NCBI GenBank assembly: GCA_964396025.1 | Contig: CAYNBT010000001.1 | Location: 109,271 to 173,270, forward strand | Direction: 5' to 3' | Length of the DNA stretch: 64,000 nt | From: an uncultured Candidatus Saccharibacteria bacterium | GTDB lineage: Bacteria; Patescibacteriota; WWE3; UBA101185; UBA10185 | Shown: positions 1 through 64,000 of the stretch, piece after piece | How the letters are laid out: every line of letters starts with the position of its first letter | Numbering within the stretch: position 1 is the stretch's first letter | Made by a program: the position numbers and the translations under genes | Notes under the pieces: generated by a model | What the model was told of the DNA's origin: nothing | Seen by the model: only the letters and a program-made list of their open reading frames with translations | Database searches by the model: none

Positions 1-897
1 ATTGAAAGCAAATACGGTACTGAAAAAAAGTAGCTGCCAAATGAGTATAAAGTACGTGGCGTCCATTCGGTATAGATCGCCCATGAAAAATACATAAGAG
101 CCTGATACAGCATCCCCCCCTGTTGATTAGAAAAAGTAGGAGAAGTAAATGGGTTTTCATAACCTTGTAAATTCACAAAACCAAAATACATGTTATAAAT
201 CACAAAAGATGCCAAGGGCAGATACATGGATATCAAAGCGACAACGCTAAATACGTTCACAAGGCGTATCTGCTTTAGATTAAAAGTAAAATATAAAAAT
301 ATTAACGTAAGGAGAATAAAAATGTTGGCAGCAAATAACCAAAACGCAAATGAACTCAGAAACAGTAAAAGCGCCAACACAATGATTGTAATATAGTCTC
401 GCTTACCTAAAAACACGCGCAAAATAAGTCCTAATGTTGCTGGGAGCAAACCATAGGTGAACGTTAGACCAACATTGTACACACCACCATGCCAGAGCGT
501 GAAAGTATATGGATTAAGCGTATACCAAAGTGTAACTCCAGTAAGCTTCAAAATATCTCCATGGGACAACTCGCGTGAAAAAAACATCTTGAATAATAGT
601 AAGAAACCTATATAGGAAAATATAAACGTAAAAAATAAGGAGCTAAAAAATATAACGACTTCCGAGAACAATACCCCAAAACCCAGCTTATACAGAATTA
701 GGAAAGAAACGGCATCCCAAAACTGGACTATGAATTGCCACGCATTATTGGCACCCATACTTTCTATCCTGCGAATAAAAAAAGCATTCAAGGCAGTCTC
801 ATAAAAACTAAAACGAAGAAAGTGATCACCTATGAATAAAAAACTATCATTAGGTAGATCTCTAAAAGCAAAGTAAATAATCCAAATTGAAACAGCA
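1..897 (-). CDS. Polytopic membrane protein, YfhO-like paralog; N-terminal part only, gene runs off window start
   Basis: Manual translation of the minus strand gives an uninterrupted hydrophobic ORF (…MLFQFGLFTLLLEIYLMIVFLFIGDHFLRFSFYETALNAF…WHGGVYNVGLTF…) with no stop up to position 1. The N-terminal pattern parallels the downstream 697-aa ORF (G[GD]xEF/HFxF about 23 aa from the start). A TTG start is inferred near 897; ATG at 849 is the alternative. Confidence 0.35.
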
Positions 898-933
898 AGA
901 AAAAAAGGTATTGGAGCCAGATATATTAGACGA

Positions 934-3027
934 CTATTTCTGTGTAACATAACTTCGGCATCTCCTGAAAACAACATACATGCACAACATAACTATGTAA
1001 GAAGAGGTTATCATGGCAGCAACATAGAAGTATAGCTGCGGCTTAAAATACAAAACAAATTTGCCATCAATATACCTATCACTTGCGTAACCGTCAGAAA
1101 ATATCTCCCAGGAGCTGCCAAAGCCTGTATCAGATACATTAAGCATGGGCAAACTCTTCACAAAAAGATATTTGATATCCAGTAAAAACGAGCTTTGCTG
1201 GGGGGTTTCTGCAGGATAAAGATGCCAGTTTGGAGAAAAATTCTGATTCAATCCAATGGTACTTAGAGAGTTGCTCTTTACATCAATCCATATCTTGGAT
1301 GGATTTAGCACTGTGTAAGATATGTTTGCGTCTTCTGAAGAGATAAGCGAGGTATCCCAAGGAAGCTCGTAAAAACCAAATGTATCATTGGCAAACAATA
1401 ATCTTGCATGTTTTATAGCAAAATCCCGAATATGCAGATCAGGTTCGATACTAGCAACATCCTTTCGAATCAAAATGTATTTAATAGGATATTTCTTTAT
1501 AGCTGATGGATCTCTGGAACGCAAAGCACTAGAGATCCCCTTATAGGAGGATTGGCTAAGTGAGGAATACATATTCAAGTGTACAAAAGGTAACTTCGAT
1601 ATTTTGGGAATCAAATCTTGCCCTAAATGGCTATTGGAAGAACTGATATTGTAAAGACCAAATTCCGTAAGTGGGCTTGGCAGAATGTAACCAAATGCAC
1701 GGTTTGAATCATTTAAGTAACTAAGTAACTCCAAATAATCATCAGAAATGCTAATGATACGATCCGAGGCTGTGGCAGTATTCTCTCCCGCAATCACTTT
1801 TCCAGAAAAAAATAAATACCCATGAACTAAACATAATATAAGCATAAAGCCCAGAAACAGTTTTTTTGCATATGCTTTATGCACTAATAACAGCAACAGG
1901 CATAAACTAAGGACTATTCCAAATCCAAACTTATTGTCAGGGGATCGAAAAATTCTAAACACAATGATCCTGTCTATTAGAAATTTAAATATTTCTCCGA
2001 ATGGCGCCTGAGGACCTTTTACTAGAAACAAAAGAACAACAAACACAACAAGCAAAACAATGTAATATTTTCTATAGATGTCTTTGGGTTTATAAAACAA
2101 AATCGTGGGATAAATTAAAATTGTAGGTAGTAAATATACAAAGCTCTTAAAGTAATTATGAAAGGTGTAGATGTTCCGCGGCTCCCAATATGTATAGATT
2201 CCCCAAGAGAACCATAAAAAAACCGGGTAAAGCAATCCTCCAGACAAGATACCATACGTATCTCCTCCACTAGCATTTACAGTAGGTGCGCCATTGAAGA
2301 ACATTTCATAAGGTATAAGCGTTAACAAAGGTGTAAGTGGAACAAACAAAAGGAAAAGTTGCATTAATCTAGTTAAGAACTTTATAGTAGAAAATCTCGT
2401 CATTAATAAAAAAAGCGTGAAATAGATGCATGCAAAGATTCCAAACACCGCAAAGAGATAAAAACCAAATGACATTAAAAATAAACTTATCGCTGCAAGT
2501 ATTTTGGTCTCCAAAGAAGTAATGTCAAAAAGACTTTTATGTAACAAATACAAGGTAAGAGGAGCTAAAGCATAACAAACAAGAAGAGACAATGAAAAGC
2601 TGTTACCGTGCCAGTATACAATTGTATAGGAGTTAAAACTATAAAAGAACGAGATTAGAAAGTGGGATAGATTGAGACTACGGTACTGAAACAAATCCTT
2701 GGCTATCAGGGAAAATCCCATGTAAGGCAACAGCGTTATGAGCAACAATTTCAGAAGCAAAAGTACACCTTGCGCCTGTATCAAATTCATGCCAAGAAAA
2801 TAAACAAAATTGTAGTATAGGATGTCAAAGAAATTAACTATGACTTGTGTCGTATTTACAATGCCAAAACTCTCAAAGACACGAGTGTTTAACGAGCTTA
2901 AAGCTTCTTCCCTAGTCATCAACATGAGTTCGTCATGAAGAAAGTAGAACTCTGAACCGCCTAATCTATACAAAAGAGACATGCATAGCACTAAAGATAT
3001 TAGTATGAGCAAAAGCTTATAATTCAT
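934..3027 (-). CDS. YfhO-like / GT-C-type polytopic membrane protein (about 12 N-terminal TM helices, about 250-aa extracytoplasmic domain, C-terminal TM)
   Basis: Architecture read from the 697-aa translation: N-terminal 430 aa strongly hydrophobic, soluble middle, terminal TM helix (YFYVAAMITSSYIVMLCMYVVF). Consistent with YfhO-family membrane glycosyl/teichoic-acid glycosylation proteins; not verified by search. Confidence 0.4.
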   Translation of the reverse strand: MNYKLLLILISLVLCMSLLYRLGGSEFYFLHDELMLMTREEALSSLNTRVFESFGIVNTTQVIVNFFDILYYNFVYFLGMNLIQAQGVLLLLKLLLITLLPYMGFSLIAKDLFQYRSLNLSHFLISFFYSFNSYTIVYWHGNSFSLSLLVCYALAPLTLYLLHKSLFDITSLETKILAAISLFLMSFGFYLFAVFGIFACIYFTLFLLMTRFSTIKFLTRLMQLFLLFVPLTPLLTLIPYEMFFNGAPTVNASGGDTYGILSGGLLYPVFLWFSWGIYTYWEPRNIYTFHNYFKSFVYLLPTILIYPTILFYKPKDIYRKYYIVLLVVFVVLLFLVKGPQAPFGEIFKFLIDRIIVFRIFRSPDNKFGFGIVLSLCLLLLLVHKAYAKKLFLGFMLILCLVHGYLFFSGKVIAGENTATASDRIISISDDYLELLSYLNDSNRAFGYILPSPLTEFGLYNISSSNSHLGQDLIPKISKLPFVHLNMYSSLSQSSYKGISSALRSRDPSAIKKYPIKYILIRKDVASIEPDLHIRDFAIKHARLLFANDTFGFYELPWDTSLISSEDANISYTVLNPSKIWIDVKSNSLSTIGLNQNFSPNWHLYPAETPQQSSFLLDIKYLFVKSLPMLNVSDTGFGSSWEIFSDGYASDRYIDGKFVLYFKPQLYFYVAAMITSSYIVMLCMYVVFRRCRSYVTQK

Positions 3028-3044
3028 ATTTAGTTGGGCAGATG

Positions 3045-4112
3045 TTATCTATAAGAAGTAAATCCGGTTTTTCGTAAGTCCCTATACACTCGCCCCACAC
3101 TATTGCGATAAATTTCCTTAGCAGGATTGTATCCATGCCTATATACCAGCTGGACAAAATAAACCAACTTAACCACAAATGTAGGCGTTAATATATATGC
3201 TACAGGAAACATAAAAATCAACAAGCTATATATTCCATAAAACTTTATAATATATCTAATCGTTTCTCTCGTAGGCCAACCCTTATACAAAAACATACCT
3301 AATTTTTGCGACATATAAAGCTTAAACGCAATCGGTAGATGTCGGATTGACCACTCTATAAACTTGGTGTTGTCAAAAATGTGATTCACGATAGTTACAG
3401 ATTTAAGATGATCAACCAGATAAAACTTAAAAAACTCACCATACTTAAATCCAACATTCCTGATTAGTATCACTGAACCTATCTCACAATATAGAAATTT
3501 ATCACTTAGAAGTAGAAGACCCAAAGTTATTTGAAAAAATATATTGTCTCTATAGTTCTGTTGCTTGATGGCATCAACAGGCAAACGTTTCTCAAGCACT
3601 ATAGTAGAAAGAAAAGTTAGACGCTGCAGAGGTTGATACTCATCCTTGAGGTCAGAAATATTTTGATAAACCTTATCTTCTTCACTCCCCCCAAGAACTT
3701 CAAGACCATAAGGATCAAGCTGTTTGTGATTAAACACAGCGACAACAGGTTGATACTTGTTTAATGCAACTAGTATCTTTTCAATAGAGTCGCTCAAAAC
3801 AGTGTCATCGTCGCACAAAAACCAAATATATCTTGTGTCCGCTAATTCATAAAGCTTGCATACGTTTCCACTATAACCTAAGTTTTCCTCATTCCTATGG
3901 AATTTAAGGTTTGGCATTTTAGCCATGTAACGTTTTACTAGCCGCTCAGTAGCACCATTATCAGGAGATTTATCATCAGATATTATAAGTTTAAAGTTGT
4001 TGTTTGTTTGCGTTGAAAACTGCTGAAGTATCTTCTCCAAGGTTTCTGGTCTGTTATATGTAGGTATACAAACTGTGAGCGAAACATCCTTAGTCATATT
4101 TTCTCGCCTCAA
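3045..4112 (-). CDS. Glycosyltransferase family 2 (GT-A fold) with C-terminal membrane anchor
   Basis: LTVCIPTYNRPETLEKIL…LIISDDKSPDNGA…FLCDDD (DXD) are typical GT2 motifs. Confidence 0.8.
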   Translation of the reverse strand: MRRENMTKDVSLTVCIPTYNRPETLEKILQQFSTQTNNNFKLIISDDKSPDNGATERLVKRYMAKMPNLKFHRNEENLGYSGNVCKLYELADTRYIWFLCDDDTVLSDSIEKILVALNKYQPVVAVFNHKQLDPYGLEVLGGSEEDKVYQNISDLKDEYQPLQRLTFLSTIVLEKRLPVDAIKQQNYRDNIFFQITLGLLLLSDKFLYCEIGSVILIRNVGFKYGEFFKFYLVDHLKSVTIVNHIFDNTKFIEWSIRHLPIAFKLYMSQKLGMFLYKGWPTRETIRYIIKFYGIYSLLIFMFPVAYILTPTFVVKLVYFVQLVYRHGYNPAKEIYRNSVGRVYRDLRKTGFTSYR

Positions 4113-4755
4113 TTAAGATTTGATACCCAAAGATTCCGGGAAAGATTTTTAGTAAAGGATCCAGTATCTCAAGACGTTTAAACTGGTTATACGCACAAAT
4201 TTTCTCAACTTTATAGCCTGCACTTTCTACAAAGGTCTTGGCAGTTTTAAGTGTGTAGAATTTTAAGTGAGTCTTATCCAAAGTACCAAATTCGGTGTAA
4301 TTCCATCGGCCAAACAATAAATTAAGGCGGTTTAGCAAAAATGCTACATTTGGTAAAGAAACAACTATCTTACCGTTTGGTTTCAGATAGGGCCTTAACT
4401 CGCTCAATAGATCTTTGGGATTGATTAGGTGTTCTAGTACATCCGCGAACAAAAACACATCATAATCCCTCGGCAATGCGGAAAGGTCGTAATTTTCACT
4501 GTTTAGGTTGATTTTGAATGTATGTCTATAACCACGAGTTCTTGCACGACCCAACATTTGTTGATTCACATCAATACCATCAACCACACATGATTTGGAT
4601 TGAGAAAGATACTCTCCCATATTCCCATCCCAACATCCCACATCCAAACATACAGAGTTGTTTGGTACCTTGCTACACACAACTCTGTTTAGCGAAGCCG
4701 AGTAATTTCCAGATTCTAATTTGTTGTCAACACTCATGATTATTCCTTTACGCAC
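4090..4755 (-). CDS. Class I SAM-dependent methyltransferase
   Basis: Motif I LDVGCWDGNMGEYL and motif post-I VVDGIDVN; about 220 aa. Confidence 0.7.
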   Translation of the reverse strand: MRKGIIMSVDNKLESGNYSASLNRVVCSKVPNNSVCLDVGCWDGNMGEYLSQSKSCVVDGIDVNQQMLGRARTRGYRHTFKINLNSENYDLSALPRDYDVFLFADVLEHLINPKDLLSELRPYLKPNGKIVVSLPNVAFLLNRLNLLFGRWNYTEFGTLDKTHLKFYTLKTAKTFVESAGYKVEKICAYNQFKRLEILDPLLKIFPGIFGYQILIEARKYD

Positions 4756-5561
4756 TTTATAAAAAATACTTCTGCATAGTTTTTGAGAAAAGTTTCGCGC
4801 ACTAGATAGTTTTCAAGCGAAATTAAATGCCTATATAAATATAATACCGGTGCAATTTTTGACAACGGTAAAAATTTGTTTAACCAGGCAAAAAGAAAAA
4901 AGAAGAGGTGTCCATCCCCAACCTCTACAATTTTAAAACCTGCATCTTTAAGCTGTTTTATTACTTCACTAATGTTTACAGGGTATTTATCGGGAATCAC
5001 TCCATCTACAACAAGATCTTCCGGAAACTTGTTTTTAAGAATATCTGAGAATAATGCGAACATAAATCGGCCAAATTTGATAAAGGGGTTTCTTGACGAT
5101 AAGTCGTTAAGAAAAAACTTCCCGTTTTTCTGAAGTTTTGCATAAATTTCCTTGAATATATCTTCATGATTTCGGGAGTGGTGGAGCACATGTAGCATGA
5201 ACGCACCTTCTACAGATGAATTCTGCATTTGTGGAATTTTATTGTCGTTAATTTTAAAAAACGAGTATTCTGGATAGTTTTTCTTTGCTTTGTTCACAGC
5301 TGCTTCGGCAATATCAACCCCAGTTATGCTGTATTTAGCTCTGTCTCGATTTTCAAAAAATATATCCAGAGACGTTCCTGTACCACAACCATACTCTAAA
5401 ATTGATTTTGAATCTTGCAACCAATCAAAACAATAAAACTGCTCTTTGTTTGCATAATCATAAAATATATCTTTCTCCACACTGGGCTTCTCTTTAAGGG
5501 AATTTTCATTAAAGAATAATTCCTGATCTTGTTGGATGTTTCTTTTAGGTAAGTTGAACAT
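4740..5561 (-). CDS. Class I SAM-dependent methyltransferase
   Basis: LEYGCGTGTSLDIFF (GxGxG motif I) and ITGVDIAEAAV (motif II). Start trimmed to the internal Met (MFNLPKR…) to avoid a 61-nt overlap with the upstream gene. Confidence 0.65.
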   Translation of the reverse strand: MFNLPKRNIQQDQELFFNENSLKEKPSVEKDIFYDYANKEQFYCFDWLQDSKSILEYGCGTGTSLDIFFENRDRAKYSITGVDIAEAAVNKAKKNYPEYSFFKINDNKIPQMQNSSVEGAFMLHVLHHSRNHEDIFKEIYAKLQKNGKFFLNDLSSRNPFIKFGRFMFALFSDILKNKFPEDLVVDGVIPDKYPVNISEVIKQLKDAGFKIVEVGDGHLFFFLFAWLNKFLPLSKIAPVLYLYRHLISLENYLVRETFLKNYAEVFFIKCVKE

Positions 5562-5563
5562 AT

Positions 5564-6160
5564 CTAAATCTTTCTCAGTGTAACAACTAACTCCGTTGCA
5601 CCGCCAACCCAGTAACACCAACAACGTTCGAAGAATACTGGACTTACATTAATCAATAAATTCAAGGCTAGCACAAAAGGACGTGCAAACAACGGGCACT
5701 GATTAGCATGAATGTACTGAGCATAAAAACCCGAGTTAGGATAAAGTCCCAAATACCTAATCTCCTTGTGTACAATCTCAAATTCCTTTGTTGTGTAAAA
5801 GTGTTGATAATCCGCCTTTTGAAAACAATCGAAGCTAAGGTACCCAAACGGGCGAACATGTGTTATGTCAGTAAACGCTCCCATGGAGGAAAAATGAGGT
5901 ACGCGTAAATATAAAACACCTTTTGGTTTAAGAATGCGATGAAGTTCTTCAACCTTGTGTAGTGGATCATGTAAGTGCTCCAAGACATGATACATGTGAA
6001 TTTCATCAGCATAATTGCTGTCGAATGGGTATGGAGTAACATCTAGGTTATGTACTACATCTACGAAACCCTCTATTGGAACTAAATCTACACCTATTGA
6101 CTGAGGCAAACGTGTCTTACCACACCCTATGTTTAAAATCACTTTGTCTGTGGAACGCAT
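5564..6160 (-). CDS. Class I SAM-dependent methyltransferase (Methyltransf_11-like)
   Basis: VILNIGCGKT…SIGVDLVP…YHVLEHLHDP…LKPKGVLYLRVPH pattern. Confidence 0.7.
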   Translation of the reverse strand: MRSTDKVILNIGCGKTRLPQSIGVDLVPIEGFVDVVHNLDVTPYPFDSNYADEIHMYHVLEHLHDPLHKVEELHRILKPKGVLYLRVPHFSSMGAFTDITHVRPFGYLSFDCFQKADYQHFYTTKEFEIVHKEIRYLGLYPNSGFYAQYIHANQCPLFARPFVLALNLLINVSPVFFERCWCYWVGGATELVVTLRKI

Positions 6161-6188
6161 ATAGTAAAAAGTATAGCACTAAATTGTT

Positions 6189-7247
6189 TCATGCCTTACC
6201 TATATCGGTGTAAATATCTACAAATCGTTGTGCTCTATTATGATATGTGTGATCTGCAAGAACTCTGAGTCTGCCTGCTTCTGATATGGCGCGGCGTTCC
6301 TCAGGATGTTTCATGTAGTAATCTATCTTTTCACGCCATTCTTGAGGTGTTTTTGCCATCACTATCTCTTTTTCCTGTACAAAGTATTTACCGATACATT
6401 CTACATAATCACTAACTTCAAAGCCTCCACAGGCTGGGATTTTGAAGGTTCTTTCGTTGCAATCTTTGCCAAATTCTCTCTGATACTCTTCATGAATGTT
6501 TAGTGAAATTTTGGACGAACTATAAATTCTACGTTCATCATCTAGACCTAGGGTTGGTTTTTGAATATCTTTTACTACAGGCAGATTGAAGTATTTTCCA
6601 AAGCGAGACACCCATCCCATAAGTCTATCGTAACTAGTCCAATCTTGTCCTAAGAGCATTACTTTATATTTTTCCCGTAACGGGAAAACATGGTTTTTTA
6701 TGAATGCTCTTTTTTCTGGCAGAAACGTACCCAAAAAAGAAATATCACAGTCAAACTTGTTAGAAAAATCATAATAATGTTTTGTTTTATCCGCCGCTAA
6801 TGGGATTGTGTAGTATGGATAGCCTGTGGCTTCTTGAAATCCTTCCATTCTGGGATCCCCCTGCTCTGATACCGTATAGTACACGTCACCAAAATTCCCT
6901 GATGTTATCAGGTCAACATATTCTGCATTCGTTTTTAATCCTGGGGTTTCATTAAGGCGTAATGAGCTAAAAGGAGAAGTCCAAAAAGGTGTGTTTACAA
7001 ATATCTTGGTGCCATTTTGCTTCATTTTTTTCACGCCATCAAAATTCAAGAATTTCAAAACATAACTGTTCATGCTAGTAAAAAAAATGTGCGGAGCAAA
7101 CTCCTCCACTACCGAGATCTGCGAATCGTTTGCTGTAAGAAACCTAAAGTTATGCCCGAGAGCTAAGAAAGCATTCTTGTAACCCTCAATGATAGTACGA
7201 TTTGCATAAACAGTATTTAAATGTGGGACATAATACAAAATATTCAT
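6189..7247 (-). CDS. CgeB-like glycosyltransferase (DUF3880 + Glyco_trans_1_2-like C-terminus)
   Basis: C-terminal …KTPQEWREKIDYYMKHPEERRAISEAGRLRVLADHTYHNRAQRF… is typical of the CgeB / GT1_2 family. Start set at MNILYYVPH. Confidence 0.5.
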   Translation of the reverse strand: MNILYYVPHLNTVYANRTIIEGYKNAFLALGHNFRFLTANDSQISVVEEFAPHIFFTSMNSYVLKFLNFDGVKKMKQNGTKIFVNTPFWTSPFSSLRLNETPGLKTNAEYVDLITSGNFGDVYYTVSEQGDPRMEGFQEATGYPYYTIPLAADKTKHYYDFSNKFDCDISFLGTFLPEKRAFIKNHVFPLREKYKVMLLGQDWTSYDRLMGWVSRFGKYFNLPVVKDIQKPTLGLDDERRIYSSSKISLNIHEEYQREFGKDCNERTFKIPACGGFEVSDYVECIGKYFVQEKEIVMAKTPQEWREKIDYYMKHPEERRAISEAGRLRVLADHTYHNRAQRFVDIYTDIGKA

Positions 7248-8419
7248 TGAGTGGCGTCTAGAGGTATACCCAAGTAAGAGCAAATATCGGTACAGATGTT
7301 CTGATAGTCAAAGCTCTTAGCATATTTAAGAGCGTTGTTTCTATATAACGCATTAACATCTCCCCGCATCAAGTACTCAAGTTTGGTTGCAATATCAAGC
7401 GGGTCCTCTGTAATGATCAAACCACATTTACTTTCTTCAATCTCACGTGCGTTCCAAGGTATATCCGTAAGTAACACAGGCACGCCGCAGCCCAAGTATG
7501 TTTTAACTTTTCCAGGATCCGCATAATACGACCACGTATCAAGTTCTTTCATATAAGGTGCAATGGCGACGCTTGAATTGGCCACCTCAACTTCCAAGTC
7601 CTTGTTCTCTTTGATTTTACCTAAAAACTCACATCTAGAAGAAAATGAGGATTTTGCTGCGAGTGCTTCGAGGTCTTTTCTGAAACTACCATCCCCGATT
7701 ATTTTGAATTTTAGATTCGGAACCTTTTTTACTAACTCGGGAAGAGCTTGAAGAATAAGCTGCACCCCCTGCTTTGGAATCAAATGTCCCATAAAAACCA
7801 GGGTGTTCTTTTCACAACTTTCGTAGGGTATAACTTTGATTCTACTCAACCACATGCCGTAAGGTACTACCCTATGTTTCTTGTAATCAGTATCCTTAAC
7901 ACCCAAAAACTCCTTACGGGCTTCCTTCATTCTAGGAGATAGATCCCACATCTCATCTACGCGTGTGTAGCTACTTGTGTTAATAAATTCATATATCTTG
8001 TGTTTGAGTTTTGAAGAAAACCTTTGCGTCGGTACAAAATCCACTGCCCAAAATACGGTTTTGCTTACCAAACCAAGAGCTCTAGCCACATTACCAAACA
8101 AAGAGCATAAGCCATCCATACCTATCAAACAATCCCACTTACGCCCCGAGGTGATTATCCAAGATAACGTGTAAAAAAACTCTTTAAGATATAGGAGAGG
8201 TTCGGGCAGCATCTTAAAATCCACGCTGCGATGCTCTTTGTATAGTGCTCCATTTTTATACCAATTATAATAACTACACCTGTCTTTGGCATCGGAAAAG
8301 CTGTGCATGATATGCAAAACTTCGCATTTGGTGTGTTTGTTCAAGAAAATCACCAAATCATCATCCATCTGTGGCAAGTATTTGTGGGAAACTATTAGAA
8401 GCTTCGAGTTACTCTGCAT
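7244..8419 (-). CDS. Glycosyltransferase family 4 (GT-B, Glycos_transf_1)
   Basis: FMGHLIPKQGVQLILQALPEL…KFKIIGDGSFRKDLEALAA…GCGVPVLLTD (EX7E-type region). Start trimmed to [14 protein letters not shown]. Confidence 0.75.
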   Translation of the reverse strand: MQSNSKLLIVSHKYLPQMDDDLVIFLNKHTKCEVLHIMHSFSDAKDRCSYYNWYKNGALYKEHRSVDFKMLPEPLLYLKEFFYTLSWIITSGRKWDCLIGMDGLCSLFGNVARALGLVSKTVFWAVDFVPTQRFSSKLKHKIYEFINTSSYTRVDEMWDLSPRMKEARKEFLGVKDTDYKKHRVVPYGMWLSRIKVIPYESCEKNTLVFMGHLIPKQGVQLILQALPELVKKVPNLKFKIIGDGSFRKDLEALAAKSSFSSRCEFLGKIKENKDLEVEVANSSVAIAPYMKELDTWSYYADPGKVKTYLGCGVPVLLTDIPWNAREIEESKCGLIITEDPLDIATKLEYLMRGDVNALYRNNALKYAKSFDYQNICTDICSYLGIPLDATQ

Positions 8420-9340
8420 GATTTTTCTGAAACCAAGAATATGTAGACGCCAAACCAGCTTCCAGTGATATTTTAGGCTTCCAACCAAGTGCAAACAGTT
8501 TGGTAACATCCACTAATTTACGAGGTGTTCCATCAGGTTTGGAAGGATCTGTAAGGATTTTACCCTTAAAACCCACAATTTTAGCTACTAGCTTAGCAAG
8601 ATCAATTATTGGAATGTCCTCACCAACGCCGATGTTTATAATCTCAGGGCTATTGTATTCTTCCATTAAAAAGAGTACCGCATCAGCCAAATCATCCACA
8701 TGCAAGAATTCTCTTTTTGGAGAGCCTGTTCCCCATATTGTCACAGAATCTAAATTGTCTTTTTTTGCCTCGTGAAACTTCCTAATAAAGGCCGGCAAAA
8801 CATGAGAGCTCTTTAAATCAAAATTGTCATTAATACCATAGAGGTTTGTAGGCATTACACTAATGAAATCAGAACCATACTGCTTGTTATAAGATTGGCA
8901 CATTTTAATTCCAGCAATTTTTGCAACAGCGTAGGCGTCATTGGTAGGTTCAAGAGGACCAGTAAGTAGATATTCTTCCTTCAATGGCTGTGGGGCCATC
9001 TTAGGGTATATGCAAGTGGATCCCAAAAATAGGAGTTTCTTGACCCCTGTTAGATGTGAATTATGGATGATATTGTTCTGAATTTTGAGGTTTTGATAAA
9101 TAAATTCGGCGGGAAAATCATTATTGGCAACAATTCCACCAACCTTTGCTGCAGCTAAAAACACGTAATCTGGTCTTTCGGTCTCAAAAAAGCTCTGTAC
9201 TGAGGTATCATCCATTAAATCCAATTCTTCCTTAGTTCTCAAAACCAAGTGTTTGTAACCCTGAGATTGCAACAATCTCGTGATAGCGGAACCAACCAAT
9301 CCCTTGTGACCTGCAACATAGATTTTAGAATCTTTCTTCA
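8409..9340 (-). CDS. fcl: GDP-L-fucose synthase (GDP-4-keto-6-deoxymannose 3,5-epimerase/4-reductase)
   Basis: Near-collinear with E. coli Fcl: [15 protein letters not shown]…[13 protein letters not shown]…YPADFIYQN…LGSTCIYPK…PTNLYG…LHVDD…KPDGTPRKL. Start at [11 protein letters not shown] (alternative MEEVM at 9352). Confidence 0.85.
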
Positions 9341-10380
9341 TTACTTCCTCCATTTTTTTCTGCAAGTAAATCTGCTTTACACATAAGTTGAACAAGATCA
9401 GAAAAAGTTGTTTTTGGTGTCCATTTAAGAATTTTTTTTGCTTTTGAAGGATCACCAAGCAGAAGATCCACCTCGGCCGGACGTAAATATCTTGGATCTA
9501 TTTTGATAATTTCTTTGCCTGTTGACGTATCAATCCCCACCTCTTTTTCACCTTTACCTTTCCACTCAAGTTTAAAACCCAGGCATTTACAAGATTCCTC
9601 TACAAAATCTCTAACAGAATGTGTTTCCCCTGTAGCTATTACGTAATCTTCTGGTTTCTTCTGCTGTAACATGAGCCACATAGCTTCTACATAGTCTTTC
9701 GCATATCCCCAATCTCTTTTTGCGTCAAGATTACCTAGATAAAGTTCTTTATCTAAACCTAACCGTATTCGTGCAAGTCCTCTAGTGATTTTTCTTGTTA
9801 CAAAGGTTTTACCCCTGCGAGGTGATTCGTGATTAAAAAGTATACCTGAGCAAGCAAACATGTTGTAGCTCTCTCTATAGTTCACTGTTATCCAATGCCC
9901 AAAGACCTTTGAAACCCCGTAAGGGCTTCTAGGATGAAAAGGAGTAGTTTCCTTCTGTGGCGTCTCATAGACCTTACCGTACATCTCACTACTTGATGCC
10001 TGATAAAATCTTATCTCGGGCTTATAGCGTCTTATGGCCTCAAGAATTCTTAATGCTCCAAGCGCTACCGTATTCGCAGTGTATTCTGGAAGTTCAAAAC
10101 TTACTTTCACATGGCTTTGGGCAGCTAAATTGTAAATTTCATCAGGGGAAATTTCATCTAGCAAATAGTTGAGCACACTCGTATCGGTTACATCACCATA
10201 ATGCAAATGTAACTTTGGGTTTTTATTGTGAGGATCCTCGTAAATGTGTTCGATTCTTTGGGTATTGAAATTGCTCGCTCTTCTAATCACACCGTGAACT
10301 TCATAGCCTTTTTCGAGCAATAGCTCGGCCAAATAGGAACCATCTTGACCGGTTATGCCGGTCACAAGAGCTTTTTTCAT
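9325..10380 (-). CDS. gmd: GDP-mannose 4,6-dehydratase
   Basis: [47 protein letters not shown]…HLHYGDVTD…[13 protein letters not shown] is near-identical in pattern to E. coli Gmd. Confidence 0.9.
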
Positions 10381-11213
10381 TTAGTGGAACTCCCAAAATA
10401 TAATACTTTTCTTAAGAACTTGAACAGGGTAATTGTAACCCATGGGTCAACTAGTTGCATTAAGTATGTGGCAAAATAGGCAAATTTGTCTAATATGCTC
10501 ATCTTATATCCATGAGAGTTGGAATATTTTTTTCTGATCTGTAAGGTTAGACTTAGCATTCGCGACATTTTCTCTAAAGTATTGGATTTTTCGTGTTCTC
10601 TGTATCTGATTACAATCTCCTGCAGATTAGCAAACTTGAAATACTGTCCTATTCTAAAAGACATATCAAGATCTTCTGCAGGGGGGAACGACTCGTCGAA
10701 CAACCCAACCTTATCAAAACACTCTTTTCTTACAATTGCTGCAGGTTGAGCTACAGGAGAGAACCTAAAGATATTCTTTCTCAGAACGGCATCATCTGCA
10801 GCATAGGTTCTTATATCAAGATCGCCATTCAAGTTAAATGATTGCAAATAACCGCCACAAATACCTACATCAGGATGCTCTTCCATAAATGCAACTTGGT
10901 GTGAAATCCTCTCAGGATAGGAAATGTCATCTGCATCCTGCCAAACAATGTACTTGCCTTTACATAAAGAGATTCCTCTGTTTCTAGTTCTTGCGATATA
11001 TTGATTTTCTTCGTTTGTGTACAAAGTAATGCGAGAATCACTTAGAGCAAGCTTTTGCGCTACGTCGTGAGTACTATCGGTGGAGCCATCATCGATGATT
11101 AGTATTTCTAGATTGTTGTAAGTTTGCTGCTTAATGCTGTTTACAGCCTCGGTTAAATACTCTTGAGCATTAAACGCTGGAATAATGACGGATACTAACG
11201 GACGTTCTTTCAT
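10377..11213 (-). CDS. Glycosyltransferase family 2
   Basis: [14 protein letters not shown]…[12 protein letters not shown]…QDADD. Confidence 0.8.
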
Positions 11214-12022
11214 TTCAGGCTTTCACCTGTATTTACTCTCATCTGAAGCTCTTTATCAAATGTCCACTTGCGCTTGTTTGAATCGTCATAATACTTTAAA
11301 AAATGCATTCTATAGAACACCGCTATAGTGTCATAAAGCATATCCCTTATTTGCTTGTCCAGAAACAGCGGTCTGTTTTTTTTGAATTTAGAATCTGACG
11401 TAAAATCCAACTCTATCTGAATTGGTGCTTCATATATCCGAGTGTAACCAAGTCTTTGTGCCACTGCCAAAAGCTCAATGTCAAAAGCAAAGGCTTTGAC
11501 CACAAGCCTTGGTAACACGCGTTCTAAAACTTCTCTCCTGTATGCTTTGAGGCCAGCTTGAGTGTCTTTTATCTTTAAACGAAAAAGTAAAAAAACCAGC
11601 AATTGATACCCAAAACTATAGAGACGCCTCATCATAGAATATTTTACCTTTGACGCTGGGTGTCTTTTACTACCAACCATGATATCTGCTTTATACCAAA
11701 TCATATGCTCAAGAAGCATAGATATGCCGTTAGCATCAATCTCCATACCAGAATCTATGAAAAGTATAGGATCACCTTTTGCCCTAGCCATGCCATACCT
11801 AACCGCGTAACCTTTACCTCTGTTTCTTTTGTAACCAACTACAGTAACTTCTTTATCTTTTATTTCTGAAGCCTTCTCAAAGGTTTTATCTAAGAAACCA
11901 TCTACAACTACAATGATTTCAAAGTACCAACGTGTACTCCTCATAATTTCAAGAATATTTTTTACATCAATCTTGATCGTAGATTCTTTTTTATATGCCG
12001 GTATTATTACTGTAACGAACAT
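11210..12022 (-). CDS. GT2 polyprenol-phosphate sugar synthase-like (DPM1/GtrB-like)
   Basis: VTVIIPAYKKESTI…IIVVVDGFLDKT…ILFIDSGM…DTQAGLKAY (the D-x-Q-x-G-[FL]-K motif of DPM1/GtrB-type enzymes). Confidence 0.65.
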   Translation of the reverse strand: MFVTVIIPAYKKESTIKIDVKNILEIMRSTRWYFEIIVVVDGFLDKTFEKASEIKDKEVTVVGYKRNRGKGYAVRYGMARAKGDPILFIDSGMEIDANGISMLLEHMIWYKADIMVGSKRHPASKVKYSMMRRLYSFGYQLLVFLLFRLKIKDTQAGLKAYRREVLERVLPRLVVKAFAFDIELLAVAQRLGYTRIYEAPIQIELDFTSDSKFKKNRPLFLDKQIRDMLYDTIAVFYRMHFLKYYDDSNKRKWTFDKELQMRVNTGESLK

Positions 12023-13313
12023 GCACCTTATAGTATAGCAGAAGACCTGCGAGCATCAATGTTGAACTAAGAATGTTAACATTTATTACTTGAGTCAAGT
12101 TTCTATGAAATCCGTGAATCAATATCCACTGAAGCAAAATCATAGGCAACATAATCAAAAAAACTTTGGTTTTGTTTATTGCAAGAAAATACAGAATAAA
12201 AAAATTTATTAAAACGTATAAAGAAACAAATATAGCAAAATTGGGTAGAAATGTGCTGGCAGCTATAAATTTATCACCAAACATCACAGATACAATTAAG
12301 TCAGGAAAAAAATAAAAGAGAGTTGTTCCACAGATTAGAAGAAACACTTGTAAAAGCAGAAATTGTTTAAAACGAGCGGTATAGTCTACACCTTTAGCGT
12401 GCAAGGACGCAATTTGAGGGAACATCACAACACCTACTGCACCAGCACCAAAAAGCAAAACTTTACCAATGGTAACTACGCCAGAATACAGACCTGCATC
12501 AACCGGGGTAAAAAAGTGTTTAACTAAAATGATGTCTATATTGTTAAGTAACATCAAACAGGCATTTACAACAAATACCGGGGCACTAAAAACAAACACT
12601 TTCTTTACATAACCACCTAATTCTATTTTTAGGGAATCGTATTGAAAATTCTTTCTTAACAAGAAATAACCAAAGCTGTAGTTTATTAATGTAGAAGCTA
12701 TTATCCCAAAAAACACGCCGGACACACCAAAACCTAAATAAGCAAAATAAATAGGAATTATCAATCTGAGGGAGTTTCCCGTAACGAGAAATATAGCGAA
12801 ACCTTTGTAACGTTGCAATCCTTGAAGATAAGCTTGAGGTACAGTTCCCAACAAAGAAAGTGCAACATACAAACTAAACGCAAATAGGGCTTGCCCAGTA
12901 TCAATTCTCAAGTAGTTAGCTAAACTAGACATCCCTACGATCAGTAACGTAAATAATAAAACACCAATACCAAGAAAAATTTTCGAGAAAGAACTAAAGA
13001 GTGCTCTTAAAAGGTGTCGCTCAGCCTCGTTATTCATATCAGAAACGAGCTTGATTAATGAAGTTAAGAAAACGTTATTTGAAAAACCAACAATGTAGAA
13101 AACAGAAAGTAATGATGTAAATACACCGAATTCTTCAACAGTTAAATATCTTCCTAGAAATATTTGCAACAAATAACTTAGGAAGCTAGCTATAAACAAA
13201 CCAACAGATACCACGATAGTTCCCGAAAGAACATTTGTTACAAAGGATTTAAGGTTACCTAGAGACTGCGTAAACATTGTATGAAGGCACTCCTCTAATC
13301 TTGATACTATCAA
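11991..13313 (-). CDS. Polytopic membrane protein, Wzx-like / MOP-superfamily polysaccharide biosynthesis (flippase) candidate
   Basis: About 12 predicted TM helices over 440 aa with no soluble domains; location inside the glycosylation locus. Confidence 0.4.
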   Translation of the reverse strand: MIVSRLEECLHTMFTQSLGNLKSFVTNVLSGTIVVSVGLFIASFLSYLLQIFLGRYLTVEEFGVFTSLLSVFYIVGFSNNVFLTSLIKLVSDMNNEAERHLLRALFSSFSKIFLGIGVLLFTLLIVGMSSLANYLRIDTGQALFAFSLYVALSLLGTVPQAYLQGLQRYKGFAIFLVTGNSLRLIIPIYFAYLGFGVSGVFFGIIASTLINYSFGYFLLRKNFQYDSLKIELGGYVKKVFVFSAPVFVVNACLMLLNNIDIILVKHFFTPVDAGLYSGVVTIGKVLLFGAGAVGVVMFPQIASLHAKGVDYTARFKQFLLLQVFLLICGTTLFYFFPDLIVSVMFGDKFIAASTFLPNFAIFVSLYVLINFFILYFLAINKTKVFLIMLPMILLQWILIHGFHRNLTQVINVNILSSTLMLAGLLLYYKVHVRYSNNTGI

Positions 13314-14886
13314 AATATTTTAACTTAAAACGAGTCTCTAAAGACGAGTAATCATCCCACACAGGATACACAAAGTAATTGGCAAGCTTAGCTTCTGGTG
13401 TAAGGTCTTCTATAACCGCCCAAGCACCAATTTCTCGAATAAATGGCCATAATTGTGTGTAGTATTTCTCAGGGAAGGCAATCACTAGATTAAGATGTTC
13501 CTCAGTGATTGTTGAAATTTCCTCTTCATTAGTAAAAGGAGTATATCTACCCGATTTAATCATTTGAACAAAGTAATCACTAATCTCTTGCTGACCAAAT
13601 AGCCATTTCGACTCCAAAATACGCTGCCCTACTTTTAATCCACCAAAAACAGGATTAAAGTACGAAAAATAGTCAGTGTTGATAAAATACCCCAAGTAGA
13701 AAACCCAAATCAAGACTGAACCAGCAAGGAACTTTGTGATTAAATGTTTTCGTAAATGCAGGAGCATCTGTTCAAACACTGCTGCACAGGAAAAAAGAAT
13801 AAACACAATTGTAGGCAACATATACCTATCAAGTTTTTTGGAACTGAGGGAAATCTCAATCAGATTTATCAGGGCAAAGGCTAACGCAAAGAGCACCAAA
13901 TTCTTCTTGGCACCAGTTAAGGGATGTTTTCTCAAAACAAAATATCCTAATACGATACCAAGAAGTAAGATTGGAGATGATTTCAAAATAAAAACAACCG
14001 GATAAAACGCTAGCCCGGGATCCTCAAGCATTCTGCCAAAAAATATTTGCTCATGCCCTCTTTCCACACCAATCGTAAATATGCCTCTATAAATAGCGTT
14101 AAGAGCATCTAAGGGAATTACCCACATTGCAGGCCAAAATATTATGTACATACACACTACTGCACATAACCACCAACTAAAGGTTCTAAAGGAATCTAGA
14201 ATGCTCTTCTTTATGTCTTTTGTTGAACTATATTTATCAAAAAAGAGCACTAACCCCACCAAAGGAAGCAAAGACAATGCAGAAGATTTTGTAAGTATAG
14301 CTAATGAAGAAAATAGAGCTGAAACAAATAAAAATCTTTTCTCCTTGTCTCTATTGAGACCATACACGAGCCAAGTAAATCCTGCCAACATAAATGTAGT
14401 CATTAACCCCTCCAAATGATAAACACGAGTTAGTGCAAGGTAGAAAGGCTCTAGAGAGAGCAGCAGAACAAAAATGGCAGCATATAATAATCCAAAAAGT
14501 CTTCGTAAGGGGTAGTAGATAAACATTATTGAAATTCCCATCACAAACACAACAAGCAATTTTTGTACAAAATCCATTTGAAAAATTGCAGCAATGTCAT
14601 TGTCAGGGGGAGTTTTGCCAAGTACCAATTCGTAGTAGCCATTAAAGAGCTTGATAGCAAAAGTGCCTGTCCACATCAAAGGCACACCTGGATGATACTT
14701 CTGTAATGTTTTTTCAGGCTGCAGATAAAAAACACCGCTACTAAAATCGTAAGTACGTGATTTCCATTTCCATACATCTGTGTTGAAATTATCGTGCCCA
14801 AGATTAGGTAATCTTGAGAACACAAAGAACACCAACACGACTAAAAGTTCTGCAAGGATTTTACGGTTTTGAGTTAAGAATTTCAT
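13255..14886 (-). CDS. GT-C-fold membrane glycosyltransferase (PMT/ArnT-like), paralog A
   Basis: N-terminal multi-TM region plus C-terminal soluble domain. Shares motifs with 16359..17912: …KYHPGVPLMW…, …GHEQIFFGRMLEDPGLAFYPVVFILKSSP…, …SSKKLDRYMLP…. Confidence 0.5.
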   Translation of the reverse strand: MKFLTQNRKILAELLVVLVFFVFSRLPNLGHDNFNTDVWKWKSRTYDFSSGVFYLQPEKTLQKYHPGVPLMWTGTFAIKLFNGYYELVLGKTPPDNDIAAIFQMDFVQKLLVVFVMGISIMFIYYPLRRLFGLLYAAIFVLLLSLEPFYLALTRVYHLEGLMTTFMLAGFTWLVYGLNRDKEKRFLFVSALFSSLAILTKSSALSLLPLVGLVLFFDKYSSTKDIKKSILDSFRTFSWWLCAVVCMYIIFWPAMWVIPLDALNAIYRGIFTIGVERGHEQIFFGRMLEDPGLAFYPVVFILKSSPILLLGIVLGYFVLRKHPLTGAKKNLVLFALAFALINLIEISLSSKKLDRYMLPTIVFILFSCAAVFEQMLLHLRKHLITKFLAGSVLIWVFYLGYFINTDYFSYFNPVFGGLKVGQRILESKWLFGQQEISDYFVQMIKSGRYTPFTNEEEISTITEEHLNLVIAFPEKYYTQLWPFIREIGAWAVIEDLTPEAKLANYFVYPVWDDYSSLETRFKLKYFDSIKIRGVPSYNVYAVSR

Positions 14887-16378
14887 ATACCTTTATGTTA
14901 GGTCCTTTACGCCTACTGTTATCGAAAGATACTCTTTCTGTTACTTTCTTTTCCACCAACCCTAAATACTCCTGTTCTTCGCGCTGTGAATAACTAATGA
15001 TCGCATATTTAGCGTCTTTCAAATAGGGTAAAAGTTTTGAATATCTTGTTGAGTTATCGTCATAACGAAGTTTTGTAAATATCGGGTTCAAATCTCTGCT
15101 CTCATACAATATAAGGTCATTCGAAGAAGTGTTCTCTAAAAGCCAGTTATAGAGTTGAAGGCGTGTATCTGTACGAGCAAAGATCGCCGAACGCTCAAAC
15201 GAAGAAAAAAGCGGTAACGCTAGTAACAAGACAAACAACAAAAATTGAGCTCTAACGTCACTAAGTCTTCTGGTCAAATGGTGATATGAATAGGTCGCAA
15301 ATATAATCATATAAGGGTATGCAACCATATAATAATGGGACCTGTTTTTAGAAAAACCCGAGATGTAAAACACCAGGAACATAACAACCCCAAGGGCAAA
15401 GGCTGCAAACCATCGGTCTTTGAGCTGAACCAACCTTAACAAACCTGCAAGTAAGAAAAGTGCTGAAAGCAAGGAAAGTAGCATAACCACTATACCTAAG
15501 TCTTCTACAAACATTTGTGAAAACGTAGTTGCGAAGTTTCGCAATCTCGTAACAAAATCCACGCTTCCAACATTTGTGAATTGCCATAAGGCACCCTTTG
15601 GAGAATCAGTTCTAACAAAAGTATCGTAGTCAAAAAGTGCGAACGGTGTACCCAACAAAAATCCTGCAATACTAGCAAGACCTGAATAAACCAGGTTTTT
15701 AGCATTGAACAAGTACTGCTTAAGATCAAGTCTTTCTCTAAGCAGATAAGCAAAGAGAATTGGTATACAAACTAATCCACCATTGTACTTAGTGCTAGCT
15801 GCAAAACCAACAAACAGTCCAGCTAACAAATAATCAGATCTTTTGTTATGCACAAAGATACGAAACACGTAATACATAGAACATGCTACCCAGAAGGTCA
15901 TAGGCACATCTATAAGTACGTAGTGCGACTGCCATACATGGAATGGTATGAGTGCAAAAAGCGCCGCTGCAAATAGAGCTGATCGTCTTGAAAAGAATAA
16001 TTTTACTGTCATGTACACAGGCACTATTGTTGCAGAACCTATAAATACAGTAAGTACTCGCGAGATTAGATAAAAGATCAAATTGTCATCCCATACAATG
16101 GGCACAATGCTTGCAACTGCGTCCTTCAAACTAAACAATTCTAAAATCCCCCTAAACTTGATAAACAGAAGATAGAACATGTAGTTGAGATAGATAAAAT
16201 GGTGAGGCCAATCAAAATGAGCAGGATTTAAATCAAAACGTAATGCCAAAGCAGATCTAACAACAGTAGGTTCATCAGGATGGAATATAAAAGGAAAACC
16301 GTGAAATATCCCGTAAAGCCTGATAATTAAAGCACCTATAAAAATAAATATTAATGTTTTATCTAGTTTCCTTAGCAT
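14861..16378 (-). CDS. GT-C-fold membrane glycosyltransferase, GT39/GT83 (PMT/ArnT)-like
   Basis: IFHGFPFIFHPDEPTVV (an acidic DE motif in the first extracytoplasmic loop, typical of GT39/83), 11-13 TM helices, C-terminal soluble domain. Confidence 0.6.
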   Translation of the reverse strand: MLRKLDKTLIFIFIGALIIRLYGIFHGFPFIFHPDEPTVVRSALALRFDLNPAHFDWPHHFIYLNYMFYLLFIKFRGILELFSLKDAVASIVPIVWDDNLIFYLISRVLTVFIGSATIVPVYMTVKLFFSRRSALFAAALFALIPFHVWQSHYVLIDVPMTFWVACSMYYVFRIFVHNKRSDYLLAGLFVGFAASTKYNGGLVCIPILFAYLLRERLDLKQYLFNAKNLVYSGLASIAGFLLGTPFALFDYDTFVRTDSPKGALWQFTNVGSVDFVTRLRNFATTFSQMFVEDLGIVVMLLSLLSALFLLAGLLRLVQLKDRWFAAFALGVVMFLVFYISGFSKNRSHYYMVAYPYMIIFATYSYHHLTRRLSDVRAQFLLFVLLLALPLFSSFERSAIFARTDTRLQLYNWLLENTSSNDLILYESRDLNPIFTKLRYDDNSTRYSKLLPYLKDAKYAIISYSQREEQEYLGLVEKKVTERVSFDNSRRKGPNIKVYEILNSKP

Positions 16379-17912
16379 AGATTCTCCAGTACTCCAACCC
16401 GTTTATATATACACTTGAACTTTCTCTAAACTTGTCTTCGCTTTCTAACACTTTATCTGGAAACACTTCATTGATAGCCAGCACAATCAGATCATAGCGC
16501 TTTGTACCATCGACTCGTATATCAAACACTTTTGAATTGGGATAGATTGATTCAATAGGTTTAGTATCTATAAAGCCAAGATTTGGTTTACCATATTTCG
16601 AAACCAAGTGATCTCGCAGTTCAACAACACCTATACCGAACGGTTTTTGTCCAATAACTCTGTTTGCATTAACAGAATTACCAAGTAGTGGCGTGGTGTA
16701 TGTAAAGTAATATGGATACAAGCTAATCAAAGGCGCAACCAAGAAGATTATCGCGGAGAGATAAACCAAGATTTTTGATCGCAATCCAAAATGCATAACT
16801 CTTTGATAACCTAACATAGCCAGTAATGTTAGGTACGGAAACACTGGCAGCATGTAACGATCAAGTTTCTTTGAAGATATTGTCATGACAACTACGTATC
16901 CAATGTAGAAAACTGCTAGAAAAACCAACTGAGAGTCAATTGATTCAAGAACGTTGAATCTTCTCGCGCTTTTCAATTTGCCAGCAACATAGGCCAGCAG
17001 GCCAAATAATACAAAAGGCGATGCCTTGACAAAAATCACAATTGGGTAGAAAAACACCCCTGGGTCTTCTGTGTAATTACCAAAGAAAATTTGATTATGT
17101 CCATTTCTCAAACCTACCCTACTACCCTCGCTAAAGATTTCGGTCAAATAAAACCATGGACGTACCCACAATGCGGGAAAAAATGCAAACAAAGTTACAC
17201 AAAAAAAGATACATATCACCAAAATACTCTTGAATAAAAATTTTCTGTCAGAAGATGCGGGTATGCTCATATAGATTATGTAGAAAAGGCCATACACGAG
17301 TGCCCCAATGCCAATGCTTTTTGTAAGAAATGTAAGTGCAAGCAATACCCCTGCACACAACACATACCATATCTTAGCGTTCACAATTCCTCGATGCAGG
17401 GTGATTAGAGCTAGAAATAAAAAGAGTGTAAATAATACATCCATATGAAAAAGTCTAGAATTACCGAGAAAGAAAGGTTCCAAACTTAACACGGAGGCAA
17501 ATAAAAGCGCAAACTTGAGCCCCCAAGACAAACTTAGCACATACAAAATTGCTAAAGTAAGTGCCAACTGTGCAAAAACCAGACCAACTTTGGCCACATA
17601 ATCAAAAATAAGAAAGTTGCCTATATTATAAAATTGGTCTGCGGGAGATATTTGTTTAACAAACTCTACTGTTGGCCCAGCAATCCACATCAAAGTAATT
17701 CCCGGATGGTAATGTTGATAAGTTTTCTCAAAATCACCTGACTTGATTCCGACTATAAATTGTTCAGACCTCTTGTGCCAATTTACACCGTCAGGATTTA
17801 TGGTGTCTCCATATAAACCAGTTACACGTGTAGCAAGATAGCCTAAGCTAAACAAAACAAGTAGGAATATCCTTTTCTTAGAAAAATTTTTAATCAGATT
17901 TGGTACCAGCAT
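16359..17912 (-). CDS. GT-C-fold membrane glycosyltransferase, paralog B of 13255..14886
   Basis: …HYHPGITLMW…, …GHNQIFFGNYTEDPGVFFYPIVIFVKASP…, …SSKKLDRYMLP… motifs shared with paralog A. Confidence 0.5.
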   Translation of the reverse strand: MLVPNLIKNFSKKRIFLLVLFSLGYLATRVTGLYGDTINPDGVNWHKRSEQFIVGIKSGDFEKTYQHYHPGITLMWIAGPTVEFVKQISPADQFYNIGNFLIFDYVAKVGLVFAQLALTLAILYVLSLSWGLKFALLFASVLSLEPFFLGNSRLFHMDVLFTLFLFLALITLHRGIVNAKIWYVLCAGVLLALTFLTKSIGIGALVYGLFYIIYMSIPASSDRKFLFKSILVICIFFCVTLFAFFPALWVRPWFYLTEIFSEGSRVGLRNGHNQIFFGNYTEDPGVFFYPIVIFVKASPFVLFGLLAYVAGKLKSARRFNVLESIDSQLVFLAVFYIGYVVVMTISSKKLDRYMLPVFPYLTLLAMLGYQRVMHFGLRSKILVYLSAIIFLVAPLISLYPYYFTYTTPLLGNSVNANRVIGQKPFGIGVVELRDHLVSKYGKPNLGFIDTKPIESIYPNSKVFDIRVDGTKRYDLIVLAINEVFPDKVLESEDKFRESSSVYINGLEYWRIYAKETR

Positions 17913-18825
17913 AAAGCACTCCCCCGATCAAACTTACAACTAAACGCATTAAGTGATAGATAAGCGATCCGGTAAGAGCAACAGAAGATGTTACGCCTAC
18001 AACTGACAGGAGCTGAATGTATAAAGCGTCCTGCACACCTAATCCATTTAAGGATGGTATAAAAAAGCTAGCTAAGGTTATAACAGGGAAAACAAAAAGG
18101 GCATGAAATAATGGCAGCGTATACCCCAATGCTAAAAATATAAAATATTGCGTTGAAACAGAGAGAAGCTGCACAATAAACGAAGTTAGAAGTGCCATGA
18201 GTACTACATTGTAGTTGTTTTTGTACTCCAAAAATGAGTCGTAAAGGGCACCGATTCTGGAAACTTTATTTCTTAACAGATACATTGCATAAAACCCACT
18301 AAAAGCCGCAATCCAAAATCCAAAGATCAAAAGAAAATAATATAAAACTACAAAGAACGGACTTTCCTTATACATTTGCGGTATGAAATCCCACCAAAAA
18401 GAATTTGTTTTGATAAAGCCAAGGTACGAAATCAACACCAAGGAAACCATACCAGTGAATCTTTCCATAAATGTTGCAGTAAACGCATGAGTTTTACTAC
18501 CAATCTTGCCACCAAGTGCCACAATCTTGTAAACATCTCCACCGATGCTTGTTGGCATAAAATTATTGAAAAACGATCCCACAAAATAAAGCTTTGTAAG
18601 ATAGCGCAAAGAAATTTGGGCAGATCCCTCAAATATCAATAAGTTCTTCCATCTCAAAGACGAAACTACATAATTCAAAATCAGAAAAATAAGGATAAAA
18701 GGTATATACGCCGGGTTCAGTTTAGAAACGCCCAGCAGAATTTGTTTTGAATCTATTGAACTGAATATGTAGTAAAACAGCCCACACGTAACAATTAAAC
18801 GTACAACAAGTTTTTTGTACTTCAT
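17890..18825 (-). CDS. Flippase-like membrane protein (LPG_synthase_TM / UPF0104 family)
   Basis: About 8 TM helices, 311 aa; N-terminal …SLRWKNLL… pattern typical of the lysyl-PG-synthase TM-like 'flippase-like domain' proteins that accompany GT2 genes. Confidence 0.5.
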   Translation of the reverse strand: MKYKKLVVRLIVTCGLFYYIFSSIDSKQILLGVSKLNPAYIPFILIFLILNYVVSSLRWKNLLIFEGSAQISLRYLTKLYFVGSFFNNFMPTSIGGDVYKIVALGGKIGSKTHAFTATFMERFTGMVSLVLISYLGFIKTNSFWWDFIPQMYKESPFFVVLYYFLLIFGFWIAAFSGFYAMYLLRNKVSRIGALYDSFLEYKNNYNVVLMALLTSFIVQLLSVSTQYFIFLALGYTLPLFHALFVFPVITLASFFIPSLNGLGVQDALYIQLLSVVGVTSSVALTGSLIYHLMRLVVSLIGGVLYAGTKSD

Positions 18826-20285
18826 ACTGTGCCCTTCATCAACCTGATTTTTTGAGTTATGTATCTAATGTGGGCACTGGTCACAAAATCTGCCGCATAC
18901 AAACTAAGAAAGTACAGCATGCAGTACACAACAAAAACGAAGAATTTGATTAAAATGTTCTCAATGCCTCCAGAAAAGGCAATGACGAGGGATTGAATTA
19001 AAATCAAAACATGAGAGAGTCTAAAGAACTTTAGTTCCAGTTTTCGCGCAGAAGTTACGACCATAAAGACAAATGCAGACAAAGATCCCACACACATACC
19101 AAGTGCCATTGAAAATACGGATGTGAATGTGAGATTTGCTAGATAGTAAGTTATCAAAGTGATAGCAACCAAACCTACGTAACTAAGAATCATCTCTTTA
19201 ATCATCTTTGCAGGCACAATAACGCTAGACTTGATAATGTTAATGAAGGAGTAAAAGACAAAAGCAAAAACCATAGGCAAAACCAAAGGCAGAGATTGAT
19301 TGTACTTAGTACTCCCAACGGCAATCGCAACAATCTCAGGTACCCAGTATACTGCGGATGAAGCAGCCAAAACTATAAAAGCAAACACCTTATCAAAGTT
19401 ACTTCTGAACAAGCGTTTGAATTCGCTTACATCTTTAGTGTACTGTTTAGATAATGCAGGCAAGTTCACATCGGTGACCGCATCAGAGATAGCCATGAGT
19501 TTTGTTGCATAAAATAATGCAAAACTAAAAATTCCCACAGTTGTAACATCGACGCTGCCCAGAACTAACTGACCTACACGTTGCCAAAGTGTAAATATCA
19601 CCTTAACTAGGTAAATACCCAAACTGATAGACAAAAGTTCTTTTACTAAAACCTTCAATTCATTTCTGGAAGGAAACTGCATGTGCCCACGCAGTGGAAA
19701 CAGGGCAATCCCTGCGAGCAAGACGGAGGCTAAAGAATTGAATACTAAAAGTGCCAAAAAGTATCCGTCAACGCGATAAAAATAAACAAGTGGTATATAC
19801 AAACCAACGCTCACAACAGAAATTGCAGCCTGATAGACAAACAAATGTTTAAATCTCTGCATACCAGAGATTACGGAGTTTAGAATACTCTGTATTCCCT
19901 GAAAAAGGAGAACCACAGCATATAACCTAAGCGGAAGTATAAGTTCGGGCTGGGAATACTTGCTTAAGGCAATATAGGGGGCTAACAACAACAGCCCCAC
20001 AGCGAGAGGGATAGTAACGCAGTATCTAATTAAAACTGATGTACAAAAAATCTTAAAGATTTCTTGTTCATCTTTAGCGGCCGAAATTTCACGAGTACTG
20101 CCTGAGGCAAGCCCCAAATGCTGCGATACTCCTACAATACTTCCAACCGCAGCCACAATACCTACCAAACCATATTCACTAACTGATAAGATACGTACTA
20201 CAAAAATACCCTGAATAATTCCAAACCCCATGGCAATACCACGGGAAAGGAAACTTACGAGTTGCCATCTAATTAAGTCTTTCAT
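18822..20285 (-). CDS. Wzx-like oligosaccharide flippase (MOP superfamily, Polysacc_synt-like)
   Basis: 487 aa, about 14 TM helices, N-terminal …FGIIQGIFVVRILSVSEYGLVGIVAAV… resembles the Polysacc_synt N-terminus. Confidence 0.5.
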   Translation of the reverse strand: MKDLIRWQLVSFLSRGIAMGFGIIQGIFVVRILSVSEYGLVGIVAAVGSIVGVSQHLGLASGSTREISAAKDEQEIFKIFCTSVLIRYCVTIPLAVGLLLLAPYIALSKYSQPELILPLRLYAVVLLFQGIQSILNSVISGMQRFKHLFVYQAAISVVSVGLYIPLVYFYRVDGYFLALLVFNSLASVLLAGIALFPLRGHMQFPSRNELKVLVKELLSISLGIYLVKVIFTLWQRVGQLVLGSVDVTTVGIFSFALFYATKLMAISDAVTDVNLPALSKQYTKDVSEFKRLFRSNFDKVFAFIVLAASSAVYWVPEIVAIAVGSTKYNQSLPLVLPMVFAFVFYSFINIIKSSVIVPAKMIKEMILSYVGLVAITLITYYLANLTFTSVFSMALGMCVGSLSAFVFMVVTSARKLELKFFRLSHVLILIQSLVIAFSGGIENILIKFFVFVVYCMLYFLSLYAADFVTSAHIRYITQKIRLMKGTV

Positions 20286-22402
20286 TGAACTAGCACATTG
20301 CCCAAGTAAATACTTCGTGTCCTAATACGATTAGACATGCCAACAAAGTACCTGTATTCACCTGGATCAAGTCTTTGAGGAAGAGCTAGCTCTATATTCT
20401 CAATGTAATATCTGCCTTCTACCCAATCTTTTGGCTCCAAGATACCAAAGGATGGCAAATTCGCAACTTGATAAACTTCAGCGGTTTCCTCATTAACAAA
20501 CGTCATAAAGAGAAAATAGTCATCCAGTGCGTCATCATTAATCTTTGTGTAGACTATTTGCGCCGGAGTATTCACACCACGGCTGAGCTCTTTAGGAAAA
20601 TCGTATTCTACAATATTTAAGCCCTGAAACATTTCCATGGAAGTAGTTTTTGGATAAACAAAGCGCTCCTGCAAGGGCAGTAATTGGCTTTTATTATGTG
20701 GCCCAATATTTTTGAATACAAACAAGTTTCCGCAAGCCAAAGAAAGTTGATAATCTTCGCTCTTTATCATCCTTCCAACAACGTCGTTCACAAGAGCACG
20801 ATCTATATCCAGTATTCTTAATACCTTCTGAGAAAAAACATCGACAATCACATAGTCCGCCTGATCATATAGCGCCGGGAAAATAGCATATGTTTCCCGC
20901 ATCGAAAGATGTGCACCCAAGTAATCGGGACCACTTATAGATGCTTCGTCGGGCATAGTATCAACAATCTTCCTTGCACATTCCAAATCCTTATTTTCAA
21001 GAGGGGAGAGTTTAAGAACATCGCCAACTACTAAATCCTCTGAGCGTGAGATTGAAGGTTCGCTTTTTGCAAAGGCTACCAATGCAGGAATTCTTTTTTG
21101 CACAGCTTGAATAAACCACATGTATACGGGATTTTGATAGTGATATGAAGTACTCATACAGCTAATCAAAATGTATACAGATAAGAAAACTACCGTGTGT
21201 TGTGTTTTAAGTCTGAAATGCTTGTTTAAAGTCTTAGAAAGTCCGTATATACCATAGATAGAAGCAATAAATAAAACAGGAATTATCATAGAGATCCTAT
21301 GGTTGTATATTTCGGAAGTACCGATACCATCTTGGGAGGTTGCATAGTTTATCAACAAATCCGGGAATGAAACTACAAACAATGGCAGATATGCCACAGG
21401 CATATAACCTAAAGGCTCTAGAGTCATAGTAAGATTCTCTAACTTGTCCCCACCAAAAAGCACATCAACTAACATGTTAGGATTTAAAAGCATGTTTCCG
21501 GCTATTTCTAAATAGGAATCGCCAAAAACCTCATATCTTGTTAAAAAGTAATTTGGTTTAACTACGTTGTTGGTAACAGAAGAATCGATACTTAGACTTT
21601 TGGCAAACTGCTCATAGCCTTCGATTCTATGGTGGGCATTTGCCGGAATGATAACAAAGAAGGCTATCATGAACCATATCGAACCAACTAAAATCATACT
21701 CAATCCAAGCTTCAATTTCTCTCTATACACAGCAACGAAAAAACCCAATACTACTGTATAAAGTGAAAGCTGTTCCTTTCCCATCATTGTTAACGTAAGA
21801 AATATCCAAAAGCAAACTAGGCGCCACTTGCTGTAATTCGCTTCAAAGTGCATTTTTTCAAGTAAGTAAAAAGCCGCGAGAAAAAAAGGTATAACGGCAG
21901 AAACTCCGTGAAAACCGGTCCAGGCTAAAATAAAACCTAAAGCTGGGTAAAATAAAAACGCTAAGCCAAAGAACATAGCCCCCAACTTACTTCCAAGTCG
22001 CTGTAAAGCAATAAGGTAGATAATGCTTGCTGAGGATAAAATCAACACAAGTTGCGAAATCACAAGCATCAAAGGGGACGGAAATATATAAAAAAGCGGG
22101 ACAAACAACAATAGTATTGGATCGACGTGACTCATTGCCCAACGGGGGAGGTTAGTCCCAAAGTAATCAGTCAAATAAAGCATTTTTCCTTTGATAGCTG
22201 TATACCAAACCATTTGAGTCATGTTACCTAAGTCGAACTTGCCATAGTCAAAGTTGTTATATCTAAAAATATTAACTTTAAGCGTTATAAGTAGAATCAA
22301 AAGAGAAAACAGTAAAACAACAACAAAAGGGGTCAACCCAAGCAAAGCAGTAAGTCGAGAATTTTGATTTGATTTTACCTTGTCTATCAATGTATTAAGC
22401 AT
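20282..22402 (-). CDS. DUF2079-family membrane protein (putative GT-C-like transferase)
   Basis: YNNFDYGKFDLGNMTQMVW … SHVDPILLLFVPLFYIFPSP matches the DUF2079 hallmark (FDLGIFDQ…DHFHPIL…PLYWLWP). Large N-terminal TM domain plus about 300-aa soluble C-terminus. Confidence 0.55.
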   Translation of the reverse strand: MLNTLIDKVKSNQNSRLTALLGLTPFVVVLLFSLLILLITLKVNIFRYNNFDYGKFDLGNMTQMVWYTAIKGKMLYLTDYFGTNLPRWAMSHVDPILLLFVPLFYIFPSPLMLVISQLVLILSSASIIYLIALQRLGSKLGAMFFGLAFLFYPALGFILAWTGFHGVSAVIPFFLAAFYLLEKMHFEANYSKWRLVCFWIFLTLTMMGKEQLSLYTVVLGFFVAVYREKLKLGLSMILVGSIWFMIAFFVIIPANAHHRIEGYEQFAKSLSIDSSVTNNVVKPNYFLTRYEVFGDSYLEIAGNMLLNPNMLVDVLFGGDKLENLTMTLEPLGYMPVAYLPLFVVSFPDLLINYATSQDGIGTSEIYNHRISMIIPVLFIASIYGIYGLSKTLNKHFRLKTQHTVVFLSVYILISCMSTSYHYQNPVYMWFIQAVQKRIPALVAFAKSEPSISRSEDLVVGDVLKLSPLENKDLECARKIVDTMPDEASISGPDYLGAHLSMRETYAIFPALYDQADYVIVDVFSQKVLRILDIDRALVNDVVGRMIKSEDYQLSLACGNLFVFKNIGPHNKSQLLPLQERFVYPKTTSMEMFQGLNIVEYDFPKELSRGVNTPAQIVYTKINDDALDDYFLFMTFVNEETAEVYQVANLPSFGILEPKDWVEGRYYIENIELALPQRLDPGEYRYFVGMSNRIRTRSIYLGNVLVQ

Positions 22403-23119
22403 TTAATTCCAAAACTTAAAATATATTAGTGTTGTTAAAGCTGATAACCCATCGCGCCATGTTATCTTCTTCCCTTCTAGATGTGTTCTTCCGGCATAGC
22501 TGATTGGCACTTCGGTGATGGTTAATCCAGATTTTAGTATTTTAGCAGTTATTTCGGGTTCAAAATTAAATCTGTCAGACTTTATCTGTAGTTTTCTAAT
22601 GAAGTCTCCGGGTATAAGCTTGTAGCAAGTTTCCATATCGGTTAGCTTAACTCCAAATAGGAGATTAGTGAATAAAGTAAGCAGTTTGTTACCAAAATAG
22701 TGCAAATTGGTCATATCTTTATAGTCACCTGAGAATCTTGATCCATACACTACGTCAGTTTCCCCATCGTAAATCTGTGCAATAAGCTTGTTATAGTCTT
22801 CAGGGTCATACTCCAAATCCGCATCCTGAACAATCACATAATCACCTGTTGTATGACCAAAACCTTCTCTCAGAGTGGCTCCCTTACCAGAATTGCAATC
22901 TTTAAATATTGCAATCAAATCATTATGTTCTTTTTTCAATTTTTGAATAATAGAAGCACTGCTATCAGTAGAGTAGTCATCTACCAATATCACTTCTTTT
23001 CCAATATCGCCAAGATTCACAGCGTACACACGTCGTACCAACGCCTCTAAAGTGGCTTCTTCATTAAAAACAGGGATCACTATGGATAACTTCTTCATCT
23101 TAATTAAGCTCATAACCAT
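22403..23119 (-). CDS. GT2 polyprenol-phosphate sugar synthase (DPM1/GtrB-like)
   Basis: KLSIVIPVFNEEATL…VILVDDYSTDSS…VIVQDADLEYDPEDY is the classic DPM1 signature; 238 aa. Confidence 0.8.
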   Translation of the reverse strand: MVMSLIKMKKLSIVIPVFNEEATLEALVRRVYAVNLGDIGKEVILVDDYSTDSSASIIQKLKKEHNDLIAIFKDCNSGKGATLREGFGHTTGDYVIVQDADLEYDPEDYNKLIAQIYDGETDVVYGSRFSGDYKDMTNLHYFGNKLLTLFTNLLFGVKLTDMETCYKLIPGDFIRKLQIKSDRFNFEPEITAKILKSGLTITEVPISYAGRTHLEGKKITWRDGLSALTTLIYFKFWN

Positions 23120-24677
23120 GAAATTTTAGCACTTTTGTCACAAAGTGTGCGCCATTTATTGATTGTGCGTATTCCCGTTCAAGAGAAAGATATGGATATT
23201 TACTTAGTTCAAATTCCATTGAAGTATTATGCTCATTTGTTACAACTACATATGTTGCATCAAATCCCTCTAAATCATCGTATGCAATATCCCCTGAATC
23301 AATCTTGGGATAGTAAATCGTACTACCGCAAACATTAGCCTTACCATAATTAACATTCCAATCAATTACGCTTGTTAAATCATTATGTACAACTACACCG
23401 CAACTATGTTCTTTTAGATAATTTCCTGCTAAAGAAACAACTAAATATATATCCTTATGGAGATGCACGGTGGCTAAGGACCATATTCCACATGAAAAAG
23501 CAGTCACAAGAAAGAAACTTCTAAATTTCTTGAAATATGCAGTGACAATAAGTAATAAATTGATAAATATCAGGATAGCAAAGATTTCTTTTTGCAACAC
23601 TAAAAATTGAAGCCTGTATTTATACTGCCCAACAATATATATACCTAAAGTAATCAATCCAATAAACAGAAAGGCATTATCTTTCTTGTTTTGTGAAAAA
23701 AAGTTTTCTATACCCAACGCAAGTAAGACAATCAAAAAGGGTACTACAGCAATAAACAGCCTGGGAATTGCAGCAGGCCACATAAGGATTAATGCCAGCT
23801 CAAGTGATAGGAAGAACAACACAGCTAAGTGTTGTGTAAAAAACTGTTTGATAACATTTCTGCCATTAAGTATAAAGGGTGCTGCTACAATAAACCCATA
23901 TATAAACAGTAACGATACTAAGTAAATCAATATTGTGTTGATATCGTAGACCCTACCGGACGGTTCTGCTAGATAGGAAGATTTAAGGGGGTTCCTAAGA
24001 AAAAAATACGGTCCTATTACAACTAAGAACCCAAGTACATATGTGCTCAACTGCCAAAAGGAATGGCGCAGTCTACGAAACAGATTCTTGATCCAAAGAT
24101 CCTGGTGACTATCAACAACGATACCCAACAATATTGCGAAATATAAGAGATAGCCTTCAAAACGCGTAAGAACTGCAAGACCTGCAACTAAACCCAGTGT
24201 AAAAGTTTGTACTAAAGTGTTTTTCTTCTTGAAACGGTAAAATATGAGAAACTCCACCATCACAAGTAATGTGAAAAATGCATCGGCCATGATTCTAAGT
24301 GACCAGTACATGTATACCGGATTTAGGACAAAAAGCATCAAGGCTATATGCATATACCTCTTGCTATCCGAGAATTTTCTGACAAGTAATGCGTATGTTG
24401 CAACCGAAGCTGCCCCTATACCTAACATAACTATTCTGCCCCAAACAACTGGATCTATGCCTTGGGGCCAACCTGACAAAAGCAGCGAATACAGCGGAGG
24501 GCGTTTTTCATCGGAAGGGTAGCTAAATTCTCGCAAATACTTGGCGGCGCGAAGAATTCTGTATGAATCACCCCACTCAACAGCATTAATATTTAACAAA
24601 GCAATGTGAATAAATAAAAATACGCAAAACCAAAGCAGAAATGGATTATCAATTAGCTTTTGAAAGTATTTTTTCAT
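23100..24677 (-). CDS. GT-C-fold membrane glycosyltransferase, ArnT/PMT (GT83/39)-like
   Basis: …SYPSDEKRPPLYSLLL… resembles the [DE]-K-PPL motif of the ArnT/PMT first loop; about 13 TM helices plus a soluble C-terminus. Confidence 0.55.
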   Translation of the reverse strand: MKKYFQKLIDNPFLLWFCVFLFIHIALLNINAVEWGDSYRILRAAKYLREFSYPSDEKRPPLYSLLLSGWPQGIDPVVWGRIVMLGIGAASVATYALLVRKFSDSKRYMHIALMLFVLNPVYMYWSLRIMADAFFTLLVMVEFLIFYRFKKKNTLVQTFTLGLVAGLAVLTRFEGYLLYFAILLGIVVDSHQDLWIKNLFRRLRHSFWQLSTYVLGFLVVIGPYFFLRNPLKSSYLAEPSGRVYDINTILIYLVSLLFIYGFIVAAPFILNGRNVIKQFFTQHLAVLFFLSLELALILMWPAAIPRLFIAVVPFLIVLLALGIENFFSQNKKDNAFLFIGLITLGIYIVGQYKYRLQFLVLQKEIFAILIFINLLLIVTAYFKKFRSFFLVTAFSCGIWSLATVHLHKDIYLVVSLAGNYLKEHSCGVVVHNDLTSVIDWNVNYGKANVCGSTIYYPKIDSGDIAYDDLEGFDATYVVVTNEHNTSMEFELSKYPYLSLEREYAQSINGAHFVTKVLKFHGYELN

Positions 24678-25842
24678 ATATTTGATTTATTTGGGCTGCC
24701 TTTGCATCCCAAGAGTAGCGTTGGGCAATCTTTTGAGTATCAACAAAGATGCTCGAGTCAACTACGTGCTTAATCTGTTCAGCTATCTTTTCGGGGGCTA
24801 GATCTTCTAAATAAACTAGACCTTCTATTACATCTTGCGCCTTAAATCCTGAAACCAGCGCAGGCACACCACAGGAAAGAACCTCCATCACAACCTTGGG
24901 AAAACCTTCAACTTTGGAAGGCAAAACAAAGATGTCTGCCGCCTGAATAGCAACCGGTATGGACGGGTAAGGCGTATATCCAATTTTTATAAAACGATCA
25001 GAAAGATTGAGTTCTCTTACGCGCTCGTTCAATCTCTCCATGTAAGCTTCGTCACCATCCCCCAATAATATTAATTTGTACTCGAGTGGTAAAAGTGCCA
25101 ATGCCTCTATAAGTAAATGGATGTTCTTTCTTTCAACAAGCGCACCATAATTCAAAATCACTTTATCGTGCGGGATAAGTCCCAACTCTTTGCGTGTCTT
25201 ATCTTGTTCGTCCGGTGTAATCTTTTTAAACAAGGCCGGATTAACTCCAGATTCAACAATATAACATTTTGCAGGATCTGTTTTGTAATATTTAATTGCG
25301 TCTGATCTTAGCTCTTCTCCCACAAAAATACATGCATCTGCAACGTCCGATGCGAGTTGGTTGGCAAAAATCTCAAGAGGCCAAGTAAGCATTCCAGATA
25401 CAAACTTGGGCTGCTCTCCTTTTTCCTTCATTTTCTCCCAACGGCTTTTTGCAATGATATGAAAGTGCGCTACTAAGGGTATCTTCAGTTCAGAACATTT
25501 AGGTAAAAAGTATTTAAGTAATTTCCTATAAAAAAAGATCCATATACCAAAATGCCCATGCGCATGTATCACATCTGGTCTGTTACTCAAACGCCAATAT
25601 AGATAGTAGATAAACATAGCAGGTGCGATAGTCAATGCAAGAGTTCCAGATATAGGCTCTCTAAAGAAAGTGCGGAGATTTACATTAGGAATACTTTCCG
25701 GCTTTCCACTGTTGGGCCAACTGCCACAGAACACTGTTATTTTGTGACCCAATCTGCTTTGTGCGGAAGTTACCTCAAATGGGTGAGGTACTAAACCCAA
25801 CCATGGAGGAGGCCATTCGTAACTAATTCTTAGAATATTCAT
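24649..25842 (-). CDS. Glycosyltransferase family 4
   Basis: Glyco_trans_4-like N-terminus; C-terminal …FVLPSKVEGFPKVVMEVLSCGVPALVS… (GT4 E-x7-E region). Confidence 0.75.
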   Translation of the reverse strand: MNILRISYEWPPPWLGLVPHPFEVTSAQSRLGHKITVFCGSWPNSGKPESIPNVNLRTFFREPISGTLALTIAPAMFIYYLYWRLSNRPDVIHAHGHFGIWIFFYRKLLKYFLPKCSELKIPLVAHFHIIAKSRWEKMKEKGEQPKFVSGMLTWPLEIFANQLASDVADACIFVGEELRSDAIKYYKTDPAKCYIVESGVNPALFKKITPDEQDKTRKELGLIPHDKVILNYGALVERKNIHLLIEALALLPLEYKLILLGDGDEAYMERLNERVRELNLSDRFIKIGYTPYPSIPVAIQAADIFVLPSKVEGFPKVVMEVLSCGVPALVSGFKAQDVIEGLVYLEDLAPEKIAEQIKHVVDSSIFVDTQKIAQRYSWDAKAAQINQIYEKILSKAN

Positions 25843-27028
25843 TCATAACCTCATTAAAAACTTGTTCGTATTTACTAATCATAACATCAAGCGTAAACAG
25901 TTGCTGAGCCTCTTGGCGACTATATGTTCCAAATTGTTTCCTAAGCTCAAAGCTCTGCTCTAAAAGGAGCATTTTGGTTTTTAGCTCCAAAAGATCTCCA
26001 GATTTCACTAGATATCCGTTTTTTTCACTTTCCACAGCATCAGAATTTCCGCCTTTGTCAGAAGCAATTACAGGTAAACCACAGAACATCGCCTCAACAA
26101 TAGTCATAGGAAATCCTTCAACTCGAAGCGTAGGAAGAACAAATATGTCCATTTTGACCAATTCCCCCATAACCTGCGAGTATGGAATAGTACCGTGGAA
26201 ATGTACTCTTGTCTCAATAGACAAAACATGCGCAAGCCTTTTTAGAGTCGCTAGTTCCGGACCAGCGCCAATGATATGAAGAAAAGCGTTCTTAAAACTG
26301 CCATCTGCAAAGGCTCGGAGAAGCACATGGACGCCTTTCGAAGAATCCAGTCTGCCCAAATAAACAAAATTCACTTTTTCAGAGGCAGAGGCAGAATAGT
26401 CTTTGGAAATAGCTGGAACTTTGACGCCGTTATGAATCACTACAATTTTGGAGGGACTCACAAAGGTTTCCTCAATAATACTTGTTTTGACATAGTTAGA
26501 AACCGCTACAAGTCTTGTAGATCCATGCACAAATTCGCGTTGGGTAAAAAAGAAAGCATAAAAGACATGTGGTAAATCTAACATCAATCTCAAAAATTCT
26601 TTTATCCCTGAAAAACTTTCCCATCGAGATTGAAATTCTCCCACTTTACTTCCGTGCAATATAGAAACTATCGGGACTCCAAGCTTTTCCTTGACTTTAA
26701 AGAGTCCCAATGCACCGGAACTCTGACTCAGTATCAGATCAAACTTTTCACTTGCTGTACGGCTAATGTAAGCTTCAATGGATTTTTGATTCCAGGTTTT
26801 TGAAAAAAGGGAGAATAAAAGATTGAAACCTCTTACTACACAAGGCACGAACACATACTCAACGTTATTTTCATGATATGAGGTAACGGTAAGATTGCGT
26901 TGAGGCGAGAAAACTACGATTTTGTGTCCTCTCAGGGCTAATCCTTCACACAAAAGCTTATTCTGAGTTTCAAACCCTCCATAACTCTTATGCAATGTAG
27001 TGTTTTTGATAAAGACAGCAATATTCAC
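25823..27028 (-). CDS. Glycosyltransferase family 4
   Basis: …YLGRLDSSKGVHVLLRAF…IFVLPTLRVEGFPMTIVEAMFCGLPVIASDKGGN…. Confidence 0.8.
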   Translation of the reverse strand: MNIAVFIKNTTLHKSYGGFETQNKLLCEGLALRGHKIVVFSPQRNLTVTSYHENNVEYVFVPCVVRGFNLLFSLFSKTWNQKSIEAYISRTASEKFDLILSQSSGALGLFKVKEKLGVPIVSILHGSKVGEFQSRWESFSGIKEFLRLMLDLPHVFYAFFFTQREFVHGSTRLVAVSNYVKTSIIEETFVSPSKIVVIHNGVKVPAISKDYSASASEKVNFVYLGRLDSSKGVHVLLRAFADGSFKNAFLHIIGAGPELATLKRLAHVLSIETRVHFHGTIPYSQVMGELVKMDIFVLPTLRVEGFPMTIVEAMFCGLPVIASDKGGNSDAVESEKNGYLVKSGDLLELKTKMLLLEQSFELRKQFGTYSRQEAQQLFTLDVMISKYEQVFNEVMNEYSKN

Positions 27029-27040
27029 ATATACATTGTA

Positions 27041-28348
27041 TCAAGAAAGGAGTAATTCTTGGAGTTGCTTAACGTTAGTATCAAGATGAAACATCTCTGA
27101 GGCTTTTTTAAATGCATGTTTGACCAAGCTTTCTCGTACAACATGATTATGCAACAAATTCTCAATCTGATCCGCAAGGGCATGCGAATCTTTTTGTGGA
27201 ATGACGATACCTGTTACATTGTGCTCAACTAGGTCTGTTATACTACCTGCGGATGTAGCAATTATGGGGATTTTGGCTAAAGCTGCCTCTATTACAACAG
27301 TCGGAACGCCATCCATATCTCCTTCATTTGTTTCAATACTTGGAAACACAAAAATGTCTGCAATTTTATAGTAATCAACCACTTGATCGAACGGAGTTCC
27401 CTTACCTTCACCATGAATAAAAACATTATCAGACAGTCCAAGCTCGTGTATTTGATCTTGTAATTCTTTGTACAGGGGCCCAGGGCCAACTATTTCTACC
27501 TGATGGTCTACGCCCCTACTCTTAAGTATCTTTGATGCTTCAATAACATATTTAATGCCTTTCTTCTCCACCAAACGTGTTCCACCCATAAATATTACAG
27601 GTCTTTGGGGTTTCACTAATCTCGAATCCCCCGCGAATATTTTCTCGTGATCAATACCGTGATAAATCAGTTTAACCTTTGGCTTTAACTCAAGAGGAAT
27701 TTGATCCACAACTGTTTGCCAGGTTCTTTTGTTACATATTGCTATGAACTTTGCATACTGTGCTTTTGTAGCAATAAGCGAATTATCAACTATGGCATCC
27801 TTAGCATGCGCAGAAATACTAAATGGAATATGCAAAACATGCGCAGCAACCATAGCAATTGTTGAGAAACTTGACAAAAAATGTACATGAATATGATCCG
27901 GCTTATACTCACTGAAAATCTTTGCATAGGCAACTCCTTTTAGCATGTAAAAAATTCGTGCCTTATGAAATCGACCAACAATGCTGGAATGATCTTCGTG
28001 TGCATTCTGAGCCCTAAGATTTAAGAACAGTGGTTCCTTGTCCGAACCAGATATCAACTTAAAAAGCTCGATTATTCTGCGTGGGCTAAAGAGAAGATAT
28101 TTGACAAAGGCGCTTATCGCAATACGCGCAGTAAGTCTTTGATATACAACAGCACGCCTTGCTAGTTCGGACATTGTACCGCTGGCAGGAGATAACGAGA
28201 GGATTCTGATATCCATTTGATCAAGTTCAAGGAGTTTAGTGATCTCACGCTCAATAAAGGTCTCAGTTAGACGTGGGAATTCTGGAACAAAGTACAAAAC
28301 TTTTTTCTTGCGTAAAGTAGGTTGCTTATTTTCCATTTTTTTCATCAT
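27041..28348 (-). CDS. Glycosyltransferase family 4
   Basis: …FMGGTRLVEKKGIKYVIEA…IFVFPSIETNEGDMDGVPTVVIEAALAKIPIIATSAGS…. Confidence 0.8.
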   Translation of the reverse strand: MMKKMENKQPTLRKKKVLYFVPEFPRLTETFIEREITKLLELDQMDIRILSLSPASGTMSELARRAVVYQRLTARIAISAFVKYLLFSPRRIIELFKLISGSDKEPLFLNLRAQNAHEDHSSIVGRFHKARIFYMLKGVAYAKIFSEYKPDHIHVHFLSSFSTIAMVAAHVLHIPFSISAHAKDAIVDNSLIATKAQYAKFIAICNKRTWQTVVDQIPLELKPKVKLIYHGIDHEKIFAGDSRLVKPQRPVIFMGGTRLVEKKGIKYVIEASKILKSRGVDHQVEIVGPGPLYKELQDQIHELGLSDNVFIHGEGKGTPFDQVVDYYKIADIFVFPSIETNEGDMDGVPTVVIEAALAKIPIIATSAGSITDLVEHNVTGIVIPQKDSHALADQIENLLHNHVVRESLVKHAFKKASEMFHLDTNVKQLQELLLS

Positions 28349-29696
28349 TCAATATTGCGTAAGGCCCGCTTTTACTTATGTGTTCACTACCATTGGTTTT
28401 TTTACCAATCGCAAAATAGGTAGCACCCGCATCCTCTATCTCTCTTTGATTAAGAATATTACGCCCATCAAAAACCATTTTTCCCGCCAGGTTTTTAATG
28501 ATTGAAGCATTCAAATTTCTAAATTCATCCCATGGGGTAAGAACACATAAAGCATCTACATCCTTAACAGCATCTGAAATATCGGTCGCATAATGTATCT
28601 GCCCATCTCCAAGCATCTTGCGAGCATTCTCCATAGCAGCGGGATCATATACGCGTAATGTTGCTCCCCTACCTCTCAACAATCTAACAAGTGCTACAGC
28701 AACTGAATCTCTTGTATCATCTGTGTTTTCCTTAAATGCCAAACCCAAGCATGCGAAAGTTTTACCCGAAAGGTTTTCCCCCATAGCATGAACGATTTTG
28801 CGCAAAAAGAAATGCTTCTGGATATCATTAACCTCCATGACACCACGTAAAAGCTTAAAGTCATATGCCTGATCTGTGGATGTTTTGTAAAGTGCAGCAA
28901 CATCTTTTGGAAAACAACTACCGCCGTAACCAATAGATGCGTTCAAAAACTTGGGTCCAATTCTTTTATCAAGCCCCATGCCCTTTGCGACGGTTGTGAC
29001 ATCGGCACCAGCACGCTCGCATATTTGGGCAATCTCATTTATGAAAGATATTTTTGTAGCCAAAAAAGCGTTAGAGGCATACTTAATCATTTCAGCTGAG
29101 CGCAAATCACATTCTACTAAGGGAGCATCCAGATGCGCATAAAGTCTTTTCATGATATCCATCGCCTTTTTAGATTCTGCTCCAACAACTGTCCTATCCG
29201 GATTACGCATATCTTCAATGGAATATCCCTCTTTTAAAAATTCGGGATTTGAGGCTACATCAAATTCAACGGAAGTGTCTAGAAGATTCTCTTTAACTAT
29301 TTTTTTTACGTACTCGTTAGTACCCACAGGAACAGTACTTTTTGTCACAATCACTTTGTAGGAGGTTAGGTTTCTGCCAATGTCTTGTGCTACTTTGGTT
29401 ACCGCAGTAAGATCTGCGGCACCTGTATCACCCTGAGGTGTTCCAACACATATAAACACTATTTCCGCATCTGACATCGCTTCTTTTAAGTTTGTGGTAA
29501 ATTTTAAGCGACCTTCGCTGATATTTTTTAGCACTACTGGAGCAAGATCGGGCTCATAGATAGGCATGATACCCTTTTTAATCTTTTCTACTTTAGCTGT
29601 ATCAATGTCGAGTCCAACGACATCATTACCCCAATCCGCAAATATTGCTGAACCAACTAAACCTACATATCCTGTGCCAATAACACAAAGTTTCAT
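28326..29696 (-). CDS. ugd: UDP-glucose 6-dehydrogenase (nucleotide-sugar dehydrogenase family)
   Basis: MKLCVIGTGYVGLVGSA… Rossmann N-terminus; catalytic GGSCFPKD motif. Start set at MKLCVIG (AAGGAG 5 nt upstream on the minus strand). Confidence 0.85.
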   Translation of the reverse strand: MKLCVIGTGYVGLVGSAIFADWGNDVVGLDIDTAKVEKIKKGIMPIYEPDLAPVVLKNISEGRLKFTTNLKEAMSDAEIVFICVGTPQGDTGAADLTAVTKVAQDIGRNLTSYKVIVTKSTVPVGTNEYVKKIVKENLLDTSVEFDVASNPEFLKEGYSIEDMRNPDRTVVGAESKKAMDIMKRLYAHLDAPLVECDLRSAEMIKYASNAFLATKISFINEIAQICERAGADVTTVAKGMGLDKRIGPKFLNASIGYGGSCFPKDVAALYKTSTDQAYDFKLLRGVMEVNDIQKHFFLRKIVHAMGENLSGKTFACLGLAFKENTDDTRDSVAVALVRLLRGRGATLRVYDPAAMENARKMLGDGQIHYATDISDAVKDVDALCVLTPWDEFRNLNASIIKNLAGKMVFDGRNILNQREIEDAGATYFAIGKKTNGSEHISKSGPYAILNDEKNGK

Positions 29697-29781
29697 AGGA
29701 CTCCTTATTGCACGCAATCAGTACAACCACGTGCGTTAAATAATTTACACACAATAACAAAAAGTAGCAAAAGACTGCATA

Positions 29782-30606
29782 TTAGTTTTTATTGTATTTT
29801 CCTCTGAGATCATTAAGTTTGACTTTTACAACATCTAAGAAATTATCAATCGAAGCTCTAATAGGAGGAACACGATTAGTCTTTACATATGTCCAAGAAA
29901 CGGGAATCTCTTTGGTTTTAAAACCCAACCTTTTGGCAATCACCAACACTTCTACGTCAAAAGCACTTACACGAGGACGTTTCGTTTCTGGTGTATTGTC
30001 GCCAAAAAGAATCATCCTTGAAAAGATTTCTGCGCAAGCATTTTGTGTAAACAGTTTAAAACCACATTGAGTGTCGTTTATCTTGGGTAACACCAATAAT
30101 CTAACCAAGAAATTAAATCCCCTTCCCATAATATGACGAATCAACGGCTCATTTTTTCTTAAAGCCCCTACTCCTTCGCGGGAGGCTATCACAACATCAT
30201 AATCATGCTCTTGCACCCATGTAAGAAGGCGCTTAAGTTCCTCGATGGGGGTTGCCATATCCGCATCGGCCATAAGTATATATTTTCCCCGAGAACTCAA
30301 CATGCCTGTTCTAACTGCTACACCTTTTCCTTTGTGTGGATTCTTTATCAAGTGGATTTCTGGATGATATATTGCGTAATTCTCCACGATCTCAGCAGTT
30401 TTATCGGCACTGCCATCATCTACAACTATTATTTCATAAGCAACCGGCGTAACTTTATCTGATGACGAATCCCGTATGCTGAAAGAATTCATAAAATTTA
30501 CTATCTGAGTGAGTGAGGCAGTGATACCTGATTCTTCATTGTAGGCAGGTATAACTACACTAATGTCTGGGAGTTCGTCTTGAATTAATGAATCTAATTT
30601 TTCCAT
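29782..30606 (-). CDS. GT2 polyprenol-phosphate sugar synthase-like (DPM1-like)
   Basis: ISVVIPAYNEESGI…IIVVDDGSADKT…ILMADADMATPIEEL. Confidence 0.75.
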   Translation of the reverse strand: MEKLDSLIQDELPDISVVIPAYNEESGITASLTQIVNFMNSFSIRDSSSDKVTPVAYEIIVVDDGSADKTAEIVENYAIYHPEIHLIKNPHKGKGVAVRTGMLSSRGKYILMADADMATPIEELKRLLTWVQEHDYDVVIASREGVGALRKNEPLIRHIMGRGFNFLVRLLVLPKINDTQCGFKLFTQNACAEIFSRMILFGDNTPETKRPRVSAFDVEVLVIAKRLGFKTKEIPVSWTYVKTNRVPPIRASIDNFLDVVKVKLNDLRGKYNKN

Positions 30607-31709
30607 ATAATTTTGCTATAAACTGTAAAGTTCCAAATTAAACCTATGACCACTCCTATCATAAACGCAACATTCGCAACGAGAATTGTATCAGAGAAGC
30701 GTGCCGTTGCAAGATTTACAAGAAAGCTTCTAAAAGCGATGGGCACATAGGATAGCACAATATAGGCAAGTAGTTTTTTTAAAGTCTGGGCATTTCCTTG
30801 AATCTTCCTGTCACTAAATGACCAATAGTTGTTAAGTGTGTATGTTGTCAACATAGCTAAAAATCCCGAGACCGCACTCGACATGCTTGAAGCAAATATC
30901 AAGTATCTAAGTAAGTTAAATAAACTGATATCCGTGAACATTCCAATAAATCCCACGATACAGAATTTAAAAAAGCTCTTGCTTTCATTATATCTCAACA
31001 TAAGAACCACTTTGATAGAATCTTGCAGATTGTTTCTTTCCATCTTTGAATCACCGCGATCCCGCAAACCAAAAGTTATGGGTATTTCAGTAATCTTGGC
31101 TCCAATCTTGTACATTTTAAATAGTAAATCAATCTTATAAGCAAAACCGCTAGATCTTACTGTAGTCAAATCAATCTTATCCAAGAAGCCTTTTACGCGA
31201 GAAGCTTTGTAACCCGATGTAAAGTCATTTATTGTATAAATACCTAGCACAACCTTAGAAAACAAACTGCCTCCCCAGCTCAACAACTTTCTGTGCAGCG
31301 ACCAATGCTTTGGAATAGATCCTCCGGAGATAAATCTTGATCCAATAACATAATCACTGCCCTTTTCTAACTCTGCAACGAAACGTCTTATATCTTGCGG
31401 GTCGTGTTGAAAATCAGCATCCATTTCGATCAAAACATCTGGTGAAAGATTACTTAGGGCGTAACTAAAACCATACATGTATGCAGCTCCTAAGCCTGCT
31501 TTCTTTTGCTCCGTTAAAAGCTGAAGAAATGGATACTTAGCAGATAATTCGGAAACGAGCTTTCCTGTACCATCTGGAGAATTACCATCCACAATTAAAG
31601 CAACAAATTGATGCTGAGGTAATCGAGAAAACTCAGTAGCAAGCACGGGCGCTAGCTTACTTACATTCTCGAACTCATTGTAAGTAGGAATAACAATTAC
31701 TATCTTCAT
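30594..31709 (-). CDS. GT2 (DPM1/GtrB-like) fused to C-terminal GtrA-like 4-TM domain
   Basis: KIVIVIPTYNEFENV…LIVDGNSPDGT…IEMDADFQHDP then FCIVGFIGMFTDISLFNLLRY…YTLNNYWSFSD (GtrA-family pattern). Confidence 0.75.
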   Translation of the reverse strand: MKIVIVIPTYNEFENVSKLAPVLATEFSRLPQHQFVALIVDGNSPDGTGKLVSELSAKYPFLQLLTEQKKAGLGAAYMYGFSYALSNLSPDVLIEMDADFQHDPQDIRRFVAELEKGSDYVIGSRFISGGSIPKHWSLHRKLLSWGGSLFSKVVLGIYTINDFTSGYKASRVKGFLDKIDLTTVRSSGFAYKIDLLFKMYKIGAKITEIPITFGLRDRGDSKMERNNLQDSIKVVLMLRYNESKSFFKFCIVGFIGMFTDISLFNLLRYLIFASSMSSAVSGFLAMLTTYTLNNYWSFSDRKIQGNAQTLKKLLAYIVLSYVPIAFRSFLVNLATARFSDTILVANVAFMIGVVIGLIWNFTVYSKIIWKN

Positions 31710-31726
31710 GTATGAGAATTATATAA

Positions 31727-31999
31727 TTAAAGGTTCAAAACACCTAGTAACAGCAAAAAAACGAACGAACCGAACAAGATGTATTCAAGAGCCACAAGTC
31801 TGTTAAGCCTACCCTCAAGGCGATGATGTATTATCCCCCATAACATGTAAAAGGTGCTACCAACACCTGCGAGTATTGTTTGTAAGACAGGCATGTTTTG
31901 AAAACGGAACATCAATAAAAGATATACAAACATCCCACAGATTAAAACCAAATAATGTATCAGATGCTTGTACTCACTCTGATTGTAATCGTGTTTCAT
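31727..31999 (-). CDS. Small 2-3 TM membrane protein, hypothetical
   Basis: 90-aa ORF, hydrophobic, translationally coupled (4-nt overlap) with the upstream CAP-domain gene. Confidence 0.35.
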   Translation of the reverse strand: MKHDYNQSEYKHLIHYLVLICGMFVYLLLMFRFQNMPVLQTILAGVGSTFYMLWGIIHHRLEGRLNRLVALEYILFGSFVFLLLLGVLNL

Positions 32000-32886
32000 A
32001 ATACCTTTCCTGGATTAACTACAAACAACAAACTCATTAGTACCACTATCAAATAGAAAATGTGAGCAAGAGTATGCCCTGTGAATTTTGGTATGGAATG
32101 TCTTTTTGTATACCAAATATCTAGTGCAAGTAATATCAATACAAATGAAACAAAAAGTACCGCTAGATATTTTGATACAACTGCTATATCTACTATCACA
32201 TCGTTGAGCCCCTGAAGCTTGTATTTGTTGTATCTAGCTTCGGCAGCAGAATCAGCAGCTGAAGCAAGCTCATACTTAGAGAGCAATGCTTCTTCATCCT
32301 GCAAAGTTGCTATTAATGAAGGGTTTCTGGGCCTTCCAAACATTTGTACAACTAAAGTTGTTTCATAACCCTCTAGTACACCGTTCACAACCGCAAAGCC
32401 AATCTCATCGTAGTTTGCGTTGAGCAGATTATCTCTATGTGTGGGAGATTTGTACCAAGCATCAACCACGGCTCGAGAATCATGGAAATTTTTGGCAAGA
32501 TTCTCACCCGCGTAAGTGTAATCATAATTTTCATCAAGTATAAATCCCCAAGGTTCAGTCCCATCGGGAGCGATGTGTGCCCAATAGTTGTTAAGGAACA
32601 TGTGTGCGGCCTTCTTTTCTGCGGCATTTGTAAGTGATGGATTTAACCTCAAACGTGATAAACCGTGTTCCGCGCGAATACTGTTTGTCTCTTGAAGTAG
32701 TTCTTTTACAGCAATACTTGATGTAAAGCCCAAAACTCCAGGGGAAACCTTAACGGACATGGTAGCTAAGAACGAAAATAAAACCAGAAAAAGGCTGTAC
32801 ATAAGAAATGCTTTAGGTTGCAAAAGTACAGCTCTACTTCTTTTTACAGGATCTGGTACAAAATGGTGTTTAATTTTCCTAGGCAT
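31996..32886 (-). CDS. CAP/SCP/PR-1-like domain protein with N- and C-terminal TM helices
   Basis: …GENLAKNFHDSRAVVDAWYKSPTHRDNLLNANYDEIGFAV… matches the CAP-domain (YkwD-like) signature; first gene of the minus-strand operon. Confidence 0.55.
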   Translation of the reverse strand: MPRKIKHHFVPDPVKRSRAVLLQPKAFLMYSLFLVLFSFLATMSVKVSPGVLGFTSSIAVKELLQETNSIRAEHGLSRLRLNPSLTNAAEKKAAHMFLNNYWAHIAPDGTEPWGFILDENYDYTYAGENLAKNFHDSRAVVDAWYKSPTHRDNLLNANYDEIGFAVVNGVLEGYETTLVVQMFGRPRNPSLIATLQDEEALLSKYELASAADSAAEARYNKYKLQGLNDVIVDIAVVSKYLAVLFVSFVLILLALDIWYTKRHSIPKFTGHTLAHIFYLIVVLMSLLFVVNPGKVL

Positions 32887-32945
32887 TGAAATTAATTATA
32901 CTGGTCCTGAGAATTTTCGAAAGAGGTTGGCACTAGACTATACGT

Positions 32946-33509
32946 TTGATTATGTATAATTTATGCATGCTAACAATTAATGACATTGCCGAGAGAGGCA
33001 CAAGCTGGATTCACAAAGATTTAGAATTGCGACAAAGTCCCATACACGGTTATGGACTATTCGCATCAAAAGAAATACCTGTAAACACATTGGTAGCGGT
33101 GTTTGGTGGAAAGGTTTACACAGCAGAGGAAATCTCTAACCTACCAGACGATTCTTTTGTTAAAGACGTAGCAACGCAACTAAACAATGATTTTTTCTTA
33201 GGTCCACTTAATGAGAACGATGTTGAACGAGGCTTCTTTATCAATCATAGATGTGAACCAAACGCTAGAATAAAAAACTCCATATTTCTTGTCACTATAA
33301 AGAGTTTAGTACCTGATGAAGAACTAACATTCGACTATGCACATTCCCATAACAAACAGATAAATATGCAATGCAGTTGTGGGGCAAAGAGTTGTAGAAA
33401 AATAATAAGAAATGATGATTATCTTAATCCAGAATACGCAAGTAAAAACATGGAGTATTTTGTAGAATGGCTAAGAGAACTAGTAGTGAAGCAACAGCCT
33501 TTACTGTAA
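32946..33509 (+). CDS. SET-domain protein (putative protein-lysine methyltransferase)
   Basis: GYGLFASKEI…FGGKVYT… (SET N-region), FINHRCEPNA (the NHxCxPN SAM-binding motif), ELTFDY, and a post-SET Cys cluster CSCGAKSCRK. The true start is probably the internal ATG at 32967. Confidence 0.7.
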   Translation: MIMYNLCMLTINDIAERGTSWIHKDLELRQSPIHGYGLFASKEIPVNTLVAVFGGKVYTAEEISNLPDDSFVKDVATQLNNDFFLGPLNENDVERGFFINHRCEPNARIKNSIFLVTIKSLVPDEELTFDYAHSHNKQINMQCSCGAKSCRKIIRNDDYLNPEYASKNMEYFVEWLRELVVKQQPLL

Positions 33510-33515
33510 AAAAAT

Positions 33516-33557
33516 AGACTGCACCTCATGTTTTTCATGTAGTTGCAGTCTTTTTCT
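33516..33557. terminator. Rho-independent terminator hairpin (AGACTGCA…TGCAGTCT + TTTTTCTT), bidirectional
   Basis: 8-bp stem at 33516-33523/33544-33551, T-run after it on the plus strand and an A-run before it (a U-run on the minus strand). Lies between convergent genes. Confidence 0.5.
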
Positions 33558-33586
33558 TGGCGCTTGTACAAAACAAGACACACCTC

Positions 33587-34042
33587 CTAGTCTAAGTAGG
33601 CAAATGCCCTGTTAGCAAGGAATGGAACCGACGCCAACGCAAGAAGTAGCAAAAGCAAATACCCATAAAAACCTAACGGCAGGGGTGTCCGATTCTCAAC
33701 AAAGGCCCGTATGAAAAATACGACAAAGATCTGCCCTACTTCAAAAACGGAGCCAATAGAAGCCCACATACCTATTGTCGCACTACCTCCTAGTAGTCCA
33801 AAAAATGAAACGCTAAGCAAATAAAACCCAATCCAGTAAAAGAGTCCGGACAAAAATGCATTCAACATTATTGCCCCATAGTTTAGTTTAGCGATATCTC
33901 CATGATCGACTAAACGAAGTACATGATTCTCTCCACTGCCCCAGCGATAACCCGAGAATGCCACCGAGGCAAATCCGCAAAGGGCTATCGCAATCAGCAT
34001 CCAACGCGACATTACAGCAAGCTCACCTAATGCAACTTTCAT
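33587..34042 (-). CDS. 4-TM membrane protein, hypothetical
   Basis: Start set at MKVALGEL… with AAGGAGG 7 nt upstream. Local GC is visibly higher than in neighbouring genes. Confidence 0.4.
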   Translation of the reverse strand: MKVALGELAVMSRWMLIAIALCGFASVAFSGYRWGSGENHVLRLVDHGDIAKLNYGAIMLNAFLSGLFYWIGFYLLSVSFFGLLGGSATIGMWASIGSVFEVGQIFVVFFIRAFVENRTPLPLGFYGYLLLLLLALASVPFLANRAFAYLD

Positions 34043-34138
34043 CACTAACCTCCTTGAGTTATGTTTTCCAAATGTTAACATACATACCCACTGTATTCAA
34101 ACTATAGGGCCTTGACACAGTTATGCTACAATATTTGC

Positions 34139-34558
34139 ATGCAGAACAAAGAGCGTAGTTTCTTTACAAAATTCGGACCACATCTAATCTTTGACGGTTA
34201 TGGAGCAAACCCTAATCTTCTAAACAACATGGAGCTGTGTTTTGACGCGCTAAACATGCTTGCAAAACTTGCTGGAATGCGAAAAATGATGGAACCAATA
34301 GTTATTAAATCTGAAGGAAATCTCACTCTGGGCGGAAAGGATCCTGGGGGTTTCTCTGGATTTGTAATAATTCAGGAATCACATATAAGCCTTCATACGT
34401 TTGTGAAAAGAAAATTTATTACCGTAGACCTATATTCCTGCAAGGAATTTGATCCCGAAAGCGCAATCAACTATCTAAAGGAAGCTTTCGAAGTAAAAGA
34501 AGCGGATATTGTTAAACTGGACAGAGGCCTTAAATATCCAACTGAGAACCTCATTTAG
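34139..34558 (+). CDS. speH: S-adenosylmethionine decarboxylase proenzyme, small pyruvoyl-dependent (SpeH/class 1b) type
   Basis: …FSGFVIIQESHISLHTFVKRKFITVDLYSCKEF… matches the AdoMetDC self-cleavage region (E-S-H…H-T-[WF]-P/V…D-[VL]-[FY]-[ST]-C). Start at MQNKERS. Confidence 0.7.
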   Translation: MQNKERSFFTKFGPHLIFDGYGANPNLLNNMELCFDALNMLAKLAGMRKMMEPIVIKSEGNLTLGGKDPGGFSGFVIIQESHISLHTFVKRKFITVDLYSCKEFDPESAINYLKEAFEVKEADIVKLDRGLKYPTENLI

Positions 34559-34617
34559 CCAAACAAAAACAATCTCTTTTTCAATCTAACAGATGCAGAT
34601 CTGCGAAAATTCCAACA

Positions 34618-35637
34618 TCAGCTAAAAAGCTTGCTTAAAGAATGTTTTTTTCGCGTTTTCCAGTCGCCTTTGTGATAAGCATAACTTGATAGTAACGGCA
34701 GAACAGATGTTGCTTCAGCAAATACCATTTGCTCAAACGAATTTGACACTTTACCCCAAGACATTGCTTCCTTAAGTGTAGAGCTAGAACAGGCACCATC
34801 ACGAGAATCTGCAACAGTAATTTGTATTGCATATTTATGCATTGGAACCTCTTTACCTAGCAATTCCGCACAAACTACGGTATCCTGCACAAAATTCTTA
34901 GGTACACCGCCACCAATCATTAGTAAGCCAGTTTCCTCAACAGACATTTTGATATGTGTAAGTTCTCTAAAATCCTTAACAGAATCAATGGAAACATGAG
35001 ACAAGGGGCGAGCATACTGATGCTTAACTAAACCAAATCCAGCACTACTATCGGAAAAAGCAGGACAAAAAATCGGGACATCGTGTTCATAAGCTAACTG
35101 TACGAGTGAATTCTTTTTCTTTGAATTTCTTGTCAAATACTCACCCATTGCAACAATAAATTCGCGGGAGGAGTAAGGCTTTGGGGACAAACTGTCGGCA
35201 ATTTCTTGTATAGCATTGTCACAAGCCTGTAGATTGTCTTCATCGATAAAAGTATCGTATATTCTGTCTATGTAAAGCTCTCTTAGCTGCTGATCATCAA
35301 TATACGGTGTACCTATATAATGCTTAAATCCTAAAGCCTCAAAAAAATCCATATCAACGATACTTGCACCAGTAGCCACAACAGCATCCACCATGTTATG
35401 CGCTATAAGGTCAGAGTAGATATTCATACAACCTGCGGCACTAGTGCTACCGGCCAGAGACAATATAACTACACAAGAAGGATCTTTGAGCATATCAGCA
35501 TAGATTTGAGCGGCGCGACCAAGATCTCGCGCAGTGAAGCCCATATCTTGCATACCTTCAATAATTTTGGTTGAATCAAATGACTTGAAATCTATGTGTT
35601 TGACTTCTCTTGAGAGGAGTTCGTGTTTTTTGAGCAT
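34618..35637 (-). CDS. Deoxyhypusine synthase-like protein (DHS/homospermidine-synthase family)
   Basis: About 340 aa; …ILSLAGSTSAAGCMNIYSDLIAHNMVDAVVATGASIVDMDFFEALG… resembles the DHS NAD-binding core. Start at MLKKHELL. Confidence 0.55.
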   Translation of the reverse strand: MLKKHELLSREVKHIDFKSFDSTKIIEGMQDMGFTARDLGRAAQIYADMLKDPSCVVILSLAGSTSAAGCMNIYSDLIAHNMVDAVVATGASIVDMDFFEALGFKHYIGTPYIDDQQLRELYIDRIYDTFIDEDNLQACDNAIQEIADSLSPKPYSSREFIVAMGEYLTRNSKKKNSLVQLAYEHDVPIFCPAFSDSSAGFGLVKHQYARPLSHVSIDSVKDFRELTHIKMSVEETGLLMIGGGVPKNFVQDTVVCAELLGKEVPMHKYAIQITVADSRDGACSSSTLKEAMSWGKVSNSFEQMVFAEATSVLPLLSSYAYHKGDWKTRKKHSLSKLFS

Positions 35638-35716
35638 ATTACAGTGTTCTACACTAACAGACAGACAAATGCAACTATATTGACATAACATAATTTAAGT
35701 TAGAAGATTATGTTGA

Positions 35717-36562
35717 ATGGTTGATAACAGAGTTCACAAAATATACCACCTGCTAACAACAATAACGTGTTGTGTGGGAGTAGTACTTCTAGTGATGAGT
35801 GCTACTGTCACAAACAATATGGTACAAACATTAGCACTATTCTCCCTGCTCATGATGAGTTTGTTGGGTTTTCTTGGTGCTTTTGTTATTCTGCCACAAT
35901 GGGGAAATGTGCATAGCGTAGTTGGAAAAAGTATACTTTTCTTACAGTTGGCTCTAGCATGTTGGACCTTAGGCATTACAGCAACATTTATAATTGAGAA
36001 GTTACTTGCCAAAGAACTGTCCTATCCTGGAGTACCAGACTACTTCTTCATATTCATAGACCCGTTGTATGCACTAGCATTAATACAGATTATGAGATAT
36101 TCCGGGGCATGGAGAAGTCTAAAGGACACAACATGGTCATACCTTATACTTTTGTTAATACCTATAATTTCTTTGTACATAAATTACAGACTTTTCTTTG
36201 GAGATGCGTCTTATTTTGAAACAATAGATTTGGCCGTAATGTTTGATTTGTTTTACAGCTTTGGAAGTATTGCAGTAATGGCTCTCACTACAATCTCATT
36301 TATGCTTTGTGTAAAGAAATTAGGAGGAAAGATGAAGGGGGCTTTATACCTACTTTTCTGTGGCTTCATTGCACAGTACATTGGGGACATTGCATTTTCA
36401 ATCCTAGAATATCAAGACATGACTTATAATGGAAACTTGGCTGACTTTGTTTACTTTATTTCCATAAGTCTAGTTACAATGGGTATTTTGCAATTCAATA
36501 CACAAAGGCTTGATACAAAAGTATCTAGCGGAGAGTTAAACAAAGAAGAAAATGTATCCTAA
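35717..36562 (+). CDS. 7-8 TM membrane protein, hypothetical (candidate sensor module)
   Basis: Hydrophobic 281-aa ORF directly upstream of, and co-directional with, a small cytoplasmic ORF and a TM-less PAS histidine kinase. Confidence 0.4.
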   Translation: MVDNRVHKIYHLLTTITCCVGVVLLVMSATVTNNMVQTLALFSLLMMSLLGFLGAFVILPQWGNVHSVVGKSILFLQLALACWTLGITATFIIEKLLAKELSYPGVPDYFFIFIDPLYALALIQIMRYSGAWRSLKDTTWSYLILLLIPIISLYINYRLFFGDASYFETIDLAVMFDLFYSFGSIAVMALTTISFMLCVKKLGGKMKGALYLLFCGFIAQYIGDIAFSILEYQDMTYNGNLADFVYFISISLVTMGILQFNTQRLDTKVSSGELNKEENVS

Positions 36563-36854
36563 CGATATATTTAAAAATATTATACGAGAACAGAGTCTAA
36601 TAGTCGGTGAAGCGCTTTCTAAATCAAGGGCCATTGGAACTGGGTCCATTAGTTTCGGACCAGACGGCAATATACATATACAAGACGAGCCAAAATTGGC
36701 GCTTGAGAAACTTATAAGATCATACGAAGAAATCTTTGGACAATCATCCCTAGATGTGTGTGTTGATGTCCTACACAGAATGCCCTACACAGAAATAGAG
36801 TTATTTTTACCAGACAGAATCAAAACACAACTAACCAACCAAAAAAAGCTATAG
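36552..36854 (+). CDS. Small cytoplasmic protein, hypothetical
   Basis: 100-aa ORF overlapping the upstream gene by 11 nt; no recognisable motif. Confidence 0.3.
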   Translation: MYPNDIFKNIIREQSLIVGEALSKSRAIGTGSISFGPDGNIHIQDEPKLALEKLIRSYEEIFGQSSLDVCVDVLHRMPYTEIELFLPDRIKTQLTNQKKL

Positions 36855-36871
36855 TAAGGTAGAATACTTGT

Positions 36872-38038
36872 ATGGACGCAAACGCTGCTCAAATCAACAA
36901 TAATAGCGCGTCTTCTATTGACACGAAAATCGCAGAGGAAATATATAAAAGAAATGTTGAACTTCTTGATCAGCGACGAAGGGCCGAGGAATTACTTTAT
37001 GGAATATCCGAAGGGGTCTTAGCTGTAGATACGGACCTCAAAATCACCTTATTCAACAACACGTTAGAGAAAATGCTCAGATTGCGCAAAGATGATGCAA
37101 TAGGAAAACAGATTGAAGACGTGATAGTACTAAACACTGAGGATGGAAAATCAATAGATATAAAAAAATACTGTTTGTCACAAAACCCTGAATTTACTCA
37201 CTTGGAAGGGGTCATACTCACCAGCAAATATAGAAGCTACTTTGTTAACCTTAAATCCTCCATTATCTCCCCGATAACTGGAGAAACAGAAGGATTGATA
37301 ACTCTCGTTGATATAACAAAAGAAAAAGAACTTGAAAAAACCAAAGATGATTTTATCTCTATCACATCACACGAGCTCAGAACCCCAATGACTATTATAA
37401 AAAGCTATTTATGGATGCTATCAGCAGAAAAAGCAGGAACACTTAACGACAAGCAAAGGGAATATATAAACAAGGCTACCAAAGGCACAGAGCGTATGCT
37501 TGCATTGATAAACGATATGTTAAACATTGCAAGAATAGAGCAGGGCAAGATTGAAATAAAACCCGAATCTCTAAAACTTATACAGTTTATAGAAGAACTT
37601 GCTGTAGACTTCAGAATGAAGATGCAGGAAAAAAACCTTACACTAAATATAGACTACGATCAAAGCGCTACTGATATATACGCAGATAAAACAAGACTAA
37701 TGGAAATATTCATTAATCTAATAGGCAATTCGTTTAAATTCACAGACAAAGGAAGCATAACAATTAAAACAGAAAAGTTACCAGATAATTATGTGAAAAT
37801 ATACATTACTGACACAGGTAAAGGTATAGATAAAAAAGACATGGAAAGATTGTTTCATAAATTTGGCAGATTAGACAACTCCTATCAAACTGTGGCAGAG
37901 TCTGGCGGCACAGGGCTGGGGTTATTCATTGTTAAACTTTATATTGAGAAAATGAATGGCATGATCGGTTTATACTCTAAGGGATTAGGTTACGGCACTA
38001 CTTTTTGGTTTACACTACCAACAGTTAACACATTTTAA
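36872..38038 (+). CDS. Cytoplasmic sensor histidine kinase (PAS + HisKA + HATPase_c)
   Basis: PAS-like region (GVLAVDTDLKITLFNNTLEKMLRL), H-box ITSHELRTPMT, N/G boxes …LIGNSFKFT…, DTGKGI, GGTGLGLFIVK. Confidence 0.8.
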   Translation: MDANAAQINNNSASSIDTKIAEEIYKRNVELLDQRRRAEELLYGISEGVLAVDTDLKITLFNNTLEKMLRLRKDDAIGKQIEDVIVLNTEDGKSIDIKKYCLSQNPEFTHLEGVILTSKYRSYFVNLKSSIISPITGETEGLITLVDITKEKELEKTKDDFISITSHELRTPMTIIKSYLWMLSAEKAGTLNDKQREYINKATKGTERMLALINDMLNIARIEQGKIEIKPESLKLIQFIEELAVDFRMKMQEKNLTLNIDYDQSATDIYADKTRLMEIFINLIGNSFKFTDKGSITIKTEKLPDNYVKIYITDTGKGIDKKDMERLFHKFGRLDNSYQTVAESGGTGLGLFIVKLYIEKMNGMIGLYSKGLGYGTTFWFTLPTVNTF

Positions 38039-38085
38039 ATATCTATCACTACCAGAAACAATAGAGCTATTTTGGCCGGAACAAA

Positions 38086-38113
38086 GGAGGGCCCCGCGTA
38101 AGCGGGGCCCTCC
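38086..38113. terminator. GC-rich perfect hairpin GGAGGGCCCCGC-gtaa-GCGGGGCCCTCC; likely bidirectional intrinsic terminator
   Basis: 12-bp perfect stem, 4-nt loop, between convergent HK (+) and hup (-); U-rich tract TTTGTT follows on the minus strand. Confidence 0.6.
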
Positions 38114-38144
38114 TATTCCATAGAAGAAACAGTATTAACTACTA

Positions 38145-38418
38145 TTACTTCACTTCATCCTTCAAGCTTTTACCTGCCTTGAATGCTGGAGTTTTTCCTG
38201 CTGGGATGTGTAATGGAGCACCGGTTTGTGGGTTTCTTCCCATTCTTGCGGCTCTGGATCTAACTTCGAAAGTTCCGAAGCCAGTCCAAGTAACTTTCTC
38301 GCCTCTTGCGAGCGCGGAAGTAATTACTTCTACCAAAGCGTCTAGAGCTTTTCCAGAATCTACTTTAGTAAGACCAGCTTTATCAGCTACCATACTTATT
38401 AAGTCTGTTTTTGTCATT
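38145..38418 (-). CDS. hup: HU-family nucleoid-associated DNA-binding protein
   Basis: [18 protein letters not shown]…[42 protein letters not shown]. Start trimmed to MTKTD (AGGGGGG about 10 nt upstream). Confidence 0.85.
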
Positions 38419-38485
38419 GCTAAGCACCCCCCTTCATTACATTGCCTTATGGCAAATAAATATTTCAAAAAAATTAACTGATTTC

Positions 38486-39262
38486 TTAATCGTAGTTCTT
38501 ATCAAATCGTTCAATACTATTCTTCTGTGTATCAATAAGAACACTACGAAAAACCTTACGGCCTTTTTCTTCCCACTCGAACCGCTGATTCATACCTGTT
38601 GTATAAAAATTTATAATGATATCTTTTTGAACTCCTAAAACTGAATCTATATTCCCGCACATACCCACATCACTAACAAATAGAGTTCCCTTGGGCAATA
38701 CATGATTATCACACGTCGGAACATGCGTATGAGTACCTACTACACAATCAACACGACCATCAAAATAAAAGCCAAAAGCATACTTTTCACTCGTGGCTTC
38801 AGCATGAAAGTCTACAAAGGATGCATCATATTTTTCGGAAACGGAAACCTCACTTAATATTTTGTCTACAGTGGTAAAAGGATCGTTAATGCGTTCGTTT
38901 AGGAATGTTCTGCCCATAACATTTATAAGTAATAGTTTATCATTTTTCCTTGTTTTAACAACAACAAATCCCTTACCTGGAGTGCCCTCTGGATAGTTAG
39001 CAGGTCTTATAAGTGGAATATTATCGATGATGTCTTCAAGTTCCGGCCTCCAGAACACATGATCACCGCTTGTGAAGTAATCAACACCCGCATCTTGCAT
39101 TTCAAGTAACATATCCTTTGTTACACCCCTACCATGTGCAAGATTTTCTGCGTTAGCAATCACAATATCAATATCTTCTTTGGAAACTATATCTGGAAGT
39201 GCCCGCTTAACAGCGTCACGACCGGGGCGAGCAACAATATCACCTATAAAAAGTATTTTCAT
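38486..39262 (-). CDS. ymdB: YmdB-family metallophosphoesterase (2',3'-cNMP phosphodiesterase)
   Basis: [18 protein letters not shown]…[13 protein letters not shown]…FTSGDHVFW…GTHTHVPT is the TIGR00282 pattern. Confidence 0.8.
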
Positions 39263-39263
39263 A

Positions 39264-39464
39264 TTACTGTCCGAATAACCAACTCACAATCTGCTTAGGA
39301 GCATCATGTACAAATAAACTTACTCCAAGAAATGTTATTACGACAATCAATATAACGCCAAAGCACGCCTTAAGCAAGGAGCTAAGTAATTTACACAACA
39401 AGTAAAAAGCCACAATAAGCACTAACCCAAACAGCAAAACGTAAAGCATGTTGTTTAGAGTCAT
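39264..39464 (-). CDS. Small 2-TM membrane protein, hypothetical
   Basis: 66-aa hydrophobic ORF between rny and ymdB with 1-nt spacing. Confidence 0.3.
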   Translation of the reverse strand: MTLNNMLYVLLFGLVLIVAFYLLCKLLSSLLKACFGVILIVVITFLGVSLFVHDAPKQIVSWLFGQ

Positions 39465-39473
39465 AAGTTAAGT

Positions 39474-41042
39474 TTACTTAGCTGTCTCAGAGACCCTAGT
39501 TTCTCTTATCACAGTAACCTTAACAACACCTGGATACGTTTGTTCGAGTTCAATCTTTTTAGCTATTTCTCGCGCAATCAAAGCTGCTGAATCATCGTCC
39601 ACTCTACTTGGAATAACGAAAACCCGAACTTCTCTACCGGCTGAAATCGCATAAGCCTTATCTACACCATCAAAAGATGTCGCAGCAGCCTCAAGATCCT
39701 TCATACGCTTCACATATGATTCATAATCTTCTGATCTTGCTCCAGGGCGCGCACCGCTAATGTGATCTGCCAAAGCCACTACAGAAGACTCGAGTGAGCT
39801 AAACGGCCGATCTTCATGGTGTTCAGCAACACAATTTACAACTTTTTCATCGATTTTGTATTTTTTCAGAAGTTCCACACCAAGTTGAACATGCGTTCCT
39901 TCTTCATCTGTAACAACCTTACCAATGTCGTGGAGTAAACAACCCATTTTTACTACGTATACGTCTAAACCTAATTCGGTCGCTAATGCTGCACCAATCC
40001 TAGTCTCCTCAAGTGTATGCTCTATAAGGTTTTGGCCATACGAAAACCTATACTTAAATCGACCTAGCATTTGTATAAGCTCTTTGGGCAAATCGTATAT
40101 ACCAACGCGGTGGCATAAGTTATCGCCTTCCTTAAACATAAGGTGTTCTATCTCTTTCTGTGTCTTATCTATAGTTTCTTCGATCTTTACAGGCTGAATC
40201 CTGCCATCCTTCATTAATCTTTCAAGTGCTGTTTTGGCTATTTCGCGTCGAACCGGATCAAAAGAAGATATAATGATTTCTCCAGGTGAAGTGTCCAGCT
40301 CTAGCTCTACGCCAGTAAGCTCTTCAAACATTTTTATGTTGCGTCCTTCTTTACCAATGATACGACCCTTTATGTCTTCGTCTGGTATCTTAACCTTAGA
40401 AGTTGTGTATTCAACAACATAATCAGTAGCTCCAAAACGCATAGCATCTATCAATAACTCTTGGGCTTTCTTTTCTATATCCTTTTTTATTTCTTCTTCA
40501 ATTTGGCGAATTCTCTTGCCTTTTTCTGCAGAAAGGTCTCTATCAAAAGAAACTAGCAACTCCTGACGAGCTTCTTCTTTAGTCAAAGATGCGGTTTTTT
40601 CCAACTTATCTTGTTGTTGTTTGTATAGCTGATCTATTTGATCTTTTCGCTTTTCTATCGCGTCTTTCAACTCTCTAACCTGTCTAGCCTTATTTTCTAT
40701 CTCTTTTTCTTTCTCTTCCAGTTTAGATTTTTGCACTGCAAGTGATTTTTCTAGCTCAGCAGCCTTATCTTTAACTTCAGCTAACCTCTTGTCAGCTTCG
40801 GATTTGGACTGCATAACCTCATTTTTAGCCTCAAAGATGATCTCCTTGGCTTTTGCACGAGCTTCAAACACAATTTTCTCTTTAAGAGAATATTCCTCAA
40901 TTATTTTTTCTGGAGATAGTTGTGGCAGGGGTGCCTCAGAAGAATCATTCGCAGCTCTTTTTGACTTATTTGAAAAATAATAAGCGAGTGAAGTAGATAA
41001 ACCTACAGTTACAATGAAAAATATTATTTGTTGCATAAACAT
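39474..41042 (-). CDS. rny: Ribonuclease Y
   Basis: N-terminal TM, long coiled-coil (KE-rich), KH domain IIGKEGRNIKMFEELTGVEL, HD domain LLHDIGK. Confidence 0.9.
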   Translation of the reverse strand: MFMQQIIFFIVTVGLSTSLAYYFSNKSKRAANDSSEAPLPQLSPEKIIEEYSLKEKIVFEARAKAKEIIFEAKNEVMQSKSEADKRLAEVKDKAAELEKSLAVQKSKLEEKEKEIENKARQVRELKDAIEKRKDQIDQLYKQQQDKLEKTASLTKEEARQELLVSFDRDLSAEKGKRIRQIEEEIKKDIEKKAQELLIDAMRFGATDYVVEYTTSKVKIPDEDIKGRIIGKEGRNIKMFEELTGVELELDTSPGEIIISSFDPVRREIAKTALERLMKDGRIQPVKIEETIDKTQKEIEHLMFKEGDNLCHRVGIYDLPKELIQMLGRFKYRFSYGQNLIEHTLEETRIGAALATELGLDVYVVKMGCLLHDIGKVVTDEEGTHVQLGVELLKKYKIDEKVVNCVAEHHEDRPFSSLESSVVALADHISGARPGARSEDYESYVKRMKDLEAAATSFDGVDKAYAISAGREVRVFVIPSRVDDDSAALIAREIAKKIELEQTYPGVVKVTVIRETRVSETAK

Positions 41043-41196
41043 TCTTTCTTAAATTTAAGGGCTATGGGGTATAAATATGCGTAGATGCTACCAGTTTGAC
41101 AGCAAGCTAGACCGAAGTGGCTTGTAAAAAAGCCTGTCAGAATAATTTTCGATTTTAGTAGATATAAGCATATTTTCCATAGCAAACAGCCCCATT

Positions 41197-41703
41197 CTAG
41201 TCAACCAAGTCGATACTGTCAACCACGCGGGCTATTATGTTGTAGTCAAAGCCCTTCTGGTACAAATATTTGAACAATTTGGATTTTTTGTTAGGAGGCT
41301 TCAAAAGTCGCTGTTTTTTTAAAGCAAGCTTTAAAATGGCTTTCTCTTGTAGGTCGTCGCCACTTAGACGAGCCATGTTTGCTTCTATCAGTTCAGGCGA
41401 TACACCCCTTTGAAGAAGTTTTTTTCGAACCATGTAAGGACTTATGGCCTTTTCTGACAACAGTATTGAATCTATATATTTGCTTACATAACTGGCGTCA
41501 TCAATAAGCCGCATGGTTCTTAAACGATCCTGTGTATGCTCTATCAAAGTGTCTGCGGATTCAACAAGTTCAGGAAACTTCTTGCGTAGTATTTGCAAAA
41601 GTTTCACATTTATCTCATAAGCAGTCCTGTCCTTTATGGAAAGATAATCTATGATTCTTTCGAAAAGATAGGCTTGAGCTCTTTTTTCAGTATCATTCAT
41701 CAA
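41197..41703 (-). CDS. recX: Regulatory protein RecX
   Basis: 168 aa, three-helical-repeat pattern, immediately downstream of recA with an 11-nt overlap. Confidence 0.7.
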
Positions 41704-42787
41704 GTTCTTGTTCTACCTCTACAGAGCGTGAGGTGCTTTCTTCTGCTCCTACCTGAAAATGCAATGCACCATCGTTTTTCATCGCAGCTCTGATCTTTTT
41801 GTCGATTTCCTCGTATGTCTTCTTGTTAGTCCTAAGTGTTTGCTTTGAAGCTTCCCTGCCCTGTCCAATCTTTTCTCCCCCAAATTCATACCAAGCACCA
41901 CTCTTTTTTACTATATTCATCTCTACACCAACATCAAGTAAATTCCCTTCCTTACTTATTCCTTCATTAAACATGATATCGAATTCCGCTACTCTAAATG
42001 GAGGGGCCACCTTGTTCTTTACCACTTTAACTTGCGCTTTTATACCGGATATATCATTACCATCCTTGATAGATTGTATCTTCCTTATTTCAAGGCGAAC
42101 TGAAGCATAAAATTTTAGCGCTCTTCCCCCAGACGTGGTTTCAGGGTTTCCAAACATAACACCTATCTTTGTGCGGAGTTGATTCGTGAATATAACTGTG
42201 CAATTGGACCTGCTTACAGAACCGGTAATTCTTCTTAGGGCTTGGCTCATAAGCCTAGCCTGCAAAGCAATATGACTGTCGCCAATATCACCCTCTATCT
42301 CAGCTTTTGGCACCAAAGCTGCCACTGAATCAATTGCAATTACATCTACAGCGTTTGATCTGATTAATGTTTCCGCTATATCCAACGCCTGCTCACCTGT
42401 ATCGGGTTGGGAAACCAAAAGATTTGTTACATCAACGCCAGTCTTTTCTGCGTAAATCGGGTCAAAGGCATGCTCAGCATCTATCAAAGCTGCGGTACCA
42501 CCAAGTTTTTGTGATTCCGCAATGATATGCTGCACCAGGGTAGTCTTTCCAGAAGATTCAGGACCATAAATTTCAACTATTCTGCCTCGTGGAACTCCTC
42601 CTACCCCAAGGGCGATATCCAAAGCTATAGAACCAGTGGGTATAACTGTAATATCCTTGGTTTCGGTCTTATCCCCCAAACGCATGATAGAACCCTTCCC
42701 AAAGGACTTCTCAATTTGATCTAGGGCAGATTTTAGAGCAATATCTCTATTTTTTTGTTCTTTATCATTTTTTACACTTGCTGACAT
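41693..42787 (-). CDS. recA: Recombinase RecA
   Basis: …[30 protein letters not shown]… (Walker A), …IIFINQLR…-type L2 region. Confidence 0.95.
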
Positions 42788-42844
42788 AAAAGCCTTTCTT
42801 AAACTTTAGAAAATTTTATGAATTAAACATCTAAATAACAAGTA

Positions 42845-42878
42845 TAACCTCTCTATTTTAAATAGAATTATGAGGTTA
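42845..42878 (-). terminator. Candidate terminator hairpin overlapping the response-regulator stop codon
   Basis: TAACCTC…GAGGTTA 7-bp stem with a nested TCTATTT/AAATAGA stem in the loop, U-rich tract downstream on the minus strand. Confidence 0.35.
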
Positions 42879-43305
42879 TTTCTTCTGGGGCAGTAGATTT
42901 ATACAAATCTTTAATTCCTGAAGTACCGGCATTCTTTACAAAGAACTTATTTACTTCAGCTATAAGCTCTTTTGGCAGGTACTTGGCTTTCAACAAATAG
43001 CCATCAGCACCCATCTTATAGGCTTCTTTGGCTACAGTATCTTCACCTAAATTTGTGAGAAGATATACAGGCACACTTTTCATAGGAGAAGAATCTTCCC
43101 TGAAAGCTTTTAGTACCTCCATTCCGGTCAATTTGGGTAACATTATATCCAACAAAACTAGATCAAATCCGGTAACTGAAGATGCTTTGCTTAAGGCATC
43201 TTCGCCATCAACGGCTACTATTATCTCAAAGCCTGCATGGCGTAATACATCTTCGTAAAGACTTCTTATATAAGCATCATCTTCAATTAAAAGAATTTTC
43301 TTCAT
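42868..43305 (-). CDS. Single-domain response regulator (CheY-like receiver)
   Basis: MKKILLIEDDAY…DLVLLDIMLPKLTGMEVL…KMGADGYLLK (conserved D, D, K residues). Confidence 0.8.
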   Translation of the reverse strand: MKKILLIEDDAYIRSLYEDVLRHAGFEIIVAVDGEDALSKASSVTGFDLVLLDIMLPKLTGMEVLKAFREDSSPMKSVPVYLLTNLGEDTVAKEAYKMGADGYLLKAKYLPKELIAEVNKFFVKNAGTSGIKDLYKSTAPEEITS

Positions 43306-43307
43306 AA

Positions 43308-44864
43308 TTATTTCGCTCCCGTCTGAGCAGTAGGAATCGTAAAACTAAATGTACTTCCATCTTTTTCATGACTTTCGGCCCAAATCTTCCCTCCATGTAA
43401 TCTTACTATCTCGCTCGATATAAATAAACCAAGTCCTGTACCTTTTCTGCCTTGACGCCATATACTAGTAGAAGTTCTATAGAATTTTTTGAATAAATGA
43501 GGCATGGATTCAGGAGGAATACCTATGCCTGTATCCTTTATATGCGTGACCACAAAGCCATCCAGTTCTTCTATAAAAATAGAAACACGACCTCCCGGAT
43601 TATTATATTTGATAGCGTTATCAAGAAGATTCGAGATCACCTCAGTAACCATAGTTTTGTCGACATGAACCTTAGGCAATGTTGTTTTGGATTCAATGAA
43701 TTGAATCTTCACACCCGATTCATCCGCGCTTCCCGAAAAACGCTCTACCACGCTCTTTACCAATGGTAACCATTCTTCTACTGTTTTCTGTAGTATTAAA
43801 CTTCCTCGCTCGATTCTTGAAATGTTAAGTAAATTCTCAGTTAATATATAGAGTTGATCCGCGCTTACAATGACTTTTTTCAAGTATTCTTGATTTACTT
43901 CTGAGAGTTCAGGAACCGCATCTGTACCCAACAACGACAAATACCCTCTTATCGAGGTTAACGGGGTTCTTAGTTCATGAGCAGCAATCGAGACAAAATC
44001 CAGTTTAAGAGTTTCTAACTCAATCTCTTTTGTAATATCAGTTAAAGTAACGATACAGCCCAAATTAATATCTTTTCCTTCAGAGATCACTGCGCTAACC
44101 ATACGCACAAACTTCTTTTGGCCGCTTTTAGTAACCAAAGTGACTTTAGTATTAGAATAAACGTTGCGGTCACCAATCGTATCTAGAACTGGGCTGTACT
44201 TTCCACTGTCTAAGGGCATTGAGTCATCAAACAGCCGAACTATGTCATCTGCGGGTTTTTTTACAACTTCTGAATATATATAACCTGTAAGTTCCTCCAT
44301 TGCTTTATTAAACGTTACAATCTTACCTTCACGATCTAGCGCAAAGACTCCATCGCTTGTGTTGTATAGAGTTGCTTCTAAAATGTCTTTTTCTGCAGCT
44401 AAGGCTAATGTGCGCTCCGAAGTGCCTTTGTCTAGAGCTTCGCGCATGTTGGTAATTTCTTTTAATGTTGCAATATAATTTTCTTCAAGTTCGTTTTTTG
44501 AAAGATATTTAACACGCTCCTGTGCAAATACACTGCCAGGCAGGTCCAGGATAAGGTTCTCAAAATCTCTGACAGCTCCCAAACGATCTCTTATTCCAAT
44601 GATTAAATCCTGCAAAACTTTTACCGCATCACGCTCACCAGAGGAATCTACGTATAGATGGAATAGAATATTAGTTAAATCCGCCTTTTCTGAGTATGAA
44701 AGAGATGAAATATCGTAACCGGACAAAGTGTAACTTATGCCTGGGAATTTACCCTTGATAGCTGCTTTTATTTTTGGATCCCCCAACTTAACTAAACACT
44801 TTTGCAAATACTCAGGAGCTGCAGTATCTAACAAAGTGTTTTTCTTTTGGAACAGGGCAGCCAT
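43308..44864 (-). CDS. Cytoplasmic sensor histidine kinase (unknown N-terminal domain + PAS + HisKA + HATPase_c)
   Basis: H-box IAAHELRTPLTSIRGYL, N-box VISNLLDNAIKYN, G-boxes DTGIGIP / GTGLGLFISSEIV. No TM segment. Confidence 0.8.
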   Translation of the reverse strand: MAALFQKKNTLLDTAAPEYLQKCLVKLGDPKIKAAIKGKFPGISYTLSGYDISSLSYSEKADLTNILFHLYVDSSGERDAVKVLQDLIIGIRDRLGAVRDFENLILDLPGSVFAQERVKYLSKNELEENYIATLKEITNMREALDKGTSERTLALAAEKDILEATLYNTSDGVFALDREGKIVTFNKAMEELTGYIYSEVVKKPADDIVRLFDDSMPLDSGKYSPVLDTIGDRNVYSNTKVTLVTKSGQKKFVRMVSAVISEGKDINLGCIVTLTDITKEIELETLKLDFVSIAAHELRTPLTSIRGYLSLLGTDAVPELSEVNQEYLKKVIVSADQLYILTENLLNISRIERGSLILQKTVEEWLPLVKSVVERFSGSADESGVKIQFIESKTTLPKVHVDKTMVTEVISNLLDNAIKYNNPGGRVSIFIEELDGFVVTHIKDTGIGIPPESMPHLFKKFYRTSTSIWRQGRKGTGLGLFISSEIVRLHGGKIWAESHEKDGSTFSFTIPTAQTGAK

Positions 44865-44873
44865 GTAATAAGT

Positions 44874-46340
44874 CTATATTAAATTAAGAGCTTTTTCTAA
44901 TCTTTTAACTACTGTTTGCTTACCAAGTTCGTGTATAACGTCAAACAGCGGCGGAGTAGCTAAAGAGCCTGTTAGGGCAACTCTCAACGTCATGAATACC
45001 TCTTTATTCTTGTACCCATTATCTATCACAAGTTTGTGAGATATGGCGTCCAGGTCCGAAACTTCCCAAGATGAAGAATCTAGGTAAAGCTCTTTTATAT
45101 CATGAAGTATCTTTCTTGCACGTTCAGACGAAGCAGTAAAAGAGGTAAGCACAGTAATGTCAACATCAGGATCATTAAAAAAATACGAAAGCAACGATTC
45201 GGCTTCTGCCAATGTTTTTAACCGTTCCTTTATCAAAGCAAAAAGGCGGGTTAGTTTAGTCTCATCGCTTGTATCGATAGTGGGTTTTATTCCATACTTA
45301 ACTTGCCACTCCTTAAAACGTGTACACAGGTCTGCAGGATCTAAACTTCTGATGTAGTGCCCATTAAACCAAAGTAGTTTCTGTCTATCAAACACCACTA
45401 AATCCGTTTTGTGTAGTTTTTCTATATTGAAATCGTGAACAAATTCCTCAACCGAGTAAATTTCTTTCTCTGTCCCAGGATTCCAACCTAGAAACATAAG
45501 AAAATTCAGCGTGGCTTCGGGTAGATATCCTAGTTCTAAAAACTGAGTTGCGGCTACGGCACCAAATCTCTTGGAGAGCTTTTTGTTAGCTCCAGCCTCT
45601 TTAAGATTTGGTAGATGGATATACTTAGGAATTTCCCAACCAAAAGCCTTATATAAGACAATGTGTTTTGGTGTAGAGGGCAACCAGTCATTTCCGCGCA
45701 TGACATGTGTGATTTTCATAGCGTTATCATCTACAACTACAGCAAGATGATATGTAGGAAATCCGTCTGATTTAAGCAGGACCTGATCATCAATCTCTGA
45801 TGAATCAAAAACTAAATCTCCATATACAATATCTGTGAACTGTATTTTTTCATTATCTGGCATTTTAAGCCTGATAACATAGGGCTCCCCCGCGTCGAGT
45901 CTAGATCTCACCTCATTATCTGAAAGCGCAAGACACTTACGATCATACTTTGAGGGAATTTTCTTTTCTTGCTGTTCTGCTCTTAGTTTCTCCAGTCTTG
46001 ATGCATCACAAAAGCAGTAGTAAGCATGTTTTGATGCTACAAGTTGCTCAGCATATTGTTTATAAAGAGGTAAGCGTTCAGATTGAATATAAGGAGCGTA
46101 TATGCCTCCAGCTCTAGGACCCTCGTCCCAAGAAAGTCCGTAATCCGTAATCACATCGAGGGTTCTCTCCATAGCACCTTCAACATAACGTGTTCTATCG
46201 GTATCTTCAATACGCACCAAAAATACACCATCGCTCTTTTTTGCCAAAGCATAGTTATACAAAAGGGTTCTTAGGTGGCCAATATGAAGATCCCCTGTAG
46301 GACTTGGGGCGATTCTAGTTCTTATCATAGATACGGGCAT
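44874..46340 (-). CDS. gltX: Glutamate--tRNA ligase
   Basis: TRIAPSPTGDLHIGHLRTLLYNYALAKK (HIGH motif), …KLSKR (KMSKS variant). Confidence 0.9.
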   Translation of the reverse strand: MPVSMIRTRIAPSPTGDLHIGHLRTLLYNYALAKKSDGVFLVRIEDTDRTRYVEGAMERTLDVITDYGLSWDEGPRAGGIYAPYIQSERLPLYKQYAEQLVASKHAYYCFCDASRLEKLRAEQQEKKIPSKYDRKCLALSDNEVRSRLDAGEPYVIRLKMPDNEKIQFTDIVYGDLVFDSSEIDDQVLLKSDGFPTYHLAVVVDDNAMKITHVMRGNDWLPSTPKHIVLYKAFGWEIPKYIHLPNLKEAGANKKLSKRFGAVAATQFLELGYLPEATLNFLMFLGWNPGTEKEIYSVEEFVHDFNIEKLHKTDLVVFDRQKLLWFNGHYIRSLDPADLCTRFKEWQVKYGIKPTIDTSDETKLTRLFALIKERLKTLAEAESLLSYFFNDPDVDITVLTSFTASSERARKILHDIKELYLDSSSWEVSDLDAISHKLVIDNGYKNKEVFMTLRVALTGSLATPPLFDVIHELGKQTVVKRLEKALNLI

Positions 46341-46377
46341 TTTATCATATCAAACCCTATGTTAATATTATGTAAGT

Positions 46378-47532
46378 ATGAGTTTGGTTACTGTTTCAGC
46401 TACTGTAAAAAGAACCATTAATATCCTAATCACTTTGGGAGTATGCTACATTCTAATACTCACTTTAAAACCATATATAAAGCAGGGATATTACAGTATG
46501 TTTCCACCAAAAGACTTGCCAACTGTAGCTTTTGGAAAAGTTGAACCGCTAAAATTTGTGGAAAAGAAAGTACTTAATAGATCACCCTTGTTCGAACTCA
46601 ATACAACCAATGGAAAATTACCTGCAGGATTACCTACAAAAGCTGCTGTGATAAAAGTGCATCCTCCGCAGTTCTCTTTTGAGGCAGGGAGGGTAGCACA
46701 AAGGAACGCGGAAGCTTTGGGGTTTTTGGATGAAAATCTGATCACAGATTTAAAGGGGGATACTTATGCATGGAGGAACGCCGAGTTCGGCGGAGTGCTC
46801 GAGATTCACATAAATAAAAACATATTTAAGGTATCAACTCCACTTGCCAGACTATCCACTATTTACACACCAGGAAACATTAACAAGAAAAGTGCAGAGT
46901 CAATGGCCAAATCTATCTTAAATGGACTTGGTCTTTTCGACGATAATCTTTATCAAAACGGGCGAACAGAGATTGTTTTAGGCAAATACTACTTAAACAG
47001 ATTACTCGAGGTAACAATCCCCTCAGAAGCCCAACTCGCCCGTGTTGATATTTTTAGAGATATTTCAGGAGTACCTATTGTTGGTCCGGACCCGAAAAAG
47101 GGACAGTTACGCATGTTTGTAGGACAGCCGAGTAACGGAAACAAAACACTTCGAACACCAATGATAGAGGCACACCTAAAAAGCATTGATTTAACTGACC
47201 TTTCGGCTACATATCCTCTAATACCTATAGAAACAGCATGGAATGAAGTTGTAAGCGGCAACGGAGTGATAACAAATGTGACACCTAGAGAACAAAGCCC
47301 ATTCGAAGAATACACCCCAATTATTATCGAAAAGGCACTTATCAACGACATTTATGTTGCGTATTACGAAACCGAAGCTGATCAACCGTATATGCAACCA
47401 ATATATGTGTTTGAAGGTAACTACACGTCTGCAGGCCGCTCAGGAGATATCTCCGTGTACTATCCGGCAATATCAGGCGAATGGGTAAACACCCCAGTGG
47501 AAACTAAATCAACCAGTGAACGTGCAAGGTAG
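46378..47532 (+). CDS. Hypothetical exported/membrane-anchored protein
   Basis: N-terminal TM helix (INILITLGVCYILILTL), about 360-aa soluble domain with no recognised motif. Confidence 0.4.
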   Translation: MSLVTVSATVKRTINILITLGVCYILILTLKPYIKQGYYSMFPPKDLPTVAFGKVEPLKFVEKKVLNRSPLFELNTTNGKLPAGLPTKAAVIKVHPPQFSFEAGRVAQRNAEALGFLDENLITDLKGDTYAWRNAEFGGVLEIHINKNIFKVSTPLARLSTIYTPGNINKKSAESMAKSILNGLGLFDDNLYQNGRTEIVLGKYYLNRLLEVTIPSEAQLARVDIFRDISGVPIVGPDPKKGQLRMFVGQPSNGNKTLRTPMIEAHLKSIDLTDLSATYPLIPIETAWNEVVSGNGVITNVTPREQSPFEEYTPIIIEKALINDIYVAYYETEADQPYMQPIYVFEGNYTSAGRSGDISVYYPAISGEWVNTPVETKSTSERAR

Positions 47533-47534
47533 TA

Positions 47535-48566
47535 CTAATGAAATTCGAACGATCTAAGCACCCAATTTAGAAGTGTCTTCGTATCGCCAAATCTATCCTG
47601 GCTGCTCATAACCACAATAGCCAAATCTACAGAATCCTGATTGTAGGCATAGATAAGCACCTCTCCGGCACCTTCTGTTTTGCCGGTTTTTATTCCTATA
47701 GATCCAGGAACTTCCCAAAGCAAACTGTTAGTGTTTGATACAGCTCTAGGACCAACACTAGTCTCAAAGGTGTAAGTCTTTTTTGCAACAGCATCCTTGA
47801 TCAGGTCAGCTTCAACCGCTCTTTTACTTAATTTATAGAGATCAAACGAGGTAGAGTAATGTAAGAAATTGGCATCATCTAGACCTATGGCATTAGTAAA
47901 ATGTGTATTTGAAAGTCCAAATGCCAGTGCTTTTGCATTCATCAAGGACACAAAATCAGTACCGCTGTTTGCCGCCAATGTACAAGCCGCATCCCCAGCC
48001 GAACCAATTAACATTGCATAGAGTAAATCCTGAACAGAAATCTCTTCTCCATTCAAAAAACCTACCTTTTGACTGTCCACAAGCGTACAAAATTCCGGAA
48101 CTTTTAGCAGATCATCTATCTTATATACATCAAGAGCAACAAGAGCTGTCATGAGCTTTGTAGTAGAAGCAGGGGCTAGCTTTAGCAGATAATCTTTGTT
48201 AAACAAAACTGTGTCCGTTTTTCTATCAAGCACCAAAGCAGAAAGGGCAGAAATTTGAGGTGTCGCAAAGGCACTACCTTTAAATTCTGGCGCGGCAACC
48301 GAAGATGCTCCCAATACACCATTACCCGAAACAATGCGCTGTGGCGGGGTAGCATCAAAAAAATACGCCAAAGAATTGATCTTCACCTCTCTAGGAATCC
48401 CTACACCATAACCCAAAGCTATTATCAAAACAGTTACTGAAACTGTTCTAAAAGCTAGATTTGCTGAATAGATAGGCGCCGAGCCCAAGAATTCAATGGC
48501 ACGCAAAGCATCAACACAACGGAATAGAACAAATAATTGGATTTTTTGCCATATACTTAACGTCAT
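47535..48566 (-). CDS. D-alanyl-D-alanine carboxypeptidase (peptidase S11, PBP5-like)
   Basis: SxxK APASTTKLMTALVAL, SGN-like region, KTG in IKTGKTEGAG. Confidence 0.75.
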   Translation of the reverse strand: MTLSIWQKIQLFVLFRCVDALRAIEFLGSAPIYSANLAFRTVSVTVLIIALGYGVGIPREVKINSLAYFFDATPPQRIVSGNGVLGASSVAAPEFKGSAFATPQISALSALVLDRKTDTVLFNKDYLLKLAPASTTKLMTALVALDVYKIDDLLKVPEFCTLVDSQKVGFLNGEEISVQDLLYAMLIGSAGDAACTLAANSGTDFVSLMNAKALAFGLSNTHFTNAIGLDDANFLHYSTSFDLYKLSKRAVEADLIKDAVAKKTYTFETSVGPRAVSNTNSLLWEVPGSIGIKTGKTEGAGEVLIYAYNQDSVDLAIVVMSSQDRFGDTKTLLNWVLRSFEFH

Positions 48567-49024
48567 TGTATGTAGTCCCCTTGGATAGGCTGAACTAACC
48601 CTACCAAATCCTTTGCCTGCATTACCACCGATATCGTATGAGATCCAGCATTAAAGGCGACCATATCCTTTTGATATATCCTAAGATCAAAATAAGTCTT
48701 GATGCCCATAAGATTTCCAAAAGGAGGAATGCTACCTACTTCTAAACCTGTGAGTTCTTTAATTTCTTGTTTAGTCGCCATTCTCAAATCCTTTATACCT
48801 GCTGAGTCTTTTACTTTCTTAAAACTTAAACGAGTATCCCCTGGAATTGCTACGAGTATTGGTGACTTATCAGCCATTAATATCAGCGCTTTAACTCCCA
48901 TGGATAAACTAGAATCACGCACTTGAGCGGCTTCCTCGCTTGTATATACAGGTGTATGCTCAATTTTTTGATATTGCACTTTGTGATGATCTAAAGTACT
49001 TAGTATACGTTCCAATACATTCAT
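48563..49024 (-). CDS. YbaK/ProX-type aminoacyl-tRNA deacylase
   Basis: 153 aa; …MGVKALILMADKSPILVAIPGDTRLSFKKV…GSIPPFGN… is the YbaK editing-domain pattern. Confidence 0.65.
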   Translation of the reverse strand: MNVLERILSTLDHHKVQYQKIEHTPVYTSEEAAQVRDSSLSMGVKALILMADKSPILVAIPGDTRLSFKKVKDSAGIKDLRMATKQEIKELTGLEVGSIPPFGNLMGIKTYFDLRIYQKDMVAFNAGSHTISVVMQAKDLVGLVQPIQGDYIQ

Positions 49025-49033
49025 AGAGTTACA

Positions 49034-50713
49034 TTAACAAATCCTCATATCCTTAACAATTATGTTTAATTTCTCGCGACCATTGAATACATTTTTAGAT
49101 AGTGTGTAAGCAATGTCTACTCTACTTCCCATGCTCAGGTTTGCTGCAAGGTCCTTACCATCAAAGTAGATTGCCTTTTGAGTAATTCCGTTATCATACA
49201 AACTTAAGGATAAGTGATTGTTTTCTTTACCAACAAGGTCAAAGCCTGCAACACCTACCTGCAAACAAGCAAAAAGCGGCTCGGGATTCCCTACACCATA
49301 CGGGCGTAAACTATCTACTTCAGAAAAAAAGTCGAGACTAAGTACATCTAGCGGAATACTACAATCAATCTCTAAAGAAGGCACAAACACTTCAGCCGGA
49401 TATGTTGTTGATATCAGAGTGTTAAGCGAGTTTTTTAATTGTTCAATATTTTCGGTTTTAATGGAAAATCCAGCCGCCATAGGATGCCCACCCAAACTCT
49501 CAAAAAGATGCTCAAACTTTCTAAGCGCCTCTATGATATTAATCCCACTGATAGACCTTACCGAACCCTTGCCGTGACCATCAGTTATACTTATCACAAC
49601 AGAGGGTCTGTAATACTTCTGAACCAATTTAGACGCCACCAAACCAATTATCCCTTCGTGGAAATCTTTATGGGAAGTCACAATAACACTAGGCAGATCA
49701 GCATCCTCATTGTTGTAAGCCAAATCATACATTTCCAAAGTTTTGTTTTGACGGTCTAGGTTTATGGAATTCAGCTTGTGAGCTAGCTCCAATGCCTTAG
49801 ACTCATTACTCTCTAGTAAAAGTTCTACAGCAGCAGAGGCATCTAAAAGCCTGCCAGTAGCATTCAAACGAGGCCCAACCACCCAGCCTAGCTGATATGT
49901 AGAAAGATCTCCTAACTTTGTGCCGGAAACTTCAAACAATTTACGTAATCCAAGTAGGGGATTTGTGTTTAGAATTTCCAAACCGTCTCGCACTAAGACC
50001 CTATTTATGCCAGTCAAAGGTTGCAAGTCTGTGATTGTAGCGATGCATGCTAATGACAACAGTTGGGGATCTTTGGAGCCCAATACTTTGCTCAAAACCC
50101 AAGAAATTCCGGAACCAACCATTTGATCGCACCAAACAATACAATCAGCCTGTGGGAGTTCTGAGGGCCTCTGGTGATGATCTGTAACAATTACCTGAAA
50201 TCCTTGAGATTTTAGATGTGCAACTTCAGCCACTGCGGTGATGCCAGTATCTACCGTAATCAAAAGTGCGGATTTAGCGTTGAATTTTTCGCCAAGTAGC
50301 TTCTCTACATCTGCAATAGACCCAAGTGATAAACCATACCCATGGTCAAATCGGTTTGGAATAAAATAAGCGCATTTTGTATACCCCAACTCCTTTGTTA
50401 TGGTTGAATACAAAATTGCTGTTGCACAAATGCCATCTGCATCATAATCGCCATAAATCAAAATGGGTGTATCTTGGCTAATTGCATGTTGGATCTGTTT
50501 TTTTGCAAGGGATAATGATTCCAAAAACTCCCGCGGAAGCCTTTTTAAAAGTTCTGATATGGAGGGTGGATTCAAAAACAACTCTTTATCTTCTTGAGTA
50601 TTGATATTTCTATTCTGGAGAAGAATGTCTACAATATTCTTCTCATCCGAATAACTACTGCGTATGTTCCAGTTTTTAGTCATGCCAAGATAAGTTACAT
50701 CTTTACGCCGCAC
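49034..50713 (-). CDS. recJ: Single-stranded-DNA-specific exonuclease RecJ
   Basis: DHH motifs …ILIYGDYDADGICATAIL…, …VDTGITA…, …IVTDHHQ…; DHHA1-like C-terminal region. Confidence 0.85.
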   Translation of the reverse strand: MRRKDVTYLGMTKNWNIRSSYSDEKNIVDILLQNRNINTQEDKELFLNPPSISELLKRLPREFLESLSLAKKQIQHAISQDTPILIYGDYDADGICATAILYSTITKELGYTKCAYFIPNRFDHGYGLSLGSIADVEKLLGEKFNAKSALLITVDTGITAVAEVAHLKSQGFQVIVTDHHQRPSELPQADCIVWCDQMVGSGISWVLSKVLGSKDPQLLSLACIATITDLQPLTGINRVLVRDGLEILNTNPLLGLRKLFEVSGTKLGDLSTYQLGWVVGPRLNATGRLLDASAAVELLLESNESKALELAHKLNSINLDRQNKTLEMYDLAYNNEDADLPSVIVTSHKDFHEGIIGLVASKLVQKYYRPSVVISITDGHGKGSVRSISGINIIEALRKFEHLFESLGGHPMAAGFSIKTENIEQLKNSLNTLISTTYPAEVFVPSLEIDCSIPLDVLSLDFFSEVDSLRPYGVGNPEPLFACLQVGVAGFDLVGKENNHLSLSLYDNGITQKAIYFDGKDLAANLSMGSRVDIAYTLSKNVFNGREKLNIIVKDMRIC

Positions 50714-50744
50714 TTGACAAATGCCCCATAGTTGTGTAATATTG

Positions 50745-51300
50745 AATAATCTTATTCACCTGCTGAGTTTCCCAGAGGAGGCCCCATGGCCGGAACACTA
50801 GCGGGAAAACGGCGCAAAACCTGGCATCCACGGCACGATTTTAGATTGTGCACGGGAGCCTTAGGTATTGCAGCTCTTTGCTTTTATCCTAGGTAAGGGT
50901 AAAGAGCGGCACGCAATACCTAAGGCACCCGGTTTAGCAGCGCTGCAGAGTTTGGGAGTGAGTGTATGTTAAAAACTGCATTCTAGCGGTCTGCCCGCCT
51001 TGAACAAGCCCATCACCTTCGCTTGTTCTCGCGTCACGCAAAACGTGACGACAGGGCCCAAAAACCGCTACCGACATGCGCCAGAACCCGGCGTACGGAC
51101 TCCCAAACTCATCCCTCAGAATGATCAGACTCGTATGCAGTATAAATATACGAGATCTGTATTATTTAGGGCGGAAGTAAGCAAAAAAGGAATGTGCGCA
51201 TGCACCTCCTACCTTTCCTTGCTGCCCGCTTCCGCCCTGTCGTCCTAGGTACTGAAAATCTTAGTCCACCTGACTAAAATCTTTCGGTACCTAGGGCGAT
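50745..51300. ncRNA. GC-rich, ORF-free, densely base-paired region: candidate structured ncRNA of unknown class
   Basis: Local GC is far above the window background. No credible ORF on either strand. Multiple perfect helices: 50859-50871/50913-50925 (13 bp), 50948-50959/51099-51110 (12 bp) enclosing a 3-way junction (50984-90/51064-70, 51002-09/51021-28, 51032-38/51044-50), 51168-77/51229-38 (10 bp), 51244-52/51287-95 (9 bp). Strand not resolved. Confidence 0.4.
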
Positions 51301-51772
51301 AAACATTCTTACAGCCTTAAATTTCCCTAAACAAATTCATTTACATAAATCCTATAGTATGATATGCTCTTTTGTATTCAAGGAGTAAACATTGCCAATC
51401 TTCAAAAAATTGGCCACAATTGAATATGCTAAAAAGGGTTACGCGGTGTTAATACCGGGTCTCCCTAATCACTCCTCCTTGATAGCTTGTGTGACACCCA
51501 AGCGCAAACCTTGCTCAAAGCTGGGGTTTGCCTAGAATCAAGGCTTTCCAAGAAGTAACTGGAAAGCTGCGATTCACCACGGATGTCCACCGGCTAATCG
51601 TTGTGCACTTACGTGCACGTGCCCCTAACCTTGGAGTTTTAGTTATCCGCAAGCGGCTGCAGCCTAAATGTGGAGATACGAATGACAAAGAGGCTTTATA
51701 TAAGTAGGGTGCTAAACGAAGGGGTGAAAGTTAGCAACAAAAAATGCATAACTGCCCCTTAAGAACTTTCTC
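51301..51772 (+). ncRNA. Second hairpin-rich non-coding stretch, possibly a plus-strand ncRNA ending at the 51773-51815 terminator
   Basis: No ORF of 60 aa or more on either strand. Perfect hairpins at 51504-10/51525-31, 51543-50/51560-67 and 51603-08/51613-18. Ends in a strong plus-strand intrinsic terminator, although all flanking genes are on the minus strand. Confidence 0.25.
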
Positions 51773-51815
51773 AGCCTAAAATAGATATTATCTTTTTAGG
51801 CTGTTTTCATTTTTT
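51773..51815 (+). terminator. Intrinsic terminator AGCCTAAAA-N11-TTTTTAGGCT followed by GTTTTCATTTTTTCTTT
   Basis: 9-bp stem plus a long T-tract on the plus strand. The same hairpin lies 10 nt downstream of the secF stop on the minus strand but is not followed by a U-tract there. Confidence 0.55.
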
Positions 51816-52730
51816 CTTTGATTTTTTTGTGGAAATATACTGTTCCCAATAAACCAAAATTGGTGCTGCCGTAAAAATGCTGGAGTACGTTCCAGAGACT
51901 ATACCTATTAAGAGAGCAAATACAAAATCCCTTATACTTTCCCCCCCTAACATATACATAGAAAATAGCGTGATGATAACTGTTAACGAAGTGGCCATGG
52001 ATCTACCCAACGTTTCAGTAATAGAATAATCCACAATCTCCGCAAATTTAAAACTTTTAGGAAGTTTAGAAAGGTTTTCACGAATTCTATCAAAAACAAC
52101 AATAGTATCATGGACCGAGAATCCTATTACAGTAAGCACTGCCGTTATAAATAAGGCGTTGATTTCCGTTCCATAAAAATGTCCCAAAATAGAGAATATG
52201 CCTATAATCATCAGGGCGTCGTGCAACATAGCTATAATGGCAGAGGCACCAAAACGCACACTCGAGTAAGGTTGAGGAATGTTTCTAAAGGAATAAGCTA
52301 TATATGCCACAATAGCAAAAGAAGCAACCAGAACTGCGAGGAAGGCGTTTTTTGTGGTTTCAGTGCCTACTGTTGGTCCCACTGTTTCTACACTAACCTG
52401 CTGAGTTTTTGCAAATGTGGTTTCAATGGCCTTAGAAACTTGATCTGATGCTTTTGATTCCAGCGGATTGGTTTTTAGTGTTAAAGTTCCGTCGTCCAAA
52501 GAAAACTCCTTGATTTGAACACCTTCTTGTTTTCCAAGCGTTTCCCTGAACTTAGTAATTTGGGTATCTGCGGAAGATTCAACGGTATAAACAAATACAG
52601 ACCCGCCAGTAAAATCAATAGATAAGTTTAATCCAAAAATCAAAAGAGAAATTATTCCCGGGATCAATAAAGCCAAGGACAGCGTTATAAAGTATTTTCC
52701 ATATTTAATTATTTGCATCTTGCCCTCCAT
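51807..52730 (-). CDS. secF: Protein translocase subunit SecF
   Basis: 6-TM SecF pattern …SIDFTGGSVFVY…; start trimmed to an internal Met to remove overlap with secD. Confidence 0.85.
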   Translation of the reverse strand: MEGKMQIIKYGKYFITLSLALLIPGIISLLIFGLNLSIDFTGGSVFVYTVESSADTQITKFRETLGKQEGVQIKEFSLDDGTLTLKTNPLESKASDQVSKAIETTFAKTQQVSVETVGPTVGTETTKNAFLAVLVASFAIVAYIAYSFRNIPQPYSSVRFGASAIIAMLHDALMIIGIFSILGHFYGTEINALFITAVLTVIGFSVHDTIVVFDRIRENLSKLPKSFKFAEIVDYSITETLGRSMATSLTVIITLFSMYMLGGESIRDFVFALLIGIVSGTYSSIFTAAPILVYWEQYISTKKSKKK

Positions 52731-54108
52731 CCTTATACCTTGGCACAACATTGAATGCCTGAATTAATGTTCTGGTAGCAAAAATCGAAGTAAAAAGCGA
52801 CAACATAATGCCTATGGACAAAGTAAGAGCAAATCCACGGATGATTCCATTTCCAAAGTGAAAAAGTATAAAGGCAGTAATCAATGAGGATACGTTTGAA
52901 TCCTTAATCGAGTGCCAAGCACGATCAAACCCAAACTTAATCGCCATGGTAGCGGGAACACCCCAGCGAATCTCCTCTTTAATCCTTTCAAAAATAAGTA
53001 TATTTGCATCTACGGCCATGCCCACAGACAAGATAAAACCAGCAATACCAGGTAGAGTTAAAACTACAGGCACGATTTTGAAAATTGTGATTGTAAGAGC
53101 TGTATACAAGATTAGGGCAACATTCGCAATCAGGCCCAATCTTCCGTAAAAAACTAACATAAAGAGCATAACAAAGAACATTCCAACTAGACCTGCAAAC
53201 ATGCTTTTTTCTACAGAATCCTGCCCTAGTGTTGCACCAACAGTTTTCTGTTCTAGAATCTTGACGGGTATAGGCAGAGCACCAGCCCGAATTTGTAAGC
53301 TGAGCGCGTTGGCGGACTTCACATCAAAATTCCCAGTGATAACAGGGTCCTGAAACACGCCGTCAGCCAAATCAGCACTTACCACAGGCATTGAAAGAGG
53401 CGAAGCCTCCTGATCCAAAAATAAAGCAACTGGTTTACCAACATTCTTTTTTGCTAAGTTTGCAAATTTTTTCTTACCCTCTGGGGTGAACAAAAGCTGT
53501 ATTTGAGGAGCCGAGGATCCCCCAGAACTTAAATCGCTAGAAAAAACCACTGTAGCACCACGGAGATCGGCACCTGATAAATCTGTTGATTTCCAAGCCG
53601 TAGGATTCATATAAAACTCGTAGAATTTATCTTCCGACCATTCAGAAGCATTAGTGAGCTCTTTGAATTCTAGTTGAGCAGTTTGCCCAATTAACGATAC
53701 TGCAGCCTGTGTGTCTGTAATCCCGGGAATTTCCACAATGATCCTGTATTCATCGCCTACTTTAGCCGTGTTTATAACAGGTTCCGTCACCCCAAGATAA
53801 TTCACACGACGCTCTATCACCTCTTTAGCCGACTCCAAAGCAGACTGTTGATCATCAACAGCTATTTTTGACATATCGGTGCCCAAAACAACTCTTATGC
53901 CACCTTCAAGATCTAGACCCTTTTTCAACTCCCTTAGATCTATGTTAAAACTTCCACCAAAAAACGAAGCGAAGTAACCGCCAATGGAAGTATCTATATT
54001 GAGACCGAATTTGTTGAATTTAATTGTTAGAACAGGAAGTGCTGCCAAAATGGAAATGCAGAATATTGTTGTGAGAAGGCCTAGCCTAAAATAGATGTTT
54101 TTGAACAT
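52705..54108 (-). CDS. secD: Protein translocase subunit SecD
   Basis: N-terminal TM, large periplasmic domain, C-terminal 5-TM bundle with …LPGIAGFILSVGMAVDANILIFERIKEE…. Confidence 0.85.
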   Translation of the reverse strand: MFKNIYFRLGLLTTIFCISILAALPVLTIKFNKFGLNIDTSIGGYFASFFGGSFNIDLRELKKGLDLEGGIRVVLGTDMSKIAVDDQQSALESAKEVIERRVNYLGVTEPVINTAKVGDEYRIIVEIPGITDTQAAVSLIGQTAQLEFKELTNASEWSEDKFYEFYMNPTAWKSTDLSGADLRGATVVFSSDLSSGGSSAPQIQLLFTPEGKKKFANLAKKNVGKPVALFLDQEASPLSMPVVSADLADGVFQDPVITGNFDVKSANALSLQIRAGALPIPVKILEQKTVGATLGQDSVEKSMFAGLVGMFFVMLFMLVFYGRLGLIANVALILYTALTITIFKIVPVVLTLPGIAGFILSVGMAVDANILIFERIKEEIRWGVPATMAIKFGFDRAWHSIKDSNVSSLITAFILFHFGNGIIRGFALTLSIGIMLSLFTSIFATRTLIQAFNVVPRYKDGGQDANN

Positions 54109-54116
54109 AAGGATTA

Positions 54117-54698
54117 TTATACTATTGAACAGAATTCTTCTTCATCTCCAATTAACATGGTTCTGCTCTGAATCAAAATTCTACTGATAAAGTGATCATT
54201 TTTTCTTTTTCTAAACAAGAATTCATCTTCACCCATTACGGTGTAGTGAATTTCTTTTAGAGAATCTTTTTGCTCTTCTGCAATGATACCCTCAAGTACT
54301 TCAAGTTTCAGAGTGCCTACGATGAACAGGTCTATATCCAACATCGATGAGTCTCTTCCTCGGGCGTACGCTCTGGACAACACTGCGAATTTCACGTTCC
54401 CAAGTTCTTTTGTAGCTTTAATGATTCTATAACCAAGGCCTTGCTCTTTGGCAACCATAGAAAGCAATTCAGGATAATAACTACATGCGGTGTTTATCGT
54501 AAAATAAACTCGATTACCACTGGGTCTTCGCTTTAGCAAGCCCAAGCTAGTTAGTCGAGTCAATTCTCTTCGAACAGCATTTATCTCAGTACCAACTGCT
54601 CTAACCAAAGCCCTAACATGAAAGGGCTTCGAAGGTGTAGGTAACATGACTTTAAGAAGTTTTACTCGTACTTCTGATACAAACAAATCATTTAACAT
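54117..54698 (-). CDS. Winged-HTH + minimal nucleotidyltransferase (pol-beta superfamily) fusion protein
   Basis: N-terminal …VRALVRAVGTEINAVRRELTRLTSLGLLKRR… (wHTH); central …RGRDSSMLDIDLFIVG… (NTase G[ST]…D-x-D motif). Confidence 0.5.
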   Translation of the reverse strand: MLNDLFVSEVRVKLLKVMLPTPSKPFHVRALVRAVGTEINAVRRELTRLTSLGLLKRRPSGNRVYFTINTACSYYPELLSMVAKEQGLGYRIIKATKELGNVKFAVLSRAYARGRDSSMLDIDLFIVGTLKLEVLEGIIAEEQKDSLKEIHYTVMGEDEFLFRKRKNDHFISRILIQSRTMLIGDEEEFCSIV

Positions 54699-54744
54699 TT
54701 TTTATATCCTTGGGCAGAAGGTGAACTAAAATAAACCTAAAATA

Positions 54745-55899
54745 CTATTTATAAACTACTTGGTCGACATTTCTATCGGGCACTATAGATATCCAAAACT
54801 TACCTCTATTAAACTCGACTTCTGCACCATCTTGTGTATAAAAAACAGTTCTTGAGTCTCGATCAGGCTTGGTCCAAGTTACAGGTATTACTCCCCCATC
54901 AATAAAAACTAAGCCTTCACCAGTACCGATAAGTTGATAGTCTAATCTTCCCTTTTCATCATCTGCAATATCCTCTTCTGTGGCAAACTGAACGATTAGA
55001 TTTTTCACACTCAATTGCTTTTTTGATTCCTGATCTATGTGAGGAATTCTTTGATCCTTTTCGTCGTAACCTATAAACCTAAGATAAGAATTGCTCGCAG
55101 AATCGAATTTCCACCCTGCAGTGTAATCTCCAGGATACCAAAAGTCCACAGTTATATCCGAAATCAGTTGCTCTGGCTTCACAGGCTTATCGTCTTTAAA
55201 TTTGTATGGTACTATGTCTTTTTTTCCACTCCAACCGAGTTTATCTCCCAGAGCTCGCAAATCTTTTCCGTTTGAATAAGCAGTATGCTCCGTAGCAATT
55301 CCCGCGTCTAACCTAGCTTGATCACGCCAAAAATCCGCTCCACCACGACCAAGACTTCTTACAGGCCATGATTCTATGGCTTCTAAAGCTTGTGGAGACC
55401 ACCCAATATGCATGAGCATAGCATCGCCCATTTCTTTAACTAACACTAGATAATATTCGCGAGTACTTCTAATAGGCCCTATTTTTTCTGGGGTATTCGA
55501 TAGGAAAAAAGCCAGATACCTTGTGATACCGCCTTCAGCTACGATTTCATAAACCAAATCAGCATCAATTAAGCCGGATTGCGGGCGGGCATCAACATGA
55601 TTGTTAATCATTACACCTAAAGGTCTTATGTTGGACCATTCTTGCGCAATTTCTTTTGACACTAAAATACCGGTGAGAGGAGCTGCCACCATATTTTGCG
55701 TTTTGCTACCACTACCAAAAGGCTTTCCCAAAGGATTCAACAAACTGCCAGGAGAAGAATTTGAAAGTAAGTACAGGTAAAAAACTATTCCCGCTACTAA
55801 CAACCCTATAAATACCATAACAAACGTCTTGGGAGATTTCCCGTTAGATGTTGCGGGTGAAAAACCGGTTATGAATTCTGGTTTATTTGTTATTTCCAT
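54745..55899 (-). CDS. DUF3048 (YerB-like) domain protein, membrane-anchored
   Basis: N-terminal TM; …RPLGVMINNHVDARPQSGLIDADLVYEIVAEGGITRYLAFF… matches the DUF3048 core. Confidence 0.55.
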   Translation of the reverse strand: MEITNKPEFITGFSPATSNGKSPKTFVMVFIGLLVAGIVFYLYLLSNSSPGSLLNPLGKPFGSGSKTQNMVAAPLTGILVSKEIAQEWSNIRPLGVMINNHVDARPQSGLIDADLVYEIVAEGGITRYLAFFLSNTPEKIGPIRSTREYYLVLVKEMGDAMLMHIGWSPQALEAIESWPVRSLGRGGADFWRDQARLDAGIATEHTAYSNGKDLRALGDKLGWSGKKDIVPYKFKDDKPVKPEQLISDITVDFWYPGDYTAGWKFDSASNSYLRFIGYDEKDQRIPHIDQESKKQLSVKNLIVQFATEEDIADDEKGRLDYQLIGTGEGLVFIDGGVIPVTWTKPDRDSRTVFYTQDGAEVEFNRGKFWISIVPDRNVDQVVYK

Positions 55900-55900
55900 A

Positions 55901-56368
55901 TTAAGACTTCAAAGCAACGTTTAGAACGTCACGTTCTTCTTTTGATAACTCATAATTAAGTTCTTTTCCCTCTTTAATAGGCTTGGCATATATTCTGGTA
56001 CCGGAACGTCCGTGCAGACTTGAAAGAATCACACCCGAACCCTTTTTATCCATTAACGCCAAGGAAAACGATTGATCGCCTCCTGCATCATCAAATGGGT
56101 TAAATCTTTTCAAAACGATTTTATGAACAAACCTTTGAGATTCCTCGTGTAAGCCGCTAGATAACCTCAGCACATGCTCGTACTTTGCATTCATTTGGCC
56201 AAGCGTATTCAAGACCTTTTGAGCTACCACATCCAAATCATCACCAGACTCAATTTTTAGCCCCCTTAACTTTTTCATTAAGGCTATGTACTTTAGAGTC
56301 AGAACCAAAAGCCACCCAAAAAATACAAAAACTATTATTACCAAAAATATTCCTGTCCCATTGCTCAT
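55901..56368 (-). CDS. DUF4446-like small membrane-anchored protein
   Basis: N-terminal TM; …KRFNPFDDAGGDQSFSLALMDKKGSGVILSSLHGRSGTRIYAKPI… pattern recalled from DUF4446. Confidence 0.4.
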   Translation of the reverse strand: MSNGTGIFLVIIVFVFFGWLLVLTLKYIALMKKLRGLKIESGDDLDVVAQKVLNTLGQMNAKYEHVLRLSSGLHEESQRFVHKIVLKRFNPFDDAGGDQSFSLALMDKKGSGVILSSLHGRSGTRIYAKPIKEGKELNYELSKEERDVLNVALKS

Positions 56369-56624
56369 TTAATACATATTATATGTTGAGTACATACTTT
56401 GTCTAGTTTCTTTAGAAATAAAAAATTTTGAATCAAAAAAACAAGGGTTATGTTAAGATAGGATTATGAAAGATAAAACTAGCGCAAAACATACACTCGA
56501 TATAAAAGGTATCAAGAGGGATTTGGTGTTTGTTGCGATATTTGCTATCATCACGTTCTCTGTTATCACAATGTTTAAATTGACAGGAACGAACGCTCAA
56601 ACCTTTGCCTCAGTAGTAGGAAAG

Positions 56625-57632
56625 CTAGGAAAGCTTCTTTAGAGCAGCCTCAATAAACTCATCCAAGTTACCATCTAACACAGATTCAGGATTAGTGCTT
56701 TCTACTCCGGTTCGAACATCCTTAACAAGCTTATATGGATGCAATACATAGTTCCGAATCTGCGCACCCCAGCTTGGAGCCTTGTAAACACCCTTCAGTT
56801 TTAACTTTTCTTGCTCCAAACGCTCAAATTCAATTTGGTAGAGCTTTGATTTTAGTATTTTCAGGGCCTTTTCCTTGTTTTTTCCTTGATAGCGTTCTTC
56901 TTGACACTCAACGACGATACCAGATGGTATGTGTTTTATACGAACAGCTGTCGAAACCTTGTTAACATTCTGCCCCCCATGTCCACCTGCTCTAAAGGCC
57001 TCAAATTCTATGTCATCATCTTTTACTTCAATATCGATATCATCTTCTATTTCCGGGATCGCCTCTACCATGGCAAAAGACGTCTGACGTAAATTGTCTG
57101 AATTAAAAGGAGAAAGTCTCACCAGCCTGTGAGTGCCAATTTCATTTTTTAGGTAACCATAAGCATAAGGGCCTATAATTTCTAACGATATTGATTTTAA
57201 ACCAGCCTCATCACCTTGATGTTTAGAAAGCTCATAGACCTTCCATCCACGATTTTCAGCATAGCGTGTGTACATTCGGGACAAAATTTCTGTCCAATCC
57301 ATAGCTTCTGTACCACCTTGGCCAGCATGAATTGAAAAGATAACGTTATTTTTGTCATGAGGGCCAGAAAGAAACAGCTTAAGCTCAATCTTGCTTAGCT
57401 CTCGTGTAAGCTCTTCTTCATTACCTTCTTCTAAAAGAAGATTTAGAAAATTGTAATCCTCAATTTCTTTTTGTAACGTTGAAAGCTCTTGTGAAAGTTT
57501 CTGTCCTTTTTCCCAATCTTGCCATACAGAATCGTCTTGCATCAACTGATTGATTTCTTCTACGCGTGCCGCTTTAGCAGGAATGTTTAGTTTTATGTTG
57601 ATATCAGCTATCTTTTGCCTTAACTCATCCAT
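56625..57632 (-). CDS. prfB: Peptide chain release factor 2 (no programmed +1 frameshift)
   Basis: SPF motif (RLSPFNSD), GGQ ([14 protein letters not shown]). Start set at [16 protein letters not shown] by alignment to RF2 N-termini; the listed ORF start is a TTG in an N-terminal extension. Confidence 0.85.
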
Positions 57633-57669
57633 AAAACTGAGTATAGCACTACGCAAGCTGACTCCAAAA

Positions 57670-60300
57670 TCAAAGCTTAGGTTCTTCAAAGACTTCCAAG
57701 CCAAGACTTACCTCATCACCCAAAGTGAGCTCGTTTGCCAGGAGTTTGACCGCTAAGTAGGTTTCAACATATTCTTCTATGACACGTGCTAGAGGTCTGG
57801 CGCCAAGTTCAGGATTAAAACCACGACGAGTTAGCTCATCGATCAGTTCAGGCTTAAATGAAACCTTGATACCTTTTTCTTCCGCCATTTTTCTTACTCT
57901 GTTTAAAACTAGATCAGCAATTTTCCTCACTGCTGGTACATCCAAAGGTTTAAATACAATTACACCATTGAAACGGTTTAGAAACTCGGGGGCATATTTG
58001 GAGTGCACATCTTTCATGGCAGCGTCCTTCATATCTTCAAAGGATCCACCATTTGCAGATATTTCCTGAATGGCTCTTGTGCCTACATTACTCGTGGCAA
58101 TGATAATGGTGTTCGTGAAATCAATTGTAAGACCGGAAGAATCGGTTAGACGGCCATCATCTAGAACCTGCAAAAAGGTTAGTAAAATGTTGGAATATGC
58201 CTTTTCTATCTCATCTAATAAAATGAGCGCGAACGGGCGAGTGCGCACAGCCTCCGTTAATATTCCTTTAGTTTTTCCATCTGGAGAACCTACAAGCCTG
58301 TTTATGCTGTCTTGCTGTTGATATTCAGACATATCTAGACGAACCATGTTCTTGGAATCACCAAAGTAAGCCTTGGCCAATGCCTTAGCGGTCTGAGTCT
58401 TTCCCACACCAGTCGTACCTACGAACAAAAAGCTCGCGATGGGCTTACCTTCATCCCTTATTCCAACTCTTGCACGCTTTAACGCAGCTCCGATTTGAAT
58501 TATTGCGGGATCTTGACCAATCACGTCTTGACGCATGAGTTCTTCAATTTTAAGCAGTTTTGCAGTTTCTTCTTGGGTAAGAGATGACACTGGAACATGG
58601 GTAATTTGAGATATCTCCATTGCCACATCCTCTGCGGTCACCTCACGTTTCTTCTTGGATACTGAAGCACAGGCGCGATTTAGCACGTCTATTGCTTTGT
58701 CAGGAAATACGCGCTCATGAATAAGACGTTTTGAAAGCTCTATCGTTCTAACCAAGGCAGGGTAAGAAATAACAATGTTATAGGAGTGTTCAAAATCCCT
58801 TGCAACAATTTTCAGAATATCGAGGGTTTCCTCTACACTAGACTCCGGTATTTCTACCACTGAAAAAAGTCGAGAAAATGAACCAACGGGTTCAATATAC
58901 TTGCGATAGTTTTGTGCGCTTGTAGCAGCAATAAACTGATTTTTCCCTGATGACAGGTAAGGTTCAAATACTGTAAAAGGACTTGCGGTCTCTGAATTAC
59001 CGCCATTATCTGCAGCAATAAGATTATGTATCTCGTCAATAAACAATATTATGTCCTTCGAACTCTCTACATCTTTCATTAATTTCTGAATACGCTCGGC
59101 TACTTCTCCAGAAGTCCTTGCACCTGCAATCAGACTTCCAGTATCCAAACTCACAATTCTCTTAAATTTTAATGAGTCGTATTTTGTACCATGCACAACT
59201 TGGTGGGCCAAACATTTCACTAGAGAAGATTTACCACTACCAGGAGACCCTGTAATGATAACGTTCTCAGTTGTGGAACCGCTTAGAATATCTGCTATCT
59301 GTTCCAACGGGCCTGTCCTCGCCAAAAGACGTTTGAATTTTCCATATTTGGCCATTTCCGTAAAGTCTACTGAAAAGGAATCTAGATACTTAGTAACTCT
59401 TCCTGTCATTCCTCTGTTTGTACCACCCATAATAGGTGGCTCGTAATCTTCTTGCCAAAAATGTACTTTTGCCAAATGCTCTCTATCTTCAAGGGTCCAT
59501 TGAACAGCAGCTTCGAAGTGAGAAAGTTTTGAACCTAATGCAGCTAATAACACATCATATTTTGGCGTGTTTTTTAGTACTGCTAAAAGCAAATGCTCCA
59601 TTTCAATGTAGCGGCATTTTGTCTGAATTGCATATTCATAGGATGTTGCTAAGAGGTCTTCAAACTTGAATTTGACGTTTTGGGAAACAAACCGCTCGAC
59701 CAGTTGTTCTGCTGATGTTTCGGTGCGTTTAAGCAAATCCTGCATATCTCTTTCGCATAACATTTGCAGCAAATGTTTAGCATCAAAGTCTGAAAACGTG
59801 TTGAGATAAACTTTTGCATGGGGACGCATAGCTAATGAGGCGCTATCCCGCTTTACAGAAGCAACTCTTTGCAAAGGCACGTTTGACCTTAACAGTTCCC
59901 AAAAGACAAAATGTAAGATAAAAACAGGCACAAACCAAAATTCCAAGTAGTAGATTAGAACTAGAGGCATAAAATACCACAATACAGGCAAAGTAAAAGT
60001 CACAAAAGCTAAAAACAACAAAATAGGTATGCTCAGGAGTAACTTTACAGTACGATACATAAGACCCATTGCTCTGCCAACAATCGTGTAATCACCAAAG
60101 AGTGGCGTGAATAAAAGTCTAATTGTGAGGAAGAATGAAAGCTCGTTGTTTACTAAGGACAAAAAATTTCTTGATATGTGGAAAAGACGTTTAGGAAATT
60201 TTACTAACCACCAAATGATAAATTCAGTTGCCCGGTTGTACATTATATTGCTCATCATATAAATTAAAGCATTCATTAGTTGTTCATTGCAAGGATACAT
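57670..60300 (-). CDS. Clp/Hsp100-family double-AAA+ ATPase (ClpC/ClpA-like) with N-terminal 4-TM membrane anchor
   Basis: Residues about 20-165 hydrophobic (4 TM). Clp_N-like repeat …[14 protein letters not shown]…. AAA-1 Walker [10 protein letters not shown]; AAA-2 Walker [14 protein letters not shown]; sensor/C-terminal D2-small domain; short middle region, so not a long ClpB M-domain. Confidence 0.8.
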
Positions 60301-60303
60301 ATC

Positions 60304-60331
60304 TTTAGTGCGGCCACATTTGTGGCCGCAC
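60304..60331. promoter_or_regulatory. Perfect inverted repeat AGTGCGGCCAC-n4-GTGGCCGCACT immediately 5' of the clp-like start codon
   Basis: 11-bp perfect arms with a 4-nt spacer. 7 nt after the upstream gene stop and 6 nt before the ATG at 60300. No U-tract follows, so it is not a canonical terminator. Confidence 0.4.
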
Positions 60332-60339
60332 TGGCAATG

Positions 60340-60921
60340 TTAGAAACTCTGAGCATCAAATTCAAAATCAAACATAGCTGATTTACCTTGCTTTGTGCTG
60401 GAAACTGAGTCAGTAGAAAACTTAAGTAACACTCCTTTTACTTCCCCAGAGGTAAGAGTGCCCAAATCAAACCCTTCTGTTTTCCACTTCACAATTGATT
60501 TTTTCCCTAATGATGTACTTAACTCTTCTGTCTCAGCCAAACCGTTGTTGTTGGCATCTGCCCATACATAGGGCTCCACGAATATAAGTTGTCTTAACTC
60601 ATCAGGATCGTTTGCCGTGGCATATTCAGCACGCGAAGTTAGTATAAGATTCGAAGTAGAATTATTGTAAATCTTGACCAAATAGGAATCTCCCCAATCC
60701 GAAGTCACATTGTTAAACTCAGGTCCTGTCAGCTCCGACACTAGGTTTTCGGTGTTTACACCCCCACTAAGATTGCTTAGAAGCTTTATTTCTGCACTAG
60801 CAACAGTGAACTTGGAACCCAGCACCTTGGAATTCCCAAGAAACACAGCATAACCTACACCAGCACCAATTAACAAGGAACTCAAAAGCAAAACAGGCAT
60901 CATAAAATATCGCTTATTCAT
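60340..60921 (-). CDS. Secreted/anchored protein with TasA/camelysin-like (SipW-cognate-type) N-terminus, hypothetical
   Basis: Signal/anchor MMPVLLLSSLLIGAGVGYAVF followed by …FTVASAEIKL…; Asn/Ser/Thr-rich beta-type body. Weak resemblance only. Confidence 0.3.
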   Translation of the reverse strand: MNKRYFMMPVLLLSSLLIGAGVGYAVFLGNSKVLGSKFTVASAEIKLLSNLSGGVNTENLVSELTGPEFNNVTSDWGDSYLVKIYNNSTSNLILTSRAEYATANDPDELRQLIFVEPYVWADANNNGLAETEELSTSLGKKSIVKWKTEGFDLGTLTSGEVKGVLLKFSTDSVSSTKQGKSAMFDFEFDAQSF

Positions 60922-61622
60922 TTTTTCACCTCCTTTCTGTCAGAATTGAATGTCTCAAAAATGTTCAATGCCTTTAAACTTGAAAAAGTATTTTCACAGA
61001 TAATCAAATGATCAATAAGCGCAATGCCCAAAACAGCCCCAACCGAAGCGATCTTTTCAGTCAACACTATATCTTCAGAACTAGGCGTAGTATCGTTGGA
61101 AGGGTGATTGTGGCATAAAACAAATGACACGGCCTCGCGACGTAAAACCTGCATGAACACTTCCCTAGGGGAAACCAATGTCTCGTTTATACTACCAACA
61201 GAAAGTAAGTCTTTTGAAATAAACCTGTTGCGAGAATCAAGAGACACTAAAATAAGCAACTCTCTCTTTTGCCCTATAAAATCCCTGTGTACTAACTCAA
61301 AAACATCTTCTGGAGATTTGATTTTCTTACTCTCTTCTGTCACATCACAATAAAGTCGTAGGGAAAGCTCGCCAAGCGCTAAGATTGCACAAGCTTTGGC
61401 TACTCCTAAGTGTTTGATTGAAAGAAGTTGTTGAATGGTTACTGTTTTTAAGCCCGATATACCACCGAACTGGGTAATGATTCTTGTTGCCAGTTCCAAA
61501 ACACTGCTGTCTTTGCCTCCGACACGCATCACTAGGGCCAACAATTCTGCATTTGAAAGCGAGGATGAGCCATACTTTATCAAACGTTCTCTAGGCATCA
61601 ATTCTGGTGAGGCAAATGTCAT
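60918..61622 (-). CDS. radC: RadC-like JAB/MPN-domain protein (UPF0758)
   Basis: N-terminal HhH-like …LSNAELLALVMRVGGKD…; JAMM region …VLCHNHPSNDTTPSSEDI…. Confidence 0.8.
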   Translation of the reverse strand: MTFASPELMPRERLIKYGSSSLSNAELLALVMRVGGKDSSVLELATRIITQFGGISGLKTVTIQQLLSIKHLGVAKACAILALGELSLRLYCDVTEESKKIKSPEDVFELVHRDFIGQKRELLILVSLDSRNRFISKDLLSVGSINETLVSPREVFMQVLRREAVSFVLCHNHPSNDTTPSSEDIVLTEKIASVGAVLGIALIDHLIICENTFSSLKALNIFETFNSDRKEVKK

Positions 61623-61688
61623 ATTGACAATTTACATTATTATAATTTATATTGGAATAATAATATTTCTATTATAAATGGAGATAAC

Positions 61689-61976
61689 TTGGACAAAACC
61701 TTACCTAATCATATCAAACAAATAAGAGAACGTAACAAGCTCTCACAAGAACGTTTTGGGAAAAAGATAGGTATTTCGGGGAAAGCTGTCTCTGCGTATG
61801 AAACTGGCAGAGCTACACCTTCTCTTAAAGTACTAGAAAACATATCTAACACCTACAAAACTTCTTTCACATCTCTTACTAAAAGCGATAAGGAAAAATT
61901 ATCGGAAAAAATATCTAAACTAGAAGAAACTTTGTCAGAACTTAAAATAATTTTCTTTGAGTATGGCAATACTTAG
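61689..61976 (+). CDS. XRE-family HTH transcriptional regulator (Cro/C1-type)
   Basis: …IKQIRERNKLSQERFGKKIGISGKAVSAYETGRATPS… is the canonical HTH_3 pattern. Divergent from radC across an AT-rich 66-bp spacer. Confidence 0.7.
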   Translation: MDKTLPNHIKQIRERNKLSQERFGKKIGISGKAVSAYETGRATPSLKVLENISNTYKTSFTSLTKSDKEKLSEKISKLEETLSELKIIFFEYGNT

Positions 61977-61992
61977 CAGAAACGACTAAATA

Positions 61993-62445
<453 letters not shown>

Positions 62446-62447
62446 AT

Positions 62448-62891
62448 TTATTTACTTTCTTTCTTTGAGGCCGTATGAGCCATGTGAGGATGCTGAGCAT
62501 CGTTATATACATACAAATTACCGATTCTGACTTTTCTAAGTTTGTTTTTTGGCAGCATACCTTCTACAGCACGTCTTAAAACATCAGAAGGATCCTTATC
62601 CCAAAGCTCTTTTAGTTGTTGACTTCTAAAACCTCCTGGAAATCCAGTGTGTCTGTAATAAATCTTCTTGTTCATTTTGTCACCTGTTACAACAAGTTTA
62701 GAAGCGTTGATAACCACTACTTTGTCACCTGTGTCTAAATTTGGAACGTAAGAAGCTTTGTCTTTTCCAAGTAACTTTGCCGCAATGTTGGCTGCCAAAC
62801 GCCCAAGTACTTGCCCTGTGGCATCAACTTGATACCAAGACTTTCCTGACAATACTTCTTTTGGACTAGGTGTTTTAGTTGTGTTATTCAT
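62448..62891 (-). CDS. rplM: 50S ribosomal protein L13
   Basis: …WYQVDATGQVLGRLAANIAAKLLGK…YYRHTGFPGG…; start trimmed to MNNTTKTP. Confidence 0.9.
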   Translation of the reverse strand: MNNTTKTPSPKEVLSGKSWYQVDATGQVLGRLAANIAAKLLGKDKASYVPNLDTGDKVVVINASKLVVTGDKMNKKIYYRHTGFPGGFRSQQLKELWDKDPSDVLRRAVEGMLPKNKLRKVRIGNLYVYNDAQHPHMAHTASKKESK

Positions 62892-63357
62892 TGTTTTCTC
62901 CTTTAGTCTCAGCTGTTTTTTTCTTGACTGTTGGTTTCTTTGTAGCAACTTTAGCTGATTTTGAATCTTTCTTTTCTGCCTTAACTACAGGTTTTTTTGT
63001 ATCTTCAACAAACTCTATTCTAGCCATAGCAGCTTTATCTCCTGATCTAAAACCTAGTTTAGTAATTCTAGTGTATCCGCCAGCCCTAGTAGCAAATCGC
63101 TTTGCAAGATCTGAAGTAAGTATTCTTAAGGCTTCTTTATTACCAAGTGCAGTATCTAAATTCTTAAGTACACTAAAATTTTCAGCCTTACGGGATTTGG
63201 TAATGAGTTTCTCGACAAATGATCTTACATACTTCGCCTTAGCTATAGTAGTTTCAATCTTGCCTGACTTAATTAATGACGCAGCCAAATTCTTTAACAA
63301 AGCTTTTCTGTGTGCTGAATCAATATCAAGTTTTTTCTTAGAAACTCGATGACGCAT
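62884..63357 (-). CDS. rplQ: 50S ribosomal protein L17
   Basis: MRHRVSKKKLDIDSAHRKALLKNLAASLIKSGKIETTIAKAKYVR… with a Lys/Ala-rich C-terminal tail. Confidence 0.9.
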   Translation of the reverse strand: MRHRVSKKKLDIDSAHRKALLKNLAASLIKSGKIETTIAKAKYVRSFVEKLITKSRKAENFSVLKNLDTALGNKEALRILTSDLAKRFATRAGGYTRITKLGFRSGDKAAMARIEFVEDTKKPVVKAEKKDSKSAKVATKKPTVKKKTAETKGENNE

Positions 63358-64000
63358 TTATTTATCCAAACCTTCCTTTTCGAGTAATTTCTTAATTTCT
63401 ACGATTGATTTGTCACCAAGATTTTTGATATCTGCTAACTCATCGTCGCTTTTTCCAGCAAGTTCAGAAAGTGTATCTATACCATGCTTTTTCAAAGCAT
63501 TGATTGTTCTGGTAGGTAAAGGTAATTCCTCGACAGCAATATCCTCTTCACTCTTTGAAGATGCTTGTGCAGTACCTGCCGCAGCAGCTTCTACTTCTAG
63601 CTTGGGATCTTCACCCTCTGCGAATCTTCCGAAGAAATCTCTCAATAGGTTTGCTGACTTTGCGAGTGCATCTGCAGGATCTAATGTCCCATCGGTATCG
63701 ATGGTAATCACAAGCTTATCCAAGTCAGTAACACTACCCATACGTGCTGCCTCTATGCTGTAGTTTACATTCACTACAGGTGAGAAAAGAGCATCAAGAA
63801 GTATTACACCAATCTTAGAGGATTCTCTACCCTCAGTAGGAGAATAACCAACTCCAGGCTCAATAACCAATTCAACTTCAAATGCAGCTGTCTTATCGTT
63901 TAGTGTAGCTATATGCTGATCTTTGTTCACAATTTCAACATCAGAAGAAAGTTCTATATCTGCAGCGGTTACTGTTCCTTGTCCTTTTTTATTAATTCTT
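63358..64000 (-). CDS. rpoA: DNA-directed RNA polymerase alpha subunit (C-terminal two-thirds; 5' end beyond window)
   Basis: …GTVTAADIELSSDVEIVNKDQHI… aligns to the E. coli alpha NTD; alpha-CTD …LPLPTRTINALKKHGIDTLSELAGKSDDEL…. The frame remains open to position 64000. Confidence 0.85.
   Translation of the reverse strand, partial: RINKKGQGTVTAADIELSSDVEIVNKDQHIATLNDKTAAFEVELVIEPGVGYSPTEGRESSKIGVILLDALFSPVVNVNYSIEAARMGSVTDLDKLVITIDTDGTLDPADALAKSANLLRDFFGRFAEGEDPKLEVEAAAAGTAQASSKSEEDIAVEELPLPTRTINALKKHGIDTLSELAGKSDDELADIKNLGDKSIVEIKKLLEKEGLDK

Follow-up and report, generated by a model that had tools for sequence, protein, structure and literature searches.

A conserved single-strand gene cluster with a putative role in outer-face envelope-glycan assembly in a WWE3 (Katanobacteria)-type bacterium

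The assembly of arabinogalactan and LM/LAM in mycobacteria and corynebacteria involves GT-C enzymes (AftA-D, EmbA-C, Mpt, and PimE), with polyprenyl-phosphate arabinose/mannose donors provided via Ppm1-type GT2 enzymes. It is among the closest known counterparts of the gene cluster described here, whose proposed logic resembles it. The conserved cluster most likely serves to build a surface glycan of the cell, mostly on the outer side of the membrane, in the manner of the mycobacterial cell wall. However, the 64,000-nucleotide stretch of DNA that was analyzed (the window) contains no UbiA/DprE-type genes for decaprenyl-phosphate arabinose, the implied sugars are fucose, GlcA, and methyl sugars, and the host belongs to the CPR rather than to the actinobacteria. 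The cluster logic also corresponds to a stack of “three-component” glycosylation systems (GtrA/GtrB/GtrV; CsbB/GtcA/YfhO; ArnC/ArnEF/ArnT; and PPPRS/MATE flippase/GT136 of C. youngae), in each of which, as here, a GT-C enzyme is combined with a flippase and a synthase of polyprenyl-phosphate sugars. A three-component system in which a MATE/MOP flippase carries the donor was described, and its GT-C bears a C-terminal CBM (PMC11127046). In the known three-component systems, one GT-C attaches one sugar as a side chain, whereas the cluster combines four synthases and 7–10 GT-C enzymes in one block, and none of its members belongs to YfhO.

ORF listing with start-codon refinement gave 27 complete minus-strand ORFs at 934–32886 and one cut by the window start (3–950). 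With an additional 90-aa ORF, the cluster comprises 29 genes in the window, all on the minus strand, and its coding fraction is ~99%. The spacing at junctions is −32 to +28 nt throughout, except for +85 nt (29697–29781) and +286 nt (31710–31995); the single-strand layout with about 28 genes, as originally predicted, was confirmed. The 286-nt “gap” holds the 90-aa ORF (31727–31999), overlooked at first, which encodes a small conserved protein with three TM helices; tblastn found its positional homologues (36–48% identity) in L015, L016, and L017, three of the four other WWE3-type contigs (L014–L017) used for the comparison of gene order. Because the minus strand also carries 25 of the 31 remaining genes of the window, the probability of the 29-gene run is roughly 0.8^29, about 0.002, which is less extreme than coin-flipping would give, but is still not chance. 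This strand bias, combined with operon packing in a small genome, is also a starting point for the view that several independent systems, namely two Wzx-type glycan units and several separate three-component decoration modules, are merely co-located, which we consider quite improbable. Start and stop codons overlap at most junctions (by 4 nt between the start of g18 and the stop of g19), suggesting co-translation and arguing against such independence.

On balance, and with confidence slightly above even, the genes can be read as an envelope-glycan assembly locus, in which a carrier-lipid-linked glycan would be built inside the cell, flipped, and then extended outside by GT-C enzymes. All steps of this mechanism are deduced from family membership, fold, and synteny. 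The locus may consist of two adjoining modules, in which cytoplasmic Leloir enzymes would assemble one or more carrier-lipid-linked oligosaccharides. In the left module, they would be supplied by GDP-mannose 4,6-dehydratase (Gmd; g10, 9325–10380; PF16363 over the full length, 519.4 bits) and GDP-L-fucose synthase (Fcl; g09, 8409–9341; NCBIfam equivalog NF047922, 503.5 bits vs a cutoff of 500). The glycosyltransferases of this module are the GT2 enzymes g03 (3045–4097; PF00535, 73.8 bits), with two C-terminal TM helices and PDB matches to generic GT2 enzymes, and g11 (10377–11213; PF00535, 130.6 bits), of EpsE/TuaG-like Leloir type, whose top NCBIfam matches, EpsE and TuaG, are both under cutoff; the GT4 enzyme g08 (7244–8419; Glyco_trans_1_4, 69.5 bits); and the CgeB-like g07 (6189–7247; Glyco_trans_1_2, PF13524, 104.9 bits). 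Sugars might be O-methylated by three SAM methyltransferases, g04 (4090–4737; Methyltransf_23, 65 bits), g05 (4740–5561; Methyltransf_23, 52.4 bits), and g06 (5564–6160; Methyltransf_23, 36.3 bits, and Methyltransf_11, 36.1 bits). In the right module, UDP-glucose 6-dehydrogenase (Ugd; g25, 28326–29696; three UDPG_MGDP_dh domains of 229.6, 129.5, and 112.4 bits) would supply three GT4 enzymes matching Glycos_transf_1, g22 (24649–25842; 90.4 bits), g23 (25823–27028; 129.8 bits), and g24 (27041–28336; 115 bits). The cluster is headed by g28 (31996–32886; PF00188, 73.7 bits), a membrane-anchored CAP/SCP-domain protein, as it is in L015, L016, and L017, the related contigs that extend to this end. 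The priming phosphoglycosyltransferase is proposed to lie outside the window.

Single sugars would be loaded onto polyprenyl phosphate by four DPMS/ArnC/GtrB-type GT2 enzymes, which among proteins of solved structure match DPMS, ArnC, and GtrB best. These are g12 (11210–12022), DPMS-like over residues 2–215 (5mlz, 1.3e-12); g20 (22403–23098), ArnC/DPMS-like (ArnC 9bhc, 1.7e-20; DPMS, 7e-14); g26 (29782–30606), DPMS-like (1.9e-12), which also matches ArnC and GtrB in the PDB; and g27 (30594–31709), an archaeal DPMS-type polyprenyl-phosphate hexose synthase with a GT2 and a GtrA-like TM domain (PF00535 and PF04138), aligning over its full length with Pyrococcus furiosus DPMS (5mlz, E = 1.1e-40). 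The transfer of donors and oligosaccharides to the outer face may be performed by two MOP/Wzx-like flippases matching Polysacc_synt_3, g13 (11991–13277; 60 bits, 11 TM helices) and g18 (18822–20285; 69.8 bits, 14 TM helices), by the MprF-type flippase-like membrane domain (LPG_synthase_TM) of g17 (17890–18825; PF03706, 142.6 bits; TIGR00374, 72.8 bits), and by the GtrA-like domain of g27. A Wzx-like flippase beside lipid-phosphate sugar synthases and GT-C enzymes recalls AglR/AglS, and besides the homology of g27 there is an AglJ-like character of g20, below cutoff (109 bits vs 325). However, no cluster protein passed an Agl model at cutoff, no STT3/AglB oligosaccharyltransferase was found by sequence apart from a 20-bit fragment match for g15, and the host, unlike that of archaeal N-glycosylation, is bacterial.

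Beyond the membrane, seven GT-C enzymes in the window, and about three more just past it, are proposed to add or extend sugars, and the product would be a complex surface polymer or lipoglycan with fucose, glucuronate, and methyl-sugar. The seven are four of PMT_2 type assigned by Pfam or paralogy, two enzymes assigned by fold search, and g01 as a paralogue of one of the latter. In the first group, g14 (13255–14886) barely passes PF13231 (26.2 bits vs a cutoff of 26.1) and is related to the g15 and g21 families with 87–90% probability in hhalign; g15 (14861–16378) matches PF02366 (59.8 bits) and PF13231 (56.7 bits), and g21 (23100–24677) matches PF13231 (35.6 bits). The fourth, g16 (16359–17912), reaches 21 bits against the same cutoff and was accepted as a g14 paralogue (BLASTP, 4e-41). 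Fold searches identified g19 (20282–22402), a DUF2079 protein with a GT-C fold and a C-terminal beta-sandwich domain, and g02 (934–3027; 697 aa), in which a beta-rich outer domain lies between ~11–12 TM helices and a last one. The truncated g01 (3–950) is 32% identical to g02; it is 753 aa long in L018, a 99.65%-identical contig, and L001 also carries a complete copy. The nearest fold of g01 and g02 is AftD, although with ~700–750 aa they are half its size and lack its three CBMs and TM13–16, and neither reaches the PF11847 model in the Pfam search. The original prediction had called both YfhO-like, but no Pfam or NCBIfam model matched them even at E ≤ 10, and a YfhO identity, which failed every test run, was dropped in favor of an AftD-type GT-C fold. 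An invariant acidic residue lies right behind TM1 in all GT-C-like families of the cluster, several of its GT-C enzymes bear glycan-binding-like beta-sandwich domains, and a natural fusion of a GT2 to a GT-C of the g01/g02 type was found (P0206).

Pfam and NCBIfam searches bore out most other assignments of the prediction, including four PMT/PMT_2 proteins, DUF2079, two Polysacc_synt_3 flippases, LPG_synthase_TM, three methyltransferases, gmd, fcl, ugd, and the CgeB-like and CAP proteins; six or seven GT-C enzymes with three or four DPM1/GtrB-like synthases had been expected, and seven and four were counted. The five GT2 and five GT4 enzymes had to be corrected to six and four. Given the combined gene families, a multi-step glycosylation system of the outer face is indeed the most reasonable reading. 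Glycosyltransferases were noted to be exceptionally abundant in WWE3 (Kantor et al., 2013; PMC3812714).

Since PMT/PMT_2 families comprise enzymes that O-mannosylate proteins as well as ArnT, which modifies lipid A, the acceptor could be a protein or a lipid, and the protein O-glycosylation or S-layer decoration suggested in the original prediction is one option among several. General O-glycosylation of S-layer, pilin, or other surface proteins is an unlikely but concrete alternative, in which PMT/PMT_2 enzymes, and perhaps DUF2079, would transfer polyprenyl-phosphate sugars onto Ser/Thr of secreted proteins and the remaining enzymes would elongate and methylate the bound glycan. It would follow the Ppm1/Pmt system of actinobacteria and the Pgf system of S. 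mutans, in which PMT-family GT-C enzymes likewise occur alongside DPM1-like GT2 enzymes. The match of g15 to Pfam PMT (PF02366) fits it, as do the top Foldseek matches of the DUF2079 structure model (the oligosaccharyltransferases STT3, PglB, and AglB, and the C-mannosyltransferase DPY19) and the resemblance of the DPMS-like GT2 enzymes to PgfS and AglJ, which stays below family cutoffs. S-layers were reported for CPR cells. Abundant pili were also reported (Luef et al., 2015, as cited in 10.1101/335083). However, the PMT_2 family is not restricted to protein acceptors, AftD, the nearest fold of g01 and g02, has a glycan acceptor, and the cluster encodes no candidate acceptor protein, with the possible exception of the CAP protein. 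It also has far more enzymes than Ppm1/Pmt and Pgf, with Leloir glycosyltransferases, methyltransferases, and AftD-type enzymes in addition; we know of no protein O-glycosylation system that uses anywhere near seven to ten GT-C enzymes.

The cluster does not end at the window start, as had been assumed. In the 99.65%-identical contig it runs at least 5.3 kb further with more membrane proteins, and the single-strand run likewise extends past base 1; the whole locus, a block of 40–50 kb, is at least 38 kb, with 33 kb in the window, and probably 45–50 kb in full. The gene order from g28 to g13 is one-to-one in L015 (34–70% protein identity), and L014, L016, and L017 retain the same family order. 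An order of ~28 genes shared with four contigs would hardly persist unless the genes were functionally coupled, which speaks against independent systems. On the other hand, g17 is absent from L014 and g20 and g21 from L017, and such variation of modules is equally compatible with several independent decoration systems. The left third is a cassette shared by WWE3, Roizmanbacteria, and Levybacteria MAGs, with other neighbors in the latter two (L008 and L013), and in L015/L012 the cluster halves are ~7 kb apart, with opposite-strand epimerases between them. The window encodes neither a priming enzyme nor a polymerase, a ligase (LCP, WaaL), or a known acceptor, and the assembly-locus reading therefore has to assume “one pathway, one product.” The joint absence of the adjacent g20 and g21 fits a donor-synthase/GT-C pair acting as a unit, as in three-component systems.

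It is highly doubtful that the locus is a common capsule or O-antigen-like cluster of the Wzx/Wzy-dependent kind, or an accessory glycan island gained by horizontal transfer. It has MOP flippases, sugar-nucleotide genes, and numerous Leloir enzymes of the GT2 and GT4 families in common with O-antigen and capsule loci; in L017, a Bac_transf (PglC-type) priming enzyme lies within the GT4 block, and the polytopic proteins just past the window (561, ~727, and 489 aa), to which no family was assigned, could conceal a polymerase. However, Wzy, EpsG, Wzz, and export components were not found among the in-window proteins by Pfam, in line with the prediction for Wzy and Wzz, and the scheme has no place for the seven GT-C enzymes that dominate the cluster and the four lipid-phosphate sugar synthases. 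The locus had been regarded as accessory genome, but this view does not hold, and the best reading includes its vertical inheritance in a WWE3 (Katanobacteria)-type CPR bacterium: besides the gene order and the shared left cassette, the flanking YmdB-CAP neighborhood is syntenic in relatives, and the composition matches that of the flanks (GC3 of 0.346 vs 0.335; RSCU correlation of 0.97).

Between positions 934 and 32886 of the window, the ORF listing gives 27 complete open reading frames on the minus strand and one more truncated by the window start. Once plausible start codons had been chosen, the intergenic junctions ranged from -32 to +28 nt, with two exceptions, of +85 nt (29697-29781) and +286 nt (31710-31995). 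The larger gap is occupied by a 90-aa minus-strand ORF (31727-31999), which overlaps the stop of the CAP-domain gene (g28, 31996-32886) by 4 nt and separates it from the first GT2 gene. The predicted protein has three hydrophobic segments (three-TM) and the motif WGIIHH...E.RL...EY.LFG. Since it is conserved in place in three related loci (L015, L016, and L017; 36-48% identity by tblastn), this ORF is a real gene. With it, the in-window block comprises 29 genes and is ~99% coding; the predicted single-strand run was right, and the count of about 28 genes had overlooked the small ORF. A run of 29 genes on one strand is far from chance. It is less surprising than it appears, because elsewhere in the window the minus strand also dominates strongly (25 of 31 genes) and the cumulative GC skew declines steadily. 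A promoter consensus scan of positions 1-35000 found fewer promoter-like sites than in shuffled sequences, a terminator consensus scan of the same region stayed at chance level, and tRNA and Rfam scans of the window gave no matches.

The original prediction let the cluster end at the window start, which proved to be an artefact of the window, because two related contigs carry the series onward. The first (L018), 99.65% identical in DNA to positions 1-4012, extends beyond the window by 5.3 kb, still on the same strand. Here the full-length g01 (753 aa) is followed by a 561-aa polytopic protein (561/567 aa across contigs), a four-TM protein whose length of 129 aa is GtrA-like, and a further protein at least 650 aa long. 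On the second (L002; 76-89% protein identity), the series continues with a 489-aa polytopic protein and, after it, a PMT_2-type protein at least 358 aa long. This off-window series (L018:3036-9324 and L002:3950-12980) consists of conserved membrane proteins, almost none with a Pfam family; one, of ~727 aa, has a signal peptide and large outer domains. Local hhalign comparisons, made with shallow alignments, gave weak links of the 489-aa family to PMT_2-type families (59%) and of the 567-aa family to AftD-like proteins (34%), and no sequence link of the ~727-aa protein to GT-C families. The locus covers at least 38 kb; in the single contig that carries L015 and L012, its length is about 50 kb.

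The kinds of enzymes encoded here, and the logic of the locus, are already known. What is unusual is the density, with seven GT-C enzymes and four lipid-phosphate sugar synthases in 33 kb and ~10 GT-C-like proteins overall, as well as the deep conservation in a CPR lineage and the participation of two effectively uncharacterised GT-C families. A description of this locus was not found in the searchable literature; the study of WWE3 by Kantor et al. (2013) remarked only on the abundance of glycosyltransferases (PMC3812714). Pfam and NCBIfam searches upheld most of the family assignments first made from the sequence alone: the DUF2079 protein, two Wzx-like proteins (Polysacc_synt_3), the LPG_synthase_TM protein (a flippase-like domain that also matches TIGR00374), three SAM methyltransferases, Gmd, Fcl, Ugd, the CAP-domain membrane protein, and a single Glyco_trans_1_2/CgeB-like enzyme. 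The glycosyltransferase counts had to be corrected, to six GT2 instead of five and four GT4 instead of five. Both enzymes of the GDP-L-fucose pathway are encoded, Gmd scoring 519.4 bits on PF16363 and Fcl passing the NCBIfam equivalog cutoff for GDP-L-fucose synthase (503.5 vs 500 bits).

The window encodes seven GT-C-type enzymes. Four PMT/ArnT-like members had been expected and all four were recovered, at different levels of clarity. The products of g15 (59.8 and 56.7 bits on PMT and PMT_2) and g21 (35.6 bits) lie above the Pfam gathering score, g14 is at the PMT_2 threshold (26.2 vs 26.1 bits), and g16 falls below it (21 bits), yet is a paralogue of g14 at 4e-41. Comparisons between the PMT_2-type families by hhalign reached 87-90% with shallow alignments; phmmer of g15 against the PDB returned no match. 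All seven candidates are polytopic, with a conserved acidic residue in the outer loop that directly follows TM1. In small ortholog alignments of 4-21 sequences each, the invariant residues are D32 in g01/g02, D32/D37 in g14/g16, D35-E36 in g15, E34/D37 in g21, and D52/D57 in g19. The PMT matches, together with oligosaccharyltransferase-like Foldseek matches, speak for protein O-glycosylation as the function of the locus, a plausible reading to which we give a low probability.

The candidate donors for such enzymes would be made by four of the six GT2, g12, g20, g26, and g27, whose sequences point to polyprenyl-phosphate glycosyltransferases of the DPMS/GtrB/ArnC type. The g27 protein aligns over residues 1-363, including its GtrA-like membrane domain, to Pyrococcus DPMS (5mlz; 1.1e-40), and the best solved homologues are ArnC for g20 (1.7e-20) and DPMS for g26 and g12 (about 1e-12). 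The g03 and g11 proteins resemble ordinary Leloir GT2 enzymes. Because the PDB matches of g03 are generic GT2 enzymes, it was excluded as a fifth lipid-phosphate sugar synthase.

The g01 fragment and g02 (934-3027; 697 aa) are paralogues with 32% identity and have no Pfam or NCBIfam family even at E<=10. They had been described as two YfhO-like proteins, an assignment that was excluded, as no match to the YfhO profile (PF09586) appeared at E<=10. Neither matches the AftD N-terminal profile GT-C_AftD (PF11847) directly. The connection is made by P0288, a distant member of the family found in the homology searches, which matches the g02-family profile at 4e-51, scores 85.4 bits on PF11847, and aligns with g02 by BLASTP at 2e-12 across 461 residues. 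Because P0288 carries GT-C_AftD and aligns directly to g02, the two proteins are assigned to a putative divergent and unannotated branch of AftD-type GT-C, not to YfhO, the link to PF11847 being transitive only. Their predicted architecture is likewise AftD-like, with a GT-C super-domain of ~11 TM helices, an outer alpha/beta and beta-sandwich domain, and a re-entrant TM helix. A word-indexed search recovered 29 relatives, which belong, where labelled, to Patescibacteria; an exhaustive profile search recovered 5,606 representatives at E<=1e-3. The profiles of the g02 and DUF2079 families gave nothing useful against PDB sequences. In P0206 (1101 aa), another protein from the searches, an N-terminal GT2 domain is naturally fused to an AftD-like GT-C, and this GT2 part resembles the N-terminus of g03, which adjoins g02; this Rosetta-stone clue hints that g03 and g02 may work together. 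The DUF2079 protein (g19) is assigned to the GT-C fold from its modelled structure. Local hhalign with shallow alignments showed no sequence link of DUF2079 to other GT-C families, and a search across 8 million full texts yielded no mention of it.

The original prediction took the locus for the accessory-genome part of the window. The synteny and composition checks led to the opposite view. GC3 is 0.346 in the locus vs 0.335 in the housekeeping part of the window, with an RSCU correlation of r 0.97, and the YmdB...CAP neighbourhood is common to the window and its relatives. The contig CAZILK010000001.1 (L015) has one-to-one orthologues in exactly the window's order at 34-70% identity: CAP, the small ORF, g27, g26, ugd, three GT4, GT-C, GT2, and DUF2079, then Wzx, LPG_TM, three GT-C, and Wzx. 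Farther along, at a distance of about 7 kb, the same contig carries the methyltransferase, GT2, AftD-like, 543-, 136-, and 671-aa series (L012). The same gene order is found again in L014, L016, and L017. The left third is a cassette kept in nine species-representative genomes, with Wzx, GT2, fucose or epimerase genes, GT2, GT4, and CgeB-like in its first part and methyltransferases, GT2, two AftD-like genes, and the polytopic series in its second. As composition matches, the neighbourhood is shared, and the order is conserved, the locus is considered ancestral to the lineage, and a horizontally acquired accessory island was rejected on the native composition and the colinear order in L014-L017 and L012. 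It is very improbable that the locus is such an island or an ordinary Wzy-dependent capsule cluster. The two Wzx-like proteins would suit a capsule; no Wzy, Wzz, or priming-enzyme family was found among the window ORFs searched, as the original prediction had noted for the polymerase and the chain-length regulator (the off-window 561-, ~727-, and 489-aa proteins have no family), and a Bac_transf enzyme was found only in L017. There, a PglC-type Bac_transf primer lies within the GT4 block, and g20 and g21 are both absent.

Placement of the host is based on RecA and the cluster homologues. The best named relatives of RecA belong to candidate division WWE3 (73-81% identity), and homologues of the cluster were found in WWE3, Patescibacteria, Roizmanbacteria, and Levybacteria MAGs. 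Several MAGs with the WWE3-type locus (L009, L010, and L012/L015) are labelled in the records as "uncultured Candidatus Saccharibacteria bacterium". P0298, the RecA encoded on the contig of L009, shares 79% identity with the RecA of the window, whose other named relatives are WWE3, and these labels may therefore be wrong.

Taken together, the components are consistent with an assembly line in two compartments. In the cytoplasm, Leloir GT4 and GT2 enzymes would assemble carrier-lipid-linked oligosaccharides from UDP-GlcA, GDP-fucose, and other nucleotide sugars, with the participation of the methyltransferases, and the four DPMS/ArnC-type enzymes would produce lipid-phosphate monosaccharide donors. 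Flippases of MOP, MprF, and GtrA type would export both kinds of lipid-linked species, and outside, at least seven GT-C enzymes would transfer or elongate sugars. No priming enzyme, ligase, or polymerase was found in the window. The same logic is known from mycobacterial arabinogalactan/LAM assembly and from three-component glycosylation systems, one of which combines a MATE/MOP flippase with a GT-C bearing a C-terminal CBM (PMC11127046). It is tentatively proposed, at low confidence, that the envelope of WWE3-type CPR bacteria has as a major component a polymer built mainly on the outer side of the membrane, either a lipoglycan or a wall polysaccharide, and rich in fucose, glucuronate, and O-methyl sugars. 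A mycobacterium-like battery of ~10 GT-C enzymes, including DUF2079 and the CPR-centred unannotated AftD-type branch, would be fed by four lipid-phosphate sugars. An alternative, of low probability, is that the genes are independent modules that happen to share a location. If the envelope-polymer proposal is true, it would mark the first occurrence of such an assembly line outside Actinobacteria, and the system could be central to surface presentation by epibiont-like cells. The CPR/Patescibacteria account for a substantial part of bacterial diversity, depend on other cells or live attached to them, and possess an envelope of essentially unknown chemistry. In their roughly 1-Mb genomes, few conserved gene blocks are as large as this locus, which is probably devoted to outer-face glycan assembly; because so large a conserved block would serve this end, its product is likely to matter for envelope integrity or host contact. 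It also gives a functional context to two "dark" families, DUF2079 and the AftD-like branch, which has thousands of members and no capturing Pfam model, and offers testable synthase and GT-C pairs for glycoengineering.

The 2013 WWE3 genome paper, which reported an incomplete peptidoglycan pathway, prompted the idea that a polymer of this kind makes the wall in place of peptidoglycan (PMC3812714). This idea is weakened by a Peptidase_S11 D-Ala-D-Ala carboxypeptidase gene in the window (47535-48566, minus strand; 143 bits), which implies that the WWE3-type organism handles peptidoglycan. Just outside the cluster lie genes for a SET-domain protein (32946-33509, plus strand; PF00856, 44 bits) and a deoxyhypusine synthase homologue (34618-35691, minus strand; PF01916, 319.5 bits), families that are more familiar in eukaryotes and archaea than in bacteria. 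Pfam gave no match for four further ORFs, which are 164-384 aa long: 33587-34081 and 60340-60921 on the minus strand, and 35717-36562 and 46378-47532 on the plus strand. Between recJ and secF, an ORF-free stretch of 1.09 kb (50714-51806) has a GC content of 0.47-0.56, vs ~0.38 for the window. Several long hairpins occur in it; direct repeats do not. It matched nothing in Rfam and no tRNA or tmRNA, and a search beside secF in 11 distant metagenome loci turned up no counterpart. The plus strand of 50780-51720 folds far better than shuffled controls (z = -11.35), and 200-nt windows across the stretch give z = -6 to -11, the minus strand being weaker. The stretch is a candidate for a large structured non-coding RNA of unknown class.

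What the first reader, a model, noticed from the sequence alone, without database searches (positions are those of the whole stretch)
11210..31709. Repeated 'three-component' glycosylation modules (GtrB/DPM1-like GT2 + GtrA/flippase + GT-C)
Four GT2 genes carry the DPM1/GtrB signature (11210-12022, 22403-23119, 29782-30606, 30594-31709), the last fused to a GtrA-like domain. Each sits next to, or a few genes from, a GT-C membrane transferase (13255-17912 x3, 20282-22402 DUF2079, 23100-24677) and a flippase-like protein (17890-18825). By analogy to CsbB/GtcA/YfhO and GtrABC, each set could add a different sugar from a polyprenol-phosphate donor on the outer face. Several such sets in tandem would make a combinatorial glycan-decoration system.
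Basis: inference. Interest (0 to 1): 0.55.

Follow-up and report, generated by a model that had tools for sequence, protein, structure and literature searches.

The report
Conserved multi-GT-C envelope glycosylation operon
This is a large operon, conserved across the uncultured WWE3 (Katanobacteria) lineage of ultra-small bacteria, that has the enzymes to load sugars onto lipid carriers inside the cell and attach them to a surface glycan outside it; the chemistry is a known kind, and it looks like one fixed pathway rather than a mix-and-match decoration kit.

Summary
All listed ORFs exist. The four GT2 proteins have polyprenyl-phosphate glycosyltransferases (DPMS, ArnC, GtrB) as their best solved relatives. 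One, 30594-31709, matches P. furiosus DPMS over its full length, including the 4-helix TM domain. The five polytopic proteins are GT-C enzymes: four are PMT/ArnT-like, and the DUF2079 protein is GT-C by predicted fold. 17890-18825 is an MprF-type flippase-like protein.

The organism is a candidate division WWE3 bacterium (Patescibacteria). The 18-gene block 11210-32886 keeps the same gene order in nearly all of 49 WWE3-type species representatives, so it is a fixed lineage-wide pathway, not a combinatorial set of repeated modules. Only GT2 22403-23119 and GT-C 23100-24677 behave as a module, being absent together at least three independent times.

The best reading is one assembly line. Cytoplasmic Ugd and GT4 enzymes build a lipid-linked glycan, it is flipped, and GT-C enzymes extend or branch it outside using donors from the DPM1-like synthases. 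The acceptor and sugars are unknown. I rate it a new member of a known kind, of moderate interest.

The parts
31996..32886 (-). First gene of the array: membrane protein with a CAP/YkwD domain. Role in the pathway is unknown.
   Evidence: PF00188 CAP 3e-20. TIGR02909 YkwD 1e-24. Orthologue at the head of the cluster in 73% of full-flank loci. A 59-nt intergenic region lies upstream, before a divergent SET-domain gene.
31727..31999 (-). Conserved 90-aa small membrane protein (2-3 TM helices) directly upstream of the DPMS gene. It could be a membrane partner for the TM-less GT2 synthases; this is inference only.
   Evidence: Hydropathy. Only a weak DUF5656 hit. Present in 84% of loci.
30594..31709 (-). 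DPMS-type polyprenyl-phosphate glycosyltransferase: a GT2 catalytic domain fused to a 4-helix GtrA/DPMS TM domain.
   Evidence: PF00535 plus PF04138. Full-length match to PfDPMS 5mlz at 1e-40. Retains E12, the DAD-x-Q motif, R117, R131, S135, R202 and K208 of PfDPMS; the guanine-reading Asp39 is Gly. Present in 88% of loci.
29782..30606 (-). Soluble DPM1-like GT2 (DAD motif; DTQCGFK motif). Candidate second polyprenyl-P-sugar synthase.
   Evidence: PF00535 1e-31. Best PDB hit DPMS 2e-12, then ArnC and GtrB. No TM segment. Present in 90% of loci.
28326..29717 (-). UDP-glucose 6-dehydrogenase, which supplies UDP-glucuronic acid.
   Evidence: All three UDPG_MGDP_dh domains, E 3e-68, 5e-38 and 2e-32. 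Present in 78% of loci at median 65% identity.
24649..28348 (-). Three consecutive cytoplasmic GT4 (GT-B fold) glycosyltransferases: 27041-28348, 25823-27028, 24649-25842.
   Evidence: PF00534/PF13692/PF13439. Only generic NCBIfam hits, none reaching an equivalog cut-off. Present in 94-98% of loci.
23100..24677 (-). GT-C enzyme (PMT_2 type) that behaves as a unit with the adjacent GT2 22403-23119.
   Evidence: PMT_2 1.3e-8, 35.6 bits against a cut-off of 26.1. hhalign probability 95% to the 14861 family. Invariant E34 and D37 after TM1. Present in 84% of loci, and never present without the GT2.
22403..23119 (-). Soluble ArnC/AglJ-like GT2 (DAD motif). Candidate donor synthase for GT-C 23100-24677.
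   Evidence: PF00535 3e-31. AglJ model 2.5e-31 and ArnC model 1.6e-22. PDB ArnC 7e-21. Lost jointly with GT-C 23100 at least three times.
20282..22402 (-). DUF2079 protein: a GT-C fold glycosyltransferase with a C-terminal beta-sandwich domain.
18822..20285 (-). Wzx-type (MOP superfamily) flippase candidate B.
   Evidence: Polysacc_synt_3 3e-19 and Polysacc_synt 3e-14. Present in 100% of loci.
17890..18825 (-). MprF-type flippase-like membrane protein. It is accessory to the cluster.
   Evidence: PF03706 2.4e-41. TIGR00374 'flippase-like domain' 72.8 bits against a cut-off of 43.2. Present in 76% of loci; cleanly absent in about 10, including the complete genome CP006914.
16359..17912 (-). GT-C enzyme (ArnT/PMT_2-like), paralogue of 13255-14886.
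   Evidence: PMT_2 below threshold at 21 bits. hhalign to the 13255 family E 3e-72, and 94% probability to the 14861 family. Invariant D41 after TM1. Present in 98% of loci.
14861..16378 (-). GT-C enzyme of the PMT (protein O-mannosyltransferase, GT39-like) family, without MIR domains.
   Evidence: PF02366 PMT 3.9e-16 and PMT_2 4e-15. Profile against PDB: yeast Pmt1 1.2e-14. Invariant D35-E36 after TM1. Present in 94% of loci.
13255..14886 (-). GT-C enzyme (ArnT/PMT_2-like).
   Evidence: PMT_2 26.2 bits against a cut-off of 26.1. Profile against PDB: ArnT 5ezm 1e-4. Invariant D37. Present in 98% of loci.
11991..13313 (-). Wzx-type (MOP superfamily) flippase candidate A.
   Evidence: Polysacc_synt_3 3e-16. 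Present in 82% of loci.
11210..12022 (-). DPM1-like GT2 with a non-canonical but conserved D-[AS]-G-M-[DE] in place of DxD. It is the last gene of the conserved block.
   Evidence: PF00535 2.7e-20. Best PDB hit DPMS 1e-12 over residues 2-215. 30% identical over 225 aa to 29782-30606. Orthologue consensus. Present in 73% of loci; fused to a second GT2 domain in some.
934..11213 (-). Strain-variable 3' extension of the same gene array:
- EpsE-like GT2 (10377-11213)
- GDP-mannose 4,6-dehydratase (9325-10380)
- epimerase/reductase (8409-9458)
- GT4 (7244-8509)
- Glyco_trans_1_2 (6189-7283)
- three methyltransferases (4090-6160)
- TM-anchored GT2 (3045-4112)
- a sixth GT-C fold protein (934-3027)
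   Evidence: Pfam. None of these genes has an orthologue in the 49 related loci, except one for 10377. For 934-3027: AF2 pLDDT 85; Foldseek AftD 2e-10, STT3 3.5e-5, ArnT 5e-4. It has no Pfam family.

Best explanation
The region is the core of a single, lineage-conserved cell-envelope glycan operon of a candidate division WWE3 (Katanobacteria, Patescibacteria) bacterium.

Shown:
- It encodes four DPM1/ArnC-type GT2 enzymes, five GT-C transferases (six counting 934-3027), two Wzx/MOP proteins, one MprF-type flippase-like protein, three GT4 enzymes and UDP-glucose dehydrogenase.
- All lie on one strand with no gap above 64 nt.
- The same order recurs in almost every related genome.

Inferred mechanism:
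1. In the cytoplasm, Ugd supplies UDP-GlcA, and the three GT4 enzymes build a short glycan on a membrane lipid carrier. The carrier could be a polyprenyl (pyro)phosphate or a glycolipid.
2. In parallel, the DPM1-like GT2 enzymes load single sugars onto polyprenyl phosphate.
3. The Wzx-type proteins, the MprF-like protein and possibly the DPMS TM domain move these lipid-linked species to the outer face.
4. There the GT-C enzymes each add a defined sugar or linkage, extending or branching the glycan. One of them (14861, PMT family) may instead transfer sugar to protein.

The GT2 22403 and GT-C 23100 pair is an optional branch step. The variable 3' genes (6-deoxyhexose synthesis, methyltransferases, further GTs and a sixth GT-C) provide strain-specific elaboration.

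It therefore works like lipomannan/LAM assembly, or the luminal half of the dolichol pathway, rather than like several independent Gtr-type seroconversion modules.
For: Part identities:
- (Pfam, NCBIfam).
- the best solved relatives of all four GT2 are DPMS, ArnC or GtrB. One search is the negative control.
- DUF2079 has the GT-C fold; the other GT-Cs relate to Pmt1 and ArnT and to each other.
- invariant acidic residues lie in the loop after TM1 in every GT-C family.

The four GT2 align with each other over 214 aa or more, but with the other GT2 proteins only over the N-terminal 72-125 aa.

Operon-like layout: one strand, overlapping or abutting ORFs.

Lineage and conservation:
- 50-60% identical homologues are named WWE3.
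- the gene order is co-linear in 80 loci.
- core genes are present in 73-100% of 49 full-flank loci, while every gene from 10377-11213 down to 934 (the array's variable 3' part) has 0-2% presence.
- a related block (GT-C, GT2, DUF2079, Wzx, GT-C, GT-C) exists in more distant Patescibacteria (L080).

Coupling of GT2 22403 with GT-C 23100: both present in 41 loci, neither in 5, GT-C alone in 0. There were at least three independent joint losses on a DUF2079 tree, with clean junctions.

Background:
- WWE3 genomes are unusually rich in glycosyltransferases and lacked a complete identifiable peptidoglycan pathway (PMC3812714).
- A polyprenyl-P-sugar synthase, a flippase and a GT-C are the hallmark of extracytoplasmic glycosylation (PMC11127046).
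Against: - No biochemical evidence exists for any of these proteins. Donor sugars, lipid carrier and acceptor are all unknown.
- No initiating phosphoglycosyltransferase, Wzy-type polymerase, ligase or LCP enzyme was found in the window. How the glycan is started and where it ends up cannot be read from the sequence.
- Three of the four GT2 lack TM helices. One has a non-canonical DxD. The DPMS-like protein lacks the guanine-reading Asp. So 'polyprenyl-P-sugar synthase' remains an assignment by similarity.
- Co-linearity shows selection for the arrangement, not that all genes act on one product.
- The PMT-family GT-C could act on proteins.
- Orthology was called by best BLAST hit to the window proteins, and some absences are contig-end artefacts.
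Confidence: 0.55

Rival explanations
1. One reading: several independent three-component modules (GT2 synthase, flippase, GT-C) sit in tandem. Each decorates a pre-formed glycan with a different sugar, and together they give combinatorial, strain-variable surface decoration.
For: - All three part types are present, several times over.
- One GT2/GT-C pair (22403 and 23100) is gained or lost as a unit.
- In other Patescibacteria, GT2+PMT_2 pairs recur next to homologues of 934-3027 (L085), so pairs do move as modules within the phylum.
- Multiple sets in one organism are known in lactococci and streptococci (papers listed).
Against: - Gene content and order are fixed across 49 species-level genomes. 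No reassortment or copy-number variation of modules is seen.
- The genes are grouped by type, with three GT-C in a row and two synthases in a row, not as repeated triplets.
- There are four synthase candidates for five GT-C.
- There is no free-standing GtrA.
- The region that does vary (934-11213) is made mostly of cytoplasmic enzymes.
Confidence: 0.15
2. The GT-C enzymes are mainly protein glycosyltransferases, as in the actinobacterial Ppm1/Pmt system. The DPMS-type enzyme makes polyprenyl-P-mannose and the PMT-like GT-Cs O-glycosylate secreted or surface proteins (S-layer, pili). The Ugd, GT4 and Wzx genes would serve a separate polysaccharide.
For: - 14861-16378 passes the PMT family threshold, matches yeast Pmt1 at 1e-14 as a profile, and has the invariant Asp-Glu pair after TM1.
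- The DPMS-type synthase lies in the same operon.
- Kantor et al. suggested glycoproteins or a glycosylated S-layer for WWE3.
Against: - Only one of the five GT-C passes the PMT model. The others are nearer ArnT or are DUF2079.
- The C-terminal domain of the DUF2079 protein resembles glycan-binding modules (weak evidence).
- The tight interleaving of GT-C genes with Wzx and GT4 genes in a fixed order suggests a shared product.
- No acceptor protein is identifiable.
Confidence: 0.2
3. The region is a glycosylation island with no common pathway. Genes for unrelated envelope processes are simply kept together, for example by co-regulation, and the GT2 and GT-C genes are not functionally paired.
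For: - No pairing can be demonstrated by sequence, except for 22403 and 23100.
- The MprF-like gene and that pair are dispensable in some genomes.
- Promoter and terminator scans neither support nor exclude internal transcription units.
Against: - Overlapping start and stop codons run through most of the array.
- Co-linearity is retained at only 40-65% protein identity, including in more distant Patescibacteria. This argues for functional coupling.
- GT-C enzymes need lipid-phosphate sugar donors, and the candidate synthases for them are in the same operon.
Confidence: 0.1

Closest known systems
Three-component extracytoplasmic glycosylation systems: GtrA/GtrB/Gtr* of Shigella and Salmonella, CsbB/GtcA/YfhO for LTA, GacI/J/K/L and SccN/M/P/Q of streptococci, lactococcal Csd pairs
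   Same: A GT2 polyprenyl-P-sugar synthase, a flippase and a GT-C transferase that acts outside the membrane. GacK shows that a Wzx-type flippase can play the flippase role. Several pairs can coexist in one organism.
   Different: - There are five to six GT-C and four synthase candidates in one operon, arranged in blocks rather than as repeated sets.
- There is no free-standing GtrA.
- Three synthases have no TM anchor.
- The cluster is invariant across a whole lineage, rather than being serotype-specific or phage-borne.
- Two of the GT-C families (DUF2079 and the 934-3027 family) have no characterised member.
Lipomannan/LAM and arabinogalactan assembly in Corynebacterineae: Ppm1, GT4 PimA/PimB/MgtA, and GT-C PimE, MptA-C, Emb and Aft enzymes (comparison from background knowledge)
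   Same: Cytoplasmic GT4 enzymes start a lipid-anchored glycan. After flipping, a series of GT-C enzymes extend and branch it using polyprenyl-P-sugar from a DPM1-like synthase. The Corynebacterium LM-B anchor contains glucuronic acid, which parallels the Ugd gene placed before the GT4 genes here. 934-3027 is structurally closest to AftD.
   Different: The phylum is different. No sequence-level orthology to the Mpt, Emb or Pim enzymes was found. The genes here form one operon rather than being scattered. The lipid anchor and sugars are unknown.
Dolichol pathway of eukaryotes and archaea: DPM1/DPMS, ALG5, RFT1 (MOP family), the luminal ALG GT-C enzymes, PMT, and AglD/AglR/AglS
   Same: - 30594-31709 is a full-length relative of archaeal DPMS (5mlz).
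- The DUF2079 model superposes on ALG12, ALG9, Pmt4 and STT3.
- The overall logic matches: cytoplasmic GT-B steps, a MOP-type flippase, then GT-C steps fed by lipid-P-Man or lipid-P-Glc type donors.
   Different: - No STT3/PglB-type oligosaccharyltransferase was identified. There is only a weak N-terminal cross-hit.
- The guanine-reading Asp39 of DPMS is replaced by Gly.
- The ALG5-likeness of 29782-30606 (DTQCGFK motif) is recalled from memory and was not tested.
ArnC/ArnT lipid A aminoarabinose pathway
   Same: Ugd, an ArnC-like GT2 (22403, best PDB hit ArnC) and ArnT-like PMT_2 GT-C enzymes are all present.
   Different: No ArnA, ArnB, ArnD or ArnE/F homologues are in the array. The organism lacks LPS (PMC3812714).

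Membership tests
DPMS-type polyprenyl-phosphate mannose synthase (PfDPMS, 5mlz), tested on 30594-31709 | GT-A catalytic domain with the DAD-x-Q metal/diphosphate motif | tested here: met
   EMDADFQHDP aligns with VMDADLQHPP. The motif's role is described in PMC5526996.
DPMS-type polyprenyl-phosphate mannose synthase (PfDPMS, 5mlz), tested on 30594-31709 | Dol-P phosphate-positioning residues (R117, R131, S135) and acceptor-loop residues (R202, K208) | tested here: met
   All five are conserved in the phmmer alignment, read against the residue roles.
DPMS-type polyprenyl-phosphate mannose synthase (PfDPMS, 5mlz), tested on 30594-31709 | C-terminal four-helix TM domain (GtrA_DPMS_TM) | tested here: met
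   PF04138 1.1e-14 over residues 248-369. The alignment to 5mlz runs to residue 363.
DPMS-type polyprenyl-phosphate mannose synthase (PfDPMS, 5mlz), tested on 30594-31709 | Guanine-specific contact (Asp39), which implies a GDP-mannose donor | tested here: not met
   VDGNSPDGT aligns with VDDDSPDRT, so Asp39 is replaced by Gly, and most WWE3 orthologues share this. The donor nucleotide sugar therefore cannot be assigned.
GtrB/ArnC-type polyprenyl-P glycosyltransferases, tested on 22403, 29782 and 11210 | Closest solved relatives are polyprenyl-P GT2 enzymes across the whole catalytic domain | tested here: met
   The negative control 3045-4112 gives generic GT2 structures first.
GtrB/ArnC-type polyprenyl-P glycosyltransferases, tested on 22403, 29782 and 11210 | Canonical DxD motif | tested here: inconclusive
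   DAD is present in 22403 and 29782. In 11210 it is D-S-G-M-E, and the orthologue consensus is D-A-G-M-D.
GtrB/ArnC-type polyprenyl-P glycosyltransferases, tested on 22403, 29782 and 11210 | C-terminal TM helices that anchor the enzyme in the membrane | tested here: not met
   Hydropathy finds no TM segment in 22403 or 29782, and none that is credible in 11210. They would need a membrane partner, as human DPM1 does (background knowledge).
GtrB/ArnC-type polyprenyl-P glycosyltransferases, tested on 22403, 29782 and 11210 | Transfer of a sugar from a nucleotide sugar to polyprenyl phosphate | not testable with these tools
   This needs an enzyme assay.
GT-C fold glycosyltransferases | Polytopic membrane domain with a GT-C fold or GT-C family profile | tested here: met
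   - Pfam PMT or PMT_2 for 13255, 14861 and 23100.
- 16359 by paralogy.
- 934-3027 by AF2 plus Foldseek.
GT-C fold glycosyltransferases | Conserved acidic residue(s) in the first loop after TM1 | tested here: met
   The invariant residues are:
- D35/E36 in 14861
- D37 in 13255
- D41 in 16359
- E34/D37 in 23100
- D52/D57 in DUF2079
- D32 in 934-3027

Sources. The outside orientation of the loop was not tested.
GtrA family flippase | Free-standing small 4-TM PF04138 protein | tested here: not met
   PF04138 occurs only as the C-terminal domain of 30594-31709.
MprF-type flippase-like domain (PF03706/TIGR00374) | Full-length match to the family profile above the curated cut-off | tested here: met
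   PF03706 142.6 bits against 33.4. TIGR00374 72.8 bits against 43.2. There is no direct sequence hit to a solved MprF, and flipping activity is not testable here.
Wzx/Wzy-dependent polysaccharide pathway | Wzx flippase together with an initiating phosphoglycosyltransferase and a Wzy polymerase or ligase | tested here: not met
   Two Wzx-like genes are present. No Bac_transf homologue was found by tblastn with the one in L002. No Wzy, ligase, WecA or LCP family appears among the proteins scanned. These genes may lie outside the window.
Three-component extracytoplasmic glycosylation system | Functional linkage of a given synthase with a given GT-C | tested here: inconclusive
   Only 22403 and 23100 co-vary: both present in 41 loci, neither in 5, GT-C alone in 0, with at least three joint losses. 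The other pairings cannot be resolved.

The most novel reading that the evidence does not exclude
The 18-gene block is the biosynthetic line for the defining envelope polymer of Katanobacteria. The product would be a lipid-anchored or wall-associated glycan built mostly outside the cell by five sequential GT-C enzymes, drawing on three or four different polyprenyl-P-sugars. That would make it a bacterial counterpart of the luminal dolichol pathway, or of LAM assembly. It may be essential in these ~0.9-Mb genomes, which were reported to lack a complete recognisable peptidoglycan pathway. DUF2079 and the 934-3027 family would be new functional GT-C classes.
Probability: 0.2. Interest if true: 0.65.

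Novelty: new member of a known kind. Interest (0 to 1): 0.35.

Why it matters
Patescibacteria (CPR) make up a large share of bacterial diversity and live attached to other cells, yet their surface chemistry is almost unknown.

- A roughly 21-kb operon takes up about 2% of a 0.9-Mb genome. Keeping it in the same order throughout a lineage implies a conserved and probably important surface glycan.
- The operon gives concrete targets: four candidate lipid-sugar synthases, five to six GT-C enzymes and three kinds of candidate flippase. These can be used for heterologous biochemistry and for interpreting cryo-ET or glycomics of enrichments.
- It assigns a fold and a likely role to DUF2079, for which the literature search found no paper. 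It also identifies a Pfam-less GT-C family.
- The underlying mechanism, a polyprenyl-P-sugar donor used by a GT-C on the outer face, is well established. The finding extends known biology rather than overturning it.

Tried and rejected
Searches that gave nothing or were uninformative:
- Exact-sequence look-ups of the window proteins found nothing on record. Context came from homologues instead.
- The PDB profile search for GT-C 23100 found nothing. PDB sequence searches for the MprF-like and Wzx-like proteins also found nothing.
- hhalign did not link DUF2079 to the PMT_2-type families (probabilities 0.7-14%). Only the predicted fold does.
- Promoter and terminator scans gave no more sites than shuffled sequence.
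- No tRNA or Rfam family is in the window.
- No paper mentions DUF2079, and none combines Patescibacteria with GT-C.

Readings considered and rejected:
- An Arn (aminoarabinose) pathway: Ugd, an ArnC-like GT2 and ArnT-like GT-Cs are present, but ArnA, ArnB and ArnD are not.
- A classical Wzx/Wzy O-antigen-type locus: no phosphoglycosyltransferase or Wzy is in the window.
- Recent tandem duplication of the three adjacent GT-Cs: only 13255 and 16359 are paralogues, at 29% identity, and 14861 is not detectable by BLAST.
- GT2 3045-4112 as a fifth lipid-P-sugar synthase pairing with 934-3027: its solved relatives are generic GT2 enzymes, although the two genes do travel together.
- A prophage or mobile-element origin: the flanks are housekeeping genes and the cluster is chromosomally conserved.

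Not tested: the ALG5-likeness of 29782-30606.

Full report
**Observation**

The window carries an unbroken array of 28 minus-strand ORFs from 32886 down to 934. Neighbouring ORFs overlap or abut, and the largest gap is 64 nt. Every coordinate in the finding corresponds to one of these ORFs.

Pfam and NCBIfam assign the genes in transcription order as follows:

| Coordinates | Assignment |
|---|---|
| 31996-32886 | CAP/YkwD-domain membrane protein |
| 31727-31999 | 90-aa membrane protein |
| 30594-31709 | GT2 fused to GtrA_DPMS_TM |
| 29782-30606 | GT2 |
| 28326-29717 | UDP-glucose dehydrogenase |
| 24649-28348 | three GT4 enzymes |
| 23100-24677 | PMT_2 GT-C |
| 22403-23119 | GT2 |
| 20282-22402 | DUF2079 |
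| 18822-20285 | Wzx-like MOP protein |
| 17890-18825 | LPG_synthase_TM / TIGR00374 'flippase-like' protein |
| 16359-17912, 14861-16378, 13255-14886 | three PMT/PMT_2-type proteins |
| 11991-13313 | second Wzx-like protein |
| 11210-12022 | GT2 |
| 10377-11213 | EpsE-like GT2 |
| 9325-10380 | GDP-mannose 4,6-dehydratase |
| 8409-9458 | epimerase/reductase |
| 7244-8509, 6189-7283 | two GT-B transferases |
| 4090-6160 | three methyltransferases |
| 3045-4112 | TM-anchored GT2 |
| 934-3027 | 697-aa polytopic protein with no family |

**Are the four GT2 enzymes DPM1/GtrB-like?**

For each of them, the best solved relatives are polyprenyl-phosphate glycosyltransferases.

- 30594-31709 matches Pyrococcus furiosus DPMS (5mlz) at E 1e-40 from residue 1 to 363, through the four-helix TM domain.
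  - Read against the residue roles in PMC5526996, it keeps Glu12, the DAD-x-Q motif, Arg117, Arg131, Ser135, Arg202 and Lys208.
  - The guanine-reading Asp39 is Gly. I therefore do not assign GDP-mannose as the donor.
- 22403-23119 is closest to ArnC (7e-21), then DPMS and GtrB. Its best NCBIfam model is AglJ.
- 29782-30606 is closest to DPMS at 2e-12, and 11210-12022 at 1e-12.

The four align with one another over 214 aa or more. With the other GT2 proteins of the array they align only over the N-terminal nucleotide-binding half.

As a control, the GT2 at 3045-4112 gives generic GT2 structures first, with DPMS only at 6e-4.

Two departures remain:
- 11210-12022 has D-S-G-M-E where the others have DAD. 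Its 44 orthologues conserve D-[AS]-G-M-[DE], so this is a maintained variant and not decay.
- Three of the four have no TM segment, unlike GtrB and ArnC.

**Are the polytopic proteins GT-C enzymes?**

- 14861-16378 passes the PMT and PMT_2 thresholds. As a profile it hits yeast Pmt1 at 1.2e-14.
- 13255-14886 passes PMT_2 by 0.1 bit (26.2 against 26.1). As a profile it hits ArnT at 1e-4.
- 16359-17912 is below threshold but is a clear paralogue of 13255 (hhalign E 3e-72).
- 23100-24677 passes PMT_2.
- All four families are linked to each other at 75-100% hhalign probability.

Each family has invariant acidic residues in the loop after TM1. None of the proteins groups with transporters.

**Organism and conservation**

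The DUF2079 protein has hundreds of homologues at 50-60% identity, named candidate division WWE3 or Patescibacteria. The identical protein lies on a 247-kb NCBI contig.

A scan of one genome per species returned 80 loci. Their records are titled WWE3, 'Patescibacteria group' or 'uncultured Candidatus Saccharibacteria', and they include the complete genome CP006914. I mapped ORFs in these loci to the window proteins by BLAST.

The order CAP, s90, DPMS, GT2, Ugd, GT4 x3, [GT-C, GT2], DUF2079, Wzx, [MprF-like], GT-C x3, Wzx, GT2 is co-linear almost everywhere, at 35-70% identity.

Presence among 49 loci with full flanks:

| Gene(s) | Presence |
|---|---|
| DUF2079, Wzx-B | 100% |
| the three tandem GT-C | 94-98% |
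| GT4 enzymes | 94-98% |
| GT2 29782, GT2 22403 | 90% |
| DPMS | 88% |
| GT-C 23100, s90 | 84% |
| Wzx-A | 82% |
| Ugd | 78% |
| MprF-like | 76% |
| CAP, GT2 11210 | 73% |
| every gene from 10377-11213 down to 934 | 0-2% |

A looser version of the block (GT-C, GT2, DUF2079, Wzx, GT-C, GT-C) is present in more distant Patescibacteria (L080).

**Module behaviour**

GT-C 23100 and GT2 22403 are both present in 41 loci, both absent in 5, and the GT-C is never present alone. Where they are absent, GT4c abuts DUF2079 directly.

On a neighbour-joining tree of DUF2079 proteins, the joint absences fall in a basal grade and in two nested positions. That gives at least three independent joint losses. One small clade (L072, L009) keeps the GT2 next to DUF2079 in a broken cluster that lacks the GT-C. 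This is the only pair for which coupling is supported.

The MprF-like gene is cleanly missing in about ten loci, including the complete genome, and was lost at least three times. It is therefore dispensable or redundant with other flippase candidates.

**Interpretation**

'Repeated modules' and 'combinatorial' do not fit a cluster with a fixed gene order, a fixed composition and genes grouped by type.

The reading I favour is a single assembly line. Ugd and three GT4 enzymes make a GlcA-containing lipid-linked primer in the cytoplasm. Four DPM1-like enzymes charge polyprenyl phosphate with single sugars. The Wzx-type and MprF-type proteins, and possibly the DPMS TM domain, translocate these lipid-linked species. 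Four to five GT-C enzymes then extend or branch the glycan outside. The pair 22403/23100 is an optional step, and the variable 3' genes provide strain-specific finishing.

This mirrors lipomannan/LAM assembly and the luminal dolichol pathway (background knowledge). It also fits the hallmark of extracytoplasmic glycosylation, a GT-C enzyme using a lipid-phosphate donor (PMC11127046).

What is shown: the family and fold assignments, the synteny and the co-variation. What is inferred: the substrates, the order of steps, the flippase roles and the acceptor.

Three gaps remain:
- The window holds no phosphoglycosyltransferase (tblastn with the Bac_transf gene that some relatives carry between the GT4 genes was negative).
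- It holds no Wzy, ligase or LCP enzyme among the proteins scanned.
- Because 14861 is a PMT-family protein, protein O-glycosylation remains a live alternative for at least that enzyme.

**Comparison with the literature**

- Three-component systems, and multiple sets in one organism, are well described (papers listed).
- CPR genome papers have noted abundant glycosyltransferases in WWE3 and an incomplete identifiable peptidoglycan pathway (PMC3812714).
- They have also noted multiple 'dolichol-phosphate mannosyltransferase' genes, and possible PIM-like glycolipids, in other CPR lineages (PMC4736985, PMC6031116).
- I found no description of this cluster and no paper mentioning DUF2079.

I rate it a new member of a known kind. 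It is of moderate interest for CPR envelope biology but is not surprising mechanistically.

**Side results**

- 934-3027 is a sixth GT-C fold protein (AF2 pLDDT 85; Foldseek AftD 2e-10, STT3, ArnT). Its family comprises about 30 Patescibacteria proteins and has no Pfam model. A ~345-aa GT2 and methyltransferases always precede it.
- Unrelated to the finding, the 1.1-kb ORF-free stretch 50714-51806 folds about ten standard deviations better than shuffles on both strands and has no Rfam match.

Noticed in passing
window 50714-51806: A 1.1-kb stretch between recJ and secF with no ORF above 82 aa and higher GC than its surroundings. It has no Rfam match even at E<=1. It folds far better than shuffles on both strands (851 nt, z about -10) and contains several long near-perfect hairpins. 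It could be a large structured non-coding RNA or an array of palindromic elements.
   Followed up: partly
window 934-3027: A 697-aa polytopic protein with no Pfam or NCBIfam family. It is predicted to be a GT-C fold enzyme closest to mycobacterial AftD (Foldseek 2e-10), with a C-terminal TM helix. Its family has about 30 members, all from Patescibacteria, and a ~345-aa GT2 and methyltransferases always precede it.
   Followed up: yes
window 934-11213: The 3' third of the gene array has no counterpart in 49 related genomes. It holds an EpsE-like GT2, GDP-mannose 4,6-dehydratase with an epimerase/reductase, two GT-B enzymes, three methyltransferases and a TM-anchored GT2. It looks like the strain-variable part of the locus, possibly making methylated 6-deoxyhexose decorations.
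   Followed up: partly
window 31727-31999: A 90-aa protein with 2-3 TM helices is conserved immediately upstream of the DPMS-type gene in 84% of related loci. It has no family assignment. It might anchor the TM-less GT2 enzymes, as DPM3 and GacJ do for their partners, but this is speculation.
   Followed up: no
window 30594-31709: The DPMS-type enzyme keeps all catalytic and acceptor residues of PfDPMS but has Gly at the guanine-reading Asp39 (VDGNSPDGT), and its orthologues share this. The nucleotide-sugar donor may not be GDP-mannose.
   Followed up: partly
L002 6902-7525 (also L003, L004): In one WWE3 lineage a 207-aa Bac_transf phosphoglycosyltransferase gene sits on the opposite strand between the GT4 genes, and the GT-C/GT2 pair is missing. 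The window has no homologue of this initiating enzyme.
   Followed up: partly
L001 20590-22088, L002 20385-22130, L033, L069: In some relatives the orthologue of GT2 11210-12022 is the N-terminal domain of a ~600-aa protein with a second GT2 domain. In most relatives, and in the window, it is a separate ~270-aa protein.
   Followed up: partly
window 34112-35691: A deoxyhypusine synthase family gene (PF01916, 2.5e-95) lies next to an S-adenosylmethionine decarboxylase gene. This looks like a polyamine or hypusine-like pathway in a CPR bacterium. A SET-domain protein gene lies at 32946-33509.
   Followed up: no
window 31996-32886: The C-terminal two TM helices (residues 218-286) of the CAP/YkwD-domain protein at the head of the operon give a weak, sub-threshold match to the PMT profile (E 0.004). 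This is probably not meaningful.
   Followed up: no

Follow-up and report, generated by a model that had tools for sequence, protein, structure and literature searches.

What does a SET-domain methyltransferase act on in an organism without histones? Only a few prokaryotic SET proteins have been studied, with histones or nucleoid proteins as the substrates tried, and the role of most has long been in question. The locus described here adds a further case. The window, by which we mean the whole 64-kb stretch of DNA that was analysed, carries the gene for a small SET protein, and RecA places the genome in the Patescibacteria (CPR), closest to sequences named candidate division WWE3. The known partners of these organisms are, to our knowledge, prokaryotes (bacteria or archaea).

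The initial annotation considered two kinds of substrate for this protein: the histones of a host, or the cell's own nucleoid proteins such as HU. It called SET enzymes sporadic in bacteria, a fair description as far as it goes, but an understatement, as at least 562 GTDB species representatives carry relatives of the window protein. It missed the polyamine genes that accompany part of the family and are in places fused to it, and these point to a different substrate class. We propose tentatively, at somewhat less than an even chance, that the window protein may N-methylate a polyamine or the precursor of one.

The SET gene and its probable transcription unit

The gene and its surroundings contain the following features.

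32895..32900, minus strand: TATAAT of the divergent CAP-domain gene at the operon head, 8 nt 5' of ATG 32886
32946..32966, plus strand: in-frame upstream extension (TTG 32946, ATG 32952), judged by comparison with homologue P0002 on contig L002
32955..32960, plus strand: TATAAT -10 box of the SET gene, at -12..-7 relative to the A of ATG 32967, with TG directly 5'
32967..33509, plus strand: SET methyltransferase coding sequence, 180 aa and stop (Pfam match, AF2 model, dN/dS)
33045-33062, plus strand: HGYGLF, aa 27-32
33048..33338, plus strand: SET core, Pfam PF00856 match, aa 28-124, containing HGYGLF, FINHRCEPN and ELTFDY
33237-33263, plus strand: FINHRCEPN, aa 91-99
33321-33338, plus strand: ELTFDY, aa 119-124, with Phe at the Phe/Tyr-switch position followed by the catalytic-type Tyr124
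33372-33395, plus strand: post-SET CSCGAKSC, aa 136-143, a CxCx4C cluster (C136, C138, C143) that aligns to C..C.C....C of MLL1
33414..33491, plus strand: family-specific C-terminal extension, two helices (aa 155-164 and 167-175)
33516..33559, no strand assigned: hairpin found by RNA folding, with an A-run and a U-run on its flanks
33587..34081, minus strand: predicted membrane protein, 164 aa, convergent with the SET gene
34139..34558, plus strand: SpeD-like pyruvoyl decarboxylase, candidate arginine decarboxylase SpeDA (PF02675, E=1.9e-26)
34618..35691, minus strand: SpeY, a deoxyhypusine-synthase homologue (PF01916, E=2.5e-95; NCBIfam NF002699, 575 bits against a cut-off of 500)

The initial annotation described a SET protein of 180 amino acids starting at ATG 32967, and this description holds: the open reading frame (32946..33509, plus strand) is present with all of the named motifs. 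The Pfam SET model, on which the assignment had been staked, matches profile positions 1-104 of 105 (PF00856, E=3.2e-11, 44 bits against a gathering cut-off of 22.4). The catalytic Tyr and the His-Cys motif, on which it had likewise been staked, are present on alignment. Among 72 relatives, five residues (N93, H94, C96, C138 and C143) never vary, and two more, C136 and Y124, are kept in at least 90%; over sets of 72-150 relatives, G30 and Y124 are either invariant or conserved to 90% or more. The protein has the SET beta-fold with its C-terminal pseudoknot, and its AF2 model scores a pLDDT of 94.1 and a pTM of 0.88. By sequence, the best match with a solved structure is the SET domain of MLL1 (E=1.3e-11); by sequence and by fold alike, the best matches are the lysine methyltransferases MLL/Set1, SETD2 and ASH1L. 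C96, C136, C138 and C143 align to MLL1 cysteines, as in the post-SET zinc-cluster subclass (MLL, SETD2, SUV39 type), and C136, C138 and C143 should form a zinc cluster with C96 of NHRCEPN.

Comparison with a 76%-identical homologue (P0002, contig L002) gives a dN/dS of about 0.07: the gene is under purifying selection. The motif pattern and its conservation are far beyond chance, and the gene is real and intact. The protein consists of a single domain, with no ankyrin or other added domains. Our best explanation is that it works as an active, stand-alone enzyme that N-methylates with SAM and carries, besides the SET fold, a post-SET zinc cluster and a two-helix extension.

Where does the protein begin? 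The initial annotation had noticed a TATAAT hexamer 7-12 nt upstream of the internal ATG at 32967. The box is there, and this start is supported by P0002, which begins at the equivalent Met. On L002 the order ATGTATAAT, exactly 6 nt and ATG is kept, although the letters of the spacer have diverged. The longer reading frame from TTG 32946 or ATG 32952, which was the gene caller's pick for P0001, is disfavoured by the same comparison. Between the conserved ATGTATAAT and Met 32967 lie two codons that differ non-synonymously (LC versus SN), in proteins that are 76% identical overall. The stretch 32946..32966 is probably promoter DNA rather than coding sequence.

No Shine-Dalgarno-like motif lies 5' of the SET start. 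Since only 6 nt part the -10 box from the ATG, no Shine-Dalgarno motif precedes the start and the layout is conserved in L002, we infer that the SET mRNA is probably leaderless. A -10 box near the ATG is also found at several other genes of the window: 9 of the 58 annotated starts have a match of at least 5/6 to the box 4-10 nt upstream, compared with 4.5% of all ATG trinucleotides. No sigma-70 -35 box was found for the SET promoter at a spacing of 16-18 nt, and the sequence TTGGCA occurs 22 nt upstream.

The hairpin beyond the stop codon (AGACUGCA...UGCAGUCU) folds at -18.5 kcal/mol (z = -3.2 against shuffles). It probably serves as an intrinsic terminator in both directions, for the SET gene and for the membrane-protein gene that converges on it. 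A terminator consensus scan did not report it, its inner part being longer than the loop that the scan allows. An Rfam scan of the window gave no match to an RNA family. With a conserved TATAAT 6 nt before the ATG, no Shine-Dalgarno motif and a hairpin terminator after the stop, the SET gene looks like a single-gene transcription unit.

On its other side the gene abuts the start of a glycosylation operon on the opposite strand, as had been described; the two are divergent, with an intergenic gap of 80 bp. This minus-strand operon comprises the CAP-domain gene (31996-32886), a DUF5656 gene, GT2-GtrA, GT2, UDP-glucose dehydrogenase and three GT1-type genes. The GC content is about 0.35-0.43 across the window.

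Polyamine genes beside the window gene and some of its relatives

Downstream of the terminator lies the 164-aa membrane protein, which has no match in Pfam or NCBIfam. This neighbour is kept in the sister lineage: an 84% identical partial copy adjoins the SET gene in L002. The next two genes belong to polyamine families, the SpeD-like gene 0.6 kb and SpeY 1.1 kb from the SET gene, and the opposite-strand gene separates SET from speD. The SpeD-like protein scores 78.6 bits against TIGR03330 (cut-off 75.65); its likely start is 34139, with a promoter-like TGCTACAAT ending 6 nt upstream. Its ESHISLHTFV lacks the Pro of HTWPE seen in SpeE-linked copies. A Pro is the published criterion (PMC10407285), and that this is the one marked in the paper's figure is our reading. 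SpeY makes 1,9-bis(guanidino)-5-aza-nonane (bis-guanidino-homospermidine) from agmatine in the homospermidine pathway (PMC13625781).

Is this proximity an accident of one genome? We examined the loci of 160 relatives, picked solely by their SET similarity. Polyamine-family genes (SpeD-like, SpeE, SpeY/DHS or arginase family) lie within 3.5 kb in 15 of them, or in 13 if two arginase-only loci are dropped, and beyond 3.5 kb in only one of the 160. The sequence sampled was nearly equal, 797 kb near and 754 kb far. A binomial test on 17 near and 1 far gives p ~1e-4, where the 17 include two fusion loci that were fetched deliberately. SpeD-like genes are the commonest specific neighbour family (14 loci, the window included). 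The linkage occurs in at least eight well-separated SET lineages and across several phyla, namely Omnitrophota, Saccharibacteria, Woesearchaeota, Gammaproteobacteria and that of the window's CPR genome. About 87% of the relatives' loci with adequate flanks have no polyamine gene nearby, among them several with 10-kb flanks. A polyamine neighbour thus marks a subset and does not define the family.

Within that subset the association is close. Overlapping or abutting genes form the operon speD-speE-(saccharopine-dehydrogenase-like)-SET at three loci (L022, L103, L102), speD-speE-SET at L135, agmatinase-SET at L061 and agmatinase-SET-DHS in a woesearchaeon (L017). Three diverged contigs (L084 with protein P0013, L090 and L148) encode SET::SpeD-like fusions, each directly preceded by a stand-alone AdoMetDC; the SpeD-like part is of the ornithine-decarboxylase type. 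P0013 is the 8th best match to the window protein among 1.84 billion representatives. A SpeE::SET fusion, followed by AdoMetDC, is found at L085 (P0123). It comes from a single contig, and the best 120 matches to P0123 include no second such fusion because SpeE dominates the search.

The family itself is large, with at least 797 clusters at 50% identity (E<=1e-10). Its module of about 170 aa consists of SET, post-SET and a conserved C-terminal ...DW.xPELQxxYxGYFSxYL..., in single- or double-SET forms. Members, both single and tandem-double, come from CPR bacteria and DPANN archaea as well as from Chloroflexota, Actinomycetota, methanogens and other groups. The alignment of the window protein with 72 members runs from end to end, but its C-terminal motif has diverged (DDYLNPEYASKNMEYFVEWL): where the family consensus of the extension is ITxxDWKxPELQxxYxGYFSxYLxxKI, the window has DDYLNPEYASKNMEYFVEWLRELV. 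Together with P0002 it forms a long branch, roughly equidistant (0.62-0.69) from all other members. An attempt to place it in a polyamine-linked subclade failed because of this equidistance. The contigs of the four nearest single-domain relatives (P0008, P0014, P0023, P0126) span a mere 0.8-3 kb and say nothing about context, apart from an EamA transporter that adjoins P0126.

Candidate substrates

If the neighbourhood is a guide, the substrate would be a terminal amino group of a polyamine, or of a precursor, from the adjacent pathway rather than a histone or nucleoid protein. In that pathway a SpeD-like arginine decarboxylase would yield agmatine, SpeY would convert this to bis-guanidino-homospermidine, and a ureohydrolase would release homospermidine. 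Amines of this kind mimic the lysine side chain; they could enter the lysine channel of the SET domain and gain one to three methyl groups. We advance with similar caution the wider proposal that this widespread prokaryotic subfamily (~800 clusters at 50% identity) may consist of N-methyltransferases for polyamines or their precursors, the window gene tailoring a CPR agmatine/homospermidine pathway. Our literature search found no report of N-methylated homospermidine in bacteria, and we know of none. Several observations run against a polyamine substrate. The window gene appears to have its own transcription unit, with an opposite-strand gene between it and speD; its long branch ties it to no polyamine-linked clade; most of the family has no polyamine neighbour; the SpeE::SET fusion comes from one contig; and the closest solved relatives, by sequence and by fold, are protein-lysine methyltransferases of the MLL/Set1 type.

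The same relatives lend credit to a protein substrate. The enzyme might methylate lysines in a protein of its own cell, with HU, ribosomal proteins and translation factors as examples, and we regard this as the main rival, only a little less likely than the polyamine reading. The best sequence and fold matches are all lysine methyltransferases, most family members lack polyamine neighbours, the gene for one relative (P0003) is divergent from that for ribosomal protein S10, and an HU gene lies in the window. The characterised prokaryotic SET proteins, moreover, methylate proteins in vitro, Go1-SET and cpnSET acting on chromatin proteins of their own cells (MC1-alpha and Hc1, respectively; PMC3980110). 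The polyamine neighbourhood would then reflect shared use of SAM, shared regulation or a protein substrate within the pathway. Across the 160 loci, however, no nucleoid, ribosomal or translation-factor family recurs beside SET, and a protein substrate leaves unexplained both the fusions to two different polyamine enzymes and the presence of SET inside polyamine operons of distant phyla. For HU, which the initial annotation had put forward as a target, we find nothing specific in support. The gene that it had identified is real (PF00216, E=2.6e-33; ORF 38145-38468, probable Met start near 38417), but it lies 4.6 kb and six genes from the SET gene, and HU is not a recurrent neighbour in the 160 loci. 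As a linked substrate HU was rejected.

A free amino acid is an unlikely substrate, whether Lys, Orn or Arg were N-methylated before a SpeD-like decarboxylation or methionine were S-methylated as by BurB. The similarity to BurB is weaker than that to MLL-type enzymes and covers part of the domain only, and no DMSP or bur-cluster genes were seen in the window. A role as a secreted effector that methylates host histones, like Chlamydia NUE or Legionella RomA and LegAS4, had also been raised; it too found no specific support, and we rejected it as very improbable. The AnkI/LegAS4 model NF043024 scores 18.3 bits against a cut-off of 550, the protein has no ankyrin or other added domain and no hydrophobic signal-like stretch at its N-terminus, and the family is common in free-living groups (Chloroflexota, Actinomycetota, methanogens). 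The placement of the genome in the Patescibacteria by RecA, with bacteria or archaea as the hosts known to us, makes such an effector unlikely in its own right.

Could the SET domain instead have been re-purposed to transfer aminopropyl groups from decarboxylated SAM, replacing spermidine synthase in AdoMetDC clusters that lack SpeE? The three contigs in which AdoMetDC precedes a SET::SpeD-like fusion have no SpeE within up to 17 kb, and we know of no other use for decarboxylated SAM. We nevertheless hold this highly unlikely. Five other loci have SpeE as well as a SET gene, one of them as a fusion; the SAM-binding and catalytic motifs are canonical; such chemistry is without precedent in the SET fold; and SpeE may sit elsewhere in those genomes.

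Relation to known systems

How does the window protein compare with enzymes of known function? From the eukaryotic MLL-Set1, SETD2 and ASH1L it differs in having no partner-binding or chromatin-reader modules, in the two C-terminal helices conserved only in its prokaryotic family and, relative to MLL1, in a Phe where MLL1 has the switch Tyr. It resembles Go1-SET (Methanosarcina), cpnSET/NUE (Chlamydia), BaSET, RomA and LegAS4 in being a small prokaryotic SET enzyme, but shows no evident secretion or eukaryote-like features and has no MC1/Hc1-type neighbour; the comparison is by description, and for LegAS4 by model. BurB, the methionine S-methyltransferase of Burkholderia thailandensis (PDB 9L4T), aligns over the C-terminal half only (residues 98-155, E=7.4e-5). 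BurB carries out S-methylation in a DMSP and malleicyprol gene context, whereas here the context is polyamine genes and the proposed reaction is N-methylation. The window protein is not of the BurB type: MLL-type SETs score far better, and the context has no DMSP or bur genes.

The pairing of SpeD-like and SpeY genes in the window, and the woesearchaeal locus L017, match the speDA-speY-speB homospermidine clusters of CPR and DPANN (Li et al., JBC 2023 and 2026). The window differs in that an iterative profile search of its 64 kb found no agmatinase or other ureohydrolase. The published descriptions of these clusters mention no SET or methyltransferase gene, the term 'SET domain' does not occur in any of the polyamine papers searched, and the sole 'methyltransferase' in PMC10407285 is the plant putrescine N-methyltransferase.

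The recurrent operons, and the fusions and links to SpeD, SpeE, SpeY and agmatinase-type enzymes, make amine N-methylation a concrete hypothesis, for which an inexpensive assay is already established: the cluster is expressed in E. coli, and the polyamines are benzoylated and analysed by LC-MS. Should the hypothesis prove wrong, what is left is a small SET lysine methyltransferase of the ordinary kind, of modest interest. If it is right, the substrate range of the SET fold would extend through the lysine channel to free aliphatic amines, and the agmatine/SpeY homospermidine pathway, itself defined only recently, would gain a tailoring step. Methylated polyamines that are new and so far unrecognised would then be expected in CPR and DPANN, uncultured microbes of minimal metabolism.

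The hypothesis, if right, would also provide a prokaryotic counterpart, and possibly the source, of a module proposed for diatoms. According to passages in later papers (PMC12029483, PMC6356823), diatoms possess AdoMetDC-aminopropyltransferase fusions with a histone-methyltransferase domain (Michael 2011, FEBS Lett 585:2627), which are described there as bacterially derived and for which N-methylation of long-chain polyamines has been proposed. As these passages present them, the diatom fusions, like the BacSET proteins, share with our loci the association of AdoMetDC, aminopropyltransferase and a histone-type methyltransferase domain. The comparison is one of description: by the same accounts, those proteins are eukaryotic, multi-domain and of hypothetical function, whereas our loci show the link mostly at the level of operons, have SpeD-like proteins or SpeE as fusion partners and, in the window, lie in the context of the agmatine/SpeY homospermidine route. 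In a diatom, SET genes are co-expressed with those fusion genes (bioRxiv 10.1101/2020.11.23.393678).

The SET gene and its transcription

The open reading frame at 32946-33509 (+) encodes a bacterial SET-domain protein, as the initial annotation had proposed. Every motif listed there is present (HGYGLF, FINHRCEPN, ELTFDY and CSCGAKSC). The Pfam match and catalytic residues on which that proposal had been staked are both in place: the SET model aligns over profile positions 1-104 of 105 with 44 bits, against a cut-off of 22.4. The closest sequences of solved structure are the SET domains of MLL1 (E=1.3e-11), SETD2 and ASH1L, and in the sequence alignment NHRCEPN, ELTFDY and the CxCx4C cysteines fall on their MLL1 counterparts. 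Among 72-150 relatives there is no variation at N93, H94, C96, C138 and C143, and hardly any at Y124, C136, G30 and D123. Against P0002, the sole close homologue (76% identity), dN/dS is ~0.07, with dS near saturation. From the motifs, the Pfam match, the conserved residues and this ratio we conclude that this is a real gene, intact and kept by purifying selection. Taken simply as a SET protein, its product would be a routine addition to a known kind.

Where does the protein begin? The TATAAT box noted earlier just before an internal ATG lies at 32955-32960, 6 nt from the in-frame ATG at 32967. P0002 starts at the equivalent Met, and its contig keeps the 9-mer ATGTATAAT, there too followed by exactly 6 nt and an ATG. 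The spacer itself is unlike (TTATGC in the window, TCTAAT on the P0002 contig); both codons would change if it were translated. Because the Met and the 9-mer are kept while the spacer has diverged, we place the start at 32967, for a protein of 180 aa, and assign 32946-32966 to promoter DNA. Upstream of 32967 there is neither an SD-like motif nor, for this promoter, a -35 hexamer at 16-18 nt. The box 6 nt before the ATG, together with the missing SD-like motif, makes the leaderless start suggested earlier probable. Similar layouts occur elsewhere in the window:

32895-32900 (-): TATAAT, 7-9 nt before the ATG at 32886
31718-31723 (-): TATAAT, 7-9 nt before the ATG at 31709
54116-54121 (-): TATAAT, 7-9 nt before the ATG at 54108
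56378-56383 (-): TATAAT, 7-9 nt before the ATG at 56368
34127-34132 (+): box of TGCTACAAT, upstream of a SpeD-like gene, ending 6 nt before the internal ATG at 34139

Such a box (5 or 6 of the 6 positions matching) is found 4-10 nt ahead of 9 of the 58 annotated starts in the window, versus 4.5% of all its ATG trinucleotides; SD-like motifs are few, in 17 of 58 genes. Since the layout recurs before several starts, leaderless or very short-leader transcripts may be common in the source genome. Between the SET gene and the gene convergent with it, 7 nt past the SET stop, an A-run and a U-run flank a hairpin (-18.5 kcal/mol, z = -3.2). Transcription of both genes probably ends there, which would make the SET gene a single-gene unit.

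Polyamine genes near SET genes

Past the SET gene come a small opposite-strand gene for a membrane protein, which adjoins it in the sister lineage as well, and then two genes of polyamine families:

34139-34558 (+): SpeD/AdoMetDC-family gene (PF02675)
34618-35691 (-): SpeY, a deoxyhypusine-synthase homologue (NCBIfam 1,9-bis(guanidino)-5-aza-nonane synthase, 575 bits, cut-off 500)

SpeY couples two agmatines en route to homospermidine (PMC13625781). SpeD homologues that accompany speY where speE is lacking have proved to be arginine decarboxylases, in CPR bacteria and DPANN archaea among others (PMC10407285). The window SpeD-like protein lacks the Pro of HTWPE, which SpeE-linked copies keep; this fits the arginine-decarboxylase criterion of that paper, the identification of the Pro being ours. 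Because this Pro-less gene adjoins SpeY, the window points to an agmatine-dependent route to homospermidine in this CPR genome. An agmatinase or ureohydrolase gene, looked for across all 64 kb, did not turn up.

Is this proximity peculiar to the window? We picked 160 loci by SET similarity alone (80 from GTDB genomes, 80 from JGI metagenomes) and detected SpeD-like, SpeE, DHS/SpeY and arginase-family neighbours by iterative profile searches. A polyamine-family gene lies within 3.5 kb of SET in 15 loci, or 13 without two that have an arginase-family gene only, and beyond that distance in just one, the sequence sampled near and far being almost equal (797 kb vs 754 kb). For 17 near against 1 far, a count that includes two fusion loci fetched on purpose, the binomial p is ~1e-4. 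SpeD-like is the most frequent specific neighbour family; most of the 160 loci have no polyamine gene nearby. The linked arrangements are these:

L022, L103, L102: speD-speE-(335-aa saccharopine-dehydrogenase-C-like)-SET, stop and start codons overlapping
L135: speD-speE-SET, no gene between
L128: speD-speE, with SET ~1 kb further on
L084 (protein P0013), L090, L148: stand-alone AdoMetDC, then a SET::SpeD-like fusion
L017 (Woesearchaeota): SET, speD-like, 302-aa gene, agmatinase, second SET, DHS, followed by metK in the opposite orientation
L061 (Saccharibacteria): agmatinase and SET, 4 nt apart, in that order
L146: SET, DHS, speD-like
L039 (gammaproteobacterium): double SET and, in divergent orientation, an Orn/Arg decarboxylase-DHS-agmatinase operon

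These fall into three types of context: speD-speE with SET (L022, L103, L102, L135, L128), AdoMetDC ahead of a SET::SpeD-like fusion (L084, L090, L148), and SET with speDA-like, agmatinase and DHS/SpeY genes (L017, L061, L146, L039), the type to which the window belongs. In the SET::SpeD-like fusions the SpeD-like domain reads QLIETSLVSGHF...VYLDIFSC and, as we read PMC10407285, would carry the Gln, Thr, Phe and Tyr diagnostic of ornithine-decarboxylase-type SpeD. One contig holds a SpeE::SET fusion followed by AdoMetDC, and a search for further SpeE::SET fusions found none among the 120 best hits. Linked SET genes are spread over several phyla and at least eight lineages that are well separated, so inherited gene order alone is hard to accept as the explanation. 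Our literature search found no paper tying prokaryotic SET proteins to polyamine clusters, and no report of N-methyl-homospermidine in bacteria. The linkage lifts the window gene above a routine SET protein, making it a candidate new functional variant, and opens a direct experiment.

Candidate substrates

In SET enzymes the active site forms a narrow channel that suits lysine, with its aliphatic amine of four carbons, and agmatine, putrescine, cadaverine, homospermidine and spermidine present the same kind of group. A polyamine or precursor amine could enter this channel and be N-methylated. Phe122 aligns in sequence with MLL1 Tyr3942, at the Phe/Tyr-switch position (DIM-5 Phe281); by analogy it would allow multiple methylation. 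In diatoms, polyamine N-methylation has reportedly been proposed for a histone-methyltransferase-type domain fused to AdoMetDC and an aminopropyltransferase (as cited in PMC12029483 and PMC6356823). On the strength of the lysine-like amines, the linkage and fusions, and the diatom hypothesis, we put first, tentatively, the proposal that N-methylation of a polyamine or precursor is the activity of the SET family, or at any rate of those members that are polyamine-linked, the window gene among them.

A protein substrate is nearly as likely, because the sequence and fold of the window protein are closest to protein-lysine methyltransferases and the few characterised prokaryotic SET proteins methylate proteins in vitro (PMC3980110). 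The window SET gene is separated from speD by the opposite-strand gene and probably forms its own transcription unit. Clustering through shared use of SAM is a weaker alternative to polyamine methylation, leaving unaccounted for the fusions with a non-SAM decarboxylase domain. More remote is aminopropyl transfer by the SET domain itself: although no SpeE lies near the AdoMetDC and SET::SpeD-like genes of L084, L090 and L148, we rate it low because SpeE accompanies SET in other loci and the SAM motifs of SET are canonical.

The particular proteins named by the initial annotation, host histones and HU, are not supported as substrates. The genome is placed by RecA, the last of four consecutive minus-strand ORFs, the other three being guesses from N-terminal sequences:

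38486-39262 (-): possibly YmdB-like
39474-41042 (-): possibly RNase Y-like
41197-41703 (-): possibly RecX-like
41693-42787 (-): RecA, identified by what its homologues are called and by their precomputed Pfam RecA domains

Many metagenomic RecA proteins share 73-84% identity with the one in the window, and those that bear names come from the Patescibacteria group, chiefly candidate division WWE3 but also a few Saccharimonadales and Nomurabacteria. Given this placement and a GC content of 0.35-0.43 in the window, the initial annotation could reasonably suppose a genome that is small, AT-rich and possibly host-associated. The known partners of such bacteria, however, are prokaryotes, which argues against a histone-directed effector. 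Nor did the reading of HU as substrate gain support.

The family and its other neighbours

A word-indexed protein search with the window protein returned just six relatives; an exhaustive search of 50%-identity clusters returned 4,086 at E<=1e-3, 797 at E<=1e-10 and 8 at E<=1e-30, all but P0002 at most about 44% identical to it. Among GTDB species representatives, at least 562 have a relative; they include Saccharibacteria, Chloroflexota, Actinomycetota, Proteobacteria, Omnitrophota, Methanoregula, and Woese-, Aenigm- and Micrarchaeota. Their common module (~170 aa) comprises SET, post-SET and a conserved C-terminal segment (consensus ITxxDWKxPELQxxYxGYFSxYLxxKI; two helices in the predicted model), before which alignments to solved SET domains stop, near query residue 154-160. 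Tandem double-SET proteins of ~350 aa, each half of full length, make up about 45 of the best 150 representatives (for example P0007, P0009-P0012; L039 7941-9008). Within the family the window protein has diverged along a long branch, and its phylogenetic placement is equivocal. P0050 (802 aa) fuses a double SET with a Kdo-transferase domain; P0069 (280 aa) fuses SET with a type II/IV secretion ATPase fragment and may be an assembly or gene-calling artefact.

The 335-aa protein between speE and SET (L022 2091-3101, L103 981-1985, L102 8989-10029, L132) is translationally coupled. It matches the C-terminal part of saccharopine dehydrogenase weakly and no NCBIfam model at all; it may be another polyamine enzyme. 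The 302-aa protein within the L017 speD-like/agmatinase/SET/DHS cluster (9172-10080) weakly matches the phosphatidylglycerol lysyltransferase C-terminal domain. A second recurrent context is a PurD-like ATP-grasp protein (~435 aa) just upstream of SET in five loci (L041 5842-7930, L095 7662-8969, L091 6673-7968, L151 5324-6688, L061 1518-2840), with a DapF-like gene between the two in L041. A 195-aa membrane protein and a ~270-aa protein without family match also recur beside SET on several metagenome contigs (L110 7601-9008, L104 8837-9685, L109 332-1792, L119 238-1104, L122), two of which carry a SpeD-like gene.

On the other side of the window SET gene lies a glycosylation operon (23100-32886, -) with three GT1-type genes, UDP-glucose dehydrogenase, GT2 and GT2-GtrA, an order that recurs on the Logan contig L001. 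At its head are a DUF5656 protein and a CAP/SCP-domain protein, the latter with one N-terminal and two C-terminal hydrophobic segments, predicted to lie in the membrane.
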